Shown: piece after piece, positions 1 to 64,000 of the stretch
How positions within the stretch are numbered: the first letter of the stretch is position 1
Layout of the letters: the number at the start of each line of letters is the position of its first letter
Sequence record: NC_019408.1
Direction: 5' to 3' (one strand)
Length of the DNA stretch: 64,000 nucleotides
Translations under genes and position numbers: made by a program
The notes under the pieces: generated by a model
What the model was told of the DNA's origin: nothing
What the model saw: only the letters and a program-made list of their open reading frames with translations
Databases searched by the model: none

Positions 1-1
1 C

Positions 2-3000
2 AAGTCCGGCGCGGTCAACACCGCCGCGTCGCTGGCGACCGATCGCATGGCGATGGCGACCAACCGCAGCCGTGACGCCGTCATGGGCGGCACCTTCGTG
101 GGCTCGGCCGCCGCGCCGGCCGTGCGTCAGGCTCCGGCCTTCTCGCAACTGTCCTACCTGACCGGCGCTCCGACGGAGGCTGCGCGCGGACGCGCGACCT
201 TCGGCCAGCGCCAGCCCTTCACCGGCAACTCCACCTTCGACGCGCGCCCGGCCGCGCGCGGTAACATGCTGGGCGGCCTGATGGGCGCGGCAAGCGCCGG
301 CGCTGCCACGGCGGCGACCACCGCGTTCAGCGGCCTGCGTAAGGTCATCAACCTCCTGCCCGGCGTTGCGCTGACGGCGGCCGTTGCCCTGGCGATCTTC
401 GGCAACAGCATGACCAAGCTGAACGACAAGGCCGTCTCCTACAACAACATCGCCGCCGGCGCCCTGGGCACGGCAGGCGATCAGGTTGGCATGGGCCTGA
501 CCGGGCTGTTCAACGGCATCCGGGGCCTGCTGGGCGCCCAGCAGAAGGCCGCCGGCACCGGCGACTGGCTGGTCGACATCTCCGCCTCGCTGATCGTCTT
601 CGGCAAGACCATCTTCACCCTGGCCTCGACCCTGGGCAAAATCCTCGGCACGATGATGTCCAACATCATCATCCCCTGGATCGACCTGGGTCAGAAGCTG
701 TCCTCGGGCGACCTGAAGGGCGCTGCGGCGGCCTCGGGTGAAATCCTGCTGGGTCAGTTCGGCAAGGAGAGCCGCAAGCGCTGGGGTGACCTGGGCAAGG
801 AACTGGGTCAGGACTGGGGCAAGGCCCTGGACTACGCGGGCACGCGCAAGTCGATCGTCGACGGCGCCCTGAAGTCGGCCGCCGGCGACACGGCCGCCAC
901 GCAAGGCGCCAACGCCGCCCAGAAGATGACGGAAGCGGCCCTCGCCCAGATGAAGGCCGCCGACGATCAGGCCCTGGCTGCGGCTGACCTGAAGGACGCC
1001 ACGGCGAACTTCAAGAAGGACCTCGCGCCGCTCAACTTCAACGACCTCTTCAAGCGCGCCCAGGCCCTGGCCGACGGCACCTTCCAGCGCACGGCCGCCG
1101 CCTCCAAGCCGGGCAGCGCGCTGATGGCTCCGTCGCCGGCGCAGACCCAGGCCAATGCCGCTGCCGTCAAGGCGACCATCGCCTCGATGGGCGATCGCGT
1201 GTACGCGACGGCTGGCCAGCACATGGGGCAGACCGCCGCCAAGGACGGCGCCTCGCTGCAAGCCTACTTCAAGGCCAACGGCGTCACCATCGACCCCAAG
1301 AAGTTGTCCTGGTGCGCGGCCTTCGTCAACGCGGTCCTGGCTCAAAACGGTCTCTCGGGCACGGGCTCGCTCGCGGCGTCGTCGTTCAAGGACTACGGCT
1401 CGGAAGTCAGCCGCGCCGACGCCAAGAAGGGCGACATCGTCGTCCTCAAGCCGCAGGACAAGCTCAAGCGCACGACGGGTCACGTTGGCTTCCTGGACGG
1501 CTTCAACAGCGACGGCAGCGTCCGCCTGCTGGGCGGTAACCAGGGCGGCGGCGTCAAGGTCTCGAACTTCAAGGCCGATCAGGTCGTCTCCTTCCGCCGC
1601 ACCGGCACGGGCGGTGCTTCGGGCGCTGATCCCAGCTTCCTGGGCGGCGCGATCAAGGACGGCCAGGGCGAAGAGGGAGGCTCGCGCTACGAGCGCCGCA
1701 TGAACGCCTTCAAGGCCCTGGGCACCATCACCGGCCAATCCTCGCCGGCCGCCGACGCCCTGTCCGACTACCAGGGCAACCTCGAAAAGCTGCGCGACAT
1801 CATCGTCTCGGAAGAGAAGCTGATGACCGACGTCGGCTCCGACGGGCAGTCGTTCTTCAACAAGACCAACCTCGAAGCCCTGGCGGCCACCCAGAAGAAG
1901 TGGAACCGCTCGATCGTCGAGGCGCTGAACCCGATCGCCAAGGAAGCGCGTCTGCTGTCGGAAGGCAACGACGTGCTGGAACTGCGCGCCAAGGGTCTGT
2001 CGCAGGAGGCCGACTGGCAAGAGCGCCTGACCAACATGCGCAACGACGGCCTGAACGTCGACCTGATGCAGGACGAGGCCAAGTGGACCCAGTACCTGAA
2101 CGAGTTGAAGAAGCAGGGCCTGGAGATCGACGTCAAGGCGCTGATGATGAAGCCGGACGAACTGCGCTACCAGCAGGGCCGTCAGGAAGCGCTCCAGACT
2201 GAACTCGACCTGACCAAGGCGCTGAACGACGCCAAGCAGGCGCAGATCGCGCGCACCGGCTCCAGCTACGACCGTACCCTGTCGGGCCTGATCGCGGGCA
2301 AGGGCAAGGAAGGCGAGAGCCTGACCCAGACCCAAGACCGTCTCGCCGGCTCGGTGGGTCCCAACGGCCGCAACGCCCTGGAGGCTCTGCAAGAGACCGC
2401 CGGGGTGATGGAAAGCTCGCGCTTGGCCGACGCCAAGGCCAGCATGCAGTCCCAGCTTCAGATCATGCGCGAGAGCGCACGCCTGAACAACACCCAGCGC
2501 GGCGTCTACGAGGAGTACCGCAACATCCTGGGCGAACTGCTCAACAAGCAGGGCGCCTCGCTGAAGGAACTGCTCGACTCGGCTGACGAGCAGACCAAGC
2601 AGCTTGCCCAGTCGTTCGTCAAGGCCAAGCAGGACTTCGAGAACCCGCCGGGCTTCCAGAAGTGGGCTGACGCCCTGGAGCCGCTGGACAAGCGCCTCCA
2701 GGACATCAAGTCGCAGTTCATGGATGACCTGGGCGGCGGCATCACCGACGCGCTGCTCGGCGAAGACGTCGACTGGCGTGAGATGCTGCACAACACCTTC
2801 AAGAAGCAGCTTCGCGCCCAGGTCGACGAAGGGCTCAAGAACGTCACCTACTGGCTGACCGGTCAGGACCCCAACGCCCAGGCCGCCGCCAAGACGCCGG
2901 AAGCCCAGGCCCTGGTCTCGGCCGCCGACGTCCAGAAGCAGGCCGGCGACACCCTCCAGCAGGCCGCCAACAGCCTGCTCCAGGTCGCGCAGGGCGGTGT

Positions 3001-4564
3001 CCCCGGCGCGCCGGGCATGATGCCGGGCGCCCAGGGTCCGATGGGTCCGATGTCGACGGCTGTCCAGCCGGGCATGACCCCGATGCAGGGCCTCGCCGCC
3101 CAGGGCATCAACAGCGCTGTGCAGGGCGTGGGCTCGCTGATCGGCGGCGATCCTACCCAGCACACCGGCGCGCGCAGCTTCGGCCAGCGCGTCGGCGGCA
3201 TCCTGTCGAGCGTCGGCAGCATGTTCGGCTTCGGCGGCAATCGCGGCACGGCGATCGCGCCGGGCGGCCTGGGCGCCATCGGTCAAACCAAGACCTCGGG
3301 TGGCCTGCTCGGTGTCCTGGGTGCGATGAACGGCGTCACCGGTCTCCAGAAGACCTCGACCATGGTCGGCGGCACCTCGGCGGCCGGCGGCTCGACGGCG
3401 ATCTCCGACGCCCTGACCATGGGCGGCGATCTGTCGCGTAATGCCGGCATGACCAACGCCATGCAGATCGGCAGCGCCACCATCTCGATCGGCAACGCCA
3501 CGATCAATGGAGGCGGCGCGGGTGGCGGCGGTGGAGCCCCTGGCGGCGCGCCGGGCGCCGGCGGCATGGGCGCGATGGGTGGCGGCGGCCTGGGCGGTCT
3601 GCTGGGCAACCTCAACACCAGCACCGTGGGCGTCGGCGACAACATGCTGAGCCAGTTCACCATGGACGGCTCGGGCGGCCCCGGCTTCATGCCGGCCGGC
3701 TCGGGCCTGATGAACCTGTTCGGCGGCGGCGACGGCGGCTTTGGCGGCGGCGCGGACCTGTCGGGCCTGACCAACAACGCCGTGGGCCTGCCTGACATGC
3801 TGAGCGCCTTCACCATGGACGGTTCGGGCGGTCCGGGCTTCCAGGCGGCGGGCTCGGCGCTGCAAGGCCTCAACATCACGCCGTTCGGCGGTGGCGGCGG
3901 CCTGGGCGGCTTCTTCTCGGCGATCGGTCCGATGATGCAGGGCGCGATGAGCTTTGCCGGCCCGCTGATTGGCGCCCTGATGACCGGCGGCAAGAAGCGC
4001 AACAACGCGCCCGACACCTACCGCACGCCCAACGGTGTCTTCGGACAGGCCAGCCAGAACACCGTCACCGGTCGCCTGCTGGGTCCGCGCAAGAACGTCT
4101 TCGGCGAGATCGCCAACCTCGCCATGCAGTTCTTCACCGGCGGCATGGGCGGCGGCGGCCCGATGAGCATGATGAGCATGTTCGGCGGTGGCGGCGGCAT
4201 GGGTGGCTTCCCCGGCTTCAAGGAAGGCGGCTACACCAACGCGCCGGTCAACCACTACTCGACCGCGTCGCTGTTCTCGGGCGCGCCGCATTACGCCGAA
4301 GGCACGCCCAACACCAGCCTCGCCAATGGGGGCATGCCCGCGATCGTCCACCCGGACGAAGCGGTCATCCCGCTGTCGCGCGGCCGGAACATCCCGGTCG
4401 AACTGAACGGCGCCGGCGGCGGCCACTCCACGACGGTGATCTCGCCGATCACGGTCTACGCCAACGACGCCGACAGCTTCCGCCCGGCCCAGGCTCAGAT
4501 CGCCCGCAAGCAGAACAAGACCCTGCGCCGGGCGGCTCTGCGCAACGCCACCATGGCGGCCTAA
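2..4564 (+). CDS. Tail tape measure protein, 5'-truncated by the window, with an internal TIGR02594/CHAP-like peptidoglycan hydrolase domain and a Gly-rich C-terminal region
   Basis: The frame is open from position 2. The protein is long and Ala/Gly-rich. Hydrolase motifs WCAAFV, KGDIVV, GHVGF and LGGNQG lie at ~1260-1600. The C-terminal F.EGGYT...AIVHPDEAVIPL is typical of siphophage tape measures, and the gene lies directly upstream of tail-tip genes. Confidence 0.85.
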   Translation, partial: KSGAVNTAASLATDRMAMATNRSRDAVMGGTFVGSAAAPAVRQAPAFSQLSYLTGAPTEAARGRATFGQRQPFTGNSTFDARPAARGNMLGGLMGAASAGAATAATTAFSGLRKVINLLPGVALTAAVALAIFGNSMTKLNDKAVSYNNIAAGALGTAGDQVGMGLTGLFNGIRGLLGAQQKAAGTGDWLVDISASLIVFGKTIFTLASTLGKILGTMMSNIIIPWIDLGQKLSSGDLKGAAAASGEILLGQFGKESRKRWGDLGKELGQDWGKALDYAGTRKSIVDGALKSAAGDTAATQGANAAQKMTEAALAQMKAADDQALAAADLKDATANFKKDLAPLNFNDLFKRAQALADGTFQRTAAASKPGSALMAPSPAQTQANAAAVKATIASMGDRVYATAGQHMGQTAAKDGASLQAYFKANGVTIDPKKLSWCAAFVNAVLAQNGLSGTGSLAASSFKDYGSEVSRADAKKGDIVVLKPQDKLKRTTGHVGFLDGFNSDGSVRLLGGNQGGGVKVSNFKADQVVSFRRTGTGGASGADPSFLGGAIKDGQGEEGGSRYERRMNAFKALGTITGQSSPAADALSDYQGNLEKLRDIIVSEEKLMTDVGSDGQSFFNKTNLEALAATQKKWNRSIVEALNPIAKEARLLSEGNDVLELRAKGLSQEADWQERLTNMRNDGLNVDLMQDEAKWTQYLNELKKQGLEIDVKALMMKPDELRYQQGRQEALQTELDLTKALNDAKQAQIARTGSSYDRTLSGLIAGKGKEGESLTQTQDRLAGSVGPNGRNALEALQETAGVMESSRLADAKASMQSQLQIMRESARLNNTQRGVYEEYRNILGELLNKQGASLKELLDSADEQTKQLAQSFVKAKQDFENPPGFQKWADALEPLDKRLQDIKSQFMDDLGGGITDALLGEDVDWREMLHNTFKKQLRAQVDEGLKNVTYWLTGQDPNAQAAAKTPEAQALVSAADVQKQAGDTLQQAANSLLQVAQGGVPGAPGMMPGAQGPMGPMSTAVQPGMTPMQGLAAQGINSAVQGVGSLIGGDPTQHTGARSFGQRVGGILSSVGSMFGFGGNRGTAIAPGGLGAIGQTKTSGGLLGVLGAMNGVTGLQKTSTMVGGTSAAGGSTAISDALTMGGDLSRNAGMTNAMQIGSATISIGNATINGGGAGGGGGAPGGAPGAGGMGAMGGGGLGGLLGNLNTSTVGVGDNMLSQFTMDGSGGPGFMPAGSGLMNLFGGGDGGFGGGADLSGLTNNAVGLPDMLSAFTMDGSGGPGFQAAGSALQGLNITPFGGGGGLGGFFSAIGPMMQGAMSFAGPLIGALMTGGKKRNNAPDTYRTPNGVFGQASQNTVTGRLLGPRKNVFGEIANLAMQFFTGGMGGGGPMSMMSMFGGGGGMGGFPGFKEGGYTNAPVNHYSTASLFSGAPHYAEGTPNTSLANGGMPAIVHPDEAVIPLSRGRNIPVELNGAGGGHSTTVISPITVYANDADSFRPAQAQIARKQNKTLRRAALRNATMAA
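3642..3841 (+). repeat. Internal direct repeat in the tape measure gene, two ~47-nt copies encoding MLS.FTMDGSGGPGF
   Basis: 3642-3688 and 3795-3841 match at DNA and protein level. Confidence 0.8.
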
Positions 4565-4580
4565 CGACATCACCCACGAC

Positions 4581-4620
4581 TGTCGTGAATCTTGACGTCC
4601 CTGGATGGTCGTGGCATCCA
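4581..4620 (+). promoter_or_regulatory. 17-bp motif TGTCGTGAATCTTGACG overlapping a -35 box; promoter for tail-tip genes
   Basis: TTGACG 4592-4597, 17-nt spacer, CATCCA 4615-4620. A reverse TTAACCAT lies at 4637-4644. Confidence 0.6.
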
Positions 4621-4636
4621 GGGACTCCCTTCTCGC

Positions 4637-5305
4637 ATGGTTAACGTGATGCCGAACTACAGCTTCCACGACGTGCTGTTCCCCGAGACCATCAGCTACG
4701 GCTCGTCGGGCGGTCCGAAGTTCAAGACCACGATCTTCCAGGCCGACTCGGGCTACGAGCAACGCAACAAGGACTGGAGCGACGTGCGGCACGAGTACGA
4801 CGTCGCCCAGTCGATCCGCTCGACCGAGGACATGGAAGAACTGCGCGCCTTCTTCATGGCCCGCAACGGCCGCGCCCACGGCTTCCGCTACAAGGACTGG
4901 GGTGACTTCCGCCTGAAGAACCAGTTGATCGGCGTCGGCGACGGCGTCACCAAGACCTTCCAGATCGTCAAGACCTACACCAGCACCGGACACGACGGCA
5001 CCGACTACACCTACACTCGCAACATCCGCAAGCCCAAGTGGGACTCGATCGCCGGCGTCAAGGTCGGGCCGGTCGTCCAGGTGGCCCCGACCAACTACGA
5101 GGTCGACTATTCGACCGGCCTGATGACCTTCGTCAACGCGCCCGCCCCCGACGCCCCGGTCACCATCGGCTTGGGCGAGTTCCACGTCCCCGTCCGCTTC
5201 GACACGGACATGATGGACGTGACCCAGGAATTCTGGATGCGCGAGACGTGGCCCAACATCGCCATCGTCGAAATCCGCGACTATCAGGAGATCATCCTCC
5301 CGTGA
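4637..5305 (+). CDS. GTA-like distal tail protein (DUF2460/TIGR02217)
   Basis: FHDVLFP...ISYGSSGGP.F.T, GYEQRN..W, ARNGRAHGFRYKDWGDF and F.VPVRFDTD are characteristic. The start may be 4637 or 4649. Confidence 0.9.
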   Translation: MVNVMPNYSFHDVLFPETISYGSSGGPKFKTTIFQADSGYEQRNKDWSDVRHEYDVAQSIRSTEDMEELRAFFMARNGRAHGFRYKDWGDFRLKNQLIGVGDGVTKTFQIVKTYTSTGHDGTDYTYTRNIRKPKWDSIAGVKVGPVVQVAPTNYEVDYSTGLMTFVNAPAPDAPVTIGLGEFHVPVRFDTDMMDVTQEFWMRETWPNIAIVEIRDYQEIILP

Positions 5306-6927
5306 AATCCGTCCCGCCGCTCCTGATGGAGCACATCCAGCAGGAGGTGACGACGCTGGCGACCTGCATCACGATCGTGCGGCAGGACGGCAAGGCCTTC
5401 TTCCTGACCGACCACGACCGGCCGATCCTGTTCGAGAACCAGCACTTCGTCCCCTACGACTCCTACCAGCGCACGTCGATCCTGATGTCGTCGGAACTCG
5501 AAGTCGATACGGCCGACATCACCGCCTTCCTGACCTCCGACGGCGTCACGCGCGATGACGTGGCCTCGGGCCTGTTCGACTATGCCGCGATCAAGGTGCA
5601 GTTGCTCAACTACACCAGCCCGCAGGACGGCGCGATCCTGCTGCGCAAGGGCACCTTCGGCGAAGTGGTGATGAACCAGGACGAGACGTTCACGGCCGAA
5701 ATCCGTGGCCTGACCCAGGTCCTGACCTATCGGGTCGGCGAGTCCTATGCGCCCGAGTGCCGCGCGGACCTGGGCGATCGCCGCTGCAAGATCGGCCTGA
5801 TGCCCGAGGAATGGCAGGGCAACACCTATTACGCCACCAGCACCTGCGTGCTGGGCGAGGTCTCGGCCGCGAACTCCTTCGTCAACCTTGACGTCATCAA
5901 CTGGAGCTTCGAGTCCGGCGACCTCAACACCGTCGTCACCGCGCCGGCCGGCTGGGTGGCCTACGGCGATCCGACCAGCCGCTGGGTCTACAAGCACGAC
6001 TGGTACAACCTCTCGCGCCCGCAACTGGGCGACAAGTTCATCGCTGCGACCCGCACGTCGATCGACGACAAGCAGGAGATCGCCGGCATGTTCCAGGACA
6101 TCAGCCTCCTCAGTGCTGGCGTCTCCGAAGAGGACCTCGACTCGGGCCTCTGCCGCGTCCGCTACAAGTCGTTCGTGGCGTGTCTCAACAACCGCGCCCA
6201 GTCGCGCGAGCGCCTGACCTGCATCAAGGCCGACGGGTCGGTCGAGACGATCTGGGACACCGGCGAGAAGAAGTACCCCGAGGACCGCTGGGTCGCCGTC
6301 AACGCCGACGACGTCCTGATCCCGGCCGGCACCCGCACCCTGCGCATCGACCTGTGGTCCAAGAAGCGCAACGTCCACGAAGAGGGCGTGGCCTACGACG
6401 GCATCAAGGCCTCGATCAACCTGCCCGACGGCACGGCCGGCAACGCCGACGTCTACGGCGGGGTGATGTTCAAGTGCATCCAGGCGGGCGTCAGCGGCGA
6501 CACCCCGCCCGAATGGACCAACGAGATCGGCGCCACCTTCAACGACGGCACCGTCATCTGGCAGTGCGTGACCAACTACAAGCGCGTGGGCACGGTCGAC
6601 GCGGTCGACTCCAACAAGTCCTTCACCCCCGAAGGCATTGGCGAGCAGGGCGGCTTCTACGACGGTGGCGTGCTCTACTGGGAGACCGGCCGCAACGCCG
6701 GCCGCGCCCAGGAGATCAAGCTCTGGTCGGGCGGCGTCTTCACGCTCTTCCAGCGCACCTACTACCCGATCACCGAGGGTGACCGCTTCGTGGTCTATCC
6801 CGGCTGCGACAAGCGCCGCAGCACCTGCGGCGACAAGTTCAACAACATCCTCAACTTCCGCGCCGAGCCCGACGTGCCCGGCCAGGACATCTACTATCGC
6901 ACGCCCAACGCGCCGGAGCAGGAATGA
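5302..6927 (+). CDS. GTA-like tail hub protein (DUF2163/TIGR02218 with C-terminal BR0599 domain) carrying a large internal insertion
   Basis: GTG start overlaps the upstream TGA. TTLATC..IVRQDG...FLTDHDR, C.ADLGD.RC and PGCDKR.STC..KFNN..NFR.EP.VPG motifs are present. Confidence 0.88.
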   Translation: MKSVPPLLMEHIQQEVTTLATCITIVRQDGKAFFLTDHDRPILFENQHFVPYDSYQRTSILMSSELEVDTADITAFLTSDGVTRDDVASGLFDYAAIKVQLLNYTSPQDGAILLRKGTFGEVVMNQDETFTAEIRGLTQVLTYRVGESYAPECRADLGDRRCKIGLMPEEWQGNTYYATSTCVLGEVSAANSFVNLDVINWSFESGDLNTVVTAPAGWVAYGDPTSRWVYKHDWYNLSRPQLGDKFIAATRTSIDDKQEIAGMFQDISLLSAGVSEEDLDSGLCRVRYKSFVACLNNRAQSRERLTCIKADGSVETIWDTGEKKYPEDRWVAVNADDVLIPAGTRTLRIDLWSKKRNVHEEGVAYDGIKASINLPDGTAGNADVYGGVMFKCIQAGVSGDTPPEWTNEIGATFNDGTVIWQCVTNYKRVGTVDAVDSNKSFTPEGIGEQGGFYDGGVLYWETGRNAGRAQEIKLWSGGVFTLFQRTYYPITEGDRFVVYPGCDKRRSTCGDKFNNILNFRAEPDVPGQDIYYRTPNAPEQE

Positions 6928-7349
6928 CCCGCGACGACATCGTGACCGAAGCGCGCCGCTATGTGGCGCTCCAAACCCCCTGGCGTCACCGGGGCCGCAC
7001 CGAGCGCGGCCTCGACTGCATCGGGCTGGCCGTGATGATCTTCGAGAAATACAACCTGGAATACATGGACCAGGATGGCTACGCGCGCACGCCCGACGGC
7101 GAGCGGTTCGTCGACGTGATCAAGGCCCACATGACCCTGGCCGACCCCACCGACCTCAAGCCCGGCATGCTCGTCCTGTTCAACGACGACGCCCGGCCCT
7201 GCCATGTGGGCATCCTGGCCCAGAAGCACGGGGTCATGACCCTGATCCACGCGACCGCCGACAAGAAGCGCACGGTCGAAGAAATCTATGATCGCCGCTA
7301 CGCCGCCCGGTTCCGGATGGCGTTCGATTTCCCCGGCGTTGAGGACTAA
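6924..7349 (+). CDS. NlpC/P60 family tail-associated peptidase (TIGR02219-like)
   Basis: TPWRHRGR...GLDCIGL with catalytic Cys, and HVGI...LIHA. Confidence 0.9.
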   Translation: MTRDDIVTEARRYVALQTPWRHRGRTERGLDCIGLAVMIFEKYNLEYMDQDGYARTPDGERFVDVIKAHMTLADPTDLKPGMLVLFNDDARPCHVGILAQKHGVMTLIHATADKKRTVEEIYDRRYAARFRMAFDFPGVED

Positions 7350-7351
7350 GC

Positions 7352-10300
7352 ATGGGCGCAGCTATTGCTCTTCCGATCGTCTCGGCCATTGTCAGCACGG
7401 CGATCAGCTACATCTTCCCGGACGAAGGTCCGCGCCTGCGCGACACCAAGGTCTCGGCCTCGACCTACGGCAACGTGATCCCCGAAATCTTCGGGACCGC
7501 GCGCGTGGCCGGTAACATGATCTGGTCCAAGCCCTTCACCGAGAAGAAGAAGAAGAAGCGCGCCGGCAAGGGCGGCTCCTACTACAACCAGTACACCTAC
7601 TTCTGCGACTTCGCGATGGGCTTCTGCAAGGGTCCGGTCAAGGAGGTGCGGCGTATCTGGGCCGACGGCAAGGTGATCTATGACACCACCGGCGGCTCGG
7701 AGGTGGTCGACAACAACAAGTACCGCTTCCGCTTCTACTCCGGGGACGAAGAGCAGCTTCCCGACAGCCTCGTCTCGGAAGACAAGGGCCTGGACTACGC
7801 CCCGGCCTATCGGGGCCTTTGCTACGTCGTGTTCGACGACTTCGCCCTGGCTGACTTCGGCAACCGCATCCCGCAGATCATGGCCGAGGTCTATGCCGGC
7901 GACGAGGGCGGCACGGCGATCACCGACGTCACCTCGCTGGGCGATGACACGGAGCAGCCCGGCGGCTCCTTCCAGCTTGACCAGTGCATCATCGACACCG
8001 ATCGCGGCTACTTCTACCTCGTCGACAGCACCTCGGACCCGCGCGGCGGCGTCCTGCGGCGCTTCCTGCTGTCGAACGGCAAGGAAGACCGGCGCGAGCT
8101 TGTCCAGGTCGCCCCGACCACGCCGCCGTCGGTCTATGACAGCCCGTCCCTGACCTCCGTGCGTGGCCTGACGTCGAAGGGCGAACTGCTCTGCGTGTTC
8201 GGCGGCGTCAACAACTACATGCGGATCGAGAAGCTCGATCCCTATTCCTGGACCTCGCTGGGAACGGTGGGGCGCAGCTTCCCCTTCGAAACCAGCCCCG
8301 AACGGAGCCTGGAGTTCTCTAACGCCGACTTCAAGACTTCGCGCGACGACAAGGGCAACTACCTGACCCTGACGCTGGGTGTCTTCGGCGAGTACAACAT
8401 CTTCGATCCGTCCAGCATGACCTACATGTCCAAGGGGCACATGGCCGGCTGGAACGGCCCTGGCACGCCGATGTTCATCACCGCCCGCCAGGGCGGCTCG
8501 CCCAATGCGCGCCGCTTCTACCACGTCACCTACGACGGCGGCCCGACCCTGTCGGTGTGCAGCCTGGGCGAGACCCTCTATCATCACCCGTTGCCGCATC
8601 CTGGCGCGGCCGGCGCCACCGGCTGGTGTTTCTGGGACGAAGGCGATCCGGGCGTGGTCTTCTTCTACACCGACGGCAACCAGGATCGCTATCTGGCCAA
8701 GTGGTCGGAGACGACCGGCGCCCTGGCGTGGCAGACCCAACTCCGCAACAGCGACCCGATCTGCGGCTATCCGGTCTGGGGCATGGACGCGCGGATCAAG
8801 GACAACGAACTCCACTGGGTCTATAGGGACCACCTGTTCTCGATCAACACCTCGACGGGCAAGTGGATCGACCGCACGTTCGACCAGGACTTCTACAAGA
8901 CCAAGAACGACAAGACCGCCGATCAGGTCAATGACGGCGATCGCGGGCAGTTGCTGTCGCGTGAGGTCGCCTCCGACCACGTCATCTACGACCCGCGCCG
9001 CAACATCGTCATCGGCCTGGGGTCTCCCCAGATCACCAACGGCATCGTCCATGTCGGGGCCTACACCGGGCAGAAGACCAATGTCGGCCGCATCGTCGAG
9101 CAGTTGCTGGTCACCACCGGGCAGTTGACCTCCAACGACTACGACCTGACGCCGCTCTATGAAATCCCCGTGCGCGGCTACGGCTACGCGACCTCGACCG
9201 ACGTCAAGTCGATCATCTCCGAACTGCGCAACCTGTTCATGTTCGATCTGGTCGAAAGCGACGGCAAGCTGGTGGCGCGCGTGCGCGGCGACCAGGAGGC
9301 GGACGCCGAGGTCCCCTGGCAGCTTCTCGGCTCCCAGAGCGGCCCCAGCGACGACAAGGCCGAATACTGGAAGGAGACGCGGATGTCGGAGTCCGACCTC
9401 CCGTCCGCGATCGACCTGACCTACATGAACATCGACGACGACTACAACCCGTCGACGGCCAAGTCCAAGCGCATCTCCTCGCCGGTGGCGACCATGATGT
9501 CGCGCCAGCAGGTCAAGACCGAGTGCAACCTCGTCATGGACGCGACCGAGGCCAAGAACCGCGTCAACATCATGCTCTACACCCAGTGGGACGAGCGCAC
9601 CCAGCACAACACCGCCCTGCCCTGGGCGTTCGCGCACCTGGATGCCTCGGACCTCATCTCGGTGACCATGGAGGACGGCCGCAACTACTTCGACCGCATC
9701 GGCTCGATCGAGTTCGGCGCCGACTTCTCCTCGCGCCTGGAGACCTATGGCACCGACAGCGGCGCCTACCTGTCTGAGAAGGTCGGTGACGGCGGCGGCG
9801 CGGGCCGGCCGACCGTGGTCCACGCGCCCAAGCCGGTCGTGGGCTTCATCATGAACCTGCCGTTGCTGCGCGACACCCACGACACCGGCGCCAACTTCTC
9901 CAACTGGTACAGCGCCATCGGTCAGGGCGCGCCGGGCACCTTCTATGGCGGGACGATGTTCAAGTCCGCCAACAGCCAGGACTATGTCGATCTCTACCAG
10001 GAGACCGAGAGCGCCGAGTGGGGCACCGTCAAGGGGATCGTCCCGCCGGCCTCGCGCGGCTGGTTCGCGCTGGACTGGGAGACCAAGATCACCATCGTCC
10101 CGGCGGTCGAGTTCTTCGAACTGGAGTCGATCACCGACGACGAACTTTGGGAAGGCCAGAACGGCTTCGTGGTCGGCAACGAGGTCATGCAGTTCCGCGA
10201 CGCGGTCGAGAACGCCGACGGCACCTGGACGATCTGGAACCTGCTGCGCGGTCGGCGCGGGACGCAGTACGCCTGCGACACCCACGTCGCGGGCGAGAAG

Positions 10301-10828
10301 TTCATCTTCCTGGACGAGCGCTCGCTCGAACTCCAGGCCGAGAACCTCGACACCGCCGGGCAGAACCGCTGGTACAAGGCCGTTGGCTCGGGCATGTCGC
10401 TGTTCGAGACCGACGCCACCCAGATCAACTACCAGCCGCGCGACCTCATGCCCTACCGGCCGTCGGACATCCGCCGCGCGGTCGCGGGCGGGGACGTGAC
10501 GGTGACCTGGAAGCGCCGCACGCGCTTCACGGCCACCATGAAGGACGGCACGGGCGTGGTTCCGGTCAACGAGGGCAGCGAAGCCTACGAGGCCTATGTG
10601 CTGGCCACGGCGTTCACGGGCGACCATTCGCGCCAGGACGCGCCGGCGGCTTTCGTGCGGAAATACGACCTCACGAGCCCCACTTTCACCTACACGGCGG
10701 CCGAGCAGACGGCTGACGGATTTGACGTGAATCTTGACACTCTCCACGTCGTGATCTATCAGTTGAGTTCGGCTGTTGGTCGGGGTTTCCCCGGCGCTCG
10801 CTCGATCGAGTCCTGGCAGGACTTCTAA
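7352..10828 (+). CDS. Host-specificity / central tail protein (Phage-tail_3, GTA baseplate-like)
   Basis: STYG.VIPEIFGT.RVAGNMIW, APAYRGLCYVVF.DF.LADFGNRIP and LLRGRRGT motifs. It follows the NlpC/P60 gene as in GTA tail modules. Confidence 0.85.
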   Translation: MGAAIALPIVSAIVSTAISYIFPDEGPRLRDTKVSASTYGNVIPEIFGTARVAGNMIWSKPFTEKKKKKRAGKGGSYYNQYTYFCDFAMGFCKGPVKEVRRIWADGKVIYDTTGGSEVVDNNKYRFRFYSGDEEQLPDSLVSEDKGLDYAPAYRGLCYVVFDDFALADFGNRIPQIMAEVYAGDEGGTAITDVTSLGDDTEQPGGSFQLDQCIIDTDRGYFYLVDSTSDPRGGVLRRFLLSNGKEDRRELVQVAPTTPPSVYDSPSLTSVRGLTSKGELLCVFGGVNNYMRIEKLDPYSWTSLGTVGRSFPFETSPERSLEFSNADFKTSRDDKGNYLTLTLGVFGEYNIFDPSSMTYMSKGHMAGWNGPGTPMFITARQGGSPNARRFYHVTYDGGPTLSVCSLGETLYHHPLPHPGAAGATGWCFWDEGDPGVVFFYTDGNQDRYLAKWSETTGALAWQTQLRNSDPICGYPVWGMDARIKDNELHWVYRDHLFSINTSTGKWIDRTFDQDFYKTKNDKTADQVNDGDRGQLLSREVASDHVIYDPRRNIVIGLGSPQITNGIVHVGAYTGQKTNVGRIVEQLLVTTGQLTSNDYDLTPLYEIPVRGYGYATSTDVKSIISELRNLFMFDLVESDGKLVARVRGDQEADAEVPWQLLGSQSGPSDDKAEYWKETRMSESDLPSAIDLTYMNIDDDYNPSTAKSKRISSPVATMMSRQQVKTECNLVMDATEAKNRVNIMLYTQWDERTQHNTALPWAFAHLDASDLISVTMEDGRNYFDRIGSIEFGADFSSRLETYGTDSGAYLSEKVGDGGGAGRPTVVHAPKPVVGFIMNLPLLRDTHDTGANFSNWYSAIGQGAPGTFYGGTMFKSANSQDYVDLYQETESAEWGTVKGIVPPASRGWFALDWETKITIVPAVEFFELESITDDELWEGQNGFVVGNEVMQFRDAVENADGTWTIWNLLRGRRGTQYACDTHVAGEKFIFLDERSLELQAENLDTAGQNRWYKAVGSGMSLFETDATQINYQPRDLMPYRPSDIRRAVAGGDVTVTWKRRTRFTATMKDGTGVVPVNEGSEAYEAYVLATAFTGDHSRQDAPAAFVRKYDLTSPTFTYTAAEQTADGFDVNLDTLHVVIYQLSSAVGRGFPGARSIESWQDF
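10723..10762 (+). promoter_or_regulatory. Copy of the 17-bp motif with -35/-10 boxes embedded in coding sequence; internal promoter for the fibre genes
   Basis: TGACGTGAATCTTGACA 10723-10739, 17-nt spacer, TATCAG 10757-10762. Confidence 0.6.
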
Positions 10829-10850
10829 GCTCCCCTTCCACAATCCCATC

Positions 10851-10872
10851 GATCCCGGAGCGATCCGGGATC
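10851..10872. other. Intergenic stem-loop GATCCCGGA-GCGA-TCCGGGATC without a U-tract
   Basis: Perfect 9-bp stem with a GNRA loop. The GGA-GCRA-TCC core recurs in several terminators. Confidence 0.6.
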
Positions 10873-10899
10873 GGTCCTTGTCATAAAAGCCGTGGAACG

Positions 10900-11745
10900 A
10901 TGACCGACTACACGCCGATCCTGAAAATCCCCGAAGTCGCGCCCAACCAGAACCAAAAAGAAGACACGATCAACACCGGCTTCGCGATCCTGGAGGCCGC
11001 GCAGAACGACGACGTGCAGATCACCGTGACGTCGGGCAACTACAACGTCACCGCCGACCAGTTCACCAAGGCCTTCGTGCATCGCTACTCGGGCCACGCC
11101 GACGCCACCGTGGTCGCGGTCATCCCCACCTCCGCCCGCTGGTTTGCTCTGGCCAACGAGGGCGGGTTCGCCATGGGGCTGAAGGTCTTCGGGCAGGTTC
11201 CCGTCGTGACCATCCAGCCGGGCAAGATCGTGCTCTTCCAGTCGGACGGCACCACCCTGCGCGCGGTTTCCGAAGGCGTCAGCCGCATCTTCGATCTCTC
11301 CGACGTCGACGGCTCCGACACGCCCTCGAACGGACAGACCCTGGTGTGGAATTCCACGACCAGCCGGTTCGAGCCGGCCGACCTGCCGGCCGATGCCGAC
11401 TTCTGGACGAACGGCACGACGGGCAACAACGGCGTCGTCCTGCGTAAGCTCTTCCTGCGCCCGGTGCGCTTCCTGGCCGACTTCCTGGGCTCGATCGCCA
11501 AGGCCGGCGTCGCCGCCACCGGCACCGCCGTCTTCACGGTCAAGAAGACCACGGGCGTGACGACCACCACCGTCGGCACCATCACCTTCACCGGGACCAC
11601 CGCCACCTTCTCGACCGACGTCGGGGCCGGCTCGGTCACCGTCAATTTCGGGGCCGGCGACATCATGACCATCACCGGTCCCGCCACCTCCAACGCCACC
11701 CTCGCTGACATCGTCGCTTCCCTCAAGGGCGTCATCCTGCAATGA
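10900..11745 (+). CDS. Tail fibre/adaptor protein, DUF2793-like N-terminus
   Basis: MTDYTPILKIPEVAPNQNQKEDTIN N-terminus, paralogous to the next gene. Confidence 0.75.
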   Translation: MTDYTPILKIPEVAPNQNQKEDTINTGFAILEAAQNDDVQITVTSGNYNVTADQFTKAFVHRYSGHADATVVAVIPTSARWFALANEGGFAMGLKVFGQVPVVTIQPGKIVLFQSDGTTLRAVSEGVSRIFDLSDVDGSDTPSNGQTLVWNSTTSRFEPADLPADADFWTNGTTGNNGVVLRKLFLRPVRFLADFLGSIAKAGVAATGTAVFTVKKTTGVTTTTVGTITFTGTTATFSTDVGAGSVTVNFGAGDIMTITGPATSNATLADIVASLKGVILQ

Positions 11746-14700
11746 CCGACTATACGCCGATCCTGAAGCTGCCTGAGGTCGCGCCGAACCAGAACCAGAA
11801 GGAAGACACGATCAACACCGCGCTCGCCATCCTGGAGAGCGCGATGAACAACGTGAAGCCCTATACCCTGACGGGCGCGGGGCCGTTCGCCCTGACCGAC
11901 GACGACTTCACCCGCTACTTCCTGCACCGCTTCTCGGGCCAGACCGCCGCCTACGAGATCACCGTCCCCGCCGGCCAGCCGCGCTGGTTCGCCGTGGAGA
12001 ACGGCGGCAGCTTCGCCATCACCGTGCGTTGCGCCGGCGTCTCGGGCGGCCTGCCGTTCGAGGTTCCCTCCGGCAAGATCGGCCTCGTGGTCTCCGATGG
12101 CGCGGACCTGCGCACCGTCGTGCCGCAGGCGGGCATGGGTCTGCTCCAGGACCTTTCCGACGTCTCGGGCGTGCCCACCGACAAGCAGGTCCTGCGCTAT
12201 GATGCGCCGTCGAACCTGTGGAAGCCCTCGACCTTCCTGCTCTCGTTCGGCGAACTAACCGACACGCCCAACAACTACTTCGGCGCCAACGGCAAGATCG
12301 TCGCGGTCAACGCTGCCGGCGATGGCCTGGAGTTCGTCTCCTCGGCCGCCAACGTCAACTCCTTCGTCGACCTGGACGACACGCCCAGCAGCTACTCGGG
12401 CGCGGCCGGCCTGACCGTCAAGGTCTCGCCCGGCGGCACGGGCCTGATCTTCGCCGCGCCGACCTTCCTGGAAGCCTCCGACACGCCCAACACCTATGGC
12501 GGGCAGGCCAAGAAGTTCCCGCGCGTCAAGGCCGACATGTCGGGACTGGAGTTCGACAGCGTCCGCCTGACGGACCTGTCGGACGGTCCGGGGTCCTACG
12601 CCGGCGCGGCCGGCATGTTCGTGCGCGTCAAGAACGACGGCACGGGGTTTGAGTTCAACACCGGCTCGGGCGGCCCCGACAACTTCCTGGACCTGACCGA
12701 CACGCCTGACGCGTACACGGGTCAGGGCAGCAAGGCCGTGCGCGTCAAGTCCGACGTCAGTGGCCTGGAGTTCTACACCCCCACGCTCCTGGGCCTGGGC
12801 GACACGCCGGCCAACTACACGGGCGCGGCCAACAAGGTGCTGCGCGTCAATAGCTCGGGCAATGCCGTGGTGTTCAGCACCCTGGCCTTTGGCGACCTGT
12901 CGAACGTCCCGCTGCCGGAGGCCAACAAGTGGCTGCGCTGGAGCCCGACGGGCACGGCGATCGTCAACGACACGCCCACCTTCCTGGGCCTGCTCGACAC
13001 GCCCAATGCCTACGCGGGCAACGAGGGCAAGTACGTCTACGTCAAGGGCGATGGCTCGGGCCTGGGCTTTGCGGCCTCCTCGGTCAACCTGTCGTTCCTG
13101 GAACTGAACGACGCGATCGACACCTCCTACGATAGCAAGACCGACATGGTGCCGATCGTCACGATCGTCACCGGCACGCCCGTGCTTAAGCTGGGCTACT
13201 ATGCCTTCAGCAAGCTGGCGGGCATCAGCCTGTCCTCGCCCACCGAAGGGCAAATCCTCGGCTACGACGCCGACCTGGGCCTGTGGACCAACATCGACGC
13301 TCCCGAGGGCGGCGGTGGCGGCTCGATCGGCGTGCCCTCCTACGGCGAACACGCCTACTGGCGCCTGCTGCTGCACACCACCGACGGCAGCACCAGCCAG
13401 TACGGCATCCAGGAAATCCAGTTCAAGCACTCCAAGACCGGCGCGGACTTGGCCAATGGCGGCACGCCCTCGGCCAGCAGCGACCAGTTCGGCACGGTCG
13501 CCGGAGCGTTCGACAACGTCATCTCCGGCGCGTGGTTCTCCAACACGCCCAACGACGGCGAGTGGATCGCCTACCACTTCACCACGCCGGCCGACGTCCG
13601 CTATGTGACCCTCCAGGGCTCGCAGTCCCAGCCCGATACCTCGCCGCGCTCGTTCTCGGTCCAGTACAGCGACGACGGCGTCGCCTACACCACCGCCTGG
13701 GAAGTCACCGGGCAGAACGGCTGGGCGCCGGGCCAGACCCGCGAGTTCCACGCCCCGATCGACCTCTTCTTCACCGATCTGGCCGACGCCCCGCCCAGCT
13801 ATATCGGTCAGGCGCTGAAGGTCCTGCGGGTCAACGCCGGCGAGACCGCGCTCGAACTCTTCACCCTGCCCTCGGTCCCGACCAAGCTCGACGACCTGAC
13901 CGACGTTCAGGTCACCGGCACGCCGACCGACGGGCAGGTCCTGGCCTGGGACGACGCGACCGGGGTCTTCAAACCCACCTCGGTGCCGGGCATCACCCCG
14001 ACGGCGTTCACGGACCTGACCGACGCGCCCACCTCCTATGCGGGCGAGGGCGGCAACGCCGTGCGCGTCAAGATGACTGAGGACGGTCTGGAATTCTACA
14101 CCCCCGGCACGGGTGGTGGCGGCGGGGGTGGCAGCTATCGCGGGGCCTGGGCCTCGGGTTCCGAGCAGGTCATTCTCAACTTCGAGAACGGCAGTCTCAA
14201 TCCGGCCTTCACCTATGATGCGGCCGGCTTCAACGTCGTCATCCAGCCGGACACGGTCTCGGGCACCACCCTGGCCCTGAAGTTCCGTCCGATCGGCAAT
14301 GGAGCGACCTGCTATTGCGACCTGCCGGTCGAGGACGTGGTTGGGATCGCCAACTTCAAGGTCCGCTACAAGGTCTCCTCCGAAGGTCCGGACTTCTTCC
14401 GGGTCATCCAGGACGGTACGACCACGCTGCTGACCGACAGCGGCAACACCGGGCTGTACGAGGAAGGGTCTTTCCCGGTCACCGGCGACCACACCCTGCG
14501 GTTCCAGTACAGCAAGGACGGCTCGCTGGCGGTCGGCGACGACACCGTCTACATCTCGCAGATCACCTACTTCAAGACGCTGACCAACCCCTACGTCTAC
14601 GGGGACACGATCACCTATGCCGGGTCCTATTGGCTCTGCCGCGTCGGTGGAACCTCCGAAGAGCCGGGCGTTGGCGACGACTGGATCAAGCTGCCTGATA

Positions 14701-16481
14701 CCCTGGCGCAACTGGATGACGTCGACCTGACCTCGTCGCCGCCCTCGAACGGTCAAGCCCTGGTCTTTGATGGCGCGACCAACAAGTTCAAGCCGGGAAC
14801 CGTGGCCGGCGGCTCGGGTGGTGGTAACAAGTACAACATCGGCGTGACGCCGCGCACGCGTCTGCACCGCGCGGCTATCCAGTCGATCCCGACTTCGACC
14901 TGGACGGCGGTCCAGTGGGACACCGAGGCCGAAGACGCCGCCAACGCCTTCACCAGCGGTGCCAACACGCGGGTCACCATTCCGGCGGGCGTCAAGGCCG
15001 CGCGCGTGACGGCCTATGCCAACTGGGTGACGCCGGTCACCACCTCGATCGTGGGCTTGGCCCTGCGTCGCAATGGCGTCGAGATCGGCTCTACCGGCGG
15101 CTCGCCCGTCGCGGCCTCGCGCGCGGGCCTCTACCAGTCGCATCTCAATTTCACGTCTGAGTGGTTCCCGGTCACGCAAGGGGACTACTACGAGTTGTTC
15201 GTCTATCACGACTCGGGCTCCAACCGGGACCTGAACGGTCCGGTCACCAACTTCGGCGAGAACACCTACCTCCAGTTCGAGTGGGATGAAGGCATCTCGC
15301 CCTCGGCGGTCGAGGCCGGAGACTTCCACGGCCCCCACCAGGGCTGGCGGATGCTGACCATCGACAGCCAGACGGGAACCTATGCCACGTTTGGGGAACT
15401 GAAGTTCTTCGACCGTAGCGGCGTCCAGATCGCCACCACCGGCGGGAAGCTCTTCGACACCTACTCCCACCCCTCTTACCCTGTCCAGCAGGCCTTCGAC
15501 GGCAACAACACGACCTACTGGTCCTCGCTCCAACAGACCTCGACCGGTCAGCTTGCCGGCCCCGGCTACATCTTCGCCGCGCCCGTCGATGTCGGCTCGA
15601 TCAAGCTGACCTCGACGTCGACCGACTTCAACAGCACCAACTCGCCCAAGAACTTCGCGATCCAGTACACCGATGACGGTGGCGCGTCGTGGTTCACCTA
15701 CGTCACCTTCAGCAACCAGACCGGCTGGGGCGACCGGGAGGAGCGCACGTTCGTCCTGCCGACGAGCGGCATCGCCCGCGTCGGGGGCGCCCGCGCGCTC
15801 GACGAACTCAAGGACGTCACGATCGGCACGCCCAAGAACGGCGACCTGCTGACCTATGACGCGACGACCTCGACCTGGAAGCAGAAGTCCCGCTGGGGCT
15901 ATGCGCCGCCCGTGGCGGCCGATTTCCCCACGGCCGTGGGCACCGTGCCCCTGACCCTGACCTATGACGACGAGGTCGGGCTGATGATCGACTGCGGGGC
16001 CAGCGCCTCAGGGGACGTGCAGCGCGCCGTCCTCAAGGCGCTGCCGACGGGGGACTGGAACCTGACGGTGAAGATCACCGACCATCTGGCGCCGGTCTAC
16101 TACAACGCCGTCGGGGTCGTGATGCGCGAGTCCTCGACGGGTAAGATCGTGCTGTTCGGGTGCGAGATCGCCGGATCGAGCTTCTCGGTTCCGATGCGTC
16201 AGGTCCGCTACTCGCGTCTGCCGGGCCTCTCGGGCTTCACGGCCAACGACTACGCCCGGCCCTCGCCGTCGCTGCCCCAGTGGTATCGCCTCTCCCTGGT
16301 GGGCAGCACCCTCAAGGCCGAGGTGTCGGCCGACGGCAAGTTCTGGCGCACCGTGGTCTCGCAGGCGGTGACCACCGGGTTCACGACCAAGCCCGACCAG
16401 ATCGGGCTCGGCTGCTCGCTCAACTACACCGACACCCAGAGCGCGATGCTCTCCGTGTCCTACTGGAGCCAGTCCTGGTAG
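11742..16481 (+). CDS. Long tail fibre / receptor-binding protein with DUF2793-like N-terminus, ~30-aa repeats and two discoidin/F5-8-like lectin modules
   Basis: Repeats of F.DL.DTP..Y.G....VRV..DG.GLEF at ~12250-13110 and ~13770-14100. Two W.....GIQEIQF / F.ELKFF...AFD...W modules at ~13330-13760 and ~15330-15760. Confidence 0.8.
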   Translation: MTDYTPILKLPEVAPNQNQKEDTINTALAILESAMNNVKPYTLTGAGPFALTDDDFTRYFLHRFSGQTAAYEITVPAGQPRWFAVENGGSFAITVRCAGVSGGLPFEVPSGKIGLVVSDGADLRTVVPQAGMGLLQDLSDVSGVPTDKQVLRYDAPSNLWKPSTFLLSFGELTDTPNNYFGANGKIVAVNAAGDGLEFVSSAANVNSFVDLDDTPSSYSGAAGLTVKVSPGGTGLIFAAPTFLEASDTPNTYGGQAKKFPRVKADMSGLEFDSVRLTDLSDGPGSYAGAAGMFVRVKNDGTGFEFNTGSGGPDNFLDLTDTPDAYTGQGSKAVRVKSDVSGLEFYTPTLLGLGDTPANYTGAANKVLRVNSSGNAVVFSTLAFGDLSNVPLPEANKWLRWSPTGTAIVNDTPTFLGLLDTPNAYAGNEGKYVYVKGDGSGLGFAASSVNLSFLELNDAIDTSYDSKTDMVPIVTIVTGTPVLKLGYYAFSKLAGISLSSPTEGQILGYDADLGLWTNIDAPEGGGGGSIGVPSYGEHAYWRLLLHTTDGSTSQYGIQEIQFKHSKTGADLANGGTPSASSDQFGTVAGAFDNVISGAWFSNTPNDGEWIAYHFTTPADVRYVTLQGSQSQPDTSPRSFSVQYSDDGVAYTTAWEVTGQNGWAPGQTREFHAPIDLFFTDLADAPPSYIGQALKVLRVNAGETALELFTLPSVPTKLDDLTDVQVTGTPTDGQVLAWDDATGVFKPTSVPGITPTAFTDLTDAPTSYAGEGGNAVRVKMTEDGLEFYTPGTGGGGGGGSYRGAWASGSEQVILNFENGSLNPAFTYDAAGFNVVIQPDTVSGTTLALKFRPIGNGATCYCDLPVEDVVGIANFKVRYKVSSEGPDFFRVIQDGTTTLLTDSGNTGLYEEGSFPVTGDHTLRFQYSKDGSLAVGDDTVYISQITYFKTLTNPYVYGDTITYAGSYWLCRVGGTSEEPGVGDDWIKLPDTLAQLDDVDLTSSPPSNGQALVFDGATNKFKPGTVAGGSGGGNKYNIGVTPRTRLHRAAIQSIPTSTWTAVQWDTEAEDAANAFTSGANTRVTIPAGVKAARVTAYANWVTPVTTSIVGLALRRNGVEIGSTGGSPVAASRAGLYQSHLNFTSEWFPVTQGDYYELFVYHDSGSNRDLNGPVTNFGENTYLQFEWDEGISPSAVEAGDFHGPHQGWRMLTIDSQTGTYATFGELKFFDRSGVQIATTGGKLFDTYSHPSYPVQQAFDGNNTTYWSSLQQTSTGQLAGPGYIFAAPVDVGSIKLTSTSTDFNSTNSPKNFAIQYTDDGGASWFTYVTFSNQTGWGDREERTFVLPTSGIARVGGARALDELKDVTIGTPKNGDLLTYDATTSTWKQKSRWGYAPPVAADFPTAVGTVPLTLTYDDEVGLMIDCGASASGDVQRAVLKALPTGDWNLTVKITDHLAPVYYNAVGVVMRESSTGKIVLFGCEIAGSSFSVPMRQVRYSRLPGLSGFTANDYARPSPSLPQWYRLSLVGSTLKAEVSADGKFWRTVVSQAVTTGFTTKPDQIGLGCSLNYTDTQSAMLSVSYWSQSW

Positions 16482-16504
16482 GCCCTATACGCTTCGCCGT
16501 ATAT

Positions 16505-16538
16505 CCCGGATTTATACGCGAAAGCGCATAAATCCGGG
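16505..16538. terminator. Stem-loop after the tail fibre gene
   Basis: CCCGGATTTAT / ATAAATCCGGG form an 11-bp inverted repeat. Confidence 0.5.
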
Positions 16539-16558
16539 CTATGCGTTTTCGGGCATAA

Positions 16559-16598
16559 TGTCGTGAATCTTGACATCGGCACAAATCCAGGCCATGGT
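16559..16598 (+). promoter_or_regulatory. 17-bp motif plus promoter of the lysis cassette
   Basis: TGTCGTGAATCTTGACA 16559-16575, 17-nt spacer, CATGGT 16593-16598. Confidence 0.7.
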
Positions 16599-16634
16599 CA
16601 AGACCTGATTTTCAGCACTCCCGGAATTCCCCAC

Positions 16635-17273
16635 ATGCGTGTCTCTGACGCCGGCCTGAAGCTTATCCAGGCCTGGGAAGGTCTCGGCGACGGTAACCCC
16701 GCCACCGTGGACCTCGAACCCTACATCTGCCCGGCCAAGGTTTGGACCGTCGGCTGGGGGCACGCCCTGAAGACGCCGACCGGTCAGATCATCGACGTCG
16801 ACGTCTTCGGCGCGGCCAGGGCCAAGGCCTTGGCCGCCGAATCCATGCAGCGCAAGTTCGGCAAGGGCGCCATCACCAAGGCCCAGGCCGTGGACCTCGT
16901 GCGCGAGGACGTGACCTACTTCGAGCGGCAGGTCGAGAAGCTGGTGGCGGGCAATGCGGCCCAGGCCGAGTTCGACGCCCTGGTGTCGTTCGCCTTCAAC
17001 TGCGGCGTCGCCAACCTCCAGTCCTCGACCCTGCTGCGGATGCACAACGCCGGCAAGCGCAAGGTCGGCGACGTCTCGCTGTCGGACCTCTGCCAGAAGA
17101 GCAAGCTCTCCACGCCGATCGACAACGTCGCCGTGGCCTTCGTCCGCTGGAACAAGTTCAACGGCAAGTGGGCGCTGGGGCTGTTCCGCCGGCGCCTGTC
17201 CGAGGCCCTGGTCTACGGCGGCCACAATCCCGACGAGGCGGTCAAAGCCGCCCAAGCCTTCAAGGGCTGCTGA
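16635..17273 (+). CDS. Endolysin, GH24 phage lysozyme
   Basis: GLKLIQAWEG (catalytic Glu), YICPAKVWTVGWGH and FDALVSFAFNCG...L..STLLR. The ATG at 16635 is preferred over the track start, which lies inside the promoter. Confidence 0.9.
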   Translation: MRVSDAGLKLIQAWEGLGDGNPATVDLEPYICPAKVWTVGWGHALKTPTGQIIDVDVFGAARAKALAAESMQRKFGKGAITKAQAVDLVREDVTYFERQVEKLVAGNAAQAEFDALVSFAFNCGVANLQSSTLLRMHNAGKRKVGDVSLSDLCQKSKLSTPIDNVAVAFVRWNKFNGKWALGLFRRRLSEALVYGGHNPDEAVKAAQAFKGC

Positions 17274-17274
17274 C

Positions 17275-17763
17275 ATGGGCCTCTTCGCGATCATCGCCCT
17301 GGCCGTGAAGTTCCTAATGAACCCGGCCGTCATGGGCGTGCTGTTCATCACCATCGCCGCCCTGACGGGCCTGTGGTTCCTGGGCGGCCCGGCGCTGTTC
17401 TGGAAGGTCCTGCGCGACGCGCGTCTCTGGCTGCTGGTCGCCGTGGCGGCCGTGGTCTTCGGCTATGCCCATCTCCAGGCCAAGCTCGACAAGACCGAGC
17501 AGCGCCTGGAGCAGGTCGAGCAGCAGAAGCAGGCCCACGACGACGGCCAGGAGGTCGTCAAGAACAACATCAAAAAGCAGGTCAAGCGCGCCCAGCAGGG
17601 GGCCAAGTACCAAGAGGTTATCCACAATGCCCCGACTGGCGAAAAGCTCGACGCCCTCCTCGACGAGTTCGCGCGCGATCAAGGCGTTCCTGATCCCCGC
17701 CCTTCTGCTGCTCAGCCTGTCCCTGACGGCGTGTCAAAGTCTCCCGGTCGGATTCTCCCCTGA
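17275..17763 (+). CDS. Inner-membrane spanin (Rz-like)
   Basis: N-terminal hydrophobic segments followed by a coiled coil. It follows the endolysin and overlaps a lipoprotein gene. Confidence 0.75.
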   Translation: MGLFAIIALAVKFLMNPAVMGVLFITIAALTGLWFLGGPALFWKVLRDARLWLLVAVAAVVFGYAHLQAKLDKTEQRLEQVEQQKQAHDDGQEVVKNNIKKQVKRAQQGAKYQEVIHNAPTGEKLDALLDEFARDQGVPDPRPSAAQPVPDGVSKSPGRILP

Positions 17764-18013
17764 CGACCTCTATCCGAAGGAGCTTCGCACCTGCGCGCCG
17801 TCTCCTGCGGTCCCGCCGCGCCCCGCGCCCGGCGCGCCGCGCTCCGAGGACGCCCAGGCCGGCTACGTCAAGGATGACCACCTCGCCGGCGCCGACTGCC
17901 GCGACAAGGTCGAGTCCTGGAACGAGCGCGCCGTCAAGTACGAGGCCCAGTACAAGGCCATGAACGCCGGGCCGGCGGGCAAGCTGCTCGCCAAGTTCAA
18001 GGGGAAGAAGTGA
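17627..18013 (+). CDS. Outer-membrane spanin lipoprotein (Rz1-like), overlapping the i-spanin in another frame
   Basis: GAGG precedes ATG 17627. Signal peptide LLLLSLSLTAC contains a lipobox Cys, and the mature part is Pro-rich. Confidence 0.8.
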   Translation: MPRLAKSSTPSSTSSRAIKAFLIPALLLLSLSLTACQSLPVGFSPDDLYPKELRTCAPSPAVPPRPAPGAPRSEDAQAGYVKDDHLAGADCRDKVESWNERAVKYEAQYKAMNAGPAGKLLAKFKGKK

Positions 18014-18489
18014 TGCCGCCCTGGGCCGCCGCGCCGCTGCGGGTCTGCGGCAACTTCTTCCGCTGGGTGCGCCTGACGCTGGACAATCTCTGCGATCGTC
18101 CGGACCACCTTCAGCGCCTGTCGATCATCGGCTCGGGGATGGCGGCCTTCCCGCTGATCCTGCTGATCATTCACATCCTCGTCTATTTCGGGCTGCACGG
18201 TCCTGACACGGCCGCCGCCCTGGCGGTCATCCCGATCATCGGCAACATGGGCTATGGGGCCTTGGCGCTCTATGCGCTGTCCCAGGTGGCGCTCCTGGGG
18301 ATCATCAAGGGCATCCGGATCGCCGCACCCGGCGGCGTCAACGTCGCCATCGAGACCACGGCGGGGACCGGCGATGGCCTGTCCGACGACAACGATCATG
18401 ATCACGACCACGGCCGCTGGCGCGGTCGCGAGCGTGATTGCGAACCCAATCCCCCTGCCGGCTCTGGCGCCGGCGCTATCACGGAGTAG
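18010..18489 (+). CDS. Putative holin (two transmembrane segments, charged C-terminus)
   Basis: Two hydrophobic stretches, position in the lysis cassette, adjacent GTG-ATG starts. Confidence 0.55.
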   Translation: MMPPWAAAPLRVCGNFFRWVRLTLDNLCDRPDHLQRLSIIGSGMAAFPLILLIIHILVYFGLHGPDTAAALAVIPIIGNMGYGALALYALSQVALLGIIKGIRIAAPGGVNVAIETTAGTGDGLSDDNDHDHDHGRWRGRERDCEPNPPAGSGAGAITE

Positions 18490-18494
18490 GGACC

Positions 18495-18641
18495 ATGCGC
18501 GAAGGCTATGGCGGTCTGAAGATCATCGACGGGCTGGTCGGCGGCATCCTTCCGATCAAGGATGACATCATCCCGGTCAAGGACGACGTGAGCACCGGCT
18601 TTCCGGACGGCGACGCCCTCGCCCCGCTCGACTACGGATAG
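18495..18641 (+). CDS. Small hypothetical protein (48 aa)
   Basis: GGAGTAGGG precedes ATG 18495; phage-like codon usage. Confidence 0.5.
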   Translation: MREGYGGLKIIDGLVGGILPIKDDIIPVKDDVSTGFPDGDALAPLDYG

Positions 18642-18661
18642 ACCTGCGACATCCGGTCGCA

Positions 18662-18701
18662 TGTCGTGATCCTTGACATATCGGCGTTCTTGCACTATGG
18701 T
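18662..18701 (+). promoter_or_regulatory. 17-bp motif variant plus a near-consensus sigma70 promoter
   Basis: TGTCGTGATCCTTGACA 18662-18678, 17-nt spacer, TATGGT 18696-18701. Confidence 0.7.
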
Positions 18702-18707
18702 CGCGCT

Positions 18708-19006
18708 TCTTCGACGGCATCCCACCGTCCAACATGGCTCGCGACCCACCGTTCGCAGGGACACGATCGCGACCAAGGCGGTAGCCGGAACGATGCTAGG
18801 CCGTAAGGTCAAGCCTCCGGAACACGCAGTAGCCGGCTGGAACGCTAGGCTTCTACGTCCCAAACGGGGTACAGGCTTCCTGAGCCTTCGGGCGATAGAC
18901 CCCACCACCTCGAAAGAGGTTCACGCGTGATGCGGAGAAGGGCTGAAAAGCCCAAGTGTCTGGAAGTGCAGAAGACCCCGCCGGATTGCTCCGGCGGGGT
19001 CTTTTT
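18708..19006 (+). ncRNA. Candidate ~300-nt structured ncRNA of unknown family
   Basis: Bounded by a promoter and an intrinsic terminator, with no credible ORF. It has multiple hairpins, including two GAAA tetraloops (18907-18920, 18940-18953). Confidence 0.55.
18972..19006. terminator. Intrinsic terminator, probably bidirectional
   Basis: AGACCCCGCCGGA-TTGC-TCCGGCGGGGTCT followed by TTTT; lies between convergent transcription units. Confidence 0.85.
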
Positions 19007-19029
19007 CTGTCTGGAGCGGAGGAGCCCGA

Positions 19030-19821
19030 CTAGGCGCGCGCGCGGGCCTTGGAGGCGACCGGCAGCGCCGGCGTCAGGGCGCCCACCTTGCCGACCACCT
19101 TGCCCAGGATCACGAGCTTGGCGGCGTCGACGTCGATGTGGTCCTTCAGGTCCGCGTCGTAGATGCGATAGGGGCCGGACTTGCTCGGCCGGGTGACGTG
19201 CGCCACCTGCATGGTCTTGTTGAGCCCGTAGACGAACTCGCCGCCGGCCGCGTTGGGCTCGACGTCGCGGCGGACCACCGCCATGTCGCCCGGATTGAGG
19301 CCGGGGGCGAAGTCATGGATCGCCGCCAGGGCCAGATCGGTGGGCTCGGCCTCGAAGCGCTCGCGCAGCCAGTCCGGATCGAGGTTCCAGGTCCGCAGGC
19401 GTTGGAACTCGCCCGTGCGCGGCTTGAAGGTCAGTTCCTCGACCGGGTTGGGCGCGCCGACCCCGAAGGTGATGTACTCGGGGGTGGTCTTCAAGACGTG
19501 AGCGATCTGCTCCAGCACATCGATGTGCGGCTTGACGCTGTCGGACTCGTACATGATGTAGGCGGTGCGCGCCAGCGGCCGGCGCTCGCCAGCCTGCTTG
19601 GGCTCCCAGCCGGGTTTGGTGCTGACGTCCTTGCGCGAATTGCTCTGCTGGGTCAGGTAGACCCGCGACGCGACTTGTTCCTGGGTCAGGCCCAGGCCCA
19701 TGCGGCAGGCGGTAATGCGCTGGCCGATGGTGCGAGGATGCGCGAGATCGGCATCCTTGTGGATCAGGGAACGAGACCGGTGCGCAGCAACGCCCGGCTT
19801 CATCTCGATCACGGTTTGCAT
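19030..19821 (-). CDS. XRE-family HTH regulator with a C-terminal S24-like (CI/LexA-like) domain
   Basis: IGQRITACRMGLGLTQEQVA...YESDSVKP helix-turn-helix. C-terminal GDMAVV...ILGKVVGKV fits the S24 fold. Confidence 0.75.
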   Translation of the reverse strand: MQTVIEMKPGVAAHRSRSLIHKDADLAHPRTIGQRITACRMGLGLTQEQVASRVYLTQQSNSRKDVSTKPGWEPKQAGERRPLARTAYIMYESDSVKPHIDVLEQIAHVLKTTPEYITFGVGAPNPVEELTFKPRTGEFQRLRTWNLDPDWLRERFEAEPTDLALAAIHDFAPGLNPGDMAVVRRDVEPNAAGGEFVYGLNKTMQVAHVTRPSKSGPYRIYDADLKDHIDVDAAKLVILGKVVGKVGALTPALPVASKARARA

Positions 19822-19916
19822 ATCGTTCTCCTCCGTCCGTTGAGAACCGCGTCATTGGGTGTCGTGGTAACCCATGACATTCGCGATGGTTCCCAGACGC
19901 AACGTCTGTTTGCCAA

Positions 19917-19953
19917 TGTTGACAAAGAGGGATTTACACCCTCTTTGGCAACA
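19917..19953. repeat. 15-7-15 inverted repeat upstream of the regulator gene
   Basis: TGTTGACAAAGAGGG-atttaca-CCCTCTTTGGCAACA, 14/15 complementary. Confidence 0.7.
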
Positions 19954-20007
19954 CATCAAGGCCAGAGAAGAAAAAAGTTGACAGGTCGACTTAAGGGTGC
20001 GGCTGCA

Positions 20008-20691
20008 CTAATTCCCGGTGGAGCCGAAACCGCCGGCGCCGCGCGCGGTCGAGGCGAGGTCATCGACCTCGACGACGGGCACGATCAGGCACTGCTCAAG
20101 GATGATCTGGGCGATCCGGTCGCCCGGATTGATCACCACGTTCTCGCCGTAGAACGGCGCGCCGAAGACGTCGGCCTGCTTGCCGTGGTGGGTCAGGATG
20201 ACCTTGACCTCGCCGGTGTAGTCCTCGTCCACCACGCCGGCCAGGACGCCCAGGCCCTTGACGCCCAGGCCCGAGCGGGGCGCGACGCGGGCGTAGGTGC
20301 CTTCGGGCGCGGTCATCGCCAGCCCCGTCGACAGGAGCGCGCGCTCCCCAGGCCGCAGAGTCACCTTCTCGGTCCCGTCATAGTAGACGTCCAGGCCGGC
20401 GGCCTTGGGCGAGCCGCGCGTCGGCAGCTTGGCGGTCGGCGTCAGGCGCTTGACCTTCAGGACGGGCTCGTTGCTGTTCATGCGCGTCATCTCCAGCGCC
20501 TCCGACCAGGAGACGAACTTCACGTCGCGCGTGAACCGGCCGTAGAGTTCGACGTCCTGGCCGCCCCCGACCTTGACCTCCGCCTCGATGCCGGACGCCG
20601 CCAGGGTGTCAGCCAGGGCGTAGGCCTGCTCGGCTTGCGCGGTCCGTTGGTAGAAGACGACAGCTTTGCTGTAAAGGCGGGTCGGGGACAT
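20008..20691 (-). CDS. dut: Trimeric dUTPase with a ~70-aa N-terminal extension
   Basis: AAGLD, RVAPRSGL, GVVDEDYTGEVKV, GDRIAQ and RGAGGFGSTG are dUTPase motifs I-V. A possible internal start at 20481 is preceded by GGAG. Confidence 0.92.
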   Translation of the reverse strand: MSPTRLYSKAVVFYQRTAQAEQAYALADTLAASGIEAEVKVGGGQDVELYGRFTRDVKFVSWSEALEMTRMNSNEPVLKVKRLTPTAKLPTRGSPKAAGLDVYYDGTEKVTLRPGERALLSTGLAMTAPEGTYARVAPRSGLGVKGLGVLAGVVDEDYTGEVKVILTHHGKQADVFGAPFYGENVVINPGDRIAQIILEQCLIVPVVEVDDLASTARGAGGFGSTGN

Positions 20692-20708
20692 TATTTTCGG
20701 GCCTCTGG

Positions 20709-22073
20709 TTAACGGGGAATGTCGAGATGGTCGGCCAGATCATCGGCGCCGCCGATGAAGGCTTCTTCGGAGCCGTCGTCCGCGTCGAGCAGGAAGACCA
20801 TCGGCGAGGAGTTCCAGGCCGGATGGCCCCAGTGGTTGCGCACCTCCTCGAACTTGGCGCGGCGGCCGACATCGCTCGGCTGGACCGCCTCGTAGGGGAT
20901 GCCCAGGTCGTCGAGATAGGCCTTGGCCCGGTCGCAGTGCGGGCAGTCCTTCTTGGTGTAGACGCGGTACACCGTCACGTCCGGATCGTAGGTCTTGACG
21001 GGCGACACCGCCGGGCGCGTGACGCTCCAGTAGCGCAGCGGCTCGGGCAGTTCGCAAACCCCCTCGTCGGTGCAGCCGCCGGCGGCGTAGGGCGTCCACA
21101 TCGGACGCTGGAGGAAGGCGAACGCGGTCGGCCAGCCGGCGACTTCGCCCTTGCCGTACTCGGTCGAGCGCTGCTCGAAGAAGTTGGCGTGGGTCGGGGC
21201 GTTCATGATCCAGTCGAGCCAGTCGAAGGGGTTCTCCTTCTGGCCGTAGTTGGGCTTCATGCCCAGTTGCAGCCACCGGCGGTCGGCGATGTAGCGGATG
21301 TACTTCTTGGTGTCCTCGGGCGTGACGCCGTCGACCTCGCCCAGGGCGAAGGCTTGGTCGATGAAGGCGTCTTCCAGGTCGACCATCCGGCGGCCGGCGT
21401 CGTAGATGCGCTTCTTGGTCTCGTCGTTCCAGGCGCGCGGGTGCTCCTTGATCAACTCGTGCAGGAGCTTGATCATGCTCTCGACGTGGTGGGTCTCGTC
21501 GCGGATCGACCACTCGACGATCGTGGTCATGCCCTTCATCAGGCCGCGCCGCTGGTAGTTCATCAGCAGGGCGAACGAGGAGAAAAGCTGCATGCCTTCG
21601 CCGAAGGCCGAGAACACGGCGATGTCGACGATCAGGTCGGCGATCGACGTGCCGCTCTCGCGCTCGAACATGTACTCGTGCTTTTCACGCATCGCCTGAT
21701 AGTCCAGGAAGGCGCGGAACTCGACCTCGGGCAGGCCCAGGGTGTCGATCAGGGTGGCGTAGGCGTCGATGTGGTTGGCCTCGGCCGCCATGAACGAGGC
21801 CAGCATCATCCGCACCTCCGGGTGCGGGAAGCGCGGGCCGTACTTTTCGAAGTAGCCGCGCGCCACATCGACGTCGGCCTGGGTGAAGAAGCGGAAGAGT
21901 TGCGTAAGCTGGTTCTTCTCGCTGGGCTTGAGCTTCTCGTTCCAGTCCTGGATGTCGGTGTCCATCGGCGCCTCGTGGGGGAGCCAGTGGAGCGATTGCA
22001 TGATCCGGTAGGCGTCGTAGGCCCAGGGGTAGGCGAAGGGCTTGTAGTAGTCGCGCGGCTTGAGCAGGGACAT
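20709..22073 (-). CDS. nrdB: Class I ribonucleotide reductase beta subunit with C-terminal glutaredoxin-like domain
   Basis: FFTQADVDVA, EANHIDAY, FGEGMQLFSSF and RDETHH diiron motifs, and NFFEQRSTEY. C-terminal VYTKKDCPHCDRAK. Confidence 0.92.
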   Translation of the reverse strand: MSLLKPRDYYKPFAYPWAYDAYRIMQSLHWLPHEAPMDTDIQDWNEKLKPSEKNQLTQLFRFFTQADVDVARGYFEKYGPRFPHPEVRMMLASFMAAEANHIDAYATLIDTLGLPEVEFRAFLDYQAMREKHEYMFERESGTSIADLIVDIAVFSAFGEGMQLFSSFALLMNYQRRGLMKGMTTIVEWSIRDETHHVESMIKLLHELIKEHPRAWNDETKKRIYDAGRRMVDLEDAFIDQAFALGEVDGVTPEDTKKYIRYIADRRWLQLGMKPNYGQKENPFDWLDWIMNAPTHANFFEQRSTEYGKGEVAGWPTAFAFLQRPMWTPYAAGGCTDEGVCELPEPLRYWSVTRPAVSPVKTYDPDVTVYRVYTKKDCPHCDRAKAYLDDLGIPYEAVQPSDVGRRAKFEEVRNHWGHPAWNSSPMVFLLDADDGSEEAFIGGADDLADHLDIPR

Positions 22074-22126
22074 GTGTGGGAGGTCTCGAAAGGAGGGATG
22101 GGGAGGTGAAGGGCGCCGGCGGCGCC

Positions 22127-24940
22127 CTAGCCCTCGCAGGCCACGCAGGTGGAGTCCGACGTCGGGTTCAGGGCCAGCAGCGCGGCCTCTTCGGCGGACC
22201 CCGTGGTCGGGACCTCCTCGGCGACGTCGATCTGCTTGCGCTCGACCTTGGTGTTGGTGTTCTCGGCCCGCTTGGGCGTCGTCGACCGCAGGTAGTACAT
22301 CGACTTGACGCCGTACCCCTCGTTCCAGGCCAGGAAGGTGACTTCCGACAGCGTCTCGGCCGTGGCGTCGTGCGGGTGGAAGACGTTCAGGGACTGGCCC
22401 TGGCAGATGTCCTCCGTCCGCCCGACGGCCAGCCGCACGACCCAGCGCTGGTCGAGTTCCATCGCCGTCTTGTAGACGCGCTTCTTGTGGTCCAGGACCG
22501 CCGGGTCGACTTCGATGCCCAGGGCCTCGAAGAACTCGACCGAGAAGTGCTGGATCGAGCCCTCGTTGGCGACGATGGTCTTCCAGACCTCATCGGTGTC
22601 GGCGCCCAGGCTCGCCAGCCACGCGCGCAGCCAGCGGTTCTTGACCTGGAACGAACCCGAGAGGGTCTTGTGCAGGAAGGTGTTGGCGCGGTTGGGCTCG
22701 ATCGACGGCGAAGCGCCGCCGCAGAGGATCGACGAGGAGGCGTTGGGGGCCACCGCCAGCTTGTGGGCGAAGCGCTCGCCCGAGCCTTCCATGTCAGGGG
22801 CCTCGCCGCGCTCGGCGCCCAGGACCAGCGACGCCGCGTCGGCCTTGCGGCGCATGTGGCGGAAGATGGTCTTATTGAGCGTCTCGGCCGCCATGCTCTC
22901 GAACGGGATGTCGAGCGACTGGAGCAGCGAGTGGAAGCCCAGCAGGCCCAGGCCCACCGAGCGCTCGCGCACGGCGCTGTAGGAGGCCCGGTGCATCTCG
23001 TCCGGCGCGTTGTCGATGAACACCTGGAGGCAGTTGTCCAGCATGCGCATCAGGTCTTCGATGAAGGTCGGGTGATCCTTCCATTCGACCCACTTTTCGG
23101 CGTTGACGCTCGACAGGCAGCAGACGGCCGTGCGCATCTTGCCGAACACGTCGCGGCCGGTGCCCAGCATGATCTCCGAGCAGTTGCCCGTCAGGTAGCC
23201 GTTGAAGACCAGCCGGTTGCGCTTGGGCTCGGTGGCGCAGAAGACGTCGGCCTTGTGGGCGAGCGGATGAACGCTGGCGACCGTGGCGGCCAGCTTGGGC
23301 GCGACCTCGATCTGGTGGGCCGCGTCGATCTGCTCGGCGGTCTTGGACAGCACCGCGCCGATCTTCGACAGGTACGCCACGTCCCAGGCCGACAGCGAGA
23401 AAGCGCTGACCGTGTCGGTCAGGCGGATGCGCGGGTGCAGGCCCGTCTCGACGGCCATCAGGCGCATCTCGCGGATCAGGTCCGCGTCGGTCGAGCCGAC
23501 CGTCAGCCAGCGCACGCCGTCGATCTCGACCCATTCGCCGGCCGCGTCCAGCGCCCCGCCCAGCCACGCCAGACGGCGGCTCGGGGTGTGATGGAACGGC
23601 ACGACGCCGGTGGCCAGCGTCAGCGGGTCATAGCGCAGGGTGGTGCCTGCCTCGTCACCTTCCAGGTTCAGCGACAGCGCCGACAGGGTCTTGAGCACCG
23701 CGTCGGGCAGGCCCGCCGGCACGAAGGCCGACAGACGGTTCTTGTCGCTGAAGCCGGCGAAGGTCGTCCAGCCGGCCGTGTAGGCGACTTCCAGCGGCGG
23801 GCTGGCGTCGGTGACGCCCTCGGTGATCGGCACATTGGCCTTGGCCAACACCGTGCCGTCCTTCAGTTCGCCGGCGCGGACTTCGACGCCCGCCTCGGTG
23901 TAGAACTTGTGGTAGGGGGTGCAGTCGACGAAGTCGCCGTCCTCGAACCAGACGCGGACCAGTTCGGCCTTCTCGTCGGTGGCGTTGGTCTGGTGAATCA
24001 GGACGTTGCTGAACTCGACGCCATTCCAGACGTCATGGAAGCCGCCGGCCAGCGAGGCGATCGGCAGGTGACCGTTGCGGGTCAGGATTTCGGTCTCGCC
24101 CGCCACGCAGAGGTTCGACTGGCGAACGCTCAGGCCAAGCTTCTTCTGCCGGTCCGGGAAGTGGCGGTTGGAGGTGTCGATGAAGTGGATGTAGGGCTCG
24201 CCCGTCTGCACGCGCGTCTCGATCAGCAGGCGCCACAGGTCGCGCGCCCGTTCCATGCGGATCACCTCGCCCGTCTTGGGCGAGCGCAGGGCGAAGTCGG
24301 TGTCGTCGCGCACCGCGATCATGAACTCGTCGGTGACGTTGACCGCATTGTGCAGGTTGGTGATCTTGCGGTTGTGGTCCCCGCCCGTCGGCTTGCGCGC
24401 GGTGATGAACTCGCGGATTTCGGGGTGGTGGATGTCCAGGTAGACGGCGTTGGAGCCCCGGCGCGTACCGCCCTGGCTGACGGCCAGGATCAGGCGGTCG
24501 TCCACCGCCATGAACGGGATGACGCCGGTCGACTGCGAACCCTTGGAGGTCTTCTCGCCCAGGCCGCGCAGGGCGCCGTAATAGGAGCCGATGCCGCCGC
24601 CCATCGACGACAGCCAGATGACCTCGTCATAGTGCTCGGAGATCGACTCGCGGCTGTCCTCGATCGCGGTGAGGAAGCAGGAGATCGGCAGGCCACGGGC
24701 CGAGCCGCCGTTCGACAGCAGCGGGGTGGCGTACATGAACCAGAGGTTCGAGACGTATTCGTACAGACGCTGGCCGTGCTCGGCGTCATCCGCAAAGGCC
24801 GCACTCGCGCGCGCGAAGGCCTCCTGGGGGGAAGTTTCCCCAGGCAGCAGATAGCGTTCACGGAGGGTCTGAAGGGTGAAGTCGTCGAGCAGGGCGTCGC
24901 GGGTGAGATCGATCTTGATTTCGTGCGTTGCGACAGCCAT
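22127..24940 (-). CDS. nrdA: Class I ribonucleotide reductase alpha subunit, intein-containing
   Basis: TPLLSNGG, PISCF, SQGGTRRG, SNL|C.EI, VGLGLLG, AVAPNASSS, KSMYYLRS and C-terminal CVACEG. Start taken at ATG 24940. Confidence 0.95.
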   Translation of the reverse strand: MAVATHEIKIDLTRDALLDDFTLQTLRERYLLPGETSPQEAFARASAAFADDAEHGQRLYEYVSNLWFMYATPLLSNGGSARGLPISCFLTAIEDSRESISEHYDEVIWLSSMGGGIGSYYGALRGLGEKTSKGSQSTGVIPFMAVDDRLILAVSQGGTRRGSNAVYLDIHHPEIREFITARKPTGGDHNRKITNLHNAVNVTDEFMIAVRDDTDFALRSPKTGEVIRMERARDLWRLLIETRVQTGEPYIHFIDTSNRHFPDRQKKLGLSVRQSNLCVAGETEILTRNGHLPIASLAGGFHDVWNGVEFSNVLIHQTNATDEKAELVRVWFEDGDFVDCTPYHKFYTEAGVEVRAGELKDGTVLAKANVPITEGVTDASPPLEVAYTAGWTTFAGFSDKNRLSAFVPAGLPDAVLKTLSALSLNLEGDEAGTTLRYDPLTLATGVVPFHHTPSRRLAWLGGALDAAGEWVEIDGVRWLTVGSTDADLIREMRLMAVETGLHPRIRLTDTVSAFSLSAWDVAYLSKIGAVLSKTAEQIDAAHQIEVAPKLAATVASVHPLAHKADVFCATEPKRNRLVFNGYLTGNCSEIMLGTGRDVFGKMRTAVCCLSSVNAEKWVEWKDHPTFIEDLMRMLDNCLQVFIDNAPDEMHRASYSAVRERSVGLGLLGFHSLLQSLDIPFESMAAETLNKTIFRHMRRKADAASLVLGAERGEAPDMEGSGERFAHKLAVAPNASSSILCGGASPSIEPNRANTFLHKTLSGSFQVKNRWLRAWLASLGADTDEVWKTIVANEGSIQHFSVEFFEALGIEVDPAVLDHKKRVYKTAMELDQRWVVRLAVGRTEDICQGQSLNVFHPHDATAETLSEVTFLAWNEGYGVKSMYYLRSTTPKRAENTNTKVERKQIDVAEEVPTTGSAEEAALLALNPTSDSTCVACEG
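23183..24109 (-). mobile_element. Intein (309 aa) inserted at the RNR active-site Cys, with degenerate LAGLIDADG motifs
   Basis: Begins CVAGETEIL after RQSNL and ends LVFNGYLTGN before CSEI. Internal motifs AYTAGWTTFAG and WLGGALDAAG. Confidence 0.9.
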
Positions 24941-25022
24941 GGGGTCTCGTTCTCGCGACAAGGCGCGATGCGTTAAAAAGCCCTGAGAAATCAGGGCCTT
25001 AAGATGAAAGCAAAGGATGGTT

Positions 25023-25062
25023 AAGATAGCCTGAGGGGTCCCGAAAGTCAAGATTCACGACA
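25023..25062 (-). promoter_or_regulatory. nrdA promoter with the 17-bp motif and an adjacent TTAACCAT
   Basis: On the minus strand: TGTCGTGAATCTTGACT, 17-nt spacer, TATCTT. TTAACCAT at 25024-25017. Confidence 0.7.
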
Positions 25063-25102
25063 GTCGCGAACCCCTCAAAGATTCCTTGACAGACCCTGGG
25101 AT

Positions 25103-25339
25103 TTACTCGTCGGCGAACTTCATCCCGGCCGCCTTCAGGATGTCCTTGGTATTGCAAGGCTTTCCGTCCAGCAGGAAGCAGGTCTTGGTTTCGCGGACCC
25201 GGTCGCCCAGCGCCGCCATCGCCCGCTCCAGGATGGTCAGCCCATCGCCGAGCGGCGCGATCAGGGCGCCGGTTTCGCGGGGAAGGCGAGGACCGCTGGT
25301 GCTCGCCTTCTCGGGTTTCTTGGCGCGCTTAGCGGACAA
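25103..25339 (-). CDS. Hypothetical protein
   Basis: In the operon direction; TTG start at 25339 is inferred. Confidence 0.55.
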   Translation of the reverse strand: MSAKRAKKPEKASTSGPRLPRETGALIAPLGDGLTILERAMAALGDRVRETKTCFLLDGKPCNTKDILKAAGMKFADE

Positions 25340-25679
25340 CGCCCTGGACCCCAACGATGCTGCGGAACTTGTCGAGGGCGGCGTCGACGTCTTGGCCGCT
25401 GGCGATCTGGGCCGACAGGTCCGAGACGGCGGTGTTGATCTTGTCGACTTCGGCCTTGAACACGTCGGGCGTGTCCTTCAGGATGTTGACCAGGGCCAGG
25501 ATCACGATGTCGACCACCGGGATGCGGATGGTCTCGCCGTCGGCTTCGTTGAACGAGGCCAGCGACAGGCCGATCGTGAAGCCGCCGGGGTTGGTGGGGC
25601 TCTCGGTCAGGGCGAGCACCGACTGGGCGGTGATCACCTCTTCGCGGACCGGGATGAAATCTTCAGTGGGGGAGGTCAT
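25329..25679 (-). CDS. Hypothetical protein
   Basis: 116-aa ORF with host-like codon bias, overlapping its neighbours. Confidence 0.7.
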   Translation of the reverse strand: MTSPTEDFIPVREEVITAQSVLALTESPTNPGGFTIGLSLASFNEADGETIRIPVVDIVILALVNILKDTPDVFKAEVDKINTAVSDLSAQIASGQDVDAALDKFRSIVGVQGVVR

Positions 25680-25962
25680 GGGATTCCTGCTGCATGAGGA
25701 GAGCGATGCGGTTGACGGCGTCGACTTCGTTGATCGGGCCGGCGGCGAGCAGGGCGTCGATCGTGTCGGCGATCACCCCCTGCTGGTCGAGGGTCATGAT
25801 CGCGAGGCCGTAGAGGAGCGCCTGGGAGGCGTGCCGGCGGATGCTCGGCACCGTCTGGTGGATGATGAGGTCGACCTCGCCGCGATCGCCATCGGCCGGC
25901 ACGTAGGCCGCGAGGGAGAACTGCGGCTCCAGGTCTTCGGGGATGGCGAGCGGGGCGTTCAT
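25663..25962 (-). CDS. Hypothetical protein
   Basis: ATG 25962 lies downstream of a promoter; codon bias. Confidence 0.65.
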   Translation of the reverse strand: MNAPLAIPEDLEPQFSLAAYVPADGDRGEVDLIIHQTVPSIRRHASQALLYGLAIMTLDQQGVIADTIDALLAAGPINEVDAVNRIALLMQQESHDLPH

Positions 25963-25996
25963 GGGCGGCTCCGGGGGATGTCGTGTCTCCCGACAA

Positions 25997-26025
25997 GAGA
26001 TGTCAGGATTCACGACATCGGTCAA
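25997..26025 (-). promoter_or_regulatory. Promoter with the 17-bp motif lying between the -35 and -10 boxes
   Basis: TTGACC, 17-nt spacer, CATCTC. Motif TGTCGTGAATCCTGACA at 26017-26001. Confidence 0.55.
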
Positions 26026-26054
26026 CGTGGTTAATGCGGGGGTGCGCGCTTTTG

Positions 26055-26990
26055 TCAGGCGTCCCAGACCGCCTCGCCCGGCACGAACTTGCGGAACTGC
26101 TGGAAGCCCCGGAAATTGCCCTGGAACTGGCTGTTGAGCCCCGCCGGCCGAGCTTGGTGCTCCAGCGGCGAAGCGTGAACCGGCTGGGAGCCGGCCAGCT
26201 TCAGGAAGGTGCCGACGTCGCGCTCGACAGTGGCCTTGGAGCCGTCGAAGTCGCGATAGCTGGCGCGGGCGCTGCGGGCCGCCGAGGAGACGATAAGCAG
26301 GCGGTTGACCAGGGTCTCGTTCGGAAGGTTCTTGAACGCGAAATCGATCTGATCTTGAAGCTGCTCGAACAGCGCCTGATTGTCGGCGCAGAGGCGGTTG
26401 ATGGCCTCGACGTCGGCTTCCAGATCGACGAACGGCAGGTGCCAGTCGCCCTCGCGCAGCAGGCGCGGCTTCTGAGCTTCCAGGTCGGCCTTGATCCGCC
26501 GGGCCAGGACCTGGATTTCATCCTGGGCGCCGGCGTCGTCGCGCAGCGTCAGGAAGTTGATCCAGTCGGTGGCCGAGACCACCACCGAGATGTAGCCGAA
26601 GAACTCAGTGGCGCGGTTCACCCACTGCTTGTGGATGTTGAGACCGCCCTCGGCGCGCGGCAAGCCCAGCTTGGCGACGCCGGCGCGCACCGCGTCGGCC
26701 ATCTCCATCCAGATCGCCTCGGCCGCTTCCTGGTCGGCGTTGGAGAGGTACTCGCCCGGCTGCATGCCCGGCTGGTTCTCGCGGAAGAGCGGGATGTAGG
26801 GCGCGTCCAGCAGCATCTTCTTGAGCGGGATGGCCCGGCTCGAAGAGGCGTTGCGGCTGAACACCCGGTGGGTCATGAAGTCGGCGTGGACCATGCGCGG
26901 ATAGCGCAGCAGCAGGCTGTCCAGGCGCTTGCCGTCATGGGTGATCGACGACGCCAGGGGCGTCGTCTGCACAAAGTCGAGAGTGGGCAT
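26055..26990 (-). CDS. thyX: Flavin-dependent thymidylate synthase
   Basis: THRVFSRNASSSRAIP signature, HKQ..NR..E, and HASP.EH. Confidence 0.88.
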   Translation of the reverse strand: MPTLDFVQTTPLASSITHDGKRLDSLLLRYPRMVHADFMTHRVFSRNASSSRAIPLKKMLLDAPYIPLFRENQPGMQPGEYLSNADQEAAEAIWMEMADAVRAGVAKLGLPRAEGGLNIHKQWVNRATEFFGYISVVVSATDWINFLTLRDDAGAQDEIQVLARRIKADLEAQKPRLLREGDWHLPFVDLEADVEAINRLCADNQALFEQLQDQIDFAFKNLPNETLVNRLLIVSSAARSARASYRDFDGSKATVERDVGTFLKLAGSQPVHASPLEHQARPAGLNSQFQGNFRGFQQFRKFVPGEAVWDA

Positions 26991-26991
26991 G

Positions 26992-27567
26992 TCAGTCCTT
27001 GTCGAAGACGATCATTTCGATCGCGGCGTGGAGGTCGGCGATCTCGCGATCGTTGGTGATCGTCCAGTCCGGGACGATCTTGGCCATCTCGGTCTCGGAG
27101 GCGTGCTGGGAGGCCGCATCCGTGGCGCGCTTGCGCGGGTCCTGGACCCGGATGATCACGCCCTTCAGGCGCCGGACCATCTCGGCCTCGTTAAGGAACC
27201 GGCAGTCCGAGCAGACCACGCCGGCGACTTCCCGAACGCCGCCGAAGCCGTTGGTCACCTTGCCATCGAGATAGGCCCTGGCCTTGTTCCCCCAGGCCTG
27301 GACCCAGGTGTCGTCGACGTAATGACGGAACATGTCCGTCCCGATGTGCTGGAGGATTTCGCGGGGGCTCTTGAACGGCCAGCGTTCGAGCTTGGTCTCC
27401 TTCAGGACCGGGTCCAGCATCTCCTCCATCGTCACGCCGTAGGCGATCTTGGCGATCTCCCGCAGCGGGTCGGCGAAGTTGATGTGGACATAGCCCCTGG
27501 CTTCCAGGGCGGCGGCGGCCGTGGACTTGCCATGTCCACGGGGGCCGGTGATGGCGACGATGTTCAT
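26992..27567 (-). CDS. Deoxynucleoside monophosphate kinase
   Basis: ITGPRGHGKST P-loop, FADPLRE, SPREILQHIGT, SDCRFLNE and HASE. Confidence 0.88.
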   Translation of the reverse strand: MNIVAITGPRGHGKSTAAAALEARGYVHINFADPLREIAKIAYGVTMEEMLDPVLKETKLERWPFKSPREILQHIGTDMFRHYVDDTWVQAWGNKARAYLDGKVTNGFGGVREVAGVVCSDCRFLNEAEMVRRLKGVIIRVQDPRKRATDAASQHASETEMAKIVPDWTITNDREIADLHAAIEMIVFDKD

Positions 27568-27576
27568 CGGGGTCTC

Positions 27577-28911
27577 CTAGCGAAGGACGGTGAGGGTCTC
27601 GGCCGCGCGGGTGACGGCCGTGTAGAGCCACTTGTCTTCGTCGGCGCGGAAGCAGCCGGACTCGTCGATCACGACGACGTCCTTCCACTGCGAGCCCTGC
27701 GAGGCGTGGCAGGTGATGGCGTAGGCCCAGTCGGCGACGATCGAGTTCTTCAGCGCCCGCCACGCCTTCTGCTCGGGCGCGGTGTAGCCCTTTGGCGTGC
27801 GCGAGAAGTGCTCCTCGAACATGCCCTGGAACATCATCTTGTCGTGGTGCTCGACCCCGTTCTCTTCCTGGAACGAGCCCATGAAGGTGGCGTCGCCCTT
27901 GGTGAAGCTGACGTCCTTGATCGAGGTGACCTCGGTGCCGTTGGTCAGGTCGGGATTGTCGCGGACGTTCTTGCGGATCATCAGCGGCTCGCCCTTCTGA
28001 GGGCCGACGCGCTCGCCGGGGTACTCGACGAAGCCGAACTCCGAACGCAGTTGCTGGTTGGTGTTCCAGCGCGTCTTGTTGCGGCCGACGATGAACTGCG
28101 GGCGGTCCTCGAAATCGAAGACCTCCTCGTATTCCTGGCGCCGCATGACCTTCACGCCGCTGCCGTAGTCGCGGTAGGGCAGGTCCTTACCTTCGCGCGC
28201 CAGGGTCGACAGGTGGATGATCGGGTTGTCCTTGGCCTGACGGTGGATTTCCGACAGGAAGAAGTCCGGGTCGTTCGCCAGCAGGCCGGCGGCGTCCTCG
28301 ACCGGCGGAAGCTGACCAGGATCGCCCATGGCGAAGATCGGCACGCCGAATTCCATCAGGTCGTCGGTCATGCGCCGGCCGACCATGGAGGCTTCATCGA
28401 CCACGATCAGGCTGGCCAGTTGGATGGCGCTGTCGGGGTTGAGTTGGAAGTTGATCTTGTCCTCGCGGTACGCGGCGCTGAGTTCGGCCTCCAGGCGCGT
28501 GATCAGCTTGCGTTGCGTGAAGATGTGCTGATCCTTGTCGGGATCGCCGCCGTCCATGGCGCACAGGTACATCGCCTCCGAGAGCGCTTCCCGGTGGTTT
28601 TCCAGGTCGGTTTCCAGTTGCGAGATCGGCGCCGGCTTGGCGCGATAGATCGACGAGTGGATCGTGCCGGCGTTGGTGTTGGGGTAGCCCTGGGCCTTGA
28701 GCTTGGTGCGCATGACCTTGGCGGCCTTGCCCGTCGGGGCGACGAAGGCCACCGTCTCGGGCGCGATGCCGAGGGTGTCGAGGATGAAGGGCAGGATGGT
28801 CGACTTGCCCGAGCCGGCGAAGCCGGTCATGGTCGTCAGAGGCTGGCCGTCCTTGATCTTCTCAACGACGACCTTGCGGCACTTGTCCTGTTGATCGCTG
28901 AGAGTCGTCAT
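27577..28911 (-). CDS. RecD/Dda-like SF1B helicase
   Basis: GFAGSGKST, APTGKAA, VDEASM, GDPGQLPPV, YAITCHASQGSQW and YTAVTRA. Confidence 0.9.
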   Translation of the reverse strand: MTTLSDQQDKCRKVVVEKIKDGQPLTTMTGFAGSGKSTILPFILDTLGIAPETVAFVAPTGKAAKVMRTKLKAQGYPNTNAGTIHSSIYRAKPAPISQLETDLENHREALSEAMYLCAMDGGDPDKDQHIFTQRKLITRLEAELSAAYREDKINFQLNPDSAIQLASLIVVDEASMVGRRMTDDLMEFGVPIFAMGDPGQLPPVEDAAGLLANDPDFFLSEIHRQAKDNPIIHLSTLAREGKDLPYRDYGSGVKVMRRQEYEEVFDFEDRPQFIVGRNKTRWNTNQQLRSEFGFVEYPGERVGPQKGEPLMIRKNVRDNPDLTNGTEVTSIKDVSFTKGDATFMGSFQEENGVEHHDKMMFQGMFEEHFSRTPKGYTAPEQKAWRALKNSIVADWAYAITCHASQGSQWKDVVVIDESGCFRADEDKWLYTAVTRAAETLTVLR

Positions 28912-28937
28912 CGGGGTCTTTCGGGCGCGAGCAAGGG

Positions 28938-28964
28938 AACCCGCCCGGACAAGCCGGGCGGGTT
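28938..28964. terminator. Intergenic GC-rich hairpin
   Basis: AACCCGCCCGG / CCGGGCGGGTT form an 11-bp stem. Confidence 0.5.
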
Positions 28965-28983
28965 GGTCGAAGCAGGGAGGTGC

Positions 28984-30126
28984 TTAGAAGCGACCGCGCG
29001 CGCGCGGCTTTTCCTCGTCCTTGCCCTTGTCGTCCTCGTCGTCGCGGCTCGAACGACGGCTCGAACGCTCTTCACGTTCGTCGCGGTCGTCACGATCGTC
29101 GTCGCGCGAACGGCGGGCCGGACGCTCGTCCTCGTCGTCGCGGCTCGAACGACGCGCCGGGCGCTCTTCGTCCTCGTCACGCGAGCGGCGGGCCGGGCGT
29201 TCCTCGCGGTCGTCCTTGGCCTTGTCGTCCTCGTCGTCACGGCTCGAACGACGGCTCGAACGCTCTTCGCGCTCGTCTTCCTTGTCGTCGCGGGCCGAGC
29301 GGCGGGTCGAGCGCTCTTCACGATCGTCCTCGTCGTCGCGGCTCGACCGGCGGGTCGAACGCTCTTCGCGCTCGCTGCGATCGTCACGATCGTCGTCGCG
29401 CGAACGGCGGGCCGGACGCTCGTCTTCGTCCTCGCGACCACGGCGCGAGCCGCGCTTGTCTTCGAGGGCCTTGCCCTTGCCGGCGTCGTAGTCTTCCTGC
29501 GAGCCCTCGACGAGGGAGGCGAGGTCCTTCTCCGACATCCAGTCGACGATCTTGAACTTGGGCGCGTACTTGGTGACCTTACGGCCGCCCTTGGTCTTGC
29601 CCTCGAACTCGTTGGAGTCCAGTTCGATGATCGGCAGTTCGCCGGGGTGGTTGCGGAAGCTGTTGCCGAAGTCCTTCAGGAACGCGGCCAGCGCGCGGCG
29701 CTTGGACACGTTGTTGGCCTGGAAGACCATCTCGACGTAGGGCTCGTCGATCAGACGGAAGTCGATCGTGTACTGCTCGACCGGGCCGTCTTCTTCGCCG
29801 TAGGGGCCGTGGTCGGGCAGGCTACCCTTGGTCGGCTGCGGGCCGTCCGCCAGGGCGACCATTTCTTCGTAGACGACCTTGCCGTCCACCCAGATCACCC
29901 AGCCGCGCTTGTAGGAGCGCAGGTTCGCGGCCATCCGCGTCTTGTTCTTCAGCGGCTCGTCTTCGGCGCCGTAGGAGAACGAGCCGTCGTTGCCGTCGAA
30001 CTTCATGAAGGCCTTGCCGTCGCCGCCGCCCTTGAGGTTGTTGGCCTCGGTGGCGATCATGGCGTAGAAATCGTCGTTCGACGTCAGGTAGCCGCCGTTC
30101 GAACGGGTGGTCACTTCGTTACCCAT
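28984..30126 (-). CDS. Putative ssDNA-binding/annealing protein with a long Arg/Ser/Asp/Glu repeat tail
   Basis: The globular N-terminal ~235 aa resemble phage SSB-like proteins of replication modules (inference). The C-terminal ~140 aa are RRSSRDDED repeats. Confidence 0.55.
   Translation of the reverse strand: MGNEVTTRSNGGYLTSNDDFYAMIATEANNLKGGGDGKAFMKFDGNDGSFSYGAEDEPLKNKTRMAANLRSYKRGWVIWVDGKVVYEEMVALADGPQPTKGSLPDHGPYGEEDGPVEQYTIDFRLIDEPYVEMVFQANNVSKRRALAAFLKDFGNSFRNHPGELPIIELDSNEFEGKTKGGRKVTKYAPKFKIVDWMSEKDLASLVEGSQEDYDAGKGKALEDKRGSRRGREDEDERPARRSRDDDRDDRSEREERSTRRSSRDDEDDREERSTRRSARDDKEDEREERSSRRSSRDDEDDKAKDDREERPARRSRDEDEERPARRSSRDDEDERPARRSRDDDRDDRDEREERSSRRSSRDDEDDKGKDEEKPRARGRF
28990..29460 (-). 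repeat. Imperfect tandem coding repeats (ERSSRRSSRDDEDD / ERPARRSRDD)
   Basis: Repeated blocks such as TCGTCGTCGCGGCTCGAACGACGGCTCGAACGCTCTTC. Confidence 0.85.
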
Positions 30127-30237
30127 AGTGCTGATGCCTATTTTCTGGGAGTTCCCCGGAAGCGAGATTGCCTCCGGGGCTGTTTCTAGGACTAGACTGA
30201 GACTAGCTAGGACTGAGAGAAGACAACCGAAGTAGAG

Positions 30238-31374
30238 CTATTCCTCGTCCGCCTTCTGAGCACCCTTTTCAGAGATGTTCAGGCGGCCGTGGCCTTCGCC
30301 TTCCTTCATGTAGTCTTCGATATTGAGACCATGTTCAGCCAGCGCTTCGCGAACCGCGCCGGTGTCGAGGGTCTTGCGACCCTTGATCCAGGAGATGGAG
30401 CCCTTGATCTTGCCGTCCGCAGACTTCGCGACCCGGACCCCAGTATTCGTGAACCACTGCTTCAGAGCCTCCGAAGCAGCTTTGTGGCCCACTTCGGCCG
30501 CCTTTTTCGCAGCCGAGGCGCACCGCTCCTCGACCACAAGGCGTTCGAACTCAGCCAGGATGGGCAGCGGCGTCTCCTTGGAGTTCGCTTCGCCCTTCGT
30601 GGGGGTTGACTTTTTGATGGTCTGCGCGCAGGCGACCTTGTAGGGGCAGTACGTGCAGGAACTGTCGATCTTGCCCTCGGCCATGATCACCGAGGGGTCT
30701 TCGATCTCGAAGACGTCGCGCGCGCGCTGCATGGCGACGTCGAACGCCTTCTGGTCGTAAGGCACGACGAAGATTTCGATGTCGTCGAAGAAGCTGGCGT
30801 CGACGTAGATGATCACCGCGTAGTTCGGCCGCCACGACGAAAGCTGCCGCGTAAGGCCCATCTGGACGATCGTCTGGCCACGGTGAATCGCCTTCTCCTC
30901 CTTGAGGTTCACGCGCGGGTCGACCGACTTGATCTCCAGGTTGAAGCAGTTGGAGGGATGCTCGACGTCCTTGCGCGAGCCGCCCAGCGAGGCGATCCCG
31001 TACTGGGCCAGGGCGTCGTCATCGGCGTAGATCACCAGACCGTCGGGCGTGGCCGACAGCGGAGCCTCGGGCGAGATGAGGGTCTTCTGGTTGGCGCCGC
31101 CCCAGATCAGTTGGGCGTCACGCGTCAGGTTCTCCATGATCCACTTGACGCCGGGCTCGACGAAGTGGTTTTCCATCATGTCGCCGCGCTGGAGCGCGCC
31201 CCACGATTGCTCGTAGTCGGGGTCCTTGTCGGCGCCATGCTTGGCATACCAGACCTTGCGCAGGCACCCGAAGGCCTCGGACGCGCCCACGGACTTGGTC
31301 CGGTCGTGCTTCCAGACCTTCTGGCGGGAGTTCACCCACTTGTCGAAGCCGTCTTTGAAATCGATCGCAGCCAT
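30238..31374 (-). CDS. PD-(D/E)XK (Cas4/RecB-like) exonuclease
   Basis: GASEAFGCLRKVWY, SATPDG, LEIKS, Q..VQM and C.YCPY..AC iron-sulfur-type cysteines. Confidence 0.8.
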   Translation of the reverse strand: MAAIDFKDGFDKWVNSRQKVWKHDRTKSVGASEAFGCLRKVWYAKHGADKDPDYEQSWGALQRGDMMENHFVEPGVKWIMENLTRDAQLIWGGANQKTLISPEAPLSATPDGLVIYADDDALAQYGIASLGGSRKDVEHPSNCFNLEIKSVDPRVNLKEEKAIHRGQTIVQMGLTRQLSSWRPNYAVIIYVDASFFDDIEIFVVPYDQKAFDVAMQRARDVFEIEDPSVIMAEGKIDSSCTYCPYKVACAQTIKKSTPTKGEANSKETPLPILAEFERLVVEERCASAAKKAAEVGHKAASEALKQWFTNTGVRVAKSADGKIKGSISWIKGRKTLDTGAVREALAEHGLNIEDYMKEGEGHGRLNISEKGAQKADEE

Positions 31375-31449
31375 CTAGCGCACCGCCGTCATAAATTCCT
31401 GGTTTCGTGACTAGGGTTCATCCAGGGTCACGGGCCTGGGACGCGGGAA

Positions 31450-31533
31450 CTAGGTCCGGTCGAGCCGGTTGCGCAGCCAGATCAGGCCGCAGATCGCGGC
31501 GGCGACCAGGAGGGTCAGGATGAAGTCGTTCAC
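31450..31533 (-). CDS. 27-aa single-pass membrane peptide, absent from the ORF track
   Basis: MNDFILTLLVAAAICGLIWLRNRLDRT. GTG start overlaps the upstream TGA and follows AGGAG. Confidence 0.55.
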   Translation of the reverse strand: MNDFILTLLVAAAICGLIWLRNRLDRT

Positions 31534-32159
31534 GCCGCCTTCTCCTGGCGCTTGGCCTCCACCATGTCCTGCATGGCGTAGTAGCAGCGGCGCGTGGCCT
31601 CGACGTCGGCGATCGCGGTGTGGGCGTCCTCGAAGCCTTCGCCGGTCAGGTGCTTGTGCAGGTCGATCAGCTTGGGCTTGCGATAGCCGCCCTGACGCGA
31701 GGGCAGCTTCATCAGCGGCGTGCCCGCCACGATGGTGTCGAACATCGACTTGCCTTCGAACGGATCGGCGTCAGGCCGGCCCAGGACGCGGCGCACCACG
31801 TTGGTCACGATCTTGTTGTCGAAGGAGATGTGGTTGTGCCCGACGATCACGTCGGCGACGGCGACCATGTCCATGAAGGCTTCGATCGCGATCGCCTCGG
31901 TCATGCCGATCTTCTCGGAGATGTCGGGCGAGACGCCGTGGATGGCGGCGGCGCCGCCCTTGCCGTCGCGGCCGATCGTCCAATCGCTCAGGACGCTGGA
32001 CGGGACCGTGCCCAGGCTCAGGATCGTGTCGAGGCGGGCGGCCTCGCGCCGGTCCGGATAAGCCAGGATCGCACCCAGTTGGACGATGCGGGGCTGCTCA
32101 TCCAAGGGCTTCTTGCTGTCCGGAAAACCGGTGGTCTCGGTGTCGTAAAAAAGGATCAT
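31530..32159 (-). CDS. DEDDh 3'-5' exonuclease (DnaQ/epsilon-like)
   Basis: FYDTETTG, GHNHISFD and AHTAIADV. Confidence 0.88.
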   Translation of the reverse strand: MILFYDTETTGFPDSKKPLDEQPRIVQLGAILAYPDRREAARLDTILSLGTVPSSVLSDWTIGRDGKGGAAAIHGVSPDISEKIGMTEAIAIEAFMDMVAVADVIVGHNHISFDNKIVTNVVRRVLGRPDADPFEGKSMFDTIVAGTPLMKLPSRQGGYRKPKLIDLHKHLTGEGFEDAHTAIADVEATRRCYYAMQDMVEAKRQEKAA

Positions 32160-32184
32160 CGGGGCGATCTCGTTCGGGAGTGTC

Positions 32185-32224
32185 TTGTTAACCAAGTTCC
32201 GGATGGGTGTCAAGATTCACGACA
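32185..32224 (-). promoter_or_regulatory. 17-bp motif plus promoter
   Basis: TGTCGTGAATCTTGACA 32224-32208, 17-nt spacer, TAACAA. Confidence 0.7.
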
Positions 32225-32231
32225 TCGAAAG

Positions 32232-32894
32232 TCACGAAGGATGACGCACGGCCTTGATGATCTCGTAGATGCGCTGCACCGACAGGCCCAGGTCCGCCGC
32301 GATCGACGACACAGGCTCGCCGTCGGCGTAGCGCTTCGCGGTCCAGGCGTAGTGCGCCTTCTTGGTCTCCTCGCGCTTGGCCTTGGCCTCAGGCGCGTGG
32401 CGGTCGATGAAGCGGTAGATCGCGATCCGCGAGACACCGTACTGCTGGGCGATGAACGGCACGGGGGCGAAGCTGGTGAATTGCAGGACGATGTCGTCGG
32501 CGTGGTCGGCGAGGGCCATGTGGTGCTCCAGGGTGTCGAGGGCGCGGTCGATCACCACCGCCGCGCGCTTGGAAGGCTGTTTGGTCAGGAAGCCGCAGAG
32601 GCGGCCGGCGGCGTAGGGCGGCTCGCACCCTTCGATGAGGTATTGCTCGGCGGTCGGGTCCAGCCGCTCGCCGGCCTTGTTCGCCAGCCACCAGTGGGTG
32701 CCGCCGTCAGGGTCAGGCGCGACCATGGGCCGCCAGGGGCCGTCGAGACCGCCGGACAGATGCCAGAGCGCCTCGGAGGCGACATAGCAGTGCCCGGCGG
32801 TCGGGTTCGAAGCCGTGTACGCGGAACGATAAGGCTCGCGCAGAAGCTCGGGTGTGAGGGCGCCCTGCACCGCTCTGAGGGTCTCGATGTCCAT
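32232..32894 (-). CDS. Hypothetical protein with C-terminal HTH motif(s)
   Basis: ATG overlaps the polymerase stop. IAQQYGVSRIAIYR and IAADLGLSVQRIYEII are HTH-like. Confidence 0.65.
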   Translation of the reverse strand: MDIETLRAVQGALTPELLREPYRSAYTASNPTAGHCYVASEALWHLSGGLDGPWRPMVAPDPDGGTHWWLANKAGERLDPTAEQYLIEGCEPPYAAGRLCGFLTKQPSKRAAVVIDRALDTLEHHMALADHADDIVLQFTSFAPVPFIAQQYGVSRIAIYRFIDRHAPEAKAKREETKKAHYAWTAKRYADGEPVSSIAADLGLSVQRIYEIIKAVRHPS

Positions 32895-35140
32895 CAGTGC
32901 GTCTCGGCCCAGGTGCGGCCCCACTTGACGTCCACGTCGACCGGCAGGCGGAAGTCGAACCGGTGTCCGGCTTCCTTCGCCGCGTCGACGATGTTGCGGC
33001 GGCAGATTTCCTTGATCGCCGGGTCGTCGCGCACGGCGACCTGCATTTCGTCGTGGACCCAGGCCAGCACCGCGTAGTCGCCGTCCCAGCCGTGGACGAG
33101 GCCGTCGTCTTCGTTGAAGGTCTCGAAGTTGACGCACCAGCCCTTGGCGATGGTCGCGCCGGCGCCCTGGAGCTTGGTGTTGAGCGCCGAGTGCTTGGCC
33201 CGCACGTAGAGCAGGCGCCCGTCGAGCGCATCGACATAGCCGCGCTTGGCCTCCCGCTGCACGGCCTTGACGACCTGTTGCAGCGCCGGGATGCGCGTCA
33301 TAATGCGGCGGCGCATTTCCGAGCCCAGGGCCTTGGCCTTGGCGACGTTCATCGTCAGGGTCGGATCGACGGTGCAGCCCAGCTTGTAGTCCTGGGCGCC
33401 GTAGATCATGGCGTAGATGAAGGTCTTGGCGGTGTCGCGAGACTCCATTTCCATGGCGGCTTGGTGGACGCCGTGGACGTCGCCATCCAGAACGATCTTG
33501 CCGTACTGCCCGTTGTCGAACTCCGCCATGAAGTGCGCCAGACAGCGCAGTTCGATACCCGCTTGGTCGGCGCCCATGAGGACCCAGCCCTCGGGCACGT
33601 AGAAGAGGTCGCGGCTATCCCAGCCGTGGTCGCCCTCGCGGCCCTTCATCAGGACCTTCTTGGTGACCACCTCGCCCTTCTCGTTGAGCGTGAACTCGCC
33701 CTCGGGCGTCAGCACCGGCCGGCCACGGATTTGCTTGCCGTCCGGGCCGAGCAGCGGGACCTTCTTGGCCTCGTCCTTCCACTGCGGCGGCGACTTGAAG
33801 ACGACGCGCGGGACCTGGGCGATGTTGGGGTTGGAGTGCGAGGCGCGGTTGGTCACCGTGCCGCCCACGTTGACGCGGCCGTGAATCTTGCCGTCGCCGT
33901 TCCATTCCTCGCACTTCGCCAGCCAGCCGTTCTTGCCGTCGACCAGTTGCCCCAGGCGCTTCTTGTAGTAGAAGATTTCCGCCAGGGTCTCGCAGATCGG
34001 GATGACCAGCTTCTTGGTGTTCTCGTCCTCGGCCTTGGCCAGATCGCGCAGCACCTCGTCGTCGACGACGGGGGCGTTGTTCTCGGTGAACTCCTGCGGC
34101 TCCCAGCCGTAGACCTTGGTCAGGCGGTCAACGATCTGCTGGCGCGAGTTGGGGTTGAACTCGGTGATCTTGACCGGGCAGAACGGGGCGCCGGCCGTGC
34201 GGTCGCCCTTCATCGGGTCCTTGTACTTGACGTCGCGCGAGGGCACCGTCACCTCGGCCCAGTGCTCGCGCGTATCGTCCTCGCCAAACTCCGGGCGCGG
34301 GCGATAGGAGACCTGATCCTTCTCGGGCTTGCCGGTCTCGGGCGAGCAGTAGGTGGTCGACTTGTTCTTTCGCAGCCACTTGCCCGGCACCCACCAGGAG
34401 CCGAAGTGCTTGATCGCCTCGTCCGACATCTTGGTGTGGGCCGTGCGCAGTTCGTCTTCGAGACGGCGCGCGCGCTCGCGGTGGAACGGGAAGCCGTTGC
34501 GCTGCACCCGCTCCATCATGTCGTGGACCATGTGTTCGAGCGTGGTCGCGGTCTTGGACCACGGCCGGCTCTCGATCTTGCGCCACAGGGCCTCGGTGAC
34601 CTCGACGTCCTGGATGGCGTAGTCTTCCATGTCCTGGTTCCAGGTGCCCCAGACGTAGCGGCTGATCTCCGCCTTGTCCGTGATGCCCTTGGCCTTGGCC
34701 TCTTCCTCGGCGACGTCGGCATAGTCGCCCTTCGGGAAGCCCAGGCGCTGGCCCCAGGCCCCCAGTTCGTGCGAGCCGATGTAGCCGCCGTAGAGGTCGC
34801 CGCGCTTCCACATGCGGAAGTCGTCGTCCTTGAGGTCGGCGAACAGCATCCGCGTCATCACCAGGGTGTCGCGCAGGATGCCTTGCGGGTTGAACTTGTT
34901 GCCGTAGACCTTCTTCAGGGCCTCGCAGTCGAAGCCCACGATGTTGTGGCCGATCAACATCTCGGCCTCGTTCAGCATCTTGATGCCTTCGAGGATGTTG
35001 TCCTCGCGCTTGTTGCGGTGGAAGACCCACCGCTGGCGCGTGTCAGCGTCCTTGATCACCAGGATGTGGATGCGCGTGAGTTGCAGCAGCAGCCCATCGG
35101 TTTCCAAGTCGAAGAGGAGGCGGCGCTTACGCAGCTTCAT
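32894..35140 (-). CDS. T7-like family A DNA polymerase with 3'-5' exonuclease domain
   Basis: FDLETDG, GHNI..FD, DQAGIELR (motif A), KTFIYAMIYG (motif B, Tyr as in T7), VHDE (motif C). Confidence 0.95.
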   Translation of the reverse strand: MKLRKRRLLFDLETDGLLLQLTRIHILVIKDADTRQRWVFHRNKREDNILEGIKMLNEAEMLIGHNIVGFDCEALKKVYGNKFNPQGILRDTLVMTRMLFADLKDDDFRMWKRGDLYGGYIGSHELGAWGQRLGFPKGDYADVAEEEAKAKGITDKAEISRYVWGTWNQDMEDYAIQDVEVTEALWRKIESRPWSKTATTLEHMVHDMMERVQRNGFPFHRERARRLEDELRTAHTKMSDEAIKHFGSWWVPGKWLRKNKSTTYCSPETGKPEKDQVSYRPRPEFGEDDTREHWAEVTVPSRDVKYKDPMKGDRTAGAPFCPVKITEFNPNSRQQIVDRLTKVYGWEPQEFTENNAPVVDDEVLRDLAKAEDENTKKLVIPICETLAEIFYYKKRLGQLVDGKNGWLAKCEEWNGDGKIHGRVNVGGTVTNRASHSNPNIAQVPRVVFKSPPQWKDEAKKVPLLGPDGKQIRGRPVLTPEGEFTLNEKGEVVTKKVLMKGREGDHGWDSRDLFYVPEGWVLMGADQAGIELRCLAHFMAEFDNGQYGKIVLDGDVHGVHQAAMEMESRDTAKTFIYAMIYGAQDYKLGCTVDPTLTMNVAKAKALGSEMRRRIMTRIPALQQVVKAVQREAKRGYVDALDGRLLYVRAKHSALNTKLQGAGATIAKGWCVNFETFNEDDGLVHGWDGDYAVLAWVHDEMQVAVRDDPAIKEICRRNIVDAAKEAGHRFDFRLPVDVDVKWGRTWAETH

Positions 35141-36200
35141 GGAGCACCTTGAGAATCTGGTCGCCGATCCAGTCCACCATCGGGACGATCAGGCTGTTGC
35201 CGATGATGGTGCGGCGCTCGGTGTCGGAGAGGCCCGGCACGTCGGTGTGGGTTCCCGACATCCCCATCAGGCGCTCGCACTCGGCCACGGTGTGGTTGCG
35301 GATGCGCCAGTCGCCGCGCTCGTGGACCAGGAGCATGCCGATGCTGGAGCCGCCCGAGGCGGTGCGCAGGCAGTTGGCGATCTGGCCGCCTTCTTCGATC
35401 TGCTGGCCGTCGAAGCCGTTGATCACCCGGCCCCGGACGGCGACGGTGCGAGCCCGAAAGACAGGGCGGCCGTCAATTCCGGGGACAACGTCCGCCCCGC
35501 TTTCGTAGCGTTGTCCAAGAGCGTCGCACGGCGGGACGGGCTCATGTACAATGCGGCGGGGATCGATTCCGGAGCGTCGAGTACACGCGATAAGGACAAG
35601 CCGCCGGCGGGACTGGGGGACGCCGAACTCGGGGCCGTCGAAGACCCGCCACGCGATGGCGCGACGGGGTCCCAGCACATAACCACAGTCCGGCCACCGA
35701 CGCCCTGCCTGGATGTCGACACCGTCGGGCTTTCCGTAGGGGTGGAGGGCGTCGCGCTCGCCGGCGAGGCGGCCGAGGAACTTTCCAAAGGCGTTTTCCT
35801 TGTTGTTGAGGAGCTTGACGACGTTCTCGAAGCAAAAGATCGGCGGGTCGATCTCGTCGATCACCCGCACGCCCGAGAGCGTCAGCCGGCCGCGAGGATC
35901 GCTCAGACCCAGGCCCAGGCCCGCGTCGCTCCACGGCTGGCAGGGGAACGAGGCCCACAGGACGTCGACCTTGCCCTCGTGGGCCGTGCCGTCGATCTGC
36001 TCCAGGTCGCCCAGGTTGGGGACCTCGCCCCAGTGGTGGGCCAGGAGCTTGATCGGCGCCGAGGCGATTTCGCTGAAGAAGCGGGCCTTGCCGCCCTTCG
36101 GCTCCCAGGCGTAGGACGGAATGTCCGCGCCGGAGCAAAGGGTCGCAAAGGTCCACGGCTGGACGTCGGAGGCGTCCGCCTGGGGAAGGATCGGGGGCAT
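35127..36200 (-). CDS. C5-cytosine DNA methyltransferase
   Basis: LCSGAD (motif I), SFPCQPWS (IV), FENV (VI), QSRRRL (VIII), ECERLMG...IGNS (IX/X). Confidence 0.85.
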   Translation of the reverse strand: MPPILPQADASDVQPWTFATLCSGADIPSYAWEPKGGKARFFSEIASAPIKLLAHHWGEVPNLGDLEQIDGTAHEGKVDVLWASFPCQPWSDAGLGLGLSDPRGRLTLSGVRVIDEIDPPIFCFENVVKLLNNKENAFGKFLGRLAGERDALHPYGKPDGVDIQAGRRWPDCGYVLGPRRAIAWRVFDGPEFGVPQSRRRLVLIACTRRSGIDPRRIVHEPVPPCDALGQRYESGADVVPGIDGRPVFRARTVAVRGRVINGFDGQQIEEGGQIANCLRTASGGSSIGMLLVHERGDWRIRNHTVAECERLMGMSGTHTDVPGLSDTERRTIIGNSLIVPMVDWIGDQILKVLHEAA

Positions 36201-36206
36201 GAGGTA

Positions 36207-36235
36207 TGGTTAACCGATGTCGTGAATCACGTCAA
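36207..36235 (-). promoter_or_regulatory. Promoter with a nearly symmetric 17-bp motif in the spacer; leaderless start for the C5 methyltransferase
   Basis: TTGACG, 17-nt spacer, TAACCA. Motif TGTCGTGAATCACGTCA at 36218-36234. ATG lies 6 nt after the -10 box. Confidence 0.65.
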
Positions 36236-36254
36236 GAAATGTCGTCAGGGACGA

Positions 36255-37013
36255 CTACTTCTGACCGTTGGCGGCGGCGATCTCGGCGTCCGTGAGGAGC
36301 CGGCGACCGGTGGTCTTGACCTCGCCGCGCCAGACGCGGTCGGCCATCTTCAGGAAGGCCTTGGCGACCTTCTGCTTGTTCTCGTGGCCGATGTGGCGCG
36401 CCATCGACAGCGGCCAGCGCGGGGGCAGGGCGTAGAAGAACATCACCCCCGGCTTGGTGTAGGCGTCGACGACGAAGTCGCCGGCCATCCGCTGGTTGAC
36501 CGAGAACGACTGGTCACCCAGGATCGCGGTGTTGGTGTCGTCATAGTAGCCGATGCCGAGCCTGATCTTGTCGATCGCGCTGTCGTAGGCCAGCCAGATG
36601 AGGCGCCCGTCACCCAGGCTGACCTCGTCGACCTTCCAGTCCTCGGGGTGGCCCCAGACGGCGTCGTGCGCCATCCGGATGGCCTCGGCCAGCAGCGAGG
36701 TGACCGACTTCATCTCGCCGCCGGCCACGAACATGTCGTCGGTCGTGAGGTCGAGGGTCTTGTCGACGCCAAACAGCGGGGCCAGCTTGCCGGCCTTGAA
36801 CGAGAAGCCCTCGCGCTCGATCTTGTCGGCGACCTCGTAGGCAAAGCCCGGCTTGAGGTTGAACGTCATCACGTGGGTGACGTTCAGCCCCGAGGCGGAC
36901 TCGTGCCCGAGCCCAATCTGGATCGACTGGGTCTCATCGGTGACCAGGGCGTAGAGGAAGCCGCCTTTCGGGCGCGTCGGGAACGGCACGCGGCGGGAGA
37001 CGAGAAGGGTCAT
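36255..37013 (-). CDS. Hypothetical protein
   Basis: 252-aa ORF with strong codon bias. Confidence 0.75.
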   Translation of the reverse strand: MTLLVSRRVPFPTRPKGGFLYALVTDETQSIQIGLGHESASGLNVTHVMTFNLKPGFAYEVADKIEREGFSFKAGKLAPLFGVDKTLDLTTDDMFVAGGEMKSVTSLLAEAIRMAHDAVWGHPEDWKVDEVSLGDGRLIWLAYDSAIDKIRLGIGYYDDTNTAILGDQSFSVNQRMAGDFVVDAYTKPGVMFFYALPPRWPLSMARHIGHENKQKVAKAFLKMADRVWRGEVKTTGRRLLTDAEIAAANGQK

Positions 37014-37023
37014 CGGGGCCTCG

Positions 37024-38724
37024 TTACAGGTGCCAGCGCGAGCCGGTGAAGGTGATCAGCGCGCGCTTGCCGTTCGGGTATTGCACGCAGTGGGTGTGCG
37101 CCCAGGACGAGGGACCCTTGTTGTAGCCCATGTCGAGCAGGGAGGTCGTCCCGGTGTTGTAGGCGCTCTCGTAGATGCCCGGCGAATGGGTGTGACCGAA
37201 CGTCACCTTCGGCCCCAGTTCGGCGAACTGCTTGATGTTGCCGCGCGAGCCGTTGGTCCCGTTGTGGCCGTGGACCGAGTGCTCGACCTTGCCCTTCATG
37301 TGGGATTGGTCCTGGAAGAGGAACTTGACCCCCTCGCAGGCCCAGGCCGTGAACTTGTTCTGCATGACCCAGGAGAAGATCGAGAACCCGCTCTCGCGCT
37401 CGCGGATCGAGCGGTACTTGCGCGCCTGACATTCCAGGAAGAACTCGGCGTTGACCGGGTCCTGGCGGTAGTCGGCCGTCTTCAGCCACTTCTCCAGCGC
37501 CAGATCGTGATTGCTCTCGACCACCGCGATCTCGGTGTCGGGGTGCTCGGCCGCCAGGACCGACATGAACATCGCCACCTCGCGAAGCTCTTCCTCGACG
37601 CTCTCGGTCCCGTTGATGTAGAGCCAGTAGCGGTCGTGGGGGTCGGAGATGTTGTGGTGGTTGCGCGCCCGGAAGTCCGAGACGTCGTGCAGGAACACGT
37701 TCTCGGGCCGCAGGACGTCGATCATGCTGGGCGTCGCCTGCTTGACCCAGACGCGGCCGTTCGCCGAGCGCTGCTCGGTGGGGAAGAACCCGAACGTGCC
37801 GGCCGAGACTTGAGGGTCGATCTGGGCGACGTGGATGTCGCCCGGCGTCAGGGCGGTGATCCGGTGGGCCTCGGTGACCTTGCCGTCCTGGACGAAGCGG
37901 TCCAGGTCGTAGAACGAGCCGTCCTTGTCGCCCAGCAGGTGGCGGCAGAAGAACGTGCCGTCCTCGTCGATCTCGACCAGGACAGCCCCGAGTTGGTGGT
38001 GGTGCTGGGCCTTCTGGCCCGCCAGCTTGGGAATGTAGTTCGGCTTGGTGACGGCGCCGGTCGTCATGTTCTGCTTGGACGGCTGGTCCTTCATCGTCGC
38101 GATGCTGGCCAGTTGGACCTTGGCGTGCGGGAAGATGCCCCAGCGCTCACCCGAGTAGGTCTTCAGGCCCGAGATCGGGTTGACGTTGGTCGGCAGGGCG
38201 TTGATGTTGCCCAGGAACTCGACGCGGTCGCCCAGTTGGACGCGATCGACGATCAGGTAGTCCATGACGCGCTCGTGGTAGACCGAGGCGTGCTTGGCGT
38301 GATCCTCGAACAGGCGCTTGGAGTAGGTGAAGCCGGCGATCATGATGTCGCACGGCGCGTCCTGGCGCAGGTACTCGGCGTAGGCCTCCAGGTTGTCCAC
38401 GAACTCGTCATGGACGTAGGTGGCGTCCTGGGCCGACGACAGGATGAAGCGCCGGCGCCCGGTGTCGGGGCCGACCGGGATGACCCGCGCTTCCGGGATC
38501 GGGCGGTGCGAGAACGGGTCCTTGCGCATCGCGTAGAGGCGATTTTGCAGGGTCGTGCGCTTGACGCTGTACTTGCGGGAGAACGCCCGCTGGCCGCCGG
38601 CCTTCTTGACCATCGCCAGCAGTTCGATCGGCTCGACCGAGTAGATGTCGAAGGGACCGTCCTTGGGCAGGGTCACCTTCATCCGCTTGGCGGCCTTGGA
38701 GGCGTGTTCGAACTCAGCCGGCAT
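37024..38724 (-). CDS. Calcineurin-like metallophosphoesterase-fold protein with N-terminal HTH-like segment
   Basis: PGDIH, FLHD, ESNHD, HGH and FGHTH metal-ligand motifs. Confidence 0.7.
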   Translation of the reverse strand: MPAEFEHASKAAKRMKVTLPKDGPFDIYSVEPIELLAMVKKAGGQRAFSRKYSVKRTTLQNRLYAMRKDPFSHRPIPEARVIPVGPDTGRRRFILSSAQDATYVHDEFVDNLEAYAEYLRQDAPCDIMIAGFTYSKRLFEDHAKHASVYHERVMDYLIVDRVQLGDRVEFLGNINALPTNVNPISGLKTYSGERWGIFPHAKVQLASIATMKDQPSKQNMTTGAVTKPNYIPKLAGQKAQHHHQLGAVLVEIDEDGTFFCRHLLGDKDGSFYDLDRFVQDGKVTEAHRITALTPGDIHVAQIDPQVSAGTFGFFPTEQRSANGRVWVKQATPSMIDVLRPENVFLHDVSDFRARNHHNISDPHDRYWLYINGTESVEEELREVAMFMSVLAAEHPDTEIAVVESNHDLALEKWLKTADYRQDPVNAEFFLECQARKYRSIRERESGFSIFSWVMQNKFTAWACEGVKFLFQDQSHMKGKVEHSVHGHNGTNGSRGNIKQFAELGPKVTFGHTHSPGIYESAYNTGTTSLLDMGYNKGPSSWAHTHCVQYPNGKRALITFTGSRWHL

Positions 38725-39397
38725 AGAGAAGCTCCGGTTTGGCGCTGACGGGCTTGGACCAGTCCCAGACGAACCACGCGTAGGCGAAGCGCGGTGCGCC
38801 CTTGGTCCCCTCGATCCAGCGGGGGCGATGGCGAAGGGTGACCTTCGCGGCGAAGGCGGGGTGATCGAAGAGGTCGGCGCGCGAGCGCGCGGCGTCCCAT
38901 TCGTGGCGGCAGAGGAAGGCGACGAAGCCCTTGTCGGCTTCCATCAGCTTCAGGGCATGACGGGCGGCGCGCTCGGCGTCCTTGCCGTAAGGCGGATTGG
39001 AGATGATGGCGTCCGGGCGCGCCGGCAGCGGGGTGACCTTGCGCTCCTTGCCCTCGTCGTCGAGGACCACCGCCGGCCGGGCCTTCAGCGCGCCCAGGCG
39101 ATCCAGGTCGTCCGGGGTGAGCTTGAAGAAGTCCTCGACCGCGTCCACGTCGAAGCCTTCGTAGCGACGGATGTCCGTGGAAAGGACCTCCTGCACGTAG
39201 GGCCGCAGCGGGTTGGCGATCGCGCCGTTGCCCGCGAAGGGCTCCCAGGCATAGAAGCCGGCGAACTCGTCGCCCATGGCCTCGATCAGCGCGTCGAACG
39301 CGGGACGAGGCGTCGGATAGAAATCCAAGGGGTTCCTGGCATAGCCCGAGGCGCCCAGCATGGAGGGGTCTTTGCGACCGGCATCGGAGAGAGACAT
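38714..39397 (-). CDS. Small amino (N6-adenine or N4-cytosine) DNA methyltransferase
   Basis: DFYPTP, WEPFAGNGAI (motif I), STDI and ISNPPY (motif IV). Confidence 0.75.
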   Translation of the reverse strand: MSLSDAGRKDPSMLGASGYARNPLDFYPTPRPAFDALIEAMGDEFAGFYAWEPFAGNGAIANPLRPYVQEVLSTDIRRYEGFDVDAVEDFFKLTPDDLDRLGALKARPAVVLDDEGKERKVTPLPARPDAIISNPPYGKDAERAARHALKLMEADKGFVAFLCRHEWDAARSRADLFDHPAFAAKVTLRHRPRWIEGTKGAPRFAYAWFVWDWSKPVSAKPELLYAG

Positions 39398-39405
39398 GGC
39401 CAGGA

Positions 39406-39474
39406 GGGATGTCATGGTTAACGAAGGGTGTCAAGATTCACGACATTGACTGTCGTGACGCACCACGCTACACA
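39406..39474. promoter_or_regulatory. Back-to-back divergent promoters sharing the 17-bp motif
   Basis: Minus strand: TTGACA, 17-nt spacer containing TTAACCAT, CATCCC. Plus strand: TTGACT 39446-39451, 17-nt spacer, TACACA 39469-39474. Motif at 39429-39445. Confidence 0.7.
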
Positions 39475-39480
39475 CCCTCG

Positions 39481-40133
39481 ACGAGGCGGTCTCCTGCTCC
39501 TAGCGCGCGCTCTCCAGCCTTTCCGAGGGCGATGCGCCGGACCTGCTGAGCAAGGGAATCCAGAGCGAGGCAGCGCTCTGCTCCCCAAAGAGTGGGCCAA
39601 GCGGTGCGGGCGGAAAGGCTCGGGGTCCGTGGCTCCATGCAATGCGCAGGAGAGACCGTGCTCCTTCTGACGCAGCGGGCGCCCGACGTTGCGGGTCGTG
39701 AGGCGAGGCCGGCCGAGATGATCAACGGCCTGGGGCGGGAGGGGCTTGACCTCTCCCGCATCCGCCTCTAGCGTCACCATCAATCAGGCGCAGCACTGCC
39801 TCACGATCGGACCATGTTCGGCTCCCGGTCCTGGAGCTTGGAAGCCTCACTCTGGAGCAGGACTGCCGCTGCGCCGGGGACGGTTTGGACGACGCACCCG
39901 TCCATGAGGCGAACGCCGGCCAAGACATGGCACGAGGCGTGACGGGGACCAGAGGTCCCACTCCATTCGCCGCGCCGGCGGCAGCAAAGCTCATTGAGCG
40001 GATGGTGGCACGGGCGCGAGCCCGATTTTGAGAGCCAGCGGAGAGCCACCTTCCTCCCTGGCCCGGCGACGACGAAAGCTGGGTGGCTGTAACCGCTCGT
40101 CTGAGGGATGCGTCCCCAAGATCATCAAGACGC
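39481..40133 (+). ncRNA. Candidate large ornate ncRNA (~650 nt), GOLLD/ROOL-class by size and context; family unverified
   Basis: Promoter immediately upstream, terminator downstream, no credible ORF. More than 10 helices of 6-10 bp, including crossing pairs. Confidence 0.7.
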
Positions 40134-40164
40134 AAAAGGCCCCGATCTCGCGATCGGGGCCTTT
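40134..40164. terminator. Bidirectional intrinsic terminator
   Basis: AAAAGGCCCCGATC-TCGC-GATCGGGGCCTTT between convergent RNA genes. Confidence 0.85.
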
Positions 40165-40171
40165 CAAATTC

Positions 40172-40260
40172 TGGAGCTACGGGAGGGACTCGAACCCTCA
40201 TAGGTGTCGCCACCAGCAGAGATTTGCAGTCCCGCGCCTAACCTCTCGGACCACCGTAGC
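40172..40260 (-). tRNA. tRNA-Cys(GCA) with a long variable arm, CCA encoded
   Basis: Acceptor GCTACGG/CCGTAGC, anticodon loop CT-GCA-AA, T arm GAGGG-TTCGAGT-CCCTC, U73, 18-nt variable region with GGTG-GCGA-CACC. Confidence 0.85.
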
Positions 40261-40440
40261 AAAACGGGACTGACGCCCGAAGGCCCAGCCCCGTTCCCGA
40301 CGACCCAAGGGAGTGCCGTAGCTGTCCCAAGGAGCACCGTGACGGCGTGGCAGGCGACTGAAGCCGTCAAGTCGAAGGGCTTCCGGCGCCGGTCACCCTA
40401 ACCTCCGGGCTCTTGCGAGCGCGAGTGAGGTCCTCCTACG
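40261..40440 (-). ncRNA. Structured ~180-nt leader or ncRNA co-transcribed with tRNA-Cys
   Basis: Minus-strand promoter TTGCGG, 17-nt spacer, TATAAG (-10 at 40452-40447). Hairpins with GCAA and UUCG tetraloops. Confidence 0.4.
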
Positions 40441-40542
40441 CCGATCCTTATAGCCGAGCCTTCACGCGTCCGCAACGAAAAATGTGTCGTGAGCGATGAC
40501 TTTTTCCTTGACACCTTCGATTAGGCTCTGGTAGAGAACAGG

Positions 40543-40945
40543 CATCGTTGTAATTCGGACAACGGAAACGGCGGCAAGACGGGGGTGCGATTCCCCCCGC
40601 CTCCACCACCACGAGCCCCTGGCGCTGGGAGTACGCGACTCCTGGGCAGGGAGTGTTACCCTGGCGGACCATTGCTGGCCCGAGCCAAAGGTAGCCGGGG
40701 GTTCTTGATGCTGGGGGCGATCAGCTTCGATTGGCGCATGTGACTGGAAGACGCAACGGTGGGTGACCTCCAGGCCAGCTTGCTGGTGATCGGGTCGAAG
40801 CAACAGAAATGTCGCTGCAAATGACAACGCTCCGTTCGCGGTGCGTGAAGCCATCGCCGCCTAATAAGCGGTAGAGGCGTGTCCCGGCGGACGCGCGTGT
40901 CACAAAAAGGCCCTGCATCTACGGACCGGGGCCAGTCCGCCACCC
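40543..40945 (+). ncRNA. ssrA: Two-piece (circularly permuted) tmRNA; tag peptide ANDNAPFAVREAIAA
   Basis: Acceptor piece has T arm GGGGG-TGCGATT-CCCCC and CGCCTCC-ACCA (40598-40608). Coding piece starts GGGGGCG (40713) and gives a G3:U70 pair. Tag reading frame 40817-40861 is followed by TAA TAA. Promoter TTGACA at 40508. End points are approximate. Confidence 0.92.
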
Positions 40946-41046
40946 ACCTTTCGCAGGCGGGGACCTAACTTCGGATGTCTGTCGGGCGATGGATGTTCAC
41001 CTTGGGTCCCCGTCTTCGAAAGGTGGTCGAAAGACCGTCTAAAAGA

Positions 41047-41125
41047 CGCGGGGTAGAGGAGTCCGGTTGTCCTCGTCTGGCTCATAACCAGAAGATCAGG
41101 GGTTCAAATCCCCTTCCCGCTCCCA
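41047..41125 (+). tRNA. tRNA-Met(CAU), initiator-like, CCA encoded
   Basis: CGCGGG start with a mismatched first pair, A11:U24, anticodon arm TCTGG-CTCATAA-CCAGA, TTCAAAT loop. Confidence 0.8.
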
Positions 41126-41383
41126 GGACCTGAACGCCGAGGGACTCCCAAAGAACGACGGCGTGACACGCTCGGAGAGAACGAGCACTGCAATCCGGGC
41201 TATGAGACCGTGATGTAGCGGACGCCGAAGCGAGAGCAGGCGTGACACCTGGAGAGACGGGACCAGTTTTCCAGGCCGCATGCCCGGCGCACAAGACCGC
41301 AGGCTTCGGCCGTAGGGCAGTGTCAGGGGATGAGGCTAGTCCCCGGCCCAAGGGCTAGGGCATGCGGCTTGGAAAGCTGGTTT
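41126..41383 (+). ncRNA. Candidate ~255-nt pseudoknotted ncRNA between two tRNAs
   Basis: 24-bp helix 41262-41285/41358-41381, duplicated ACGCC..GGCGTGACAC..GGAGAGA module, crossing pair GCACTGC/GCAGTGT. Confidence 0.6.
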
Positions 41384-41470
41384 GGTACGGTGGCTCGACA
41401 GGTAAGGCATCGGCCTCATAAGCCGAGGGACTAGCTCCCGATCCTGGTTCAAATCCAGGTCGTACCTCCA
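41384..41470 (+). tRNA. tRNA with CAU anticodon (Met or Ile2) and a long variable arm, CCA encoded
   Basis: Acceptor GGTACGG/TCGTACC, anticodon arm TCGGC-CTCATAA-GCCGA, variable arm GGGA-CTAGC-TCCC, T arm CCTGG-TTCAAAT-CCAGG, U73. Confidence 0.85.
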
Positions 41471-41477
41471 AAAAGCA

Positions 41478-41509
41478 GGCGGCCGTCGGGGCGACCCGGC
41501 GGCCGTTTT
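41478..41509 (+). terminator. Intrinsic terminator of the tmRNA/tRNA transcript
   Basis: GCGGCCGTCGGG-GCGA-CCCGGCGGCCGT followed by a T-tract. Confidence 0.75.
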
Positions 41510-41511
41510 GC

Positions 41512-41551
41512 TGTCGTGAATCTTGACACTCCGGGTTGAGCTAGGCATTAT
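41512..41551 (+). promoter_or_regulatory. 17-bp motif plus promoter of the cadherin-repeat gene
   Basis: TGTCGTGAATCTTGACA 41512-41528, 17-nt spacer, CATTAT. Confidence 0.7.
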
Positions 41552-41579
41552 GCCGCTTGACTTTCAGGAGATTTGTGTC

Positions 41580-44273
41580 GTGGCTCGATCCACTCGTTCC
41601 GTCGCGTTGGCGCGCGTCGTCACGCCCGCGCAACTGAAGCGCGACATCCGTATTCGCCGTGCTGACGAACTGGCTGGGCCGAGCGGCCCCAATGGCGTGG
41701 TCCTGATCGGGATCACCAACGACCGCGTCATGGAAAACAGCGCACCCGGCACGCCCGTGGGCGACATCTTCACGATCCCGGCCGGCGCCGACATCGAACT
41801 GGTCACCACCGGCGGCAATCGCTTCGACCTCGTCGGCTCGACCCTGGTCGTGGGCTCCACGCCCCTGGACCACGAGGCCACGCCCGTCGTCAACGTCCTG
41901 GTCCATGCCGAGTACGCGGGATCGACGCTGGAGACCACGCTGCCGATCACGATCCTCAACGAGACCGAGGTGATCGGCGTCACCCTCTCGGCCAACACCG
42001 TGCTGGAGAACTCGGCCGCCGGCGTGACGATCGGGACCCTGACGCCCAACCCTGCGGACGCCACGCTCCAGGTCGTCGGCCCCTATGCCGGCTACTTCAC
42101 GGTCGCGGCCGGCAACATCCTGAAGACCGGGTCGACGCCGACCGACTACGAGACCGCGCCCAACCTGACCGATCACTCCTACCCGGTGACGATCGCCGCC
42201 ACCCGCCAGGGTGAGACGGCCAATTTCACCATCCCGGTCTTCGTGCTGAACCAAGTCGAGATCACCAACATCACGCTCTCGGCCAACCACATCGCCGAGG
42301 GCTCGGGCAGCGGGACGGTGGTGGGCGGCCTGACCTCCACGCCGTCGGGCGCGACCTTCTCGCTGGTCGACAACGCCGGCTCGCGCTTCGCCCTGGCCGG
42401 CAACAACGTCGTCGCCGGCAGCGTCGCCACCAACTACGACACCGCCACCCAGCACGACATCACCGTGCGCGGCACGATCGGCAACGAGAGCCTCAACAAG
42501 ACCTTCACGATCCTGGTCGACAACGTCAACTCGATCAGCGACATCACCCTGACGGGCGCGTCGGTCAACGAGAACACCGCCCCCGGCGTCACCGTCGGGA
42601 CCTTCGCGACCGTGCCGCCCGGCCTGCCGCTGACCCTCACCGACACCGCCGGCAACCGGTTCGCCTTGTCGGGCAACACCCTCCAGACGGGCGCAACGGC
42701 GACCAACTACGAGGTTGCCCAGAGCCATCAGGTCACCGCCCAGGCGACGTTTGGCAGCGACACCCTGTCGAAGAACTTCACGATCAACGTGGTCGACATC
42801 GACGAGATCAACGACATCACGCTCTCGGGCAACACGGTGACCGAGAACACGGCCGCCGGCGTCACCGTCGGGACCCTGGCGTCGGTCCCCACCGGGGCGA
42901 CCTTCTCGATCATCTCGCAGTCCCCGGCGGGCTCCTATTTCGTCATCAACGGCAACGCGCTCCAGACGGGGGCGACGCCGACGGACTACGAGAACGCGAT
43001 CTCCCACACCGTCAACATCCGAGGCACGCGCCAGAGCGAGACCTACGATGAGGCGTTCACGATCAACGTGACCAACATCACCGAGATCAGCAGCGTCTCG
43101 CTCGACAACCTGTCGATCAACGAGAACTCGCCGCAGGGTACGACCGTCGGTAACTTGACGTCGTCGCCGGCCGGGGCCAGCTTCTCGCTCACCGACAATG
43201 CGGGCGGGCGGTTCCAGATCAGCGGCGGCGTGCTTCAGGCCGGATCGGTGGCGACCAACTACGAGGCCGCGACCAGCCATTCGGTCACGGTGCGCGGCAC
43301 GCGCCTGGGCGAGACCAAGGATCAGCAGTTCACGATCTCCGTCAACGATCTCGTCGAACTGAGCACCATCAGCCTCTCGGGCTCGTCGATCGACGAGAAC
43401 TCGGGACCGGGGACTGGCGTCGGAACGCTCTCCTCGTCGCCGGCCGGCGCGAGCTTCAGCCTCACCAACAGCGCGGGCAACCGTTTTGCGCTGTCGGGCA
43501 ACACGATTGTCGCCGGTTCGGTCGCCACCGACTACGAAACCGCGACCAGCCACCAGATCACCGTCCAAGGCACGCGCCTGGGCGAGACCAAGAGCCAAAA
43601 CTTCACGATCAGCGTCAACGACGTGAACGAAGCCCCGCCCGCGCCTGATCTGGACAGCTTCGGCCTGTCGGGCTCGTCGATCGACGAGAACTCGGGAGCG
43701 GGCACCTTTGTGGGCACCTTCTCCTCGTCGCCGTCGGGCGCCAGCTATGTCCTGACCAACAGCGCGGGCGGCCGGTTCGCGATCTCTGGTTCCTCCCTGG
43801 TCGCTGGCTCGACGCCGACGGACTACGAGACCGCGACCAGCCATTCGATCTCGGTCCAGGCGACGCGCGGCGCGACGACGCTCTCCGACAGCTTCACGAT
43901 CACCGTCAACAACTTGGCCGAAGGCGGTGGCGGAAGCCCGACCCTGACCCCTGGGGTGAGCAACGGCAGCTTGACGGTGTTCGCGTCCAATCCTGGGGAG
44001 CAGGCGGTCTCGGGTTACGTGACTGTTTCGATCAGCCAAGGCACCGGGCCTTATTCGTTCGATTGGGAGCAGGTCAGCGGCTATGCCAACATGTACGTGG
44101 CCTACGGCACCGTGAACGGCAAGCCCAACGATTCTGGCTACTTCTACCTGGACCAGGGCGATCGTCCGTCCGACCGCACCACCATCTGGCGCTGTAAGGT
44201 CACCGACTCCGTCGGCAACTACGGGTACACGAACAACGTCACGATCCGCCTCGTCCAGTCCAGCCCGACCTAA
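41580..44273 (+). CDS. Protein with eight tandem cadherin-like repeats and a distinct C-terminal domain
   Basis: ~93-aa repeats with ITLS...ENS..G..VG.L, F.L.G and DYE.A..H motifs. GTG 41580 follows AGGAG. Confidence 0.8.
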   Translation: MARSTRSVALARVVTPAQLKRDIRIRRADELAGPSGPNGVVLIGITNDRVMENSAPGTPVGDIFTIPAGADIELVTTGGNRFDLVGSTLVVGSTPLDHEATPVVNVLVHAEYAGSTLETTLPITILNETEVIGVTLSANTVLENSAAGVTIGTLTPNPADATLQVVGPYAGYFTVAAGNILKTGSTPTDYETAPNLTDHSYPVTIAATRQGETANFTIPVFVLNQVEITNITLSANHIAEGSGSGTVVGGLTSTPSGATFSLVDNAGSRFALAGNNVVAGSVATNYDTATQHDITVRGTIGNESLNKTFTILVDNVNSISDITLTGASVNENTAPGVTVGTFATVPPGLPLTLTDTAGNRFALSGNTLQTGATATNYEVAQSHQVTAQATFGSDTLSKNFTINVVDIDEINDITLSGNTVTENTAAGVTVGTLASVPTGATFSIISQSPAGSYFVINGNALQTGATPTDYENAISHTVNIRGTRQSETYDEAFTINVTNITEISSVSLDNLSINENSPQGTTVGNLTSSPAGASFSLTDNAGGRFQISGGVLQAGSVATNYEAATSHSVTVRGTRLGETKDQQFTISVNDLVELSTISLSGSSIDENSGPGTGVGTLSSSPAGASFSLTNSAGNRFALSGNTIVAGSVATDYETATSHQITVQGTRLGETKSQNFTISVNDVNEAPPAPDLDSFGLSGSSIDENSGAGTFVGTFSSSPSGASYVLTNSAGGRFAISGSSLVAGSTPTDYETATSHSISVQATRGATTLSDSFTITVNNLAEGGGGSPTLTPGVSNGSLTVFASNPGEQAVSGYVTVSISQGTGPYSFDWEQVSGYANMYVAYGTVNGKPNDSGYFYLDQGDRPSDRTTIWRCKVTDSVGNYGYTNNVTIRLVQSSPT

Positions 44274-44346
44274 CGGCTTGACCACCGCGACCGATCTGCT
44301 ACCTTCGCCGTGGTAGCGACGCGTCCTTCCTGACAGCAGTCAAACC

Positions 44347-44377
44347 AAAGCCGCCGGAGCCTAGCTTCGGCGGCTTT
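44347..44377. terminator. Bidirectional terminator
   Basis: AAAGCCGCCGGAG...CTTCGGCGGCTTT between convergent genes. Confidence 0.75.
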
Positions 44378-44378
44378 C

Positions 44379-44741
44379 CTATTCCACGACCCGCAGCTTC
44401 CGCGCGGCCTGGGAGCGCTCCATCGCCGCGTAGCGCGACACGTCCTGGAGGTGGGCCTTGGCGATGAGGTCGGGCGCGCCCACGGCCCGGAACGGTACGG
44501 CGGGGGAGAGTTCGACGTAGCGCCGCAGCAGCGGCTCGAACTCCAGGTCCCGCGCCTTGGCCAGCCGGGAGAGGGCGCCGGCGACGATCGCCACCACAAG
44601 GACGGTGGCGGGGGTCTCCTTGGTCAGGTTCCAGACGCCCGGCAAGGTCTGGCCTGGATGGAGCGGCTGGCGCGCGACATCGTCGGCGGCAGCGCGAAAG
44701 ATGTTCTCGTAGGGGACGCCATCAATCATGGGTTGGGACAC
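44379..44741 (-). CDS. Hypothetical protein
   Basis: 120-aa ORF ending at the terminator. Confidence 0.65.
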   Translation of the reverse strand: MSQPMIDGVPYENIFRAAADDVARQPLHPGQTLPGVWNLTKETPATVLVVAIVAGALSRLAKARDLEFEPLLRRYVELSPAVPFRAVGAPDLIAKAHLQDVSRYAAMERSQAARKLRVVE

Positions 44742-44811
44742 TTACTCAAACCGAGCAGGCTGTCTACCATCTACCCTTGCTAGTAGAAATGTCGGTTTTA
44801 CAACACAGACG

Positions 44812-45207
44812 CTAAATCCGCCCACCGTAGTAATCGCGCCACATCCCTTCCCAGTAGGCCTCATGCTCCTCGGTGCAGTGCGGACAGTAGCGGCGATCGC
44901 GGTTTGGGTCCTCGCCCTTGCCGTCCCAGTGGTAGCAGGTCATCGAGCCGACCATGGCCAGCCGCCAGAACGTGCCGCAATGCTCGCACCCGCCCAGGGC
45001 GATGTTCTGCATCAGCCGGTGGCCGTTCCACCATGCCTGGGGCCGGCGCCAGAGTTCATAGACCAGCGCCGAGCGGATGCTGGGGTACTGGTGGAGCCCG
45101 ACCTGGACGACCTTGCGCCGGCCCTGGGGCTCGACCTTGCCTCCGGCCCAGCGGTAGGTCGGCTCGTGGTAGACCTTGATCTTCGGGAGCCAGCGGCGCT
45201 TCTTCAC
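44812..45207 (-). CDS. Hypothetical protein with two CxxC motifs (possible Zn finger)
   Basis: GTG overlaps the helicase TGA; CEHC and CPHC. Confidence 0.6.
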   Translation of the reverse strand: MKKRRWLPKIKVYHEPTYRWAGGKVEPQGRRKVVQVGLHQYPSIRSALVYELWRRPQAWWNGHRLMQNIALGGCEHCGTFWRLAMVGSMTCYHWDGKGEDPNRDRRYCPHCTEEHEAYWEGMWRDYYGGRI

Positions 45208-47150
45208 GTGTCCATGACCTTCGCGATGTTGTCCTCCTTCTCCTTGGCGGCCTGGGCGATGCGCGCGTCGAGCGAACCGTTGGCCACCAGGAAGAAGCAC
45301 ATGATTTTCTCGGCCGTCTGACCAATCCGGCAGGCGCGGTCCTCGGCCTGCTCGATCAGGGTCGGCGTCCAGTCCCCCTCGGCGAACGCCACGTCGTGCG
45401 CCCGCGTCATGGTGAAGCCTACACCGGCGGCCTGGAGGTTGCAAACGATGACCCGGCAGGTCTCGTCCTCCTGGAACTTGTCGACCTGAAGCTGGCGCTT
45501 GTTGACGGGGGTCCCGCCGTAGATCATCGCCGGATTGTAGTCGGCCAGGGCCTCGGCGAGCGCCTTGACGACGTCGGAGTGGTAGGCGAACAGGATCAGC
45601 TTGTCGCCGCCGTCCAGGAAGTTCTTGACCCACGGGATGATCGCCGGGAGCTTGGCCATCCCCAGTTCGCGGCGGACGGCGGCGATCTCCTCGAACAGCA
45701 CCGCCACGGCCGGCGGGGCAAGGCCCAGCACGGCGGCGGCGTAGTCGAGGTTGAGCGCCCGCGAGTTGGGCTTGTCGGGATCGCCGTCGACGCCCACGGC
45801 CTTGTCGAAACCGTAGGCCTGGGCCGTCTCCAGGGCCGCCAGCCCCAGCCGGATGTCGCGCTGATCCTCGGTCTCGTTGTCGCCGGCCAGGACCGAGGAC
45901 TCGTAGAGCTTCAGGGCCTGGGTAAGCTCGTCCTCGCGCGCCACCACCTCGCGGATTTCCGGGCTGTCGAGGAGCACGACTTGCCGGAACTTCGGGGGAA
46001 GCTCGGGCAGCACCTCGCGCTTGTTGCGCCGGACCATGAAGGTCGAGCGCAGGCGATAGCCTAGCTCCTCCAGGTTCGAGGCGCCGGTGAAGTTGTAGGC
46101 CCCGTTCTTGCCGCGCGTGTTGTCGAACCAGCCCTCGCAGTAGCGATAGCCGTAGTCGTTGTAGCTCTTGCCCAGGCCGTCGGGATCGAAGGCCTTGACG
46201 ATCGACCACATCTCGATCGGGCGGTTCATCATCGGCGTGCCCGACAGGAAGACCCGCCGCTTGGCGTCGACCGGGTTGAACCAGATGTCGGCCAGCACCG
46301 GCTCGCGGTTCTCGGCCTCGGCCTTCTTGATCTCGGCGGCGTTGGCCTCCTTGCGCTTCTTGCGCACGGCCGCTTTGGAGCGGGCGTCCATCTGCTCGCC
46401 GCCCAGGATGAAGATCGTCCGACCACTGTCGGGGGTCTTGATCGCGTGGCACTCGTCGCAGACCAGCAGGTCCCAGGGAGCGTCGTGGATTTCCTTGGAG
46501 AAGCGCTCCAGGATGTCGTAGTTGATGATCACCACGTCGGTCTTGGGCCACCAGCGCGGGTGGACGACCTTCTTGAAGCGCGGCTTGCCGTTCTTGTAGA
46601 AGCCGTCGCGCACGGTCTCGCGGTAGCGGGTCTCGGCGATCCCCACCGTCAGGCCCTTGCTGCACCAGAGCTTCCACTCGCGGCGCCAGTTCTCCTTCAG
46701 CGACGCCGGCACCACCACCAGCACGCGGCGGATTTTCTTCATCGCGTTGGAGACGCCGACCGCCTGGATCGTCTTGCCCAGGCCGGGCGGATCGGCGATG
46801 AGCGTGTCGCGCCGGCCCGGCAGGGTGGCGAAGTCGATCCCCGCGCGCTGGAATGGCTTGAAGTCCCAGCCCTTGGCCTCGACCGCCTTGGAGATCGGCG
46901 GCCAGAAATCGCAGTCGGCCTTGTAGGAAAGCTCGCGGCTGATGTTGGCCAGATGCTCGCGCCGCCCGAGTTCGTCGAGCGCGTTGGCCTTCCAGACCAC
47001 GCCCGCCACCTTGAGGGCGACGGCGGGATTGTGGGTGATCAGCGCCTTGCGCGGCGGGCTCCAGCTAAAGCCGGCCTCCTGGAACCGCTTGCGGTCTTCC
47101 CATTCGGTGACGGCCCAGAAGTAGCCGTCTCGGTAGTCGATAAATGCCAT
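45204..47150 (-). CDS. SNF2/SMARCAL1-like SF2 helicase
   Basis: DPPGLGKTIQ, CDECH, LSGTPMMNRP, GVGFTMT and EQAEDRACRIGQ. Confidence 0.9.
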   Translation of the reverse strand: MAFIDYRDGYFWAVTEWEDRKRFQEAGFSWSPPRKALITHNPAVALKVAGVVWKANALDELGRREHLANISRELSYKADCDFWPPISKAVEAKGWDFKPFQRAGIDFATLPGRRDTLIADPPGLGKTIQAVGVSNAMKKIRRVLVVVPASLKENWRREWKLWCSKGLTVGIAETRYRETVRDGFYKNGKPRFKKVVHPRWWPKTDVVIINYDILERFSKEIHDAPWDLLVCDECHAIKTPDSGRTIFILGGEQMDARSKAAVRKKRKEANAAEIKKAEAENREPVLADIWFNPVDAKRRVFLSGTPMMNRPIEMWSIVKAFDPDGLGKSYNDYGYRYCEGWFDNTRGKNGAYNFTGASNLEELGYRLRSTFMVRRNKREVLPELPPKFRQVVLLDSPEIREVVAREDELTQALKLYESSVLAGDNETEDQRDIRLGLAALETAQAYGFDKAVGVDGDPDKPNSRALNLDYAAAVLGLAPPAVAVLFEEIAAVRRELGMAKLPAIIPWVKNFLDGGDKLILFAYHSDVVKALAEALADYNPAMIYGGTPVNKRQLQVDKFQEDETCRVIVCNLQAAGVGFTMTRAHDVAFAEGDWTPTLIEQAEDRACRIGQTAEKIMCFFLVANGSLDARIAQAAKEKEDNIAKVMDT

Positions 47151-47200
47151 GGGTCCGCACGTGGTTAACGCGCGGCAATGTCGCCCATGACGACGTCACA

Positions 47201-47245
47201 TGTCAAGATTCATGACTTGACCCAAGGCGTTAACCATGGCACGGT
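47201..47245. promoter_or_regulatory. Divergent regulatory region with the 17-bp motif and TTAACCAT
   Basis: Minus-strand AGTCATGAATCTTGACA at 47217-47201. Plus-strand TTGACC at 47217. TTAACCAT at 47230-47237. Confidence 0.55.
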
Positions 47246-47288
47246 CGGGGCACGGCTGAGAGATCAGCCGGTCACAAGGAGAACTACC

Positions 47289-47588
47289 ATGACCCTGATC
47301 GTCAAGATCATGTCGGACGAGAACCTGCCCGACACCGACCCCTCCAAGCGCTTCTCGCTTTATGCCGGGGTGAAGTCCTTCCATCCGATCGTCCAGGAGC
47401 CCGAGGTGGCGGGTGGCAAGCCCTACTGCTACCTGCGGCTCTACATCGCCGATCCCGTCAAGACCGCGACCGTGCCCGGCTTCGTCGAGCATGAGACCCA
47501 CGTCGACGTCGGCGGCAACGTCTACGTGATGAACGAGGCCGGCAAGACCATCGCCACCTGGACCCCGCCCTGCGGCGCGCCCAACTAG
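47289..47588 (+). CDS. Hypothetical protein
   Basis: AAGGAG precedes ATG 47289. Confidence 0.7.
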   Translation: MTLIVKIMSDENLPDTDPSKRFSLYAGVKSFHPIVQEPEVAGGKPYCYLRLYIADPVKTATVPGFVEHETHVDVGGNVYVMNEAGKTIATWTPPCGAPN

Positions 47589-47824
47589 GTCTTCTGCGCT
47601 TCCAGACCCGGATCGCCTTCCCAGGCGGCCGGGTCTTTCTGCCAGCCCATCCGCTCCATGACCGCGTGGCAGTCGAGCGGCGCGCTGCCGTCCTTGGGCT
47701 CCTCGCCCAGGCAGAGGAACACGAACCGCTTGCCGGTGTTGGCCTTGTAGCGGATGCGCAGGTTGCCGTCCTCCGAGACGATCTCGCACGACGTCATGTT
47801 CACGACTTCACCAGGGCGCATCAC
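47585..47824 (-). CDS. Hypothetical protein
   Basis: 79-aa ORF coupled to the upstream gene. Confidence 0.55.
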   Translation of the reverse strand: MMRPGEVVNMTSCEIVSEDGNLRIRYKANTGKRFVFLCLGEEPKDGSAPLDCHAVMERMGWQKDPAAWEGDPGLEAQKT

Positions 47825-48393
47825 GCCGCCTCCTTAATTTCCCGAGCGCGCTCGGTCCAGATCATCAGGTCGTAGTCGGCCGGGCTCATCCCGGCGGCGT
47901 CGGCAAGGCCCAGGAAGGCCTCTTCCAGGCGACGATAGACCTTCGGGTTGCCCGGCGTCACCTTGGGCGCTTCCACCCCGTTCTGGGCCAGATGCGCGAG
48001 GATGTGGGTGTCCAGGGCCGACAGGCGCTGATCGGCGCGCGAGTGCAGCAGGAAGAACCGGGCCGTCTTGGGGCCGACCCCGTGGATGGCCTCGAACTTC
48101 TCGACCGGATCGTGGCGCAGGTCCAGCCCCCAGGCGCTCTGGGCAAAGCAGGCCTCCAGCCGGGCGTACTGCCCGATGCCGAACATCTCCATATAGGGCC
48201 GCAGCTTGTTCTCGAAGATCGCGCAGCGCAGCTTGCCGAACGGCGTGGTCCCGACCATGGCGTGGAGCATCTGGTCGAGCTTGCGGGCCTGGATGTCGGC
48301 GGTCTTGCCCGCGACGATGCAGCAGAACAGCCACCACTCTTCCAGTTCCGCGTCGGTGCGGTCGAACTTGGTCACGTCACGCGGGTCGATCAT
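47821..48393 (-). CDS. HhH DNA glycosylase, Ogg2-type 8-oxoguanine glycosylase-like
   Basis: IHGVGPKTARFFL (HhH with Lys), ALDTHIL, Y.RLEE.F and DYDLMIW match the Ogg2 layout. Confidence 0.65.
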   Translation of the reverse strand: MIDPRDVTKFDRTDAELEEWWLFCCIVAGKTADIQARKLDQMLHAMVGTTPFGKLRCAIFENKLRPYMEMFGIGQYARLEACFAQSAWGLDLRHDPVEKFEAIHGVGPKTARFFLLHSRADQRLSALDTHILAHLAQNGVEAPKVTPGNPKVYRRLEEAFLGLADAAGMSPADYDLMIWTERAREIKEAA

Positions 48394-48397
48394 TGGC

Positions 48398-48853
48398 TCA
48401 CTTCTTGTACTTCTTGGCGTGCTGGCGGCCCTTCCAGGAGGCCTTGTAGCCACCGAGCTTGGTGAAGCCCGAACAGCAGGGCGATCCACAGGAGCAGCGG
48501 TCGTAAGCGTCCTCGACCAGCCCGCGCTTGTAGAGGGTGTGCATGTGCGAGCCCTTGAACGGCTCGGGCGGGCGGCGCACCTGCTCGTCGGCGACCATCT
48601 CGATCAAGAGCCACTTGGGGCCGTCGATCTCGCACGCGCGGCAGGTGTGTTCGTCCTCGGCGGCGAACATCGCCTCGGTCTCGGCCTGCGAGCGCACCAT
48701 GGCGGCGAACTCGTCGTCCGTGTACGCGCCAGTGATGTAGCGCTCGACGGTGACCGCCCTCTTCAGCGTCCGCCCGCAGGTCTTGCAGGCGCAGGTGTAG
48801 CCCACCGTGGCGCTGAAGAGGTCGACGTTGTCGGAGACAGCGTAGCCGGCCAT
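48398..48853 (-). CDS. Cys-rich hypothetical protein
   Basis: CACKTC, CRAC and CSCGSPCC. Confidence 0.6.
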   Translation of the reverse strand: MAGYAVSDNVDLFSATVGYTCACKTCGRTLKRAVTVERYITGAYTDDEFAAMVRSQAETEAMFAAEDEHTCRACEIDGPKWLLIEMVADEQVRRPPEPFKGSHMHTLYKRGLVEDAYDRCSCGSPCCSGFTKLGGYKASWKGRQHAKKYKK

Positions 48854-48855
48854 GA

Positions 48856-49305
48856 CTAGAGGTGCGGCGCCAGTTCGCGTTCCAGGCGGTCGAGTTCGCC
48901 GCGCTTGTGGAGTTCGGAGACGCGGTGCAGGGCGATGATCTTCTGCTCGATGTAGGTCATGGTCGCCGGCGCCCGCGTGGGCAGTTCCGACAGGCCCGTG
49001 CCGATCCCGTCGGACGGGTAGACCACGATGCCGCCCTTCTTGACGTGCTCGAACAGCGGGCGGAAATCTTCGTCGATCGTCCGGCACTGGGCGTCGGTGG
49101 CGATCGGATCATCACCGAAGAAGTCGGTGGCGTGCATGCCCGGCGTGCGCTTGGTCGCCACACCGATGGCGTTGGGCTCGCCGCGCATGTGGCCGGCCTG
49201 CCCGCCCATCCCCTGGCGGATCATGTTGTCGCCGAAGACGTAGAGGACGTCGGGATTGCGGCGCAGGTCCTCGCGGAAAATGCGGTGCTGGTAGATGACG
49301 GGCAT
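48856..49305 (-). CDS. Hypothetical protein
   Basis: 149-aa ORF with strong codon bias; LYVFGDN..R.G.GGQA...RGEPNAIGVATK segment. Confidence 0.7.
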   Translation of the reverse strand: MPVIYQHRIFREDLRRNPDVLYVFGDNMIRQGMGGQAGHMRGEPNAIGVATKRTPGMHATDFFGDDPIATDAQCRTIDEDFRPLFEHVKKGGIVVYPSDGIGTGLSELPTRAPATMTYIEQKIIALHRVSELHKRGELDRLERELAPHL

Positions 49306-49328
49306 GGGGCGATCCTTCTGAAGTGGGA

Positions 49329-49352
49329 GAGGGGCCGGCGAACCGGCCCCTC
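49329..49352. terminator. Hairpin after the rIIB-like gene
   Basis: GAGGGGCCGG-CGAA-CCGGCCCCTC. Confidence 0.5.
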
Positions 49353-49365
49353 GGGGTGGGAGCGA

Positions 49366-50988
49366 TTACTTGTTGGCGAACGCCGCGACGTAGGCCTTGG
49401 CGTAGGCTTCCTTGTAGAGCGGGCCGACGTCGTCGTTGTTCTCGTCTTCGAGGTCGGTGAAGTTCGAGTAGTGCTCGCCCTTCTCGGCGTCGAGGTCGAA
49501 CGTCTCGGCGTACTCGCCCTCCAGGCGCCCGTCGCGGTCGCCCGCCAGCTTGGCCCAGGCCGCGTAGTGGTGGACGAGGACCTCCTCGAACGCTTCCTCA
49601 TAGAGGTACGAGTAGGTGCCCACGCCCTTGTCGGCGCTGGCGCTGTTGTCGAGCGCCGATTCAGCCACCACGTCCAGGCGCTCGCCTTCGGGGCCTTCGC
49701 CCTCGACGAGGTCGACCAGGGCCTGGAGGCGCACGCCTTCGTCGGTCTGGCTCATCGCCTGGGCGATCAGCTTCTCGGCGTCCTCGCGGCCCCAGGACTT
49801 GGCCATGGTCGTGGCCAGATCGTGGTCGACGGCGGCAAAGCCGTTGGCGTCGTAGGCGGGGGTCTCGTCGGTCGAGGCGGTCTCTTCGACCTTCTCGTCC
49901 GAGGCGTCGTCAGTGGCGGCGGCCGAGAAGCCGACGCCATAGCCCTTGACATAGCCCTCCGAGTACGCCTGCCGGGCCGAGTCGGGGCCGTCGGTGAGTT
50001 CGCCCGGCAGATCGAAAGACGCGTCGTACTCGTAGCCGTTGTCCTGGTCGGCCGCACCCGCCTTCAGGCCAGCGTCGTGGCCGATCTTGGCCCAGTCGGT
50101 CGCCTCGGCTTCGACCACCGCTTCGGGGGCCTCGGTGGTGATCACGCCGTCGGCGGCCGTGGCGTCGGTCTCGATCTCGGGATCGACCTGGGCCTGGGCG
50201 TCAGCCTGGGCGGCCTTCTCCTCGGCGTAGCGGCGCTCGACGGCGGCGGTGAAGTAGTTGACCGCGTCGGCCTCGGGGATTTCGCCCAGGACCTTCATCT
50301 CGCAGCAGCGCAGCTTGGTGAGGTTGTAGTCGGTCGGGATCGCCGTGACGTCCTTGGGGTTGATCTCGACGATGATGATCTTGCCCCGGCCGCCGTGGAA
50401 CGAGCGCAGGTAGTCGAACGAGCAGGCGTGCAGGCCGCGCGAACAGGTCTGGTTGCGGTTCGGGTCACAGAGGTCGCGATCCATCGAGACCGTGCTGCCG
50501 ATCTTGTACTCGACGGTGTGTGAGTGCAGGTCGAAGTAGTCCTCGCCCACGCGCTTGAAGGCATGGAACATGCCGTCCGGCGTCAGCGGGTTGCGACCCT
50601 TCTCCAGGAAGGCGTAGAGATCGGCGGCGATCGACTTGTCGGGGTTCTGGTCGACATTGGCGATGAAGTTGGTCAGCGGCTCCATGTCGAAGCCTTCCGC
50701 CAGCACGCGCTTGAAGGTGCCGGCCGCCACGTAGTCGACGACCTTGCCGTCCAGGCGCAGGCGGTCGCGATCGTCCAGGATGACGCGGCCGAACGAGTGG
50801 GCCGCCACATAGGCCGCCACGTCGGCGATCAGCCGGATTTCGTCGATGTCCTGCGGGACCTTCTTGACGGCCTCTTCCAGCTTCTTGCCCTGCGACGAGC
50901 CGCGAGGGAAGGAGCGGTAGCGCCCGTCCAGGGTGATCGAGATCGCGTCGACGGTGATCGTCACGGCGACCTTCGCTTGGGTAGTCAT
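49366..50988 (-). CDS. rIIB: rIIB-like protein with an acidic C-terminal extension
   Basis: LYAFLE...P.TPDG.F.AFK.V..DY.D.HS, CS.GLHACS..YL..F and V..NPKDV.AIP.DYN..K.RCC. Confidence 0.75.
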   Translation of the reverse strand: MTTQAKVAVTITVDAISITLDGRYRSFPRGSSQGKKLEEAVKKVPQDIDEIRLIADVAAYVAAHSFGRVILDDRDRLRLDGKVVDYVAAGTFKRVLAEGFDMEPLTNFIANVDQNPDKSIAADLYAFLEKGRNPLTPDGMFHAFKRVGEDYFDLHSHTVEYKIGSTVSMDRDLCDPNRNQTCSRGLHACSFDYLRSFHGGRGKIIIVEINPKDVTAIPTDYNLTKLRCCEMKVLGEIPEADAVNYFTAAVERRYAEEKAAQADAQAQVDPEIETDATAADGVITTEAPEAVVEAEATDWAKIGHDAGLKAGAADQDNGYEYDASFDLPGELTDGPDSARQAYSEGYVKGYGVGFSAAATDDASDEKVEETASTDETPAYDANGFAAVDHDLATTMAKSWGREDAEKLIAQAMSQTDEGVRLQALVDLVEGEGPEGERLDVVAESALDNSASADKGVGTYSYLYEEAFEEVLVHHYAAWAKLAGDRDGRLEGEYAETFDLDAEKGEHYSNFTDLEDENNDDVGPLYKEAYAKAYVAAFANK

Positions 50989-51009
50989 GGGAGACTCCTT
51001 GCTCGCGGC

Positions 51010-53133
51010 CTAGTAGCTGCCGAACTTCAGGGTGAGAGGGATGGTGCGAATCAGCGCTTCCAGGGCCTTGGTGCAGGCGGTGACCTGCTCGGTCGAGGTC
51101 GCGTGGTTCGTGTTGTCGAGGAACTTGCGGATCGGGTGGTTGGACGTGGCGTTCAGCTTGGTATGACCCTCCTCGAACGTCTTGGTCAGTTCCGAGCGCG
51201 GCGGCGCCTTGAACTGCCCGTCCACCTCGTAGAGCGCCTTGATGAAGGAGCGCTCGCGCTCGGTCCACTCGACGAGGCCGGCGGCCAGCAGCGGCTTGAC
51301 CGCGCCGAAGTAGGCCGCGACCGACGACTTCATCCGCGTCAGGCGGTCGAAATCGGCCGGGCACTTCTCGATCGCCCGGTTGTAGAAGCCGTAGGCCGTC
51401 GACGAGGTCGACAGCTTCTGCACCGCCACCACGCAGTCATCCAGGCTGACCTTGTGCTTGGCCTGGATCGCCGCGTCGATCGCCTCGCGCATGGTCGGGA
51501 CCTTGGCGTCCTCGACGTGCTTCTGGGCGGTGGGCGAGGCGATGTAGATGTGCTTGATGCCGTACTTGTTGGCGACGACGAAGACGTCCTCGGCCTTCTT
51601 GCGGTACTGGTCCGACGACACCCAGGCCACGGTCCCGGCAGGGAAGGTCTCCACGCCGGTCACCGCCATCTGCTCGCCCGCGCGCTTGGCCAGGGCCAGA
51701 CCCCGGATCGGCGGCACATAGGCGGGCGCGTCCTTGCTGACCTTGTCGCGGCGCGGGACCTCGCCCTTGAGCGTGGCCACGTCGATGTCCTCGAACTTGG
51801 CGGTCGGCAGGGCGCAGTTCCAGAAGGCCTTGTCCCGGTCGTAGCCGAGCATGAAGACCCCGTCCTTCAGGTTCTTGCTCTCCAGGTAGAGGCGCAGGAT
51901 GCGCGCAAGGCGGCGCGTCTCGCTCTGGGAGAACTCGCGCTTGGTCGAGTCGTCGCGCGACGGGTCGAGCAGGTCGGAGATGTCGCGCAGGACCAGGAAG
52001 TGGGTTTCGGCCTTCTGGCTCAGGTCGAGCGTGTTCTCGATCCGGTAGCCCCAGCGCTCGCGGTGCTGGTCGAACGAGGCCTTGTAGAGGCAGGCCACGC
52101 CAGGGAAGGAGATCGTCGTGCTTTCCAGGCCCGTGGCCGGGTGCTTGGGCTTGCTGCTGATGAACGGCGGGCGCAGCTTGTTGTGGGTCGCGAAGAACTC
52201 GGTGACCGACTGGATGTCCTTGATCTTGACCCAGATCGCCGCCTCGACGTCTTGGCTGATCGTGCCGATGATGTCTTGCAGGGCCTTGACCGCTTCGGGC
52301 TTGTACTGGATTTCTTCCCGCGACGGGATGGGCTCGACCGTGCCCATCGGCACCGTGATCAGCCACTTGCGGCCGTTGTCGTGGGGCAGGCTCAGACCGC
52401 CCTTGGCGGCCAGCGGGTAGATGGCGCAGCCCTGGCGCACGTTCCACGTCGCCGGCAGGGCCGAGTTCTCGTAGGCGGCCCAGGTGCCGTCGGCGGCTTC
52501 GTACTGCGGCATGCCCAGCGGCTGGCCCAGGTCGATGTTGCTGTCGTACATGGGGATGAAGCCCATGGCGACGTTCTTGACGGCGCGCTCGAAGGAGGCG
52601 AAGTCGGTGGGGTTGACCGCGACGGTGACGCGCACGCCGGCCGGCTCGGAGCAGTCCTCGGTGCCCTGGAGCATGACGCGCGGCACGCCGCCCTTGCCGA
52701 TCGCGGCGGTGTAGTGGCGCACGACGTCGCCGTCGTAGCAGGACAGGGCGAATTGGGAGGTGTAGGCGAACGGGCTCTTGGAGCCCAGGCCGAAGGCGCC
52801 GGTGAGATCGTCGGTCTCGTCCTTGTCCGACTCGAACAGGGTCGAGTAGAGGTGCATGACCTTGGCGTGGTCCATGCCGGGGCCGTAGTCGCGCACGTAG
52901 AATTCGGGGCGCATTTCGCTGGGGACGTGGACGAAGAAGCTGCCGGGGTAGCCGGCGACGATATGGGCGTCCTGGGCGTTCGAGCAGATTTCCCGCACCA
53001 GCGAGCCGATCTTGTCCGAGTAGAGCCCGTCGATCAGCATCCGGAACGCTTTGCCAGACGCCTTGATCTTGAACTCTTGCTCCTCCTGAACGCCGATGGT
53101 TTCGAGGAAGACCGGTTCGGTTGCAAGCCGCAT
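51010..53133 (-). CDS. rIIA: rIIA-like protein (N-terminal GHKL/HATPase domain)
   Basis: LYSDK..SLVREICSNAQDAH, VRDYGPGM and GAFGLGSKSPFAYT. Paired with the rIIB-like gene. Confidence 0.8.
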   Translation of the reverse strand: MRLATEPVFLETIGVQEEQEFKIKASGKAFRMLIDGLYSDKIGSLVREICSNAQDAHIVAGYPGSFFVHVPSEMRPEFYVRDYGPGMDHAKVMHLYSTLFESDKDETDDLTGAFGLGSKSPFAYTSQFALSCYDGDVVRHYTAAIGKGGVPRVMLQGTEDCSEPAGVRVTVAVNPTDFASFERAVKNVAMGFIPMYDSNIDLGQPLGMPQYEAADGTWAAYENSALPATWNVRQGCAIYPLAAKGGLSLPHDNGRKWLITVPMGTVEPIPSREEIQYKPEAVKALQDIIGTISQDVEAAIWVKIKDIQSVTEFFATHNKLRPPFISSKPKHPATGLESTTISFPGVACLYKASFDQHRERWGYRIENTLDLSQKAETHFLVLRDISDLLDPSRDDSTKREFSQSETRRLARILRLYLESKNLKDGVFMLGYDRDKAFWNCALPTAKFEDIDVATLKGEVPRRDKVSKDAPAYVPPIRGLALAKRAGEQMAVTGVETFPAGTVAWVSSDQYRKKAEDVFVVANKYGIKHIYIASPTAQKHVEDAKVPTMREAIDAAIQAKHKVSLDDCVVAVQKLSTSSTAYGFYNRAIEKCPADFDRLTRMKSSVAAYFGAVKPLLAAGLVEWTERERSFIKALYEVDGQFKAPPRSELTKTFEEGHTKLNATSNHPIRKFLDNTNHATSTEQVTACTKALEALIRTIPLTLKFGSY

Positions 53134-53224
53134 TATCAACTCCAGAGGAGAGTGGTTAGGTGGATGTCGACGATCCTTCTATCCAGGGCATCCGGTTCTG
53201 TCAACACACTCGCTCCGGCTTTTT

Positions 53225-53264
53225 GGTCGTGAATCTTGACGTTCTCGCACGGGTCAGGCACAAT
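53225..53264 (+). promoter_or_regulatory. 17-bp motif plus promoter with a leaderless start
   Basis: GGTCGTGAATCTTGACG, 17-nt spacer, CACAAT. ATG lies 6 nt later. Confidence 0.65.
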
Positions 53265-53270
53265 TTTCTC

Positions 53271-53519
53271 ATGTGGTCAATCCGCAACATCACGACCGAA
53301 GCCTCCCACTCGATTCGCACCTGCACCGCCAAGGACTACCCGTGGCCTGAGCGGGGGTCGGAGGGCTGCATTTGTCGCGACCCTGGCGCGCGCCGTGACC
53401 GGGATTTCATGCTGCTGATCGACCGCCATGGCGAGATTCAATGGTACGCGAGGACGACATGCCCGATCCACGGCCCGAAGATCACGACGGTGGACGTCGA
53501 AACAAAATCCACGACCTGA
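53271..53519 (+). CDS. Small Cys-containing hypothetical protein, probably leaderless
   Basis: ATG at the predicted +1; CIC and CPIHG. Confidence 0.55.
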   Translation: MWSIRNITTEASHSIRTCTAKDYPWPERGSEGCICRDPGARRDRDFMLLIDRHGEIQWYARTTCPIHGPKITTVDVETKSTT

Positions 53520-53866
53520 TCGTCGGCGACCCGCGCGAGGACCCGCGCTACAATCGCAAGCTCAGCAACCGCGACAAGACCGCCTTCCTCTGCGGCGTCC
53601 TGCGCCACCCGGCCCAGGCGTTCGACCTGGACCTGCCGTTCCCGGTCGAGGACTGGGTCGCCTCGGACGACAACTCCCTGATCGTCGCGGGCCTCTACCT
53701 GTCGGACCTGCGGCTCCAGTTCTATGACGCCCTGGAGGTCAAGCCCGACGACGAGCACGGCTTCGTGCGCCAGGGCGAGGCCGAGTTCTGGCACCACGCC
53801 TTCAACGTCATGGTCGAGCGCCGCAGCCACGGCGTGCTGGTCTCCGACGGGCGCGTGCTCAATTGA
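53459..53866 (+). CDS. Hypothetical protein
   Basis: GAGGA precedes ATG 53459; codon bias. Confidence 0.65.
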   Translation: MPDPRPEDHDGGRRNKIHDLIVGDPREDPRYNRKLSNRDKTAFLCGVLRHPAQAFDLDLPFPVEDWVASDDNSLIVAGLYLSDLRLQFYDALEVKPDDEHGFVRQGEAEFWHHAFNVMVERRSHGVLVSDGRVLN

Positions 53867-54234
53867 CCCTGCTCTATGACGGCGCCCTGGAAGGCAACTG
53901 CGTCGGCCGCTTCGTGCGCGCCGGCCAGACCTTCGACGTCATCCGCCCCGGCTACGACGCCCAAGGGGTCAAGCGCCAGACCTGGACCCAGATCATCCAC
54001 GACGGCGTGCCGGTCTTCGAGGTCAAGGTCCGCACCGACCTCGACAACGTGATCGACCGCTTCGACGCGCTCTGGGAACGCCACATCGGCGATGACGACG
54101 ACCTGCTGGCCCGCGCCCTGACCTCGGTCAAGCGCGAGCGGGCCTCCAAGTTCCGCGATGGCAAGGCCGGCGTCGCGCCCGCCCCGACCCTGGCCCATGA
54201 CGAGCATCCCTACCCGCCGCATTATGTCGCATAA
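53863..54234 (+). CDS. Hypothetical protein
   Basis: TTG start overlaps the upstream stop. Confidence 0.65.
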   Translation: MTLLYDGALEGNCVGRFVRAGQTFDVIRPGYDAQGVKRQTWTQIIHDGVPVFEVKVRTDLDNVIDRFDALWERHIGDDDDLLARALTSVKRERASKFRDGKAGVAPAPTLAHDEHPYPPHYVA

Positions 54235-54250
54235 TGTTGGCGTGAGACTG

Positions 54251-54279
54251 TTGACATCTCTGATTTTGTGACATAGAAG
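54251..54279 (+). promoter_or_regulatory. sigma70-type promoter of the recombinase gene
   Basis: TTGACA, 17-nt spacer, TAGAAG. Confidence 0.5.
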
Positions 54280-54308
54280 CCTCCTCGACGACAACGAAGG
54301 AGGCTTTC

Positions 54309-54935
54309 ATGCCCAAGCGGATCAAAGGCAAGCGTATCGCCCTGCACCAAGCCAAGGTGCTGGACGCCCAAGAGTTCCAGATGGTTCTCGACCGCGCCGA
54401 GCAGGGTGACAACCCGCTGCGTGACCGCGTGCTCTTCAAGCTCTCCTTCTACTGCGGCATGCGTGTCGCCGAGATCGCCGGCCTGGAGTGGCGCAAGCAC
54501 CTCCTGGACGCCAGCGGCCGGCTGCGCCCCGCCATCCACATCACCCACGACATCGGCAAGAACGCCGTCGCCCGCCACGTCCCGATCGAGGCGTCGCTGG
54601 CGGCTGACCTGCGCGCCCTGCGCAAGGAACGCGGCGGCGATCGCTTCGTTGTCTACCCGCTGCGCGCCTCGATGCGCGGTGGTCCCGAGAAGACCGACGC
54701 CAACACCCTGGCTCAATACATGCGCCGCATGTACCGCGAGATCGGGCTGGACGGCGCCTCGTCGCACTCGGGCCGCCGCACCTTCATCACCGATCTGGCG
54801 CGCAAGGCGAACATGTTCGACTGCTCGCTCCGGGACATCCAGGAGATGGTCGGGCACCGGCGGATCGAAACGACCGGGACCTATATCGAGACGAGCCCCC
54901 GCCAGGACCGGCTCGTCAACATGGTCCTGCGATAG
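54309..54935 (+). CDS. Tyrosine recombinase, catalytic domain only
   Basis: GMRVAEI (Arg), HSGRRTF (HxxR) and [12 protein letters not shown] (His, Tyr); 208 aa. Confidence 0.88.
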
Positions 54936-54944
54936 GGGGCGGCG

Positions 54945-55355
54945 ATGACCTTCATCTGCACCGAACTGGACAACGCCACCCCCGTCGACCTGGACGCGGC
55001 CGAGGCCCTCCTCGCCACGACCCCGCGCAAGCGCGCCAACTTCGCCAAGGCCAAGGGTGTCTGCCGCGAGTGCGGCGCGCCCAAGCACGAGCGCCGCCTG
55101 GGCGCGGACTTCTGCTCGGCCCGCTGCCGCTCGGACTTCCACAACCGGGCCAAGATGGAAGGCGCCTCGATCGTCCACATCATCAAGCGCTGGCGCCGTT
55201 ACCGCCGCCCCGGCGATTTCGCCCTGATGACCAAGATGGCTGATGACCTGATCCGCATGGACAAGGCCCTGAAGCGCGACTTCTACCCCGATCCGCCGGC
55301 CACCGCCCACGCCAAGGTCGTCGCCACCAATATCGCCGGCCGCCGCCGCGCCTGA
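54945..55355 (+). CDS. Hypothetical Zn-ribbon protein
   Basis: CRECG and FCSARC. Confidence 0.7.
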   Translation: MTFICTELDNATPVDLDAAEALLATTPRKRANFAKAKGVCRECGAPKHERRLGADFCSARCRSDFHNRAKMEGASIVHIIKRWRRYRRPGDFALMTKMADDLIRMDKALKRDFYPDPPATAHAKVVATNIAGRRRA

Positions 55356-55370
55356 AGTAAGGAGTACAGC

Positions 55371-55625
55371 TTGAACCAACCCACCGAGAAGCCCGTGTTC
55401 GCCACCGAGAGCGGCGGTTACCTTTTCCAGGTCTACGCCGCACCGGCTGACCACGGCCGCGCCTACCTGGGCTTCTGCGACGGCGTCCTGAGCGTCAGCG
55501 GCGACACCGTCGATGTCACCCTGCGCGCCCTGGCCCGCAAGCACGCCGAGCCCAAGCGCACGGCCCAGGTCATCGACTTCACCGCCGAAAAGCTCAAGCG
55601 CCTGGGCGCGGTGGTCGCGGCCTGA
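55371..55625 (+). CDS. Hypothetical protein
   Basis: TAAGGAG precedes the TTG start. Confidence 0.65.
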   Translation: MNQPTEKPVFATESGGYLFQVYAAPADHGRAYLGFCDGVLSVSGDTVDVTLRALARKHAEPKRTAQVIDFTAEKLKRLGAVVAA

Positions 55626-56014
55626 TGGCGTCTCCTGTCGAAGAGCGCCTGGACCCGACGATCCTGGCCCCGCTCATCTACCGCCACTTCTACAACGGTC
55701 CCGTCGGCGGCGCGGCCTTCCGCCTCGCGCGGATCATCCGCAACCACGCCATGGGCCTGCCGATCCTGTCGTTCGCCGAGGTGCTCGACGAGTACCTGAA
55801 CGCCAAGCTCGGACTCAATGACAGCGCCGACCCCGAGATCAGGGCGGAGAACGAGCGCACCCTCAAGACCGCCCGCGCGGCGTTCTGGAAGGCGCTCAAC
55901 GGCATAGGCGATCCCGAGCACGTCGACGGACTGGTCCGCTATGCCCAGGCCAAGAGCCTGAGCGAGTGCATCGCCGAGACCCTTGAAAAACGTCGTCCGC
56001 AACAACTGTCATGA
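55625..56014 (+). CDS. Hypothetical protein
   Basis: Translationally coupled ATG. Confidence 0.65.
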   Translation: MASPVEERLDPTILAPLIYRHFYNGPVGGAAFRLARIIRNHAMGLPILSFAEVLDEYLNAKLGLNDSADPEIRAENERTLKTARAAFWKALNGIGDPEHVDGLVRYAQAKSLSECIAETLEKRRPQQLS

Positions 56015-56047
56015 ATCTTGACACCTGTCGGGAAAGGGGGCTAGATG
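56007..56047 (+). promoter_or_regulatory. 17-bp motif plus primase promoter
   Basis: TGTCATGAATCTTGACA 56007-56023, followed by GCTAGAT near 56040-56046. Confidence 0.6.
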
Positions 56048-56081
56048 ACCCCCGCCTTTCACCCCCGTCCCGACAGGCTTC

Positions 56082-59000
56082 ATGTCCGATCCCTTTGATT
56101 TCCTCGCCGCGCTGTTCGCGGCGCATGAAGGCCCGATCGCCTTCGAACACGACAACAAGACCGTCAAGACCCGCGAACCTGAGTTCGTCGAGGATCATGC
56201 CGGCGCCCTTTACGTCTCGCCGTCCACGCCGGACGGCCGCGTCGCCTTCGTGTTTGGTTCCGACCAGGACGTCGACCGCGACGCCTGGGAGTCGTTCCGC
56301 CTCAAGCCGACCGTGGTCCTCTACAAGGAGAAGACCGGCGACATGATCGTCGCCTGGGCCTTCGAGGAGACCCAGGAGCCCGACGACGTCCGCCGGCTGG
56401 CCGACGCCCTGGGCATGGCTGATCTGGAAGAGCCGATCCCGCTGCCGGGCACCAACGGCTGGACCTTGGTCCACGCCGAGGAGAGCGACTACTACAAGCT
56501 CGACGAGGTCGAACGCGTGTACGCGCCTGACCGCAAGGTCGGCTACCCCGACCCGCCCAAGAACCGGCAAAAAGATCGGCAATTTTCTGACACGGCTTCC
56601 TCGCAAGCCTCGGAAAAGGCTGGGAAAAAGGCTGCTTCGAAGACCGGCAAGAAAACCGGCGCCGACGACCCGCCGTGGGACGAGGACCTCGGCGTTTATG
56701 CCGACGCCCAAATCAAGACCCGCTACGACGAGAGCGACCCGGCCCTGAGCCGCGAGATCATCGTCTCGGTCGGCGGCAACAGCAAGTCGATGAACTGGCA
56801 ACCCAAGGCCATGCCCCTGGGCGCGTTCGTCGCGCAGTTCTGCCAGCACCGCGAGGGCGCCAAGGATGGCGTCTCCTTCGTCATGGGCGACATGGTGCCC
56901 GGCCAGCGCAAGAAGACGGCGGTCAAGGCCCTCTACGCGGTGGGCCTGGACGTCGACGTCGGCATGGCCTCCTCGGCGATCGACGCGGCGCTGAAGAAGT
57001 TCGGCCGCATGGCCGTGCGCTACACCACCCACTCGCACCTGAAGTCGGTCACGGACGTCAAGAAGGACGTGCTGATCAAGTGGTGCGAGCAGGAAGCCGA
57101 CGGCGCCGACTACGAAGAGGACGAGGTCCTCCAGCGCTACTTCCTGGCCAAGGACCTGATGACGCCGGAGATCGCCAAGACGGTCGAGTTCAACGGCACC
57201 GAGCACAAGGATGGCGGCATCATGGTGAGCGTCAAGCACGCTCCCATCGCCAAGCACCGGATCATCGTGCCGCTCGCCGAGGCGTTCGACATCTCCAAGG
57301 TCGCCCCGACCCAGAAGGAGGCGATGGAAAAGTGGGCCAAGGTCCCGACCGCCCTGGCGGCGGAACTGGGCGTGCCGCTCGACAAGTCGTGCCTGGACCC
57401 CTCGCGCCTGTTCTATCTGCCGCGCCACGCCAAGGGCAAGCCGTTCGAGGTCAGCCTGTTCGGCGGCGACCTGTTCGACTGGAAGAGCCTGACGCTCGAC
57501 GATCCGTTCGAGGCCGAGATCGCCAAGCTCTCCAAGGGCACCAGCAAGTCCAAGACCGCCGCCGGCCGTGACCTCGGCCGCTGGTCGATGAAGGCCGCCC
57601 ACGGCTTCCAGGTCGTGCAGGTGATGGAGGAGCACTGCCCCGACAAGCTGCGCCATCAGGTCTCGGCCGGCTACGAGATCGAGTGCCCGTTCGACGACCT
57701 GCACTCCAACGCCGGCGACACCGAGGACCGCGCCTGTCTGGCGGTCAATGCCGGCGACGGCCCTAGCGAGTGGTTCACCGTCCGCTGCCAGCACGAGTCC
57801 TGCCGCGAGTTCACCAACCTCGACATGCTGGGCAAGATGGTCGAGGACGGTTGGTTCGATCGCGCCTGCCTGGACGACGAGGACTACAACATCGTCGAGG
57901 CCGAGAACGCTCCCAACCCGGTGGCGGCCAAGCGCATCGAGACCGAGGACAAGGCCAAGGAAGCCTACATGCAGGCGATCTTCGACCTGCCCGAGGTGGA
58001 CTTCACCGACGACGACGTCGACAAGGTGGTGCGGACCTGCTGCGAGGCCGCCCTGGGGACCCTGGCCGAGAACAAGGCCAAGGACGCCCTCAAGGCGCGC
58101 CTGGGCGTCAACGGCACGGTCATCAACAAGATGTTCAAGGACATGAAGGCGGCCATCGCCCGTGACCAGAACACCGAGGGCAACATCAAGGACCCGCTGG
58201 GCCGCAGCGTCTTCTCCTACGCTGGCGAGTTCAACTTCGACGAGGCGTTCTCCTGCTGCTTCCGGGCGCTGCTGAACACCAACCGCGAGAAGGACCAGCC
58301 GATCTTCTCCTGCTTGCAGGACAAGCCGGTCCGGATGGCGACGGACGTCGATGGGCGCCTGAAGTTCACCGAGATCGGGGCCTCGGCCGCGATGAACGCC
58401 GAACTGAACGAGCTTGTCACCTTCGTGCGCAAGAACGACCAGGGCACGGGTGTGCGCGGCCGGGTGCCTGACGACGTCGCCCGCCACGTCTACGAGAAGT
58501 GCTACACCCGTCTGCCCCGGACGCCCGAGATCATGTACACCCCGATCTATACGGCCGACGGTGACCTGATCCGCAAGCCGGGCTGGTATCAGAACCTGGA
58601 CATCATGATGGCCGACATCGGCTTCCAGGTGCCCAAGGTCTTCAGCGACCCCACGCCCGAGGAGGTCCAGGAGGCCGTGCGCCTGCTGACCGACGACGTG
58701 CTGATCGACTTCCCGTTCCTGGACTACGACACCCAGGGCAACGAGCGTCGCGAGCCGTCGCTGGCCAACGCCATGGCGATGTTGATCACCCCGTTCATGC
58801 GCCGCATGATCGATAGCTGCACCCCGGTGTTCTTCGTCTCCAAGCCCACGCCGGGCACGGGCGGCACGTTCCTGGGCATGGTGCCGATCATCCTCTTCGA
58901 CGGGGAAGAGCCGGCCCCGATCCGCTATACCCAGAACGAGGAGGAGATGCAGAAGGCCCTCCTGGCGTCGCTGATGAATTCGAAGGCCTACCTGTTCTTC

Positions 59001-59738
59001 GATGACGTGAAGGAGTTTAACAACCGGGTGTTGCTGATGGCGATCACCTCGCGTTATATTGGTGGCCGCGTCCTGGGCTCCTCGAAGAACATCGAGATGC
59101 CCAACAACTCGATCTGGATCGCCACGGGCAACAACCCGCTGATCTCCTCGGAAATGGCCCGCCGGGTGGTCGACATCCGCCTCAACGCCAAGACCTCGGA
59201 CATCCAGAAGCGCACCTATCGCCACCCCGACTACGTCCAGTGGCTGAAGGCCAACCGGGGCGAGATCGTCCACGCGATCCTGACCCTGATCGCCCACTGG
59301 ATCAACTGCGGCATGCCCAAGTTCACGGCGCGCAAGCGTGCCTCGTTCGAGGACTGGTCCGAGAAGGTCGGCGGCGTGCTGATGTGCGCCAACATCGACG
59401 GCTTCCTGGACAACCGCCGCTCGGTGGCCGCCGACATGGACGAGGCCGCGATCAAGCAGTTCGTCCGCGACTGGCTGCTGAAGTGGGGCGAGAAGGCTCC
59501 GGTCAAGATCGCCGACCTGTGGAGCTACGCTTTCGACATGGAACTCGACATCGTGTCGGGCGCCAACGACGACCAGAAGAAGGCCCGCTTCATGCGCATC
59601 CTTCCGACCCTGGACGGCCGGACGTTCAAGATGCCGCGCGGCGACTGCATGGTCCGCGCAGGCGCCGACGTCGACGGCAACGTCACCTATCATCTGGAGC
59701 GCTTGAGCGCGCCGGAGGAGGTCCTGGAGACTGCCTGA
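56082..59738 (+). CDS. Multidomain primase(-polymerase)/helicase-like replication protein
   Basis: AEP-like LDVD...YTTHSH, Zn module CPFDDLHS...CQHESC, and a C-terminal P-loop-like region (PGTGGT, FFDD, ATGNN). Confidence 0.65.
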   Translation: MSDPFDFLAALFAAHEGPIAFEHDNKTVKTREPEFVEDHAGALYVSPSTPDGRVAFVFGSDQDVDRDAWESFRLKPTVVLYKEKTGDMIVAWAFEETQEPDDVRRLADALGMADLEEPIPLPGTNGWTLVHAEESDYYKLDEVERVYAPDRKVGYPDPPKNRQKDRQFSDTASSQASEKAGKKAASKTGKKTGADDPPWDEDLGVYADAQIKTRYDESDPALSREIIVSVGGNSKSMNWQPKAMPLGAFVAQFCQHREGAKDGVSFVMGDMVPGQRKKTAVKALYAVGLDVDVGMASSAIDAALKKFGRMAVRYTTHSHLKSVTDVKKDVLIKWCEQEADGADYEEDEVLQRYFLAKDLMTPEIAKTVEFNGTEHKDGGIMVSVKHAPIAKHRIIVPLAEAFDISKVAPTQKEAMEKWAKVPTALAAELGVPLDKSCLDPSRLFYLPRHAKGKPFEVSLFGGDLFDWKSLTLDDPFEAEIAKLSKGTSKSKTAAGRDLGRWSMKAAHGFQVVQVMEEHCPDKLRHQVSAGYEIECPFDDLHSNAGDTEDRACLAVNAGDGPSEWFTVRCQHESCREFTNLDMLGKMVEDGWFDRACLDDEDYNIVEAENAPNPVAAKRIETEDKAKEAYMQAIFDLPEVDFTDDDVDKVVRTCCEAALGTLAENKAKDALKARLGVNGTVINKMFKDMKAAIARDQNTEGNIKDPLGRSVFSYAGEFNFDEAFSCCFRALLNTNREKDQPIFSCLQDKPVRMATDVDGRLKFTEIGASAAMNAELNELVTFVRKNDQGTGVRGRVPDDVARHVYEKCYTRLPRTPEIMYTPIYTADGDLIRKPGWYQNLDIMMADIGFQVPKVFSDPTPEEVQEAVRLLTDDVLIDFPFLDYDTQGNERREPSLANAMAMLITPFMRRMIDSCTPVFFVSKPTPGTGGTFLGMVPIILFDGEEPAPIRYTQNEEEMQKALLASLMNSKAYLFFDDVKEFNNRVLLMAITSRYIGGRVLGSSKNIEMPNNSIWIATGNNPLISSEMARRVVDIRLNAKTSDIQKRTYRHPDYVQWLKANRGEIVHAILTLIAHWINCGMPKFTARKRASFEDWSEKVGGVLMCANIDGFLDNRRSVAADMDEAAIKQFVRDWLLKWGEKAPVKIADLWSYAFDMELDIVSGANDDQKKARFMRILPTLDGRTFKMPRGDCMVRAGADVDGNVTYHLERLSAPEEVLETA

Positions 59739-59765
59739 CGGGGGTGAGTGCTCCAGGACTACGAG

Positions 59766-59796
59766 AAAGGCCCCAGGAGCGATCCTGGGGCCTTTT
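59766..59796. terminator. Bidirectional terminator
   Basis: AAAGGCCCCAGGA-GCGA-TCCTGGGGCCTTTT. Confidence 0.85.
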
Positions 59797-59807
59797 GAGT
59801 TGTAGCC

Positions 59808-60197
59808 TTAGAGCCAGACGACCCGAGGCGGTTTGCCCCGCTCACGCACGATCCTGACGTCGCCGCTCGCGACGAGCTTGGCGAACATCTTGTCGAGCGA
59901 GGAGGTCTTGGTCTTGCCCTTCTGGGCGGCCTGGGCGCGCCGGCGCTGGCGGCGGTTCATCTGCCCTTCATCGGCGACGGCGTAATTGGTGCTGTCGGGC
60001 TCGGAGCCCCGGCCGTAGCTCATCTCGAACGAGGCCGACTGGAGTTCCTGGCGGGTGAGCTTGCCGCTGGTGATCGCTTGGTCCAGGACGGCGATCGCAT
60101 CGGGCGGGTACTTGTCGCGGACGGCCTCCAGATAGGCCGCCTTCTCCTCGGGGGAGAGGGCCTCGGCCGGGTCGAGAGTGGAGGGGTGAGGCGTCAT
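59808..60197 (-). CDS. Hypothetical protein
   Basis: GGAG precedes the ATG; ends at the terminator. Confidence 0.7.
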   Translation of the reverse strand: MTPHPSTLDPAEALSPEEKAAYLEAVRDKYPPDAIAVLDQAITSGKLTRQELQSASFEMSYGRGSEPDSTNYAVADEGQMNRRQRRRAQAAQKGKTKTSSLDKMFAKLVASGDVRIVRERGKPPRVVWL

Positions 60198-60218
60198 GAA
60201 AATCTCCAGAGGCGGGAA

Positions 60219-60235
60219 TGTCGCCCTTCATGACA
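60219..60235. promoter_or_regulatory. Degenerate copy of the 17-bp motif in a divergent intergenic region
   Basis: TGTCGCCCTTCATGACA (TGTC-N9-GACA). Confidence 0.45.
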
Positions 60236-60312
60236 CGCCCGGCAGTAGACGTAAAGTGTTGACAGACGACACTCGATCCCGGTATGTGATCCTTGTACGG
60301 TAAGGGAAACCG

Positions 60313-60912
60313 ATGAACGACGACGATTTGGACTGGCAGGACGGCGAGCTTTCGCCGGCCCGCGCTCCGGTCACGACCAAGGACATCGCCGATGTCGCCC
60401 AGGCTCCGGCCGGCGGGCGGATGGCGGCGATGCGTGAAGCGGGTGATGCGCATCGGCGCGACTTCCTGCTCCTGCGCGGTCCGCTGGGCGTGGTCCGTCT
60501 GTCGCTCGCGCACGTTCCGGCGCTGCACGCTCTTTGGCGAGTCTGGTCGCGCAAGCGCACGGCCCAGACCGCCGATCCTGGCGCCAGTCTTGCAGAGATC
60601 GGCGAGGAGATGAATTTGCCGGCGGCCTCGGTGCGTCCGATGGTCGTCAGCCTGCTCAAGAACCGACTCATCCGGACGCGGCGCAGCCACCACGGATGGC
60701 AAGGGGTGCGGGCGACCTACTACCCGTCGGCGATCGCCGTCCAGGCCCTGGCCTTGGCGGAGGTCCTCGGTCCGGGGCATGCGGTTCAGGTGGGGCGCAA
60801 CGCCTCGGCCTGGGCCAATCGCAGCCTGACCGAACCCGGCAACCTGTTCCAACACGCCGCCTTGTTGCGCGGCGGGGCTCCCCTCGGGGCCTCCGAGACG
60901 GAGTATTCATGA
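60313..60912 (+). CDS. Putative winged-HTH protein
   Basis: SLAEIGEEMNLPAASVRPMVVSLLKNRLI. Confidence 0.55.
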   Translation: MNDDDLDWQDGELSPARAPVTTKDIADVAQAPAGGRMAAMREAGDAHRRDFLLLRGPLGVVRLSLAHVPALHALWRVWSRKRTAQTADPGASLAEIGEEMNLPAASVRPMVVSLLKNRLIRTRRSHHGWQGVRATYYPSAIAVQALALAEVLGPGHAVQVGRNASAWANRSLTEPGNLFQHAALLRGGAPLGASETEYS

Positions 60913-60913
60913 G

Positions 60914-61330
60914 ATGCCTCAACGCCAAAAAGACGTCCAAGCCCAAGCCGACAAGCCCGCTGGGGCTCAGGGAGGCGCGCAGCCTGGAAGTTCTCAAGGC
61001 GAGGCCGCCCAGGCTGCGCAGCTTCTGAGCCCCGAGGCGATCGGTCAGATCGGCGAAGCGCTCGGCGGCCGGACCCATTGGCAGGCCTCGATCGCCCGCC
61101 GCGTCGGCGTCTCCAAGTCGCAGATCACCCGCTACCTCAACGGCGATCGCACGCCCAACACCGCGCTGGGCGACAGCTATCTCGAACTGATGCTCGACAA
61201 CCTCGCCGAGCTTTCGGACCTGCTCTCGACGCCCGGCCTGCCCCAGGCTGACGGTGCCGACGTCGCCGAAGCCCAGCGCCACATCCATCACGCCGTGCGC
61301 CTCCTGCGCGACAAAGTTCTCTACGCCTGA
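60914..61330 (+). CDS. HTH (XRE-like) protein
   Basis: WQASIARRVGVSKSQITRYLNGDRTP. Confidence 0.65.
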   Translation: MPQRQKDVQAQADKPAGAQGGAQPGSSQGEAAQAAQLLSPEAIGQIGEALGGRTHWQASIARRVGVSKSQITRYLNGDRTPNTALGDSYLELMLDNLAELSDLLSTPGLPQADGADVAEAQRHIHHAVRLLRDKVLYA

Positions 61331-61338
61331 AGGACCCC

Positions 61339-61800
61339 ATGACGACCCTGATCGAACAACTCCGCAACGACGCCCTGGCCGCGCGCAAGGCCGCCATCAA
61401 GAAGGAAGCCGGCGGTGAGCACGCCGCGCTCCTGGCCTCGGTGGCGTCCGACGCCACCATGATCGGCAAGAACGACCGCGCCGCGCCCGGCCGCGAACCG
61501 ACCGACGACGAGACCGCCAAGGTCGTGAAGAAGTACATCGCCGGCCTGGAGACCTCGATCGAGGCCGCCCGGAGCGAGGAGGAGCGCTCGCGCTTCATCG
61601 TCGAGAAGCGGCGCCTGGAGGGCTTCCTGCCGCAGATGCTCGACGGCGGTCACCTGACCGACGCCATCCACGTGACCCTGGCCAAGCTGGGCGTCGATCG
61701 CGACGTCAAGAGCACCAAGGCGGTGGTCGCCGATCTGCAAGAGACCTACCCCGGTCAGATTGACCCGGCGGCCGTCTCGCGCTACCTTCGCAACGTCTGA
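61339..61800 (+). CDS. GatB/YqeY-domain protein
   Basis: L.....ARK, K..R...D....V.KK, E...LE.FLPQML and M...V..L....G..D pattern. Confidence 0.75.
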   Translation: MTTLIEQLRNDALAARKAAIKKEAGGEHAALLASVASDATMIGKNDRAAPGREPTDDETAKVVKKYIAGLETSIEAARSEEERSRFIVEKRRLEGFLPQMLDGGHLTDAIHVTLAKLGVDRDVKSTKAVVADLQETYPGQIDPAAVSRYLRNV

Positions 61801-61827
61801 TCCCAGACGAAATCCCAACCAGAACTC

Positions 61828-61857
61828 AAAAGGCCCCGGAGCGATCCGGGGCCTTTT
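61828..61857. terminator. Bidirectional terminator
   Basis: AAAAGGCCCCGGA-GCGA-TCCGGGGCCTTTT. Confidence 0.85.
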
Positions 61858-61869
61858 CTTCGTCCAGGT

Positions 61870-62190
61870 CTACCGGCGCTGCGCCGGCGGATCGCCATAG
61901 ATGACGGGGTAGTGGGCGCGCACGTCAGGCGGCGTGAAGTCGCCCCCGTCCTTGACGCACTCGCGCGCCCGCATGACGGTGTGGTCGTAGAGGGTCAGAA
62001 GCTCCTCGCGCGTCAGCGCCATCAGGGCGTTGGTGAACCAGACGCGCTGGGAGCCGTGGACCTCGGTCGGCTCGTAAGGCAGCGGCGCGGTCAAGAACAC
62101 CTGATGCGCGCGGTTCTCACGCCAGTTGGCGATCTTGAGCGCCCGCTGGAGGAGGCCCATGGGGTTGACGTCTTCGTTAGGCGGCTTCAT
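61870..62190 (-). CDS. Hypothetical protein
   Basis: MKPPNEDVNP...; start overlaps the end of the ligase gene. Confidence 0.6.
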   Translation of the reverse strand: MKPPNEDVNPMGLLQRALKIANWRENRAHQVFLTAPLPYEPTEVHGSQRVWFTNALMALTREELLTLYDHTVMRARECVKDGGDFTPPDVRAHYPVIYGDPPAQRR

Positions 62191-63250
62191 CGTCGGTGTC
62201 CTCTTGCTTGGCCAGCCAGTCGGCGTAGAGCGCCTCCAGGACCTTGACGCGGGCGCCGTCCATGTCGGACGGATCACGCAGGCCCTCGAACACCCCGTGG
62301 CGCGGCAGGTCGTAGTCGCCGGCCAGGGCGTAGCTCATCTTGACGAACTGACCCACCGGCGGGTTGACGAAGTAGTCGGCCTTGGTCTTGTCGTTGAGGC
62401 CCGAGGCGATCCGCGCCACCTTGCCCGGCCATTCGGGGAAGATCACCAGCAGCTTGCCGGCGCGGCCCTTGGCGGCCTTGTTCGCCTTGTGGGTCGAGCG
62501 CTTGGTGTAGCCGCGCTCGTCGAGCGTCGCCTCGTTGTTGTTGGCGAACTCCTCCTCGACGCCGATGCAGACGCCCTCCAGGTCGGCCTTGTCCTTGGCC
62601 TTGACGTTGTAGCCCTCCAGGACCGTCGAGCGGCCGGGCTTGTAGGGGCCGTCGATCGCGCAGAAGATCAGGCCCTCGTCCTCGTTCTCCAGCGCCTCCA
62701 GGTACATGGCCAGCGCCTCCTCGGCGTTGCGAAGCAGGCGCTGCTCCAGGACCACTACCCACGACGGCAGGGACAGTTCCAGGGCCTTGAGCGCGGCGAG
62801 GCGCTCGGCCTTGCCGCCCGGCGCCAGGAAGTGCTCGAAGACATAGTAGCGGATGTCGGGCTCGCCCTCATGGGTCATCACCGCCGAGGTCGAGCCCCGG
62901 AAGTTCAGCTTGCCATCGGTCAGGATGCCGATCTCGCCGTCCAGGCCGTGCGGCAGCGTCGACAGCAGCTTGCGCACGTGCAGGTTCGGGATGTACTTCA
63001 GCGACCGGGTGATGCCGTGGCCGATCGTGTCGCGCTCGTTGGTCACCCAGCCGGCCTCGGTGTGGGTGATCGCCGCCTCGATCCTGTCGGGATGCACCGG
63101 CGAGACGCTGGCCCGGACCCCGTCCTTTTTGAAGGACCCGTAGCAGGGGAACGTGATCCGCGTGGCGAACTCGCTGGGCTTGACCGAGTCGGTGTCGGCT
63201 AGGGCGATACGGAAGCGCTTGTAAAGCTTGGGCTTCTTGATCTTGCTCAT
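62177..63250 (-). CDS. ATP-dependent DNA ligase
   Basis: KKDGVRA (KxDG), LDGEI, EGLIF, YKPGRS and an OB domain with LPRHGVF. ATG at 63250. Confidence 0.88.
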   Translation of the reverse strand: MSKIKKPKLYKRFRIALADTDSVKPSEFATRITFPCYGSFKKDGVRASVSPVHPDRIEAAITHTEAGWVTNERDTIGHGITRSLKYIPNLHVRKLLSTLPHGLDGEIGILTDGKLNFRGSTSAVMTHEGEPDIRYYVFEHFLAPGGKAERLAALKALELSLPSWVVVLEQRLLRNAEEALAMYLEALENEDEGLIFCAIDGPYKPGRSTVLEGYNVKAKDKADLEGVCIGVEEEFANNNEATLDERGYTKRSTHKANKAAKGRAGKLLVIFPEWPGKVARIASGLNDKTKADYFVNPPVGQFVKMSYALAGDYDLPRHGVFEGLRDPSDMDGARVKVLEALYADWLAKQEDTDDEAA

Positions 63251-63708
63251 CTCAATTTCCCCTCGATCAACTTGAGGCCGGGCTGGTCCCGGTCCATCTG
63301 GTAGACGGTGTAGCGATCGCCGTCGAACTCGACGCTGTAGACCCGGATGCCGGCGTTGAGGCACTGCATCCACATGTCGCGCGTGCCCGGCCCGCCGGGA
63401 AACGCCACGCAGACGTCGGGCTGGCTGGTCTCACGCATGCGGGTGTTGCGCCGCTTGGGCGCATCGTCGCCCTCGCCGTCGAGCGCCGGGTCGACCTTGT
63501 AGACCTCGGTGGCGAACCCCCACTTCGCGGCCCAGGCGCGGCAGAGCCGGTCATAGCCCACCGCGTCGCCGTCGACCCAGATCATGTCGCGCGGCCAGCG
63601 CAGCGCCGAGACCAGGGCGGACAGCACAAGGGTGGGCGCGATCTCGACGACGCCGACCCGGCCGCCGCAGACCACCGCGACGAAAGGACGTTCAGCTTCA
63701 GGCGTCAT
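63247..63708 (-). CDS. DUF2493/YspA-like SLOG family protein
   Basis: VVCGGR, DG.A.G.D.L...WA, A..RRNTRM and VAFPGGPGT.DM. Confidence 0.75.
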   Translation of the reverse strand: MTPEAERPFVAVVCGGRVGVVEIAPTLVLSALVSALRWPRDMIWVDGDAVGYDRLCRAWAAKWGFATEVYKVDPALDGEGDDAPKRRNTRMRETSQPDVCVAFPGGPGTRDMWMQCLNAGIRVYSVEFDGDRYTVYQMDRDQPGLKLIEGKLR

Positions 63709-64000
63709 CGAAGATGTCCGGGTTGAGGATTTCGGGTTCCATGTCGATGAACGAGCCGTCGAGCTTACCCGAGCGCACGCCCGGCGTCGGTGCCTCATAG
63801 CGCGGGTTGAGCAGGTCCATCTCCAGGCGGTGGCGCTGGTATTCGTTATGCGAGTTGTACCTGTACTTGTTGTGGTACATCTTGGACGCGTGTTCCATGG
63901 TCTCCTCGGGCGGCGCGTAGCTGCGCCCCCGCCTGCCGCCGCCGTAGTCGTAGTGCGGGCTGCGGAAGTTGCCGCCGAACTCGCGGTCCGACAACGCCGC
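63698..64000 (-). CDS. Hypothetical protein, 5'-truncated by the window edge
   Basis: The frame is open to the window end. Confidence 0.55.
   Translation of the reverse strand, partial: AALSDREFGGNFRSPHYDYGGGRRGRSYAPPEETMEHASKMYHNKYRYNSHNEYQRHRLEMDLLNPRYEAPTPGVRSGKLDGSFIDMEPEILNPDIFDDA

Follow-up and report, generated by a model that had tools for sequence, protein, structure and literature searches.

A recurrent 17-bp near-palindrome apparently defines a putative promoter class ahead of genes for tail, lysis, and DNA replication in Caulobacter phage CcrRogue

A 17-bp near-palindrome, centered in most copies on GANTC, recurs ahead of genes in a 64,000-nucleotide stretch of the genome of Caulobacter phage CcrRogue (JX100814 bases 62001-126000, here called the window), raising the questions of what this element is and which protein reads it. 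Searching the window for the 17-mer TGTCGTGAATCTTGACA with up to 3 mismatches returned 13 matches, including 4 exact copies, against a chance expectation of 0.10 ± 0.30, and none of 100 dinucleotide-preserving shuffles reached 13. Thirteen of the 14 sites listed by a first-pass annotation of this DNA are these matches, and the remaining one, at 60219, which differs at 5 positions and lacks both GANTC and a TTGAC box, is not a full member of the set. The sites are as follows.

4581-4597, plus strand: promoter-type 17-mer with the right half TTGACG, upstream of gp095 (4637); 16 of 17 bases identical at the orthologous place in phage phiCbK.
10723-10739, plus strand: promoter-type 17-mer ahead of gp099 (10900), located inside the 3' end of gp098; 17 of 17 bases identical in phiCbK.
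16559-16575, plus strand: exact 17-mer ahead of gp101 (16635), which encodes the endolysin; 17 of 17 bases identical in phiCbK.
18662-18678, plus strand: promoter-type 17-mer with the center GATCC and no GANTC; its -10 box, TATGGT, is the best E. coli-like one of the set.
25046-25062, minus strand: promoter-type 17-mer ahead of gp109, which encodes ribonucleotide reductase alpha.
25979-26025, minus strand: gp112 promoter, consisting of TTGACC (26020-26025), 2 nt, a 17-mer (26001-26017), 5 nt, and a second palindrome (25979-25995).
32208-32224, minus strand: exact 17-mer ahead of gp118, which encodes an exonuclease.
36218-36235, minus strand: near-perfect palindrome TGTCGTGAATCACGTCA, with 7 of 8 arm positions paired, in the promoter of gp121 (cytosine methyltransferase gene).
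39429-39467, minus strand: exact 17-mer (39429-39445) and second site (39451-39467) upstream of the methyltransferase-like gene gp124.
41512-41528, plus strand: exact 17-mer after tRNA-Met, upstream of gp126.
47179-47217, minus strand: promoter-type 17-mer (47201-47217) and second site (47179-47195) upstream of the helicase gene gp129.
53225-53241, plus strand: promoter-type 17-mer, back to back with the divergent early-type rIIA promoter.
56007-56023, plus strand: promoter-type 17-mer upstream of gp144.
60219-60235, no strand assigned: weak relative retaining only TGTC-N9-GACA, between the divergent genes gp145 and gp146, without -35 overlap.

The right half of the motif had been described as a -35 hexamer followed 17 nt away by a -10-like box in most copies, and this is true for 11 of the 13 sites. 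The exceptions are those for which placement in the spacer had been proposed, correctly: at 26001, the 17-mer is preceded at a distance of 2 nt by a TTGACC box, and at 36218, a TTGACG box lies at the end of the palindrome. All 11 promoter-type sites of the window are directed at the next annotated gene or, for 18662, at an unannotated stretch of about 300 nt ending at a terminator (18973-19008). The whole CcrRogue genome contains 22 promoter-type copies, and every copy with an annotated downstream gene (21 of 21) is co-directional with it, 39 to 217 nt ahead of the start codon. All 22 sites contain TTGAC, and 17 of them the complete TTGACA; positions 2, 4, 7, 8, and 11 to 16 never vary among the promoter-type copies of the genome. 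The -10 boxes are weak and varied, TA being the first letters in only about half of them. We infer from these sequence features that the sites are active promoters, and the 17-mer appears to mark a real, apparently undescribed promoter class ahead of tail, lysis, and DNA-replication genes.

The copies are restricted to record bases 20-118 kb and 206-208 kb, where they occur only in structural, tRNA, tail, lysis, nucleotide/replication, and packaging modules. This distribution bears out the earlier proposal of a genome-wide promoter set covering tail, lysis, replication, and RNA-linked units. Scanning the CcrRogue genome revealed no copy in the terminal repeats or in the 126-206 kb blocks, which are composed of small, presumably early genes. 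These blocks contain a second promoter family (about 22 copies) that has the TTGACA core in common with the 17-mer class but a different upstream element and better -10 boxes. CcrRogue would have at least two promoter families, including the 17-mer class. Promoters of the early type also occur in the window.

53199-53207, minus strand: early-type promoter GTGTTGACA followed, after 17 nt, by TAGAAG; serves rIIA and has no 17-mer.
60256-60264, plus strand: early-type promoter GTGTTGACA; serves the gp146-148 operon, in contrast to the 17-mer class.

In phiCbK, replication genes have been reported to be expressed early and structural and lysis genes to be middle or late. Since one operator precedes both groups, it cannot set timing alone.

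Comparison with related phages revealed that the 17-mers are better conserved than their surroundings. Between CcrRogue and phiCbK, 168 of 170 bases (98.8%) are identical in the 17-mers, versus 75.7% in the upstream 60 nt and 84.3% in the downstream 60 nt; upstream of the site at 16559, only 30 of 60 positions match. CcrColossus, which infects the same host, retains the layout at orthologous promoters (ribonucleotide reductase alpha, the gp112-type pair, cytosine methyltransferase, and tail genes) with the half-site TGCCAGGA in place of the CcrRogue half-site TGTCGTGA. The ortholog of the 25046 site (L153 14516) has an identical right half and the left half TGCCAGGAATC, whereas that of the 36218 site (L153 2462) reads TGACAGGAATCCTGGCA, and the change thus affects both arms. 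In the stand-alone palindromes of CcrColossus, both arms are likewise altered together relative to CcrRogue. The two-site layout of the gp112 promoter is also found in CcrColossus (L153 13013 and 13037, 24 bp apart) with the half-sites of that phage. Even for the weak site at 60219, phiCbK retains the outer arms, and CcrColossus carries a site of the CcrColossus type there. Further half-site variants were detected in two metagenomic relatives and in CcrSC/CcrBL9. Against this pattern, CcrColossus also carries one palindrome of the CcrRogue type. The exact 17-mer was not found in the Caulobacter genome searched in a species-representative collection. Thus, same-host relatives keep the architecture with other half-sites, both arms changing together, suggesting that the reader is not a host factor.

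These comparisons bear on the idea that no separate regulator exists, the left half being read by RNA polymerase through the alpha C-terminal domain or sigma, or the cassette having spread by duplication and being homogenized by gene conversion. The left half spans about -46 to -36, a region contacted by alpha subunits in other bacteria; every lineage has an A(A/T)TC-like tetranucleotide directly ahead of TTGAC, and CcrColossus encodes a protein annotated as alpha-CTD-like. However, the half-sites vary among phages of the same host and yet are constant in each single genome, and CcrRogue and phiCbK have the same ones despite their diverging flanks. Stand-alone palindromes, secondary sites devoid of a TTGAC box, and spacer sites are not accounted for either, and extended similarity around the copies is absent, which speaks against recent duplication. 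We consider this explanation highly improbable.

The central GANTC led the first-pass annotation to propose reading by a GcrA-like factor, possibly gated by methylation. In such a reading, GANTC would be the functional core, and CcrM-type methylation, read by host GcrA or a phage GcrA-like protein acting as a sigma-70 cofactor, would gate the promoters. GAATC is present on the motif strand in twelve copies, as previously listed, the copy at 18662 carrying GATCC, so that GANTC occurs in 12 of the 13 window sites; it occurs in 20 of the 22 promoter-type sites genome-wide and ends directly at the -35 hexamer. Like promoters controlled by GcrA and CcrM (PMC4647560), those of CcrRogue are of the sigma-70 type with a GANTC near the core, and the phage encodes a GcrA-family protein (PF07750, E = 8e-21). 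GANTC is also scarce in the window (68 copies observed, whereas dinucleotide shuffles predict 337 ± 16), and the motif accounts for 12 of these copies. However, the 305 copies of the complete genome are no scarcer than words of the same composition (range, 231-558). Methylation of GANTC is independent of the middle base, yet 19 of the 22 sites have A there. The 7-mer surrounding the GANTC is TGAATCT (AGATTCA on the opposite strand) rather than the GcrA-favored YGAKTCK, and AGATTCA ranked last of 32 contexts for binding of host GcrA (Haakonsen et al. 2015, PMC4647560). Sites of the GcrA regulon are found near -20 or at +2 to +30 (same reference), whereas the GANTC of the 17-mer is located just upstream of the -35 box, at about -41 to -37 as deduced from the hexamer positions. 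No GcrA-like gene was detected at E ≤ 1e-3 in CcrColossus, CcrPW, or Bertelyvirus phages, and the symmetric element nevertheless persists in such relatives, including those of the same host, many of the sites lacking GANTC (present in 4 of 9 sites in CcrColossus, 1 of 4 in CcrSC, and 2 of 4 and 1 of 3 in the metagenomic relatives). Finally, secondary sites at ±22 bp retain the outer arms and not the GANTC center, and GcrA would leave the two-fold symmetry, the change in both arms, and the spacer sites unexplained. These observations argue against the GcrA/CcrM reading, which is quite unlikely. GANTC is near-universal only in lineages with a GcrA-like gene, which would be compatible with a lineage-specific GcrA add-on. 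Because the reader is most likely encoded by the phage, the likeness to the methylation system of the host is probably incidental. As for the methyltransferase-like gp124, PHROG 799 was its sole match, searches of Pfam, NCBIfam, and PDB returning none.

The two-fold symmetry of the motif, which had been taken as the signature of a dimeric regulator, is real. Operators occupy three placements relative to the core promoter, centered near -38, about -26, and about -19, and all three cover core elements (the -35 box, the spacer, and the -10 box or start). In the gp112 promoter, two sites 22 bp apart (center to center) span the spacer, the -10 box, and the start region. In the gp121 promoter, the far end of the palindrome completes the TTGACG box of the minus strand, which is followed after 17 nt by TAACCA; the site thus fills the spacer. 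Second sites were detected exactly 22 bp from the primary site in 5 to 7 of 23 promoters; five sites match the ideal palindrome at 11 or more of 16 positions at exactly this distance, for a background of 5.4e-4 per position. The second site upstream of gp124 (13 of 16 positions) is 22 bp further upstream of the 17-mer, whereas that of gp129 is 22 bp downstream, over the spacer and the -10 box, and the latter pair is also present in phiCbK. Positions 6 to 11, approximately, are fixed in primary and not in secondary sites, a sequence pattern that hints at a second signal adjoining the -35 box.

We propose, as the probable explanation, that a host-type -35 hexamer has been built into a two-fold operator read by a phage-encoded dimer, most likely a repressor, for which gp106 is the best candidate. 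According to this model, the sigma-70-family hexamer (TTGACA) would be part of the promoter-proximal arm of a 17-bp operator made of the half-site TGTCGTGA in two-fold symmetry about one central base. The reader would be a dimeric DNA-binding protein encoded by the phage. Once bound, it would compete with sigma, since the proximal arm and sigma region 4 require the same bases, and it would act as a repressor or as a dosage or timing governor; sites exactly 22 bp apart may be bound cooperatively. The bound protein would most likely shut the promoter, because the arm and sigma region 4 share bases and other copies lie over the spacer or the -10 box.

Alternatively, the sites could form an activator-dependent middle/late class in which host RNA polymerase is recruited or remodeled by a phage dimer bound beside the -35 box or over it, as in class II activation or sigma appropriation. 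The 17-mer family is indeed found only in modules expressed after the earliest genes and is missing from the early-type blocks. Compared with the early-type family, it has weaker -10 boxes, which would also fit promoters needing help, and the register is the same, with the right half as the -35 box and the position of the site relative to the -10 box fixed, in 22 of about 26 sites. However, most copies have a perfect TTGACA, which is unusual for activator-dependent promoters; these would be expected to have a poor or missing -35 box replaced by the activator site, in contrast to the TTGAC present in 22 of 22 sites of the 17-mer class. As the proximal arm spans the whole hexamer, the dimer and sigma region 4 would compete for one groove. 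Some copies are located in the spacer (gp112, gp121, and the CcrColossus endolysin promoter) or over the -10 box or start, and placement differs between orthologous promoters, the endolysin operator being in the spacer in CcrColossus and on the -35 box in CcrRogue. Moreover, replication genes that bear the element are reported to be early. Activation thus appears unlikely.

Returning to a phage-encoded dimer, two products of the window are candidate readers.

19030-19821, minus strand: gp106, an XRE-type helix-turn-helix protein with a LexA/CI-type C-terminal domain; leading candidate reader.
60914-61330, plus strand: gp147, a small HTH_3 protein and core gene of the subfamily; alternative candidate reader.

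The earlier choice of gp106 as a candidate was reasonable. The protein matches Pfam HTH_3 and PHROG 4 ("transcriptional repressor"), and its AlphaFold model (pLDDT 79) has as its best PDB matches a lambda-186 hybrid repressor, 186 CI, LexA, and lambda CI (Foldseek, 7jvt, 2fjr, 3k2z, 1jhe, and 3bdn; E, 9e-8 to 4e-4); a phmmer search of the PDB with gp106 gave no match. In model comparison, the N-terminal domain resembles P22 c2 and 434. The gene, located at the end of the replication module, is a core gene of the subfamily, present in 49 of 49 related phage records. The helix-turn-helix is 94% identical between the CcrRogue and phiCbK types (6 differences in about 95 aligned residues, counted manually), two lineages that have the operator in common. 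The orthologs of CcrColossus and two metagenomic lineages have one common helix-3 core, yet their half-sites differ. No canonical 17-mer was found upstream of gp106. As gp147 equals gp106 both in phyletic distribution and in conservation of the recognition helix, the data do not single out gp106, which we retain as the leading candidate for the predicted operator-binding protein. We infer that the reader is a phage-encoded repressor and tentatively equate it with gp106.

XRE regulators common to Caulobacter and phiCbK (RtrA, RtrB, CdxA, CdxB, and the phage protein TgrL, which is an abundant early protein) are mainly repressors (McLaughlin et al. 2023, PMC10688885). Like these proteins, gp106 is an XRE-family helix-turn-helix protein, from the same phage group. 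TgrL itself does not appear to be the reader, as its published weight matrix scored the phiCbK 17-mers at background (-1.9 to 6.5; random-window mean, 1.9; 95th percentile, 7.7). Unlike TgrL, gp106 is a larger, distinct protein with a CI-like C-terminal domain.

The CcrRogue operators resemble those of the lambda CI, 186 CI, and LexA systems in their two-fold symmetry over 17 bp, their overlap with core promoter elements, and their tandem arrangement about two helical turns apart, and gp106 is modeled with the helix-turn-helix and LexA/CI-like C-terminal domain. They differ from them in that an operator arm doubles as the -35 hexamer. Another parallel is provided by p4 of phage phi29, a regulator of the early/late switch of a virulent phage that binds inverted repeats at promoters. 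The proposed CcrRogue dimer would similarly alter the lytic temporal program from symmetric sites overlapping the -35 box of host-polymerase promoters. In contrast to p4, to which no sequence or fold relation was found, it would serve more than 20 sites in a 224-kb genome, and the direction of control is deduced indirectly.

Unlike the phages with CI systems, CcrRogue is virulent with no known lysogeny, so that its more than 20 promoters would form a temporal or dosage regulon spanning the genome rather than an immunity switch. There is also a slim chance that, in the CcrRogue and phiCbK lineages, the operator center was purposely turned into a CcrM site for methylation-sensitive seating of the phage regulator, or of the GcrA-like protein, beside the -35 box. 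If so, seating of the regulator would differ between incoming or fully methylated phage DNA and freshly replicated DNA left unmethylated in a cell without CcrM, and more than 20 promoters would gain a replication-coupled timer tied to the cell cycle of the host.

The sequence comes from the Caulobacter phage CcrRogue (JX100814.1; 223,720 bp), a phiCbK-like jumbo siphophage, of which the window represents bases 62001 to 126000. In order, the window covers the tape-measure gene, the tail genes, the lysis cassette, a nucleotide-metabolism and replication module encoded on the minus strand, and a small region of tRNAs, and it extends past rIIA/rIIB. Scanning the window for the near-palindromic 17-mer TGTCGTGAATCTTGACA with up to 3 mismatches returned 13 matches, versus 0.10 in shuffled sequences. 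All of the copies located by the first-pass annotation were recovered except that at 60219, which has 5 mismatches, lacks both GANTC and the TTGAC box, and has no more than the outer TGTC...GACA in common with the others. GAATC is present in 12 copies, as had been claimed. The right half of the element also proved to be a TTGAC(A/G/T) box in 11 of the 13 sites, followed 17 nt on by a weak and varied -10-like hexamer, and the next gene lies in the direction of all 11 of these promoter-type sites. At 26001 and 36218 the 17-mer is within the promoter spacer, as proposed, with a -35 box adjoining or overlapping its end. A scan for E. coli-type promoters (bases 1 to 20000) recovered 18662 as the sole 17-mer site and is therefore unsuited to the -10 element of this host.

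The remainder of the public CcrRogue record was scanned piece by piece, and the claim of a genome-wide set of promoters was supported, with 22 promoter-type copies in the whole record. An annotated gene follows 21 of the 22, always co-directional and with its start codon 39 to 217 nt away. Positions 2, 4, 7, 8, and 11 to 16 of the 17-mer are invariant in the 22 copies. The units include the portal, capsid-region, tail-tube, tail, endolysin, ribonucleotide reductase, exonuclease, methyltransferase, helicase, and pre-terminase genes as well as tRNA-adjacent genes. This genome scan found no copies in the terminal repeats, the left arm up to 19 kb, or the small-gene blocks at 126 to 206 kb. Among 185,579 genomes, the exact 17-mer had 55 scattered matches, about the number that we estimate for chance, with none in any named Caulobacter genome; the species-representative collection includes a Caulobacter genome, which likewise lacks it. 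Several short contigs of a metagenome-assembled genome labeled Opitutaceae (JBDSSU01; L165, L168, L190, and L199) carry exact 17-mers and were probably mis-binned, their true source being a phiCbK-like phage.

A second promoter family comprises about 22 copies, in which GTGTTGACA, a spacing of 17 nt, and a TAGAAG-like box precede a conserved leader that ends in CGACGACAAC, with TTGGCG a few bases upstream. Its members fill the small-gene blocks at 128 to 204 kb of JX100814 (L005 and L006) and also drive rIIA. Two lie in the window:

53199-53207, minus strand, GTGTTGACA-family (early-type) promoter of rIIA
60256-60264, plus strand, GTGTTGACA-family (early-type) promoter of the gp146 operon

The tgrL ortholog is located behind one copy and tgrL is, by experiment, an early gene of phiCbK; the GTGTTGACA family is therefore probably an early promoter class. 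The two families have a host-type core in common and differ in the 11 bases upstream of the -35 box. For gp137 (53160 to 53519), the annotated start at 53160 precedes the probable promoter of this gene (53225) and falls on the divergent rIIA promoter; this start codon is therefore probably mis-assigned.

Comparison of CcrRogue with phiCbK at ten orthologous sites revealed 168 of 170 identical bases in the 17-mers, versus identities of 75.7% and 84.3% in the 60 nt upstream and downstream, respectively. Near-identity of the 17-mers between diverging flanks argues that selection acts on the element as a unit, including left-half bases outside the known polymerase contacts. CcrColossus, which infects the same host, has orthologous promoters with the same layout and a different half-site: the reductase promoter carries TGCCAGGAATCTTGACT versus TGTCGTGAATCTTGACT in CcrRogue, and the palindrome of the cytosine methyltransferase gene is TGACAGGAATCCTGGCA versus TGACGTGATTCACGACA on the same strand. 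The paired sites behind a TTGACC box are kept in CcrColossus, with arms of the CcrColossus type, and further half-site variants occur in CcrSC/CcrBL9 and in two metagenomic relatives. The joint change of both arms makes a dimer the most likely reader of the 17-mer. Positions fixed within each genome vary between phages of one host, which makes reading by a host protein unlikely. A lone CcrRogue-type palindrome, TGTCGTGATTCACGGCA, is present in CcrColossus (L153, 19646 to 19662) in a hairpin upstream of the gp106 ortholog, unlike the TGCCAGGA-type arms used by the promoters of that phage. CcrColossus gp133 (L153, 25989 to 26843), next to the endolysin gene, is annotated as an RNA polymerase alpha C-terminal-domain-like protein and could bear on the handling of upstream promoter elements in these phages.

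According to the other reading offered by the first-pass annotation, methylation of the central GANTC by CcrM and its recognition by a GcrA-like factor might gate the 17-mer promoters. This reading is weak. The 7-mer around this GANTC is the worst-bound context for GcrA (Haakonsen et al.), and the position of the site is unlike that of GcrA sites. The middle base is nearly always A, a base to which methylation is indifferent. GANTC is near-universal only in lineages with a GcrA-like gene, as gating would have it, although the correlation amounts to one phylogenetic contrast. Such a gene is absent from CcrColossus, CcrPW, and the Bertelyvirus phages, and many sites in phages without it carry no GANTC, as do the secondary sites located 22 bp off. 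The window contains 68 GANTC sites versus 337 expected from dinucleotide shuffles, a fivefold deficit, but the argument from avoidance is weakened, since across the genome an equal rarity is seen for other words of the same composition. The GANTC itself is present because the inner GA of each half-site is joined to the other through one base. The specificity of gp124, which is methyltransferase-like, was sought in Pfam, NCBIfam, and PDB, none of which contained a match. The connection to the GcrA/CcrM epigenetic system, though tempting, is weak, and the analysis corrects it.

Reading by a phage-encoded dimer would raise the question of whether control is positive or negative. The -35 hexamer forms the promoter-proximal arm of most copies, and the two bases by which this arm differs from the ideal palindrome are exactly those that TTGACA requires. 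Since the arm is that hexamer, sigma and the regulator would read the same bases, could not do so simultaneously, and would be mutually exclusive. The gp112 and gp121 copies place the operator over the spacer, the -10 element, and the start site, and the endolysin promoter has its operator in the spacer in CcrColossus versus on the -35 box in CcrRogue. A second palindrome is found exactly 22 bp off, over the -10 element or upstream, at 5 to 7 of 23 promoters (background for such a match, 5.4e-4 per position). Repressors generally have sites that are free in position over core elements and tandem sites that are phased, and the 17-mer operators are alike in both respects. By this analogy, we propose with moderate confidence that the bound reader represses. 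Two observations speak against a simple repressor: the -10 boxes of the 17-mer family are weaker than those of the early-type family, and the same operator precedes both the replication genes, reported as early in phiCbK, and the structural and lysis genes, reported as middle or late.

The XRE protein put forward as a candidate reader gained support from its domain and its model:

19030-19821, minus strand, gp106, XRE-type helix-turn-helix domain, PHROG 4 (a large phage repressor family)

The closest structures to its AlphaFold model (pLDDT 79) are a lambda-186 hybrid repressor, 186 CI, LexA, and lambda CI, and the N-terminal domain resembles P22 c2 and 434. gp106 belongs to the core genes of the subfamily (49 records), and its DNA-binding region is almost unchanged between the CcrRogue and phiCbK types, which have the operator in common. 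The small helix-turn-helix protein gp147 equals gp106 in phyletic spread and conservation; its helix is identical in CcrRogue and phiCbK, and it is neither favored nor eliminated. Three lineages of gp106 orthologs have one helix-3 core despite different half-sites, and a simple covariation code between helix 3 and half-site was thus rejected. It is therefore only by architecture that gp106 is the best candidate. TgrL, an early XRE repressor already known from phiCbK, was discarded as the reader, its published weight matrix scoring at background on the sites. Autoregulation of gp106 via a canonical 17-mer was also discarded: the conserved upstream promoter lacks one, and the leader has only a TGTC-N12-GACA repeat, which is found in four CcrRogue/phiCbK-type phages (CcrRogue, CcrBL10, phiCbK, and Karma). 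The promoter-like element upstream of gp106 (19822 to 20007, minus strand) comprises a TTGA-type box, 17 nt, and a TA-rich box and is common to orthologs of distant lineages (L121, L151, L152, L154, and L156).

Other signals occur near these promoters. The 8-mer TTAACCAT has five copies in the window (4637, 25017, 36206, 39414, and 47230) versus 0.17 expected; none is more than 50 bp from a 17-mer, and the spacer or the -10 zone is a frequent location. The same proximity is seen in CcrColossus and CcrSC. We take TTAACCAT to resemble the CtrA site in its short form, a likeness that would tie the promoters to a host cell-cycle regulator. The CcrRogue terminal repeat (L003, 1795 to 1946) contains six closely spaced TTGACG boxes with similar flanks, in a region for which others have reported CtrA-dependent promoters. 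A permuted, two-piece tmRNA (40546 to 40864, plus strand; Rfam score, 88 bits versus a threshold of 47) is absent from the GenBank annotation and was not called by ARAGORN. The 18662 promoter leads into about 300 nt (18706 to 19010, plus strand) with no credible reading frame and a strong terminator at the end. This stretch folds better than its shuffles (z = -4.2), matched no Rfam family beyond terminator-like sub-threshold hits, and is a candidate non-coding RNA convergent with gp106.

A description of the motif was not found in the genome paper (Gill et al. 2012), the CtrA paper (Mascolo et al. 2022), the XRE/RNA-seq paper (McLaughlin et al. 2023), the Lacusarx paper, or literature retrieved with related terms. 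Phage operator/promoter regulons are already known as a kind, and this motif is new among them. Two traits are unusual for such a regulon: the -35 box is at the same time an operator arm, and the phage is virulent. Phages of the phiCbK type are standard tools in Caulobacter cell-cycle research, and the map provides a concrete and testable promoter grammar, so far undescribed, for their transcription program: two families of about 22 copies each, with the same host-type core and different upstream elements, split the genome into blocks. It also offers a candidate regulator, a CI-like protein kept across the whole subfamily, and the drift of the half-site between lineages on one host constitutes a natural series for the co-evolution of regulator and operator.

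Follow-up and report, generated by a model that had tools for sequence, protein, structure and literature searches.

GOLLD and ROOL are orphan structured RNAs of phages and prophages that adjoin tRNA islands, and GOLLD forms cages (bioRxiv 10.1101/2024.12.08.627333). The RNA island of Caulobacter phage CcrRogue has the same setting, but the module that recurs in it, on several RNAs, measures 45-60 nt against the 400-800 nt of GOLLD and ROOL. Small stable RNAs that are co-transcribed with tRNAs and freed by processing include species 1 and 2 of the phage T4 tRNA cluster (rnaC/rnaD) and 3'ETS-leuZ of E. coli. The CcrRogue RNAs differ in having a common pseudoknot-hairpin module and, for some, promoters of their own; kinship with these RNAs is not expected. 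The intergenic RNase III sites of phage T7 are structured and conserved, and cleavage there stabilises the neighbouring RNAs. These are irregular duplexes of ~20 bp, whereas the helices of the module are 3-7 bp and interleave as a pseudoknot. The put RNAs of HK022, which act in cis from two sites per genome immediately after early promoters, are made up of two adjacent stem-loops with conserved unpaired bases and, compared by description only, have no pseudoknot, unlike the module. HDV-like theta ribozymes are small pseudoknotted RNAs that sit beside phage tRNA genes and take part in trailer processing; the module matches no HDV-family model and its helix order differs.

With this island, the phage tRNA-island setting known for GOLLD and ROOL gains an element that is small, sharply defined, and easy to mutate. 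It is present in up to seven copies in a well-studied model group, the phiCbK relatives of Caulobacter crescentus, and in a simpler form in unrelated phages. Questions on how phages mark, process, and protect untranslated RNAs, and on why a tmRNA and unusual long-arm tRNAs are carried, can thus be put to laboratory test, as can whether the GOLLD of sister-phage islands shares a pathway with the module.

Organisation of the RNA island

The window analysed is a 64,000 nt stretch of record NC_019408.1; window coordinates are used throughout and record positions are 62,000 higher. On the left, the island is bordered by a minus-strand phage promoter box, GTCGTGAATCTTGACA followed by a TTAACCAT box (39429-39446), which would drive the leftward DNA methylase gene. 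On the right is P4 (41511-41551, plus strand), a GTCGTGAATCTTGACA box with CATTAT that would drive the rightward cadherin-like gene. About 10 intergenic sites in the window have a box of the GTCGTGAATCTTGACA type, the inverted copy at 41511-41528 being the one at the right border.

The 2.1 kb between these borders had been called free of protein-coding genes in a preliminary description, and this holds. In an alignment of CcrRogue with CcrBL10, substitutions are 3-periodic in the flanking genes (p about 1e-6) and not in the island (p 0.3-0.97), where 1- and 2-nt indels shift the frame. No island ORF reached its Pfam cut-off, the best being a sub-threshold match to DUF6883 (15.7 bits against 27). 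The annotated CDS gp307 (39722-40135, minus strand) was judged spurious: it had no conserved frame, no codon-position bias in its substitutions, and no protein homologues, and the phiCbK ORF at the matching place has no protein homology to it. Sequence comparison makes it very probable that the island is a cluster of non-coding RNA genes with sigma-70-type promoters and a homologous, repeated module of ~45-60 nt; its members are the tandem small-RNA units A and B, a minus-strand tRNA-Cys, and a tmRNA operon.

All promoters, transcript ends, and processing events in the island are predictions. Of the three promoters and two terminators first proposed, the TTGAC-N17/18-TAnnnn boxes at 39446, 39746, and 40508 are kept in relatives, and at 40135-40164 and 41478-41505 there are strong hairpins, each with a short U run after it; however, a strict generic scan called none of the three promoters and neither plus-strand terminator. 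P1 (39446-39474, plus strand; TTGACT, 17 nt, TACACA), with TTGACT and the second-box TA unchanged across six phages, would start unit A, a putative non-coding RNA of ~290 nt (39482-39775, plus strand, both ends predicted) with no codon periodicity, a 1-nt indel, and the conserved blocks CGAGGCAGCG and GCCGAGA. P2 (39746-39774, plus strand; TTGACC, 17 nt, TAGCGT), with CTTGA and CTA...T invariant in six phages, would start unit B (39782-39959, plus strand, predicted 5' end). A P2-like box also follows the module in the tandem arrays of Colossus, PW, and L035.

Unit B is a conserved small RNA body that ends with the first copy of the module, m1, and has orthologues with matching landmarks in eight phages or contigs. 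Its conserved GCGCAGCAC (39788-39796) pairs with GGACTGC (39860-39866); its single-sequence fold is no better than those of shuffles (z -0.84). A 3' extension (39960-40134, plus strand) runs up to the terminator. It is found only in lineages with an inverted tRNA-Cys and aligns in conserved blocks with phiCbK, Swift, Karma, and BL57; in Colossus, PW, L035, and L290 the tRNA-Cys comes directly after the module, without the extension. Units A and B had been read as one large RNA, but because of the conserved internal promoter at 39746 they are probably two tandem, promoter-driven units. The terminator, T1 (40135-40164), is a bidirectional hairpin (-24.8 kcal/mol on the plus strand and -27.5 on the minus strand, z about -6) with a stem that is almost invariant in six phages. 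T1 may also serve the tRNA-Cys of the opposite strand.

P3 (40508-40537, plus strand; TTGACA, 18 nt, TAGAGA) would head the operon tmRNA - tRNA-Met1 - spacer RNA - tRNA-Met2, predicted to be a single transcript ending at T2 (41474-41512, plus strand; stem 41478-41505 then UUUU, -31.9 kcal/mol, z -5.2). In seven relatives TTGACA lies 37-40 nt upstream of the tmRNA. The structured leader once placed before the tmRNA has no room, since P3 is only ~38 nt upstream of the first tmRNA base. The presence of a tmRNA itself is confirmed by a match to RF04321 at 40546-40864 (88.2 bits, cut-off 47) within a two-piece, circularly permuted precursor (40546-41040, plus strand, 3' limit predicted). In the RF04321 model alignment the acceptor/T-arm piece, ending in CCA (GGGGGUGCGAUUCCCCCCGCCUCCACCA), precedes the coding piece. 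The tag frame at 40814-40861 encodes AANDNAPFAVREAIAA, with a hydrophobic end, and is followed by two stop codons (40862-40867); relatives have the same tag. ARAGORN misses the tmRNA in the window but calls its orthologues in relatives.

The three atypical tRNAs reported earlier were all found by both ARAGORN and Rfam, at 89, 79, and 87 nt, with RF00005 scores of 35.8 (tRNA-Cys), 50.0 (tRNA-Met1), and 47.1 bits (tRNA-Met2) against a cut-off of 29, and anticodons GCA, CAT, and CAT. However, the tRNA-Cys (40172-40260) is encoded on the minus strand and therefore lies outside the plus-strand transcripts. This tRNA and tRNA-Met2 (41384-41470, plus strand) have long variable arms and U73, in tRNA-Cys as the discriminator before an encoded CCA. 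With 62-73% identity to tRNA-Cys, compared with 54-59% to tRNA-Met1, tRNA-Met2 is probably a paralogue of tRNA-Cys. The initiator-like tRNA-Met1 (41047-41125, plus strand) has a 1:72 mismatch and an enlarged D loop, and its counterpart is annotated as tRNA-fMet in CcrBL10.

Directly upstream of tRNA-Cys on the minus strand is a hairpin followed by UUU (40262-40296; -24.3 kcal/mol, z -4.2), the orthologue of which is a terminator in the CcrKarma annotation. Beyond it lies a spacer (40297-40505) with no Rfam match at E-values up to 10. Its segment 40329-40505 is specific to the Rogue lineage and takes the place of a 1.15-kb GOLLD segment in phiCbK. Genuine GOLLD, at 165-171 bits, is present in the corresponding island of phiCbK, Swift, Karma (Shapirovirus), and BL57; for the Rogue island the GOLLD model RF02032 (at least 150 bits required with the 3' domain model) gave no match at E-values up to 10. 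ROOL (RF03087) has no match in the window or the relatives. The spacer RNA between the two tRNA-Met genes (41126-41383; -123.8 kcal/mol, z -5.7) includes, between its last module copy and tRNA-Met2, a long branched hairpin recognised from folding and conservation (41261-41383, plus strand), with GGGGATGAGGCTAGTCCCC at the apex. This apex element is kept in five phage lineages and in Bajun. A phage RNA system tied to translation or to the protection of phage RNAs is plausible for the island in view of its tmRNA and tRNAs, the module at RNA boundaries, and GOLLD in relatives.

Copies and fold of the module

Three copies of the module had been described, and the pattern ACGCC-N(8-30)-GGCGTGAC recovers them at 39913-39943, 41134-41167, and 41222-41246, each followed by a hairpin with an AGAG-type loop. 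These are the only matches in the whole 64-kb window, all on the plus strand and inside the island, where chance would give 0.24 matches per 64-kb window; none of 100 shuffles reached three. In m1 (39905-39959, plus strand), which opens with TGAGGC, helix S1 pairs GGC (39908-39910) with GCC (39919-39921) and helix S2 pairs ACGCC (39913-39917) with GGCGT (39936-39940), followed by GAC (39941-39943) and hairpin H2 (39944-39959, loop AGA). It scores 72.8 bits with the covariance model and folds at -23.8 kcal/mol (z -3.0). Copy m2 (41132-41186, plus strand; 13.7 bits; -19.8 kcal/mol, z -2.9) begins 6 nt after tRNA-Met1 and has S2 at 41134-41138/41160-41164, then GAC, then H2 at 41170-41186 with loop GAGAGAA. 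Copy m3 (41218-41261, plus strand; 21.9 bits) has S2 at 41222-41226/41239-41243, GAC, and H2 at 41248-41261 with loop GAGAGA.

That the island RNAs are related is borne out by a covariance model, R1, built only from the m1 type of the large RNA. R1 recovers both inter-tRNA copies and, in addition, a degenerate module in unit A (39691-39751, plus strand; 17.9 bits, E 0.025), with scores of 10-24 bits for the three. The second hairpin of the degenerate copy, GCGGGAGG / CCTCTCCCGC, has the P2 -35 box in its loop and covaries between phages; the copy folds at -41.6 kcal/mol (z -3.7). Since stem sequence, GAC linker, and hairpin loop are common to the copies, the island RNAs carry a homologous, duplicated module.

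The module is an H-type pseudoknot (S1 and S2) followed by GAC and then H2, with AGAG in its loop. S1 is of 2-6 variable bp, S2 is a near-invariant ACGC(C)/(G)GCGU, L1 is (R)A, and the variable L3 holds GGCCGAGA...GACGAC in the m1 type. A kink-turn has tandem sheared G.A pairs by a helix and a 3-nt bulge; in the module, GA precedes ACGCC and follows GGCGU, there is no such bulge, and the 5' GA doubles as L1. The two pseudoknot helices interleave, and compensatory changes are seen in each of these and in H2, with two-sided changes at 9 of the 12 pairs. Overall, 90% of helix cells are paired, compared with 74.5% in shuffles and 30-55% in slid controls, in an alignment (A3) that was fitted to the model and is thereby biased towards pairing. 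For S1, the mean run is 4.15, compared with 2.69 +/- 0.32 when the partners are shuffled (P<0.0002), over many different sequences, although S1 is only 2-4 bp in the m1 copies of phiCbK-like phages. In 15 of 19 contigs the inner triplets of H2 are complementary to each other (P 2e-16), and eight different triplets are represented. Support for S2 is thinner as it is mostly invariant; 95% of its cells are paired, and the variants ACGTC/GACGT and CGACC/GGTCG still pair.

The count of G.U against A.C (13 to 10) is insufficient alone to fix the folded strand, and is not decisive against an element that works as DNA, such as a hairpin promoter, a single-strand origin, or a recombination site. Hairpins can also form in single-stranded DNA, and a deletion in Colossus relative to PW has both ends inside module copies. 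However, the orientation of the module always agrees with that of the flanking tRNAs or ORFs, it lies within units that have their own conserved sigma-70-type promoters, and we know of no DNA process that needs interleaved S1/S2 pairing. A DNA-level role is hardly credible.

The occurrence of the same module on different RNAs of one island could instead be due to tertiary docking that assembles these RNAs, in the way that GOLLD and ROOL multimerise. Cage-forming GOLLD is found in the same island of Shapirovirus and BL57, and some L3 loops are palindromic (CAUG in Rogue and BL10; GUAC in Colossus u3, PW u3, and L035 u4). These palindromes are not conserved across orthologues, though, no conserved complement to the AGAG loop was found, and in most of the unrelated contigs described below a single detected copy lies between ordinary genes. 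Docking is highly improbable as the function of the module.

Distribution among phages

All of the phiCbK-like phages examined, apart from Bertelyvirus, have the module at orthologous sites, and it is kept where the flanking RNA has diverged to ~70% identity or past recognition. Copies of the m1 type score 51-86 bits with R1 in Shapirovirus, Poindextervirus, Colossusvirus, Bajun, Kabachok, L035, and L290; the second and third copies of L290 score 35.9 and 20.3 bits. The relatives have one to seven copies, arranged in tandem ~225-280 nt apart, with the next TTGAC box coming after H2, and the module has very probably spread by duplication. The last copy of an array is often just upstream of a tRNA, with 2-12 nt between H2 and the tRNA in six cases. 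Among 50,697 phage genomes only 38 records, all of them Caulobacter or Brevundimonas phages, have the m1 form, and none annotates it as RNA.

A wider family was sought with a pattern that fixes 17 bases of the 3' half, so conservation of these bases outside the phiCbK-like phages is by construction. A simpler core element was found in 15 unrelated viral contigs, located in gaps between co-directional ORFs or after a tRNA (tRNA-Met). Mostly, one copy was detected per locus; L293 has a second, weaker match. The genes downstream are diverse and no neighbouring protein family is common to the loci, which fits a generic role. Occurrence in ordinary intergenic gaps likewise argues for a generic cis-acting function over an island-specific assembly.

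It is possible, but rather unlikely, that the module acts in trans as a strongly expressed, multi-copy decoy or scaffold that titrates or recruits one host or phage protein or the 30S subunit, comparable to CsrB-type sponges or Y RNAs. The candidates would be an RNase, a tRNA-targeting defence nuclease, an RNA chaperone, or the 30S subunit through an exposed GAGG. Loop and linker nucleotides are indeed strictly conserved while the S1 and H2 stems vary, and one to seven tandem copies on separately promoted units with fast-evolving bodies would suit a sponge. The H2 loops have Shine-Dalgarno-like GAGG/GGAG, which in L292 and L293 is 9-10 nt before a start codon, as read from the sequences. Set against this, no protein family co-occurs with the element, and the mostly single copies per unrelated locus, in ordinary intergenic gaps, are placed in a way that suits a cis role better. 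The Y RNA-like YrlA model (RF02553, cut-off 69 bits) gave only 23 and 29 bits, elsewhere in Colossus and L301.

Possible roles of the module

The module matches no family in Rfam 15. Small size, invariant nucleotides clustered at junctions, a variable insert, and intergenic or tRNA-adjoining sites in phages are the usual hallmarks of small ribozymes. All of these are seen here, as the module is 45-60 nt, its invariant nucleotides cluster at helix junctions, its L3 insert varies from 9 to 50 nt, and it is found in phage intergenic regions and beside tRNAs. It could be a new self-cleaving ribozyme that cuts precursors at unit boundaries, like the theta ribozymes by phage tRNAs. However, Rfam models of the hammerhead, twister, twister-sister, pistol, hatchet, and HDV-like ribozymes gave no match even with permissive E-value limits of 10 for the island, 5 for Colossus and L035, and 1 for seven core-element contigs, and by eye the helices of the module come in an order that does not fit the HDV fold. 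Self-cleavage is very unlikely.

The module directly precedes tRNAs or Shine-Dalgarno sequences with start codons, and its compact pseudoknot, with invariant nucleotides at the junctions, is of a kind typical of small aptamers. It might therefore be a regulatory leader that controls the tRNA, ORF, or unit downstream, either by sensing a ligand or factor or by modifying RNA polymerase through antitermination or Rho protection; an untranslated island of 2 kb would be exposed to Rho. This is unlikely, as the downstream genes are not a coherent set with a common function, unlike those of known riboswitch classes, and no Rfam riboswitch aptamer or leader matched. In addition, m1 is ~130-180 nt from its promoter, at the end of a unit and not the start, and no conserved alternative terminator/antiterminator pairing was found. 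Type III antitoxin arrays (ToxI-like) were also rejected, since such arrays have repeats of ~34-36 nt beside an endoribonuclease toxin gene, whereas the units here are 225-280 nt, with their own promoter boxes and no adjacent ORF.

The best explanation overall, a non-coding RNA cluster with a cis-acting boundary module, is favoured at a confidence a little short of even. Its central part, that the module is a new boundary element acting in cis to mark RNA ends and stabilise them, is put forward tentatively from position and conservation. The module sits where two functional RNA units join, be it small RNA body and next promoter, small RNA and tRNA, or tRNA-Met1 and spacer, and in unrelated phages it lies between a stop codon and the next start codon. 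RNase P or another endonuclease would cut the precursor at the adjoining tRNA or in the short linker, leaving a compact fold at the new 3' end of the upstream RNA. In mRNA settings, the fold would be left near the 5' end of the downstream RNA. It may block exonucleases and end-dependent attack by RNase E, so that the ends and lifetimes of untranslated phage RNAs would be set by the module. In MALAT1-mascRNA, a 3'-end-protecting structure lies immediately upstream of a tRNA-like RNase P site, and cleavage gives a protected 3' end; the likeness to the suggested module-tRNA mechanism is functional only, MALAT1 being eukaryotic and its structure a triple helix with an A-rich tract.

As the S2, GAC, and AGAG nucleotides are near-invariant, a conserved partner, either an RNase, another protein, or the ribosome, may read the element sequence-specifically. 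The same strictness in S2, GAC, and the loop counts against simple stabilisation, since a plain stability hairpin would not need it. A further point against the boundary role is that the m1 copies of Rogue and phiCbK precede ~175 nt more RNA before the terminator, and so would not be 3'-terminal unless cut further.

A broader form of the boundary reading, though a doubtful one, is that the element represents a new functional RNA class, a phage "punctuation" that is either a self-cleaving ribozyme or a nuclease-resistant or RNase-directing fold, of which the phiCbK-like arrays are an amplified form. It would then determine where the tRNAs, small RNAs, and mRNAs cut out of long precursors begin and end, and the arrays of separately promoted small RNAs in phiCbK-like phages would work with the phage tmRNA and the long-arm tRNA-Cys and tRNA-Met. 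Database annotation is also corrected by the analysis, as spurious ORFs had been entered and tmRNA and GOLLD left out.

Borders and RNA genes of the island

The window is 100% identical to the sequence of CcrRogue (NC_019408; record position = window position + 62000), a phiCbK-like siphophage of 224 kb. The island (39406-41509) is flanked by genes for a DNA methylase (leftward) and a cadherin-like protein (rightward), and is bordered by an inverted pair of a recurrent phage promoter box, GTCGTGAATCTTGACA, at 39429-39446 on the minus strand and 41511-41528 on the plus strand. The box is also found at about ten further intergenic sites of the window, the recurrent sites being 4592, 10734, 16570, 18673, 41523, 53236 and 56018 (plus strand) and 47206, 39434, 32213 and 25051 (minus strand). 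It is probably the main promoter class of the phage, separate from the plain TTGAC boxes within the island. In many cases it precedes TTAACCAT, a sequence similar to a CtrA half-site.

The preliminary description of the island as protein-free is borne out. In the alignment of CcrRogue with CcrBL10 (90% identity), substitutions in the flanking genes are concentrated in one codon phase (p ~1e-6); in the parts of the island the codon phase is flat throughout (p 0.3-0.97) and there are indels of 1 and 2 nt. No island ORF has a Pfam match at the cut-off, the sole listed match being to DUF6883 at 15.7 bits against 27. A hypothetical protein, gp307 (39722-40135, minus strand), is annotated in GenBank, and other submitters have placed differing ORFs in the same stretch, one of which crosses the tmRNA. 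Protein similarity between the Rogue and phiCbK ORFs at this place extends to no more than ten residues, all ten of which are translated module, the repeated RNA element described below. With no homology, a flat substitution phase and no Pfam hit at the cut-off, gp307 and the other island ORFs are ruled out as protein-coding. The spurious CDSs annotated over RNA genes (window 39722-40135 and L003 2663-3004, both minus strand) are gp307 in CcrRogue, BL64_126c, a 'DNA transfer protein' covering the module, and BL64_127c, the 3' end of which overlaps the tmRNA start.

RNA genes were called with Rfam and ARAGORN. Rfam identifies a two-piece, circularly permuted tmRNA at 40546-40864 (88 bits, cut-off 47), the tag of which, AANDNAPFAVREAIAA, is followed by two stop codons and is common to Rogue, Bajun and the metagenomic viral contigs L035 and L290. 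ARAGORN misses the tmRNA gene (window 40546-41040) despite this score, and the CcrRogue record has no tmRNA feature annotated. The tmRNA and the module RNAs are unmentioned in the phiCbK genomics paper (PMC3556154), and tRNAs and non-coding RNAs go unaddressed in the phiCbK RNA-seq study (PMC10688885). phiCbK also figures in the datasets of the PhageExpressionAtlas (PMC13478754).

The three tRNAs are tRNA-Cys(GCA) (40172-40260, minus strand, 89 nt), the initiator-like tRNA-Met1(CAT) (41047-41125, 79 nt) and tRNA-Met2(CAT) (41384-41470, plus strand, 87 nt). tRNA-Cys and tRNA-Met2 have long variable arms and the discriminator U73, a combination that is unusual for GCA and CAT anticodons. They are 62-73% identical to each other, versus 54-59% for either against tRNA-Met1. 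Bertelyvirus tRNA-Cys and tRNA-Met2 are ordinary and of 77 nt. At 2900-2995 of L035, about 55 nt past a module, is a tRNA-like sequence with a D arm, an ACG anticodon loop, a T arm GUGGGUUCGAUCCCCAC and the end GACGCCC-U-CCA; neither ARAGORN nor Rfam calls it.

Three promoter-like boxes of one common geometry are present on the plus strand: P1 (39446-39474; TTGACT, 17 nt, TACACA), P2 (39746-39774; TTGACC, 17 nt, TAGCGT) and P3 (40508-40537; TTGACA, 18 nt, TAGAGA). The key bases of all three boxes do not vary among six phages with surroundings that are only ~70% identical, and the distance from P3 to the tmRNA is 37-40 nt in seven relatives. Terminator-like hairpins with a short U run are found at 40135-40164 (-24.8 kcal/mol on the plus strand, -27.5 on the minus) and at 41478-41505 (-31.9 kcal/mol). 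A generic promoter/terminator scanner, run on the window, calls neither the boxes nor the hairpins because its criteria are strict, and all transcript ends in the island are therefore predictions. Three promoters and two terminators, as counted earlier, are reasonable numbers; the transcript map itself has to be corrected at three points. The terminator at 40135-40164 is bidirectional and is predicted also to end the minus-strand tRNA-Cys, the strand of which had been missed. P2 is conserved inside what had been taken as a single large RNA, probably dividing it into unit A (~39482-39775) and unit B (from ~39782). The tmRNA begins right after P3 and has no leader; a structured one had been listed.

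Occurrence and fold of the module

Three copies of the module had been noticed, and a search confirms them: the pattern ACGCC-N(8-30)-GGCGTGAC has three matches in 64 kb, every one in the island and on the plus strand, when 0.24 are expected and no shuffle has three. The first copy, m1, is in unit B; m2 and m3 are between tRNA-Met1 and tRNA-Met2. Conservation in orthologues was a check set in advance, and it holds: each of the eight phiCbK-like loci examined first has the module where orthology would place it. Colossus has four copies and PW has five. The m1 consensus is yUGAsGC-GA-ACGCC-GGCCGARA-n3-GRC-GAC-nA-GGCGU-GAC followed by a hairpin with the loop AGA or GAGAGnA.

A covariance model of the m1 type, R1, scores 51-86 bits on m1 copies from Shapirovirus, Poindextervirus, Colossusvirus, the Brevundimonas phages Bajun and Kabachok, L035 and L290, the second and third L290 copies being lower (35.9 and 20.3 bits). 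It has no match in two Bertelyvirus phages. R1 also recovers the inter-tRNA copies m2 and m3 (10-24 bits) and a degenerate fourth Rogue copy at 39691-39751, the second-hairpin loop of which is the -35 box of P2. The island RNAs are thus related, as had been suggested; the accompanying proposal that they dock to one another through the module as a common motif is unsupported and very improbable. The inter-tRNA spacer of Rogue (window 41320-41347) and the intervening segment of the Bajun tmRNA (L047 3845-3872) share 28 nt around the hairpin GGGGAUGAGGCUAGUCCCC at 100% identity, although the two phages are elsewhere only ~70-75% identical. The loop word of this hairpin, AUGAGGC, is also present 5' of m1 and m3.

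When the module was compared by BLAST with 50,697 phage genomes, 38 records matched, all of them Caulobacter or Brevundimonas phages, in which the site is unannotated or covered by a spurious CDS. Scans of metagenome and genome contigs with ACGCCGGCYRARA-N-GCGTGAC gave no true copies among the ~240 matches listed, which are chance matches. A catalogued RNA family was rejected for the module, Rfam 15 giving no match in the window, the relatives or the core-element contigs (see below) at gathering thresholds or permissive E-values. The module is a genuine, uncatalogued element.

Pairing was assessed in a model-fitted alignment of 31 distinct copies, in which 90% of cells pair, versus 74.5% when shuffled and 30-55% in slid controls. 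Two-sided changes are seen in 9 of the 12 pairs. The hairpin that follows GAC, H2, covaries freely; the ACGCC/GGCGU stem (S2) is nearly invariant, and its variants ACGTC/GACGT and CGACC/GGTCG still pair. A third helix, S1, is seen via a wider family of simpler versions, in which the 3-6 nt directly 5' of (R)A-ACGC pair with the nucleotides directly 3' of ACGC(C). In 13 elements outside the phiCbK-like phages the mean S1 run is 4.15 bp, versus 2.69 +/- 0.32 with shuffled partners (P<0.0002), and is formed by many different sequences. S1 is short in phiCbK-like m1 (GGC/GCC in Rogue, CGG/CCG in Kabachok). S1 and S2 make up an H-type pseudoknot in the order S1, L1 (RA), S2 and L3 (the variable insert). 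An alternative pseudoknot, pairing the L3 loop (39926-39931) with an upstream CCAUG, fits Rogue, phiCbK and Colossus units 1 and 2; it was dropped in favour of S1 beside S2 because several other copies do not fit.

Apparent covariation of module columns 12 and 26 (C:G versus G:A) did not survive the addition of Kabachok and Bajun. Counting G.U against A.C as proof of the folded strand was not decisive. That the module acts as a DNA-level element is extremely improbable, and that its fold is a new self-cleaving ribozyme is quite improbable.

Core elements outside the phiCbK-like phages

A scan of IMG/VR with the 3' half alone, GCGTGACGGNNNCCAGAGGNNNC, found 19 contigs that are not phiCbK-like and range from 39 to 69% G+C; 17 bases were fixed in the scan, so that their conservation here follows from the search itself. 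Complementary free triplets are seen in 15 of the 19 (P 2e-16). In 14 of these 15, (G)GCGU could also pair with a (G/A)AACGC(C) strand lying upstream, and most of the 15 have the S1 helix. These unforced features, the triplets, the upstream strand and S1, suggest that the contigs carry a genuine core element. None of the contigs has an Rfam family match; one, L301, has a sub-threshold YrlA match of 29 bits beside a tRNA-Met and the element. In complete phage genomes, BLAST of one core element gave a single weak match, which falls in a Pseudomonas phage Peetri CDS and was judged to be chance.

The core element occupies the gap between co-directional ORFs, starting 8-40 nt past a stop codon and ending 5-32 nt before the next start, or else follows a tRNA at a distance of 45-110 nt; in two of three such cases the tRNA is tRNA-Met(CAT). 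Its neighbours, as read from their sequences, are replication or early genes, including those for an SNF2 helicase, DNA polymerase I and a ParB-methylase. The proteins downstream are diverse and uncharacterised, and a shared neighbouring protein as partner was set aside, no family occurring in more than 4 of 17 loci. A regulatory leader or antitermination element is a distinctly unlikely reading of the module.

Arrangement in relatives, possible roles and other large RNAs

The m1 modules end tandem units spaced 225-280 nt apart, and most units open with a TTGAC box directly after the hairpin of the preceding module. Unit B is orthologous throughout the clade (promoter box, GCGCAGCACYGC, ~70 nt, GGACUGC, ~50 nt, module). 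There are 3 copies of m1 in Colossus, 4 in PW, 4 in Kabachok, 6-7 in L035, 3 in L290 and 2 in Bajun; Rogue and phiCbK have 1 and one degenerate copy. Such amplification could be read as that of a trans-acting multi-copy decoy or scaffold, which is rather unlikely. Compared with PW, Colossus has a deletion with its ends in two module copies, losing a 197-aa ORF and one unit body.

In Colossus, PW, L035 and L290, tRNA-Cys is preceded on its own strand, at a distance of 2-12 nt, by the last module. The second tRNA of the tmRNA operon has a module 10 nt in front of it in L035 and L290, and m2 of Rogue begins 6 nt past tRNA-Met1. Some L035 and PW modules have a Shine-Dalgarno sequence and start codon next instead. 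The tRNA-Cys segment (window 40172-40328; L008 3409-3501; L009 3063-3147) has two orientations: that of Colossus, PW, Kabachok, L035 and L290, and the reverse in Rogue, phiCbK, BL57 and Bajun. Bertelyvirus has neither the module nor the long-arm tRNAs. The link between the two is a tendency only, not a strict one, because an L290 module precedes a 71-nt tRNA.

Sequence comparison shows the module to be an RNA domain that is conserved, folded and duplicated and that lies where functional RNA units meet. The observation behind the preliminary description is largely right, and the anatomy of island and module, as read from the sequences, can be held with considerable confidence. The favoured but tentative mechanism is that of a cis-acting boundary element. 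If RNase P cut at the adjoining tRNA, or a cut fell in the short linker, a compact pseudoknot-hairpin would end up at the newly made terminus and guard the RNA against exonucleases and end-dependent RNase E attack; the invariant nucleotides (S2, GAC and AGAG) would be recognised by a conserved partner. Possible functional analogies are the stable RNAs of the T4 tRNA cluster, tRNA-spacer sRNAs, the 3'-end arrangement of MALAT1-mascRNA, the RNase III sites of T7 and the put sites of HK022. The module is a small, well-delimited element, amplified in a model phage and present in unrelated phages too.

The nearest known kind of RNA is that of GOLLD and ROOL, orphan structured RNAs of phage tRNA islands (bioRxiv 10.1101/2024.12.08.627333), and the module adds to these orphan phage RNAs. 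GOLLD itself (RF02032, 165-171 bits) is present in phiCbK (L002 3664-4150), BL57 (L007 2869-3355), Swift (L005 2662-3148) and Karma (L006 2665-3151), on the minus strand between tRNA-Cys and tmRNA, and contains a tRNA that is annotated as Gly or Lys. GOLLD is unannotated in all four records, and no link between GOLLD and Caulobacter phages was found in the literature. GOLLD is absent from Rogue, BL10, Colossus, PW, Bajun, BL9 and Kabachok. Its place in Rogue is taken by 209 nt of unrelated sequence (40297-40505, of which 40329-40505 corresponds); a GOLLD remnant here was rejected, as the model does not match and BLAST detects nothing in common with the phiCbK GOLLD segment. In Colossus the spacer before tRNA-Met2 (L008 4575-4740) has two hairpins resembling T arms, and YrlA (Y RNA-like) matches it weakly (23 bits, E 0.45). 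In Bajun, about 1.2 kb (L047 2467-3700) between the minus-strand tRNA-Cys and the tmRNA is without an annotated gene or Rfam match and, being at the Shapirovirus GOLLD place, may hold another large RNA.

Follow-up and report, generated by a model that had tools for sequence, protein, structure and literature searches.

The question raised by this locus is whether a long, ORF-free stretch lying beside tRNA genes of Caulobacter phage CcrRogue, the source of the window (the whole 64,000-nucleotide stretch of record NC_019408.1 that was analysed), encodes one large ornate RNA or several smaller ones. The stretch, 39481-40164 on the + strand, comprises ~680 bases (~684 nt) with a predicted promoter at its 5' end and a terminator at its 3' end, and a first-pass annotation had described it as one pseudoknotted RNA of ~650 nt. 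A tRNA-Cys gene is located 8 nt past the terminator, convergent with the RNA array in Rogue, with tmRNA and two tRNA-Met genes no more than 1.3 kb off. Judged by sequence conservation, CcrRogue 39481-40164 is a conserved, structured non-coding RNA locus on the + strand, and the initial description of a promoter-to-terminator, ORF-free, structured locus beside phage tRNAs is borne out. The single ~650-nt unit is not, as the presence of an internal promoter, PB, and of three paralogous 3' modules (39697-39761, 39903-39961 and 40100-40163) suggests a concatenation of smaller units. Two or three small RNAs in a row appear to fit the locus better than a single giant GOLLD/ROOL-type molecule, and the interpretation we favour is a new family of tandemly encoded phage small RNAs that share an end module. 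Units A and B and part C each terminate in a paralog of one ~60-nt module, giving the following layout.

39446-39474, + strand: putative promoter PA, -35 TTGACT (39446-51), 17-nt spacer, -10 TACACA (39469-74), predicted +1 near 39481
39481-39761, + strand: unit A, a multi-helix domain with a hairpin at 39561-80 and invariant loop-flank CGAGGCAGCG, ending in a degenerate module
39697-39761, + strand: module copy A (degenerate), UGAGGCG, P2 AGGCC 39706-10/GGCCU 39727-31, loop GGCCGAGA, P3 39735-59
39746-39774, + strand: putative internal promoter PB, -35 TTGACC (39746-51), 17-nt spacer, -10 TAGCGT (39769-74), predicted +1 near 39781
39781-39961 (start approximate), + strand: unit B, invariant 5' motif GCGCAGCAC, hairpin displaying GGACUGCC, hairpin 39886-39904, canonical module
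39903-39961, + strand: canonical module, UGAGGCGA, P2 ACGCC 39913-17/GGCGU 39936-40, GACG, P3 GGGAC 39945-49/GUCCC 39955-59 with loop CAGAG
39962-40164, + strand: part C, GNRA hairpin CGGGC-GCGA-GCCCG 40012-25, AUUUU, hairpin GCCAG 40035-39/CUGGC 40059-63, terminal module variant
40100-40163, + strand: module copy C (terminal variant), CUGAGGGAU, P2 GCGUC 40110-14/GACGC 40129-33, loop CCCAAGAU, AAAA, P3 formed by the intrinsic terminator
40134-40164, both strands: bidirectional intrinsic terminator, AAAA, GGCCCCGATC 40138-47, TCGC, GATCGGGGCC 40152-61, TTTC
41124-41188 and 41212-41263, + strand: two module-like elements between two tRNA-Met genes, scoring 8.8 and 16.9 bits with model R1 and 15.6 and 32.4 bits (partly circular) with model R2

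Folding of the whole sequence was better than that of shuffled controls, with z of -5.35 on the + strand and -3.10 on the - strand, in agreement with the structured RNA originally proposed. Literature searches on phiCbK non-coding RNA, Caulobacter GOLLD and Dolichocephalovirinae tmRNA turned up no account of the RNA of this locus. The claim that no credible ORF is present is upheld by flat codon-position GC, frame-breaking indels and the lack of an open frame common to the relatives. In the annotated gp125 (39722-40135, - strand) GC1/2/3 is 0.64/0.73/0.62; GC3 in the flanking genes is 0.89-0.95, with GC1/2/3 of 0.60/0.40/0.95 in a neighbouring gene. Indels are mostly non-multiples of three, 5 of the 6 between Rogue and 93%-identical BL10 breaking the frame, and substitutions show no preference for a codon phase. 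Rogue, phiCbK and Swift have unrelated annotated proteins, BLASTP detecting only a 10-residue patch which lies opposite the module, and no domain was found in a Pfam search of the minus-strand product. The minus-strand gp125 annotation is spurious, and it is almost certain that the ORFs over the region termed 'hypothetical protein' and 'DNA transfer protein' do not represent genes, a result which corrects the database annotation of ORFs over the locus.

PA and PB both match the sigma70-type pattern (TTGACA-like, TAnnnT, 17 nt apart) and appear to be selectively conserved, suggesting that both are promoters. PA lies in or beside a 55-nt block (39404-39458) invariant in 8 phages, its -35 within a palindrome, TCACGACA-TTGAC-TGTCGTGA, and the T and A of its -10 are invariant in the same phages. 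It was missed by a simple consensus scan because its -10 fits the consensus at only 3 of 6 positions; however, the -35/-10 pair, its 17-nt spacing and its conservation in the 8 phages sustain the proposed start at ~39481. In all 8 phages the -35 of PB, which sits in the P3 loop of module copy A, has the sequence TTGAC or TTGAT, and its -10 keeps the T, the A and the final T unchanged (TAGCGT, TAAGCT, TATCAT), whereas the spacer diverges. Part C has no recognisable promoter of its own and is therefore probably a 3' extension of unit B. The phage promoter motif GTCGTGAATCTTGACA occurs in 14 copies in the window versus 0.47 expected, one being at 39429-44 on the minus strand. The terminator placed at 40134-40164 was likewise corroborated, its 10-bp stem (40138-47/40152-61) being complementary in Rogue and 98.8% paired across the 8 phages. 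The tail is UUUC on the + strand (UUUUC in Shapiroviruses) and UUUUG on the - strand, and a strict scan did not list the terminator because its tail contains fewer than five U. The same terminator ends the convergent tRNA-Cys, corresponding to the minus-strand terminator annotated after tRNA-Cys in Karma.

The eleven helices on which the single-RNA architecture had been built are present in Rogue, 11 of 11 being complementary, GCGGGAGGGG/CCTCTCCCGC with one G.U pair. Their fate in relatives was followed in a MAFFT alignment of 8 phages, on which the paired percentages depend; about half were kept, while the long-range closing helices and the proposed pseudoknot were lost. Those retained include H3 at 39561-80 (93% paired, with compensatory changes), H4 at 39735-59 (94%), TGGACG/CGTCCA (85%), GGGACC/GGTCCC (90%) and CGGACC/GGTCCG (85%). 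Broken outside Rogue and BL10 are the closing helix 39483-89/39762-68 (61% paired), TCTCCTGC/GCAGGAGA (52%), GCCTTTCC/GGAAAGGC (67%), GAGCGG/CCGCTC (52%), AGCCACC/GGTGGCT (48%) and GGCGCAGC/GCTGCGCC (66%), the last having already lost 2 of 8 pairs in 93%-identical BL10. As these helices are broken in relatives, the specific pseudoknot, which is not conserved in this alignment, and a single ornate architecture are unsupported. A pseudoknot of another, local kind exists inside the repeated module.

The module consists, in order, of a near-invariant UGAsGnGA, helix P2 (ACGCC/GGCGU), GACG and hairpin P3 with an AGAG loop. The P2 loop reads GGCCGAGA...rCGAC.A, and in the pseudoknot, which includes the N8-N18 pair, the 5' junction forms two base pairs with the bases that open this loop. 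The canonical copy, 39903-39961, conforms to this definition, with pseudoknot pairs G39909-C39920 and C39910-G39919 and a score of 73.7 bits (E 1.8e-19) against covariance model R1, while copies A and C satisfy it weakly (16.7 and 13.8 bits, respectively). R1 was built without the copy A sequence, and copy A (E 0.004 in 128 kb) ranks third among all matches, on the + strand, its pseudoknot pairs being G39703-C39713 and C39704-G39712 and its P3 being 94% paired with compensatory changes. The score of copy C was obtained with model R2, from whose training set it was kept apart (E 0.33 in 128 kb); its layout is the same as that of the last array unit in Gurke, Marchewka and Bajun, and by eye its pseudoknot triplet covaries (GGG/CCC in Rogue, GGU/ACC in Swift, GGC/GCC in BL57), with one mismatch in Magneto. 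Equivalents of the two elements in the tRNA-Met spacer are found in CcrPW, Colossus, BL10, Karma and a viral contig.

P2 and P3 covary, 97% of cells being paired versus 76% in shuffles, and the module covariation score is 0.479 compared with 0.128 in shuffles and ≤0.103 in slid controls. In 40 sequences the pseudoknot pair types are CG 31, GC 5, AU 1, GU 1, UG 1 and other 1, and one of the two base pairs of the pseudoknot never varies. The helices contain 16 G.U versus 2 A.C pairs, which fixes the RNA strand as +. Sequence conservation of the module is far above that of the bodies, and TGACG occurs twice within it. An inner GCC/GGC helix in the P2 loop of some copies competes with the pseudoknot pair. 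A pairing between GCGCAGCA and UGAsGCG, suggested by RNAalifold, was set aside, both sides being invariant and the partner being absent from other unit types. Internal copies of P3 have no proper U-tract, making end formation by termination doubtful. Several likenesses were considered and rejected. A hammerhead core was dismissed by eye, GAA lying before and not after the helix, and a K-turn (tandem G.A beside P2), 5S rRNA or sarcin-ricin likeness, GGCCGAGA..GGC as a counterpart of the D-arm of class II tRNAs and GGACUGC as a mimic of the tRNA-Cys anticodon loop did not fit the consensus or were not above chance.

The bodies preceding the modules are also structured, as seen in alignments that rest on 3-5 independent lineages. 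The RNAalifold consensus of unit A in 6 phages is 88% paired, compared with 40-49% in slid controls, with compensatory changes at 28 of 69 pairs versus 16.1 +/- 2.4 in shuffles, and the unit is closed by a conserved long-range helix with a partner differing from that originally proposed. Compensatory changes occur at 18 of 50 pairs in the unit B consensus and at 13 of 42 in that of part C, which also carries the invariant motifs UUU.GAGAGCCA and CCUGG.C.GGC.ACGA. Orthologs of unit B are found in Brevundimonas phages and ahead of tRNA-Cys in CcrPW and the viral contig, where unit B is present without units A and C.

The 32 strong module copies (E<1e-10) come from 15 loci, every one of them in a Dolichocephalovirinae phage or a phage-like contig. 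They lie without exception on the + strand, as do 43 of the 44 model matches overall; copies are co-oriented with the tmRNA and tRNA-Met genes. The distribution covers 38 phage records, all Caulobacter or Brevundimonas Dolichocephalovirinae, and two environmental contigs. Of 55 loci picked up by a degenerate pattern in species genomes and metagenomes, L063 alone is real, the others having no P3 and being chance matches in G+C-rich DNA; the scan with this pattern gave no true match in 185,579 species genomes, and the plasmids searched gave zero matches. The module thus appears, in the sequences searched, to be confined to this phage subfamily.

In the giant relatives, of which partial loci were scanned with R1 and R2, modules are strung into arrays in which the next promoter, a tRNA or an ORF comes after each one. 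Units homologous to those of Rogue are separate promoter-bounded genes of about 170-300 nt, and the promoter-bounded arrays hold up to seven units. Among 24 copies outside the ~220-kb phages, counted by eye with CcrPW and Colossus orthologs taken separately, 11 have the TTGAC of a 17-nt-spaced promoter within 10 nt downstream, 4 have a tRNA within 9 nt downstream and 3 precede an RBS and ATG. Unit B ends 1-5 nt ahead of tRNA-Cys in CcrPW, Colossus and the viral contig, and the terminal units of Gurke, Marchewka, Bajun and Rogue have a true terminator after A-rich sequence in place of P3. One module-like element is situated at the GOLLD 5' end in Karma; together with the modules preceding three ORFs, this indicates that regarding the module as strictly a 3' handle may be wrong.

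Comparison with known RNA systems did not place the locus in any of them. Membership in GOLLD, which had been suggested, is contradicted, since the GOLLD model (RF02032, gathering score 150 bits) finds nothing at E≤10 between 39300 and 40300, nor anywhere in the window at gathering, while scoring 165-171 bits in Karma, Swift, phiCbK and BL57 as positive control. The authentic GOLLD of those four phages is a distinct minus-strand locus beside tRNA-Cys, a locus that Rogue and BL10 do not have. The candidate resembles GOLLD in being a phage-borne, long, ORF-free structured RNA within a tRNA/tmRNA island, in the tRNA-adjacent phage location of that family and only a few hundred bases from the site of the relatives' true GOLLD. 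It differs, however, in strand and position, in having no embedded tRNA and in being made of repeated promoter-bounded units, and blastn detected no similarity between it and the variable 5' half of Karma GOLLD. ROOL, a large structured RNA often near tRNAs in phages or prophages, fares no better, as Rfam 15, presumed to include it, contains no match at E≤10. The scan for a curated family agreed with the proposed novelty, 39300-40300 matching none at E≤10 beyond chance-level sRNA fragments; as far as these models reach, region and module appear to match no Rfam 15 family. With permissive filters, no riboswitch or ribozyme model, including hammerhead, twister, twister-sister, pistol, hatchet and HDV-like, matched at E≤10 over 1 kb. 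The T4 tRNA cluster encodes stable small RNAs among its tRNA genes, species 1 and 2 (rnaC/rnaD), whose ends are made together with tRNA ends; the Rogue units recall these but have their own predicted promoters and a shared pseudoknot module. T7 inter-cistronic RNase III sites are repeated structured elements between transcription units and, by analogy, the module could leave a protective 3' hairpin; however, its 5-bp helices are too short for RNase III, and it has a pseudoknot and invariant single-stranded bases.

Combined, these observations lead us to prefer, with moderate confidence, a short tandem array of phage small structured RNAs whose units end in a shared module. Such an array would be transcribed rightward by host RNA polymerase, PA (+1 near 39481) driving unit A and PB (+1 near 39781) driving unit B with extension C, and all transcripts would end at the bidirectional terminator (40138-61). 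Read-through from PA, which is likely given that neither unit A nor the canonical module is followed by a U-tract terminator, would additionally yield the ~684-nt species pictured in the first-pass annotation. Each unit would comprise a lineage-specific folded body and the common ~60-nt module, the P3 of the last unit being the terminator. The module may be a shared end-forming, stabilising structure that punctuates the RNA-gene island by setting each RNA off from whatever promoter, tRNA or ORF comes next. A single factor of host or phage could grip its invariant pseudoknot pocket, and the specific function would then lie in the variable bodies.

A single ~684-nt ornate GOLLD/ROOL-like RNA, in which the modules would be internal repeated domains and PB incidental, agrees with the one strong conserved 5' promoter and one strong 3' terminator, the missing U-tract terminator after unit A and the canonical module, the part C that has no promoter of its own, the z of -5.35 for the whole sequence and the conserved long-range helix closing unit A. 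We consider it unlikely nonetheless, as the proposed inter-domain and long-range helices are not conserved, PB is conserved exactly like a -35/-10 pair, homologous units are separate and promoter-bounded in the giant relatives, unit B stands alone in CcrPW and the viral contig and no GOLLD or ROOL model matches. Similar doubt attaches to the module alone being functional. It would then punctuate or regulate an RNA-gene operon in cis, whether as an attenuator responding to a factor or ligand, as a signal for RNase processing or by blocking exonucleases, so as to control or protect the flanking tRNAs, tmRNA and small ORFs, and the bodies would be mere spacers or leaders. Modules do adjoin tRNAs (1-9 nt), promoters and RBS-ATG, lie between two tRNA-Met genes and are far more conserved than the bodies, and the compact pseudoknot with its invariant junction bases may by analogy resemble small aptamers such as the preQ1, SAM-II and guanidine-III folds. 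The bodies of A and B, however, keep covarying helices and the invariant single-stranded motifs GCGCAGCAC, GGACUGCC and CGAGGCAGCG across genera, the Rogue array is convergent on tRNA-Cys and so cannot be the leader of that tRNA, the alternative pairing typical of an expression platform was not seen and no riboswitch or ribozyme family matches.

Less probable by far are Ro60-associated Y-RNA-like RNAs with the module as a Ro60 binding or tethering element. Bacterial YrlA is encoded beside rsr, and in Brevundimonas giant phages a TROVE + vWA (Ro60) gene lies directly upstream of the array on the same strand, recalling modular small RNAs encoded beside a Ro60 gene; giant members with Ro60 also have more module copies. 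Against this, tblastn with phage Ro60 detects homologs in CcrPW, Colossus and the Brevundimonas giants and in none of the ~220-kb phages, so that the link was rejected for the latter: Rogue, phiCbK and others carry the module without Ro60, as do most module-bearing phages. The Ro60 gene of CcrPW lies at a distance of about 25 kb, the modules have no tRNA-like domain and match neither the YrlA nor the Y_RNA model (RF02553, RF00019), and a separate weak YrlA-like match lies upstream of the Ro60 gene. That the locus holds DNA-level elements only (operators, an origin, packaging or recombination sites) and no functional RNA is highly improbable; the palindrome around the PA -35, the excess of GTCGTGAATCTTGACA and the doubled TGACG would suit it, but pairing-preserving covariation and strand-specific G.U pairs contradict it for the module, and copies share orientation with the tmRNA and tRNA-Met genes. 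Almost no weight is given to a protein-coding locus, that is, to minus-strand gp125 and its 'hypothetical protein' or 'DNA transfer protein' counterparts in BL64 and RBC8. GenBank records do carry minus-strand ORFs here and a ~207-codon frame is open in phiCbK and Karma, but ORF extents and frames vary among the phages, BL10 and BL57 have no such annotation, and the flat codon-position GC, frame-breaking indels, unrelated products and absence of a Pfam domain argue against coding.

Phage tRNA islands repeatedly yield large or abundant structured RNAs, among them GOLLD, ROOL and the T4 stable RNAs, and to these the tandem array of Rogue adds a non-Rfam family with a small, sharply defined, covariation-supported pseudoknot module. 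The module offers many natural sequence variants and is short enough for structure probing, pull-downs and crystallography, in a host, Caulobacter crescentus with phiCbK-type phages, that is genetically tractable. Tentatively, it may be a new compact pseudoknot motif read by a host or phage factor or a ligand and controlling RNA fate island-wide in Dolichocephalovirinae, the arrays being phage effector RNAs. If so, the module would be a conditional terminator, a processing switch or an exonuclease-resistant cap, and the arrays could be, for example, decoys or sponges against host RNA-targeting defences or RNA-metabolism proteins, acting alongside GOLLD, tmRNA, tRNAs and Ro60/Y RNA. The arrays adjoin GOLLD and a two-piece tmRNA and, in giant members, also Ro60 with a Y-like RNA, and because of these neighbours the partner of the module could reveal the role of the island in infection.

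The window is identical (100%) to Caulobacter phage CcrRogue (JX100814), with record position minus 62,000 giving window position, and the candidate (39481-40164, plus strand) sits within a 2.1-kb stretch without credible genes, bounded on the left by a DNA methylase and a T5 A1-like gene (both minus strand) and on the right by gp126 (plus strand). Caulobacter and Brevundimonas Dolichocephalovirinae keep the order methylase, RNA region, tRNA-Cys, tmRNA and tRNA-Met, represented here by the following RNA genes.

40172-40260, minus strand: tRNA-Cys, 89 nt, scoring only 35.8 bits
40546-40864, plus strand: permuted two-piece tmRNA, 88 bits
41047-41125 and 41384-41470, plus strand: two tRNA-Met, 79 and 87 nt

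All three tRNAs are unusually long, and in tRNA-Cys the extra arm appears long and the D-arm class II-like. The tmRNA is phage-encoded, circularly permuted, of the alphaproteobacterial two-piece type and kept across the subfamily; the tag peptides of relatives end in AA as read by ARAGORN. The methylase (38714-39415, minus strand) starts at 39328 in CcrRogue and at 39415 in the BL64 annotation, although the genomes are identical; the longer version would place the start codon within the spacer of a predicted minus-strand promoter.

The candidate locus is non-coding, as the first-pass annotation had claimed in finding no credible ORF; codon-position GC, frames, indels, substitutions, products and Pfam all argue against coding. 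GenBank records carry minus-strand ORFs on the candidate (gp125 in CcrRogue; 'DNA transfer protein' in BL64 and RBC8). GC at codon positions 1/2/3 of gp125 is 0.64/0.73/0.62, compared with 0.58-0.69/0.40-0.51/0.89-0.95 in flanking genes. Between phages, open frames over the candidate vary in extent and in frame, five of the six indels that separate CcrRogue from BL10 (93% identical) have lengths not divisible by three, and substitutions are even across the three phases. The predicted proteins of CcrRogue, phiCbK and Swift have in common only a patch of 10 residues, which is the reverse translation of a conserved RNA module, and no Pfam domain was found. A protein-coding gene is contradicted by flat codon GC, frame-breaking indels and unrelated products.

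The region is clearly structured, folding with z = -5.35 on the plus and -3.10 on the minus strand relative to dinucleotide shuffles. All helices listed previously are present in CcrRogue at the coordinates given, but the long-range ones are not conserved among eight phages. Hairpins 39561-39580, 39735-39759, 39886-39904 and 39945-39959 and the terminator are kept in the eight-phage alignment, as is CGGACC/GGTCCG (85% paired), with compensatory changes in several kept helices. Conversely, the closing helix 39483-39489/39762-39768 and five other long-range helices show 48-67% pairing, most cells being unpaired outside CcrRogue and BL10. The arm 39517/39612 of the proposed pseudoknot is among the non-conserved helices, whereas the CGGACC/GGTCCG helix crossing it is kept. 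The overall architecture first proposed is therefore not supported.

The claimed promoter, here PA, is present (-35 TTGACT 39446-39451, 17 nt, -10 TACACA 39469-39474) at one end of a 55-nt block invariant in the eight phages, where flanks are only about 70% identical. So is the claimed terminator (stem 40138-40147/40152-40161, 98.8% paired over eight phages), which also ends the convergent tRNA-Cys. The loop of hairpin 39735-39759 carries TTGAC(C/T), followed 17 nt beyond by TAGCGT, TAAGCT or TATCAT; because exactly the T, A and final T of this second element are invariant while the spacer diverges, we read this as the signature of an internal promoter, PB, with +1 near 39781. An extended -35 element, the 16-mer GTCGTGAATCTTGACA, has 14 copies in the 64 kb of the window versus 0.47 expected (39429-39444, minus strand; 41513-41528, plus strand; 12 others) and presumably represents a phage-specific promoter class. 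One copy is the predicted driver of the methylase/A1 operon, divergent from PA; the TCACGAC half of this copy makes a palindrome around the PA -35.

A 58-nt core (39905-39962) retains 84-92% identity even in CcrPW and Brevundimonas phages with nothing else alignable there. This core is a repeated module of consensus c-UGA-s-G-n-GA, helix P2 (ACGCC...GGCGU) around GGCCGAGA...rCGAC.A, GACG, and a P3 stem of 5-6 bp whose loop is (C)AGAG. A covariance model (R1) built from 14 copies, whose E-values are rough, scores 73.7 bits (E 1.8e-19) at 39903-39961 and yields 32 matches with E<1e-10 in 15 loci, relatives being examined as partial loci; 43 of all 44 matches are on the plus strand. CcrPW and Colossus carry three or four copies, Marchewka and Kabachok three, Gurke two and an IMG/VR contig seven. 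P3 covaries heavily and P2 co-varies in divergent copies (ACGUC/GACGU, AAGCC/GGCUU); P2/P3 cells are 97.4% paired versus 76.3% in shuffles, with a covariation score of 0.479 versus 0.128. The alignment behind these counts was fitted to the model, a bias towards P2 and P3, and the pseudoknot pair lay outside that model. That pair, detected by a mutual-information scan, joins the variable 5'-junction base to the second P2-loop base (CG 31, GC 5, AU 1, GU 1, UG 1, one exception) and is flanked by an invariant G-C, which together with P2 indicates a small H-type pseudoknot. Module helices contain 16 G.U versus 2 A.C, indicating an RNA read from the plus strand.

The candidate is itself modular, holding two further copies, each weak alone.

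39697-39761, plus strand: degenerate module copy A, R1 16.7 bits, third-best in 128 kb
40100-40163, plus strand: terminal module variant C, 13.8 bits with a second model, R2, outside its training set

P3 of copy A is hairpin 39735-39759 and P3 of copy C is the terminator, the same terminal layout closing the arrays of Gurke, Marchewka and Bajun. Modules hold punctuating positions: in giant phages a PB-type promoter bounds each unit, and among 24 copies outside the ~220-kb phages (CcrPW and Colossus orthologs counted apart, context counted by eye), 11 have the next -35 within 10 nt downstream, four a tRNA within 9 nt, and three are followed by a ribosome-binding site and ATG. Unit A (39481-39761) has a consensus fold that is 88% paired, where compensatory changes affect 28 of 69 pairs versus 16 in shuffles; in the consensus folds of unit B (~39781-39961) and part C (39962-40164) they affect 18/50 and 13/42 pairs, the body alignments comprising three to five independent lineages. 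Unit B, with invariant motifs GCGCAGCAC and GGACUGCC, has orthologs in CcrPW, a viral contig, Marchewka and Kabachok, and in CcrPW and the viral contig it lies directly 5' of tRNA-Cys. Two of the arrays also contain small ORFs that have good ribosome-binding sites.

CcrPW locus L010, 1232-1825, plus strand: small ORF, gp171
Viral contig L018, 1423-1593, ~1864-2127 and 3132-3440, plus strand: small ORFs

Some array ORFs start 15-40 nt past a module; one product resembles a winged-helix protein, and no Pfam domain was found in CcrPW gp171.

Membership in GOLLD or ROOL, suggested initially, is not borne out. A cmscan of 39300-40300 against all 4,227 Rfam 15 families (E<=10) returned only tRNA-Cys and terminator-like fragments, while the same scan recovered GOLLD (RF02032) in relatives at 165-171 bits (cut-off 150), and at 104 bits in Brevundimonas phage Bajun.

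Karma L003, 2561-3047, minus strand: GOLLD
Swift L006, 2058-2544; phiCbK L008, 2060-2546; BL57 L009, 2265-2751, minus strand: GOLLD
Bajun L023, 3712-4130, minus strand: GOLLD, below cut-off

This GOLLD adjoins tRNA-Cys on the side opposite the candidate's equivalent and embeds a tRNA (Lys or Gly per ARAGORN or GenBank records); it is therefore a neighbour there and not the candidate, whose sequence does not resemble the 5' half of GOLLD. GOLLD is absent from CcrRogue and BL10, which have lost that segment, only 285 nt (40261-40545) separating tRNA-Cys from tmRNA. In Karma, GOLLD is predicted to begin directly after a TTGACG-17-TAGAAC promoter, and its start (L003 3379-3421, minus strand) holds a module-like CUGACGAA-AGCCCC-GGCGAC-GGGGU-GACA-hairpin (18 bits with R1), the sole minus-strand model match and a possible link between module and GOLLD.

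Among phages, 38 records contain the module, every one from a Caulobacter or Brevundimonas member of the Dolichocephalovirinae, and it otherwise occurs in one IMG/VR and one metagenome contig; no match was found in plasmids or in a pattern scan of representative bacterial genomes. Brevundimonas giant phages carry a Ro60 ortholog (TROVE and vWA domains) immediately upstream of the array.

L011, 130-1500; L012, 131-1501; L022 (Marchewka), 1083-2468; L024, 1085-2470: Ro60 ortholog

Upstream of this gene Marchewka has a weak YrlA-like match (L022 410-522, 32.6 bits, E 0.002). The Ro60 gene is about 25 kb off in CcrPW and Colossus and absent from the ~220-kb phages.

Combined, these results describe a plus-strand RNA with conserved PA, PB and terminator and a repeated, pseudoknotted module. 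A literature search found no description of the module, and the module RNAs are a new RNA family of an already familiar general kind, structured RNAs in phage tRNA islands. Host RNA polymerase would initiate at PA and PB, and the predicted transcript map places transcript ends or trimming directly past P3; alternatively, run-on to the terminator would yield a read-through RNA of ~684 nt. The module may define or stabilise RNA ends, its invariant pocket binding one putative common factor, with specificity probably carried by the bodies of the units.
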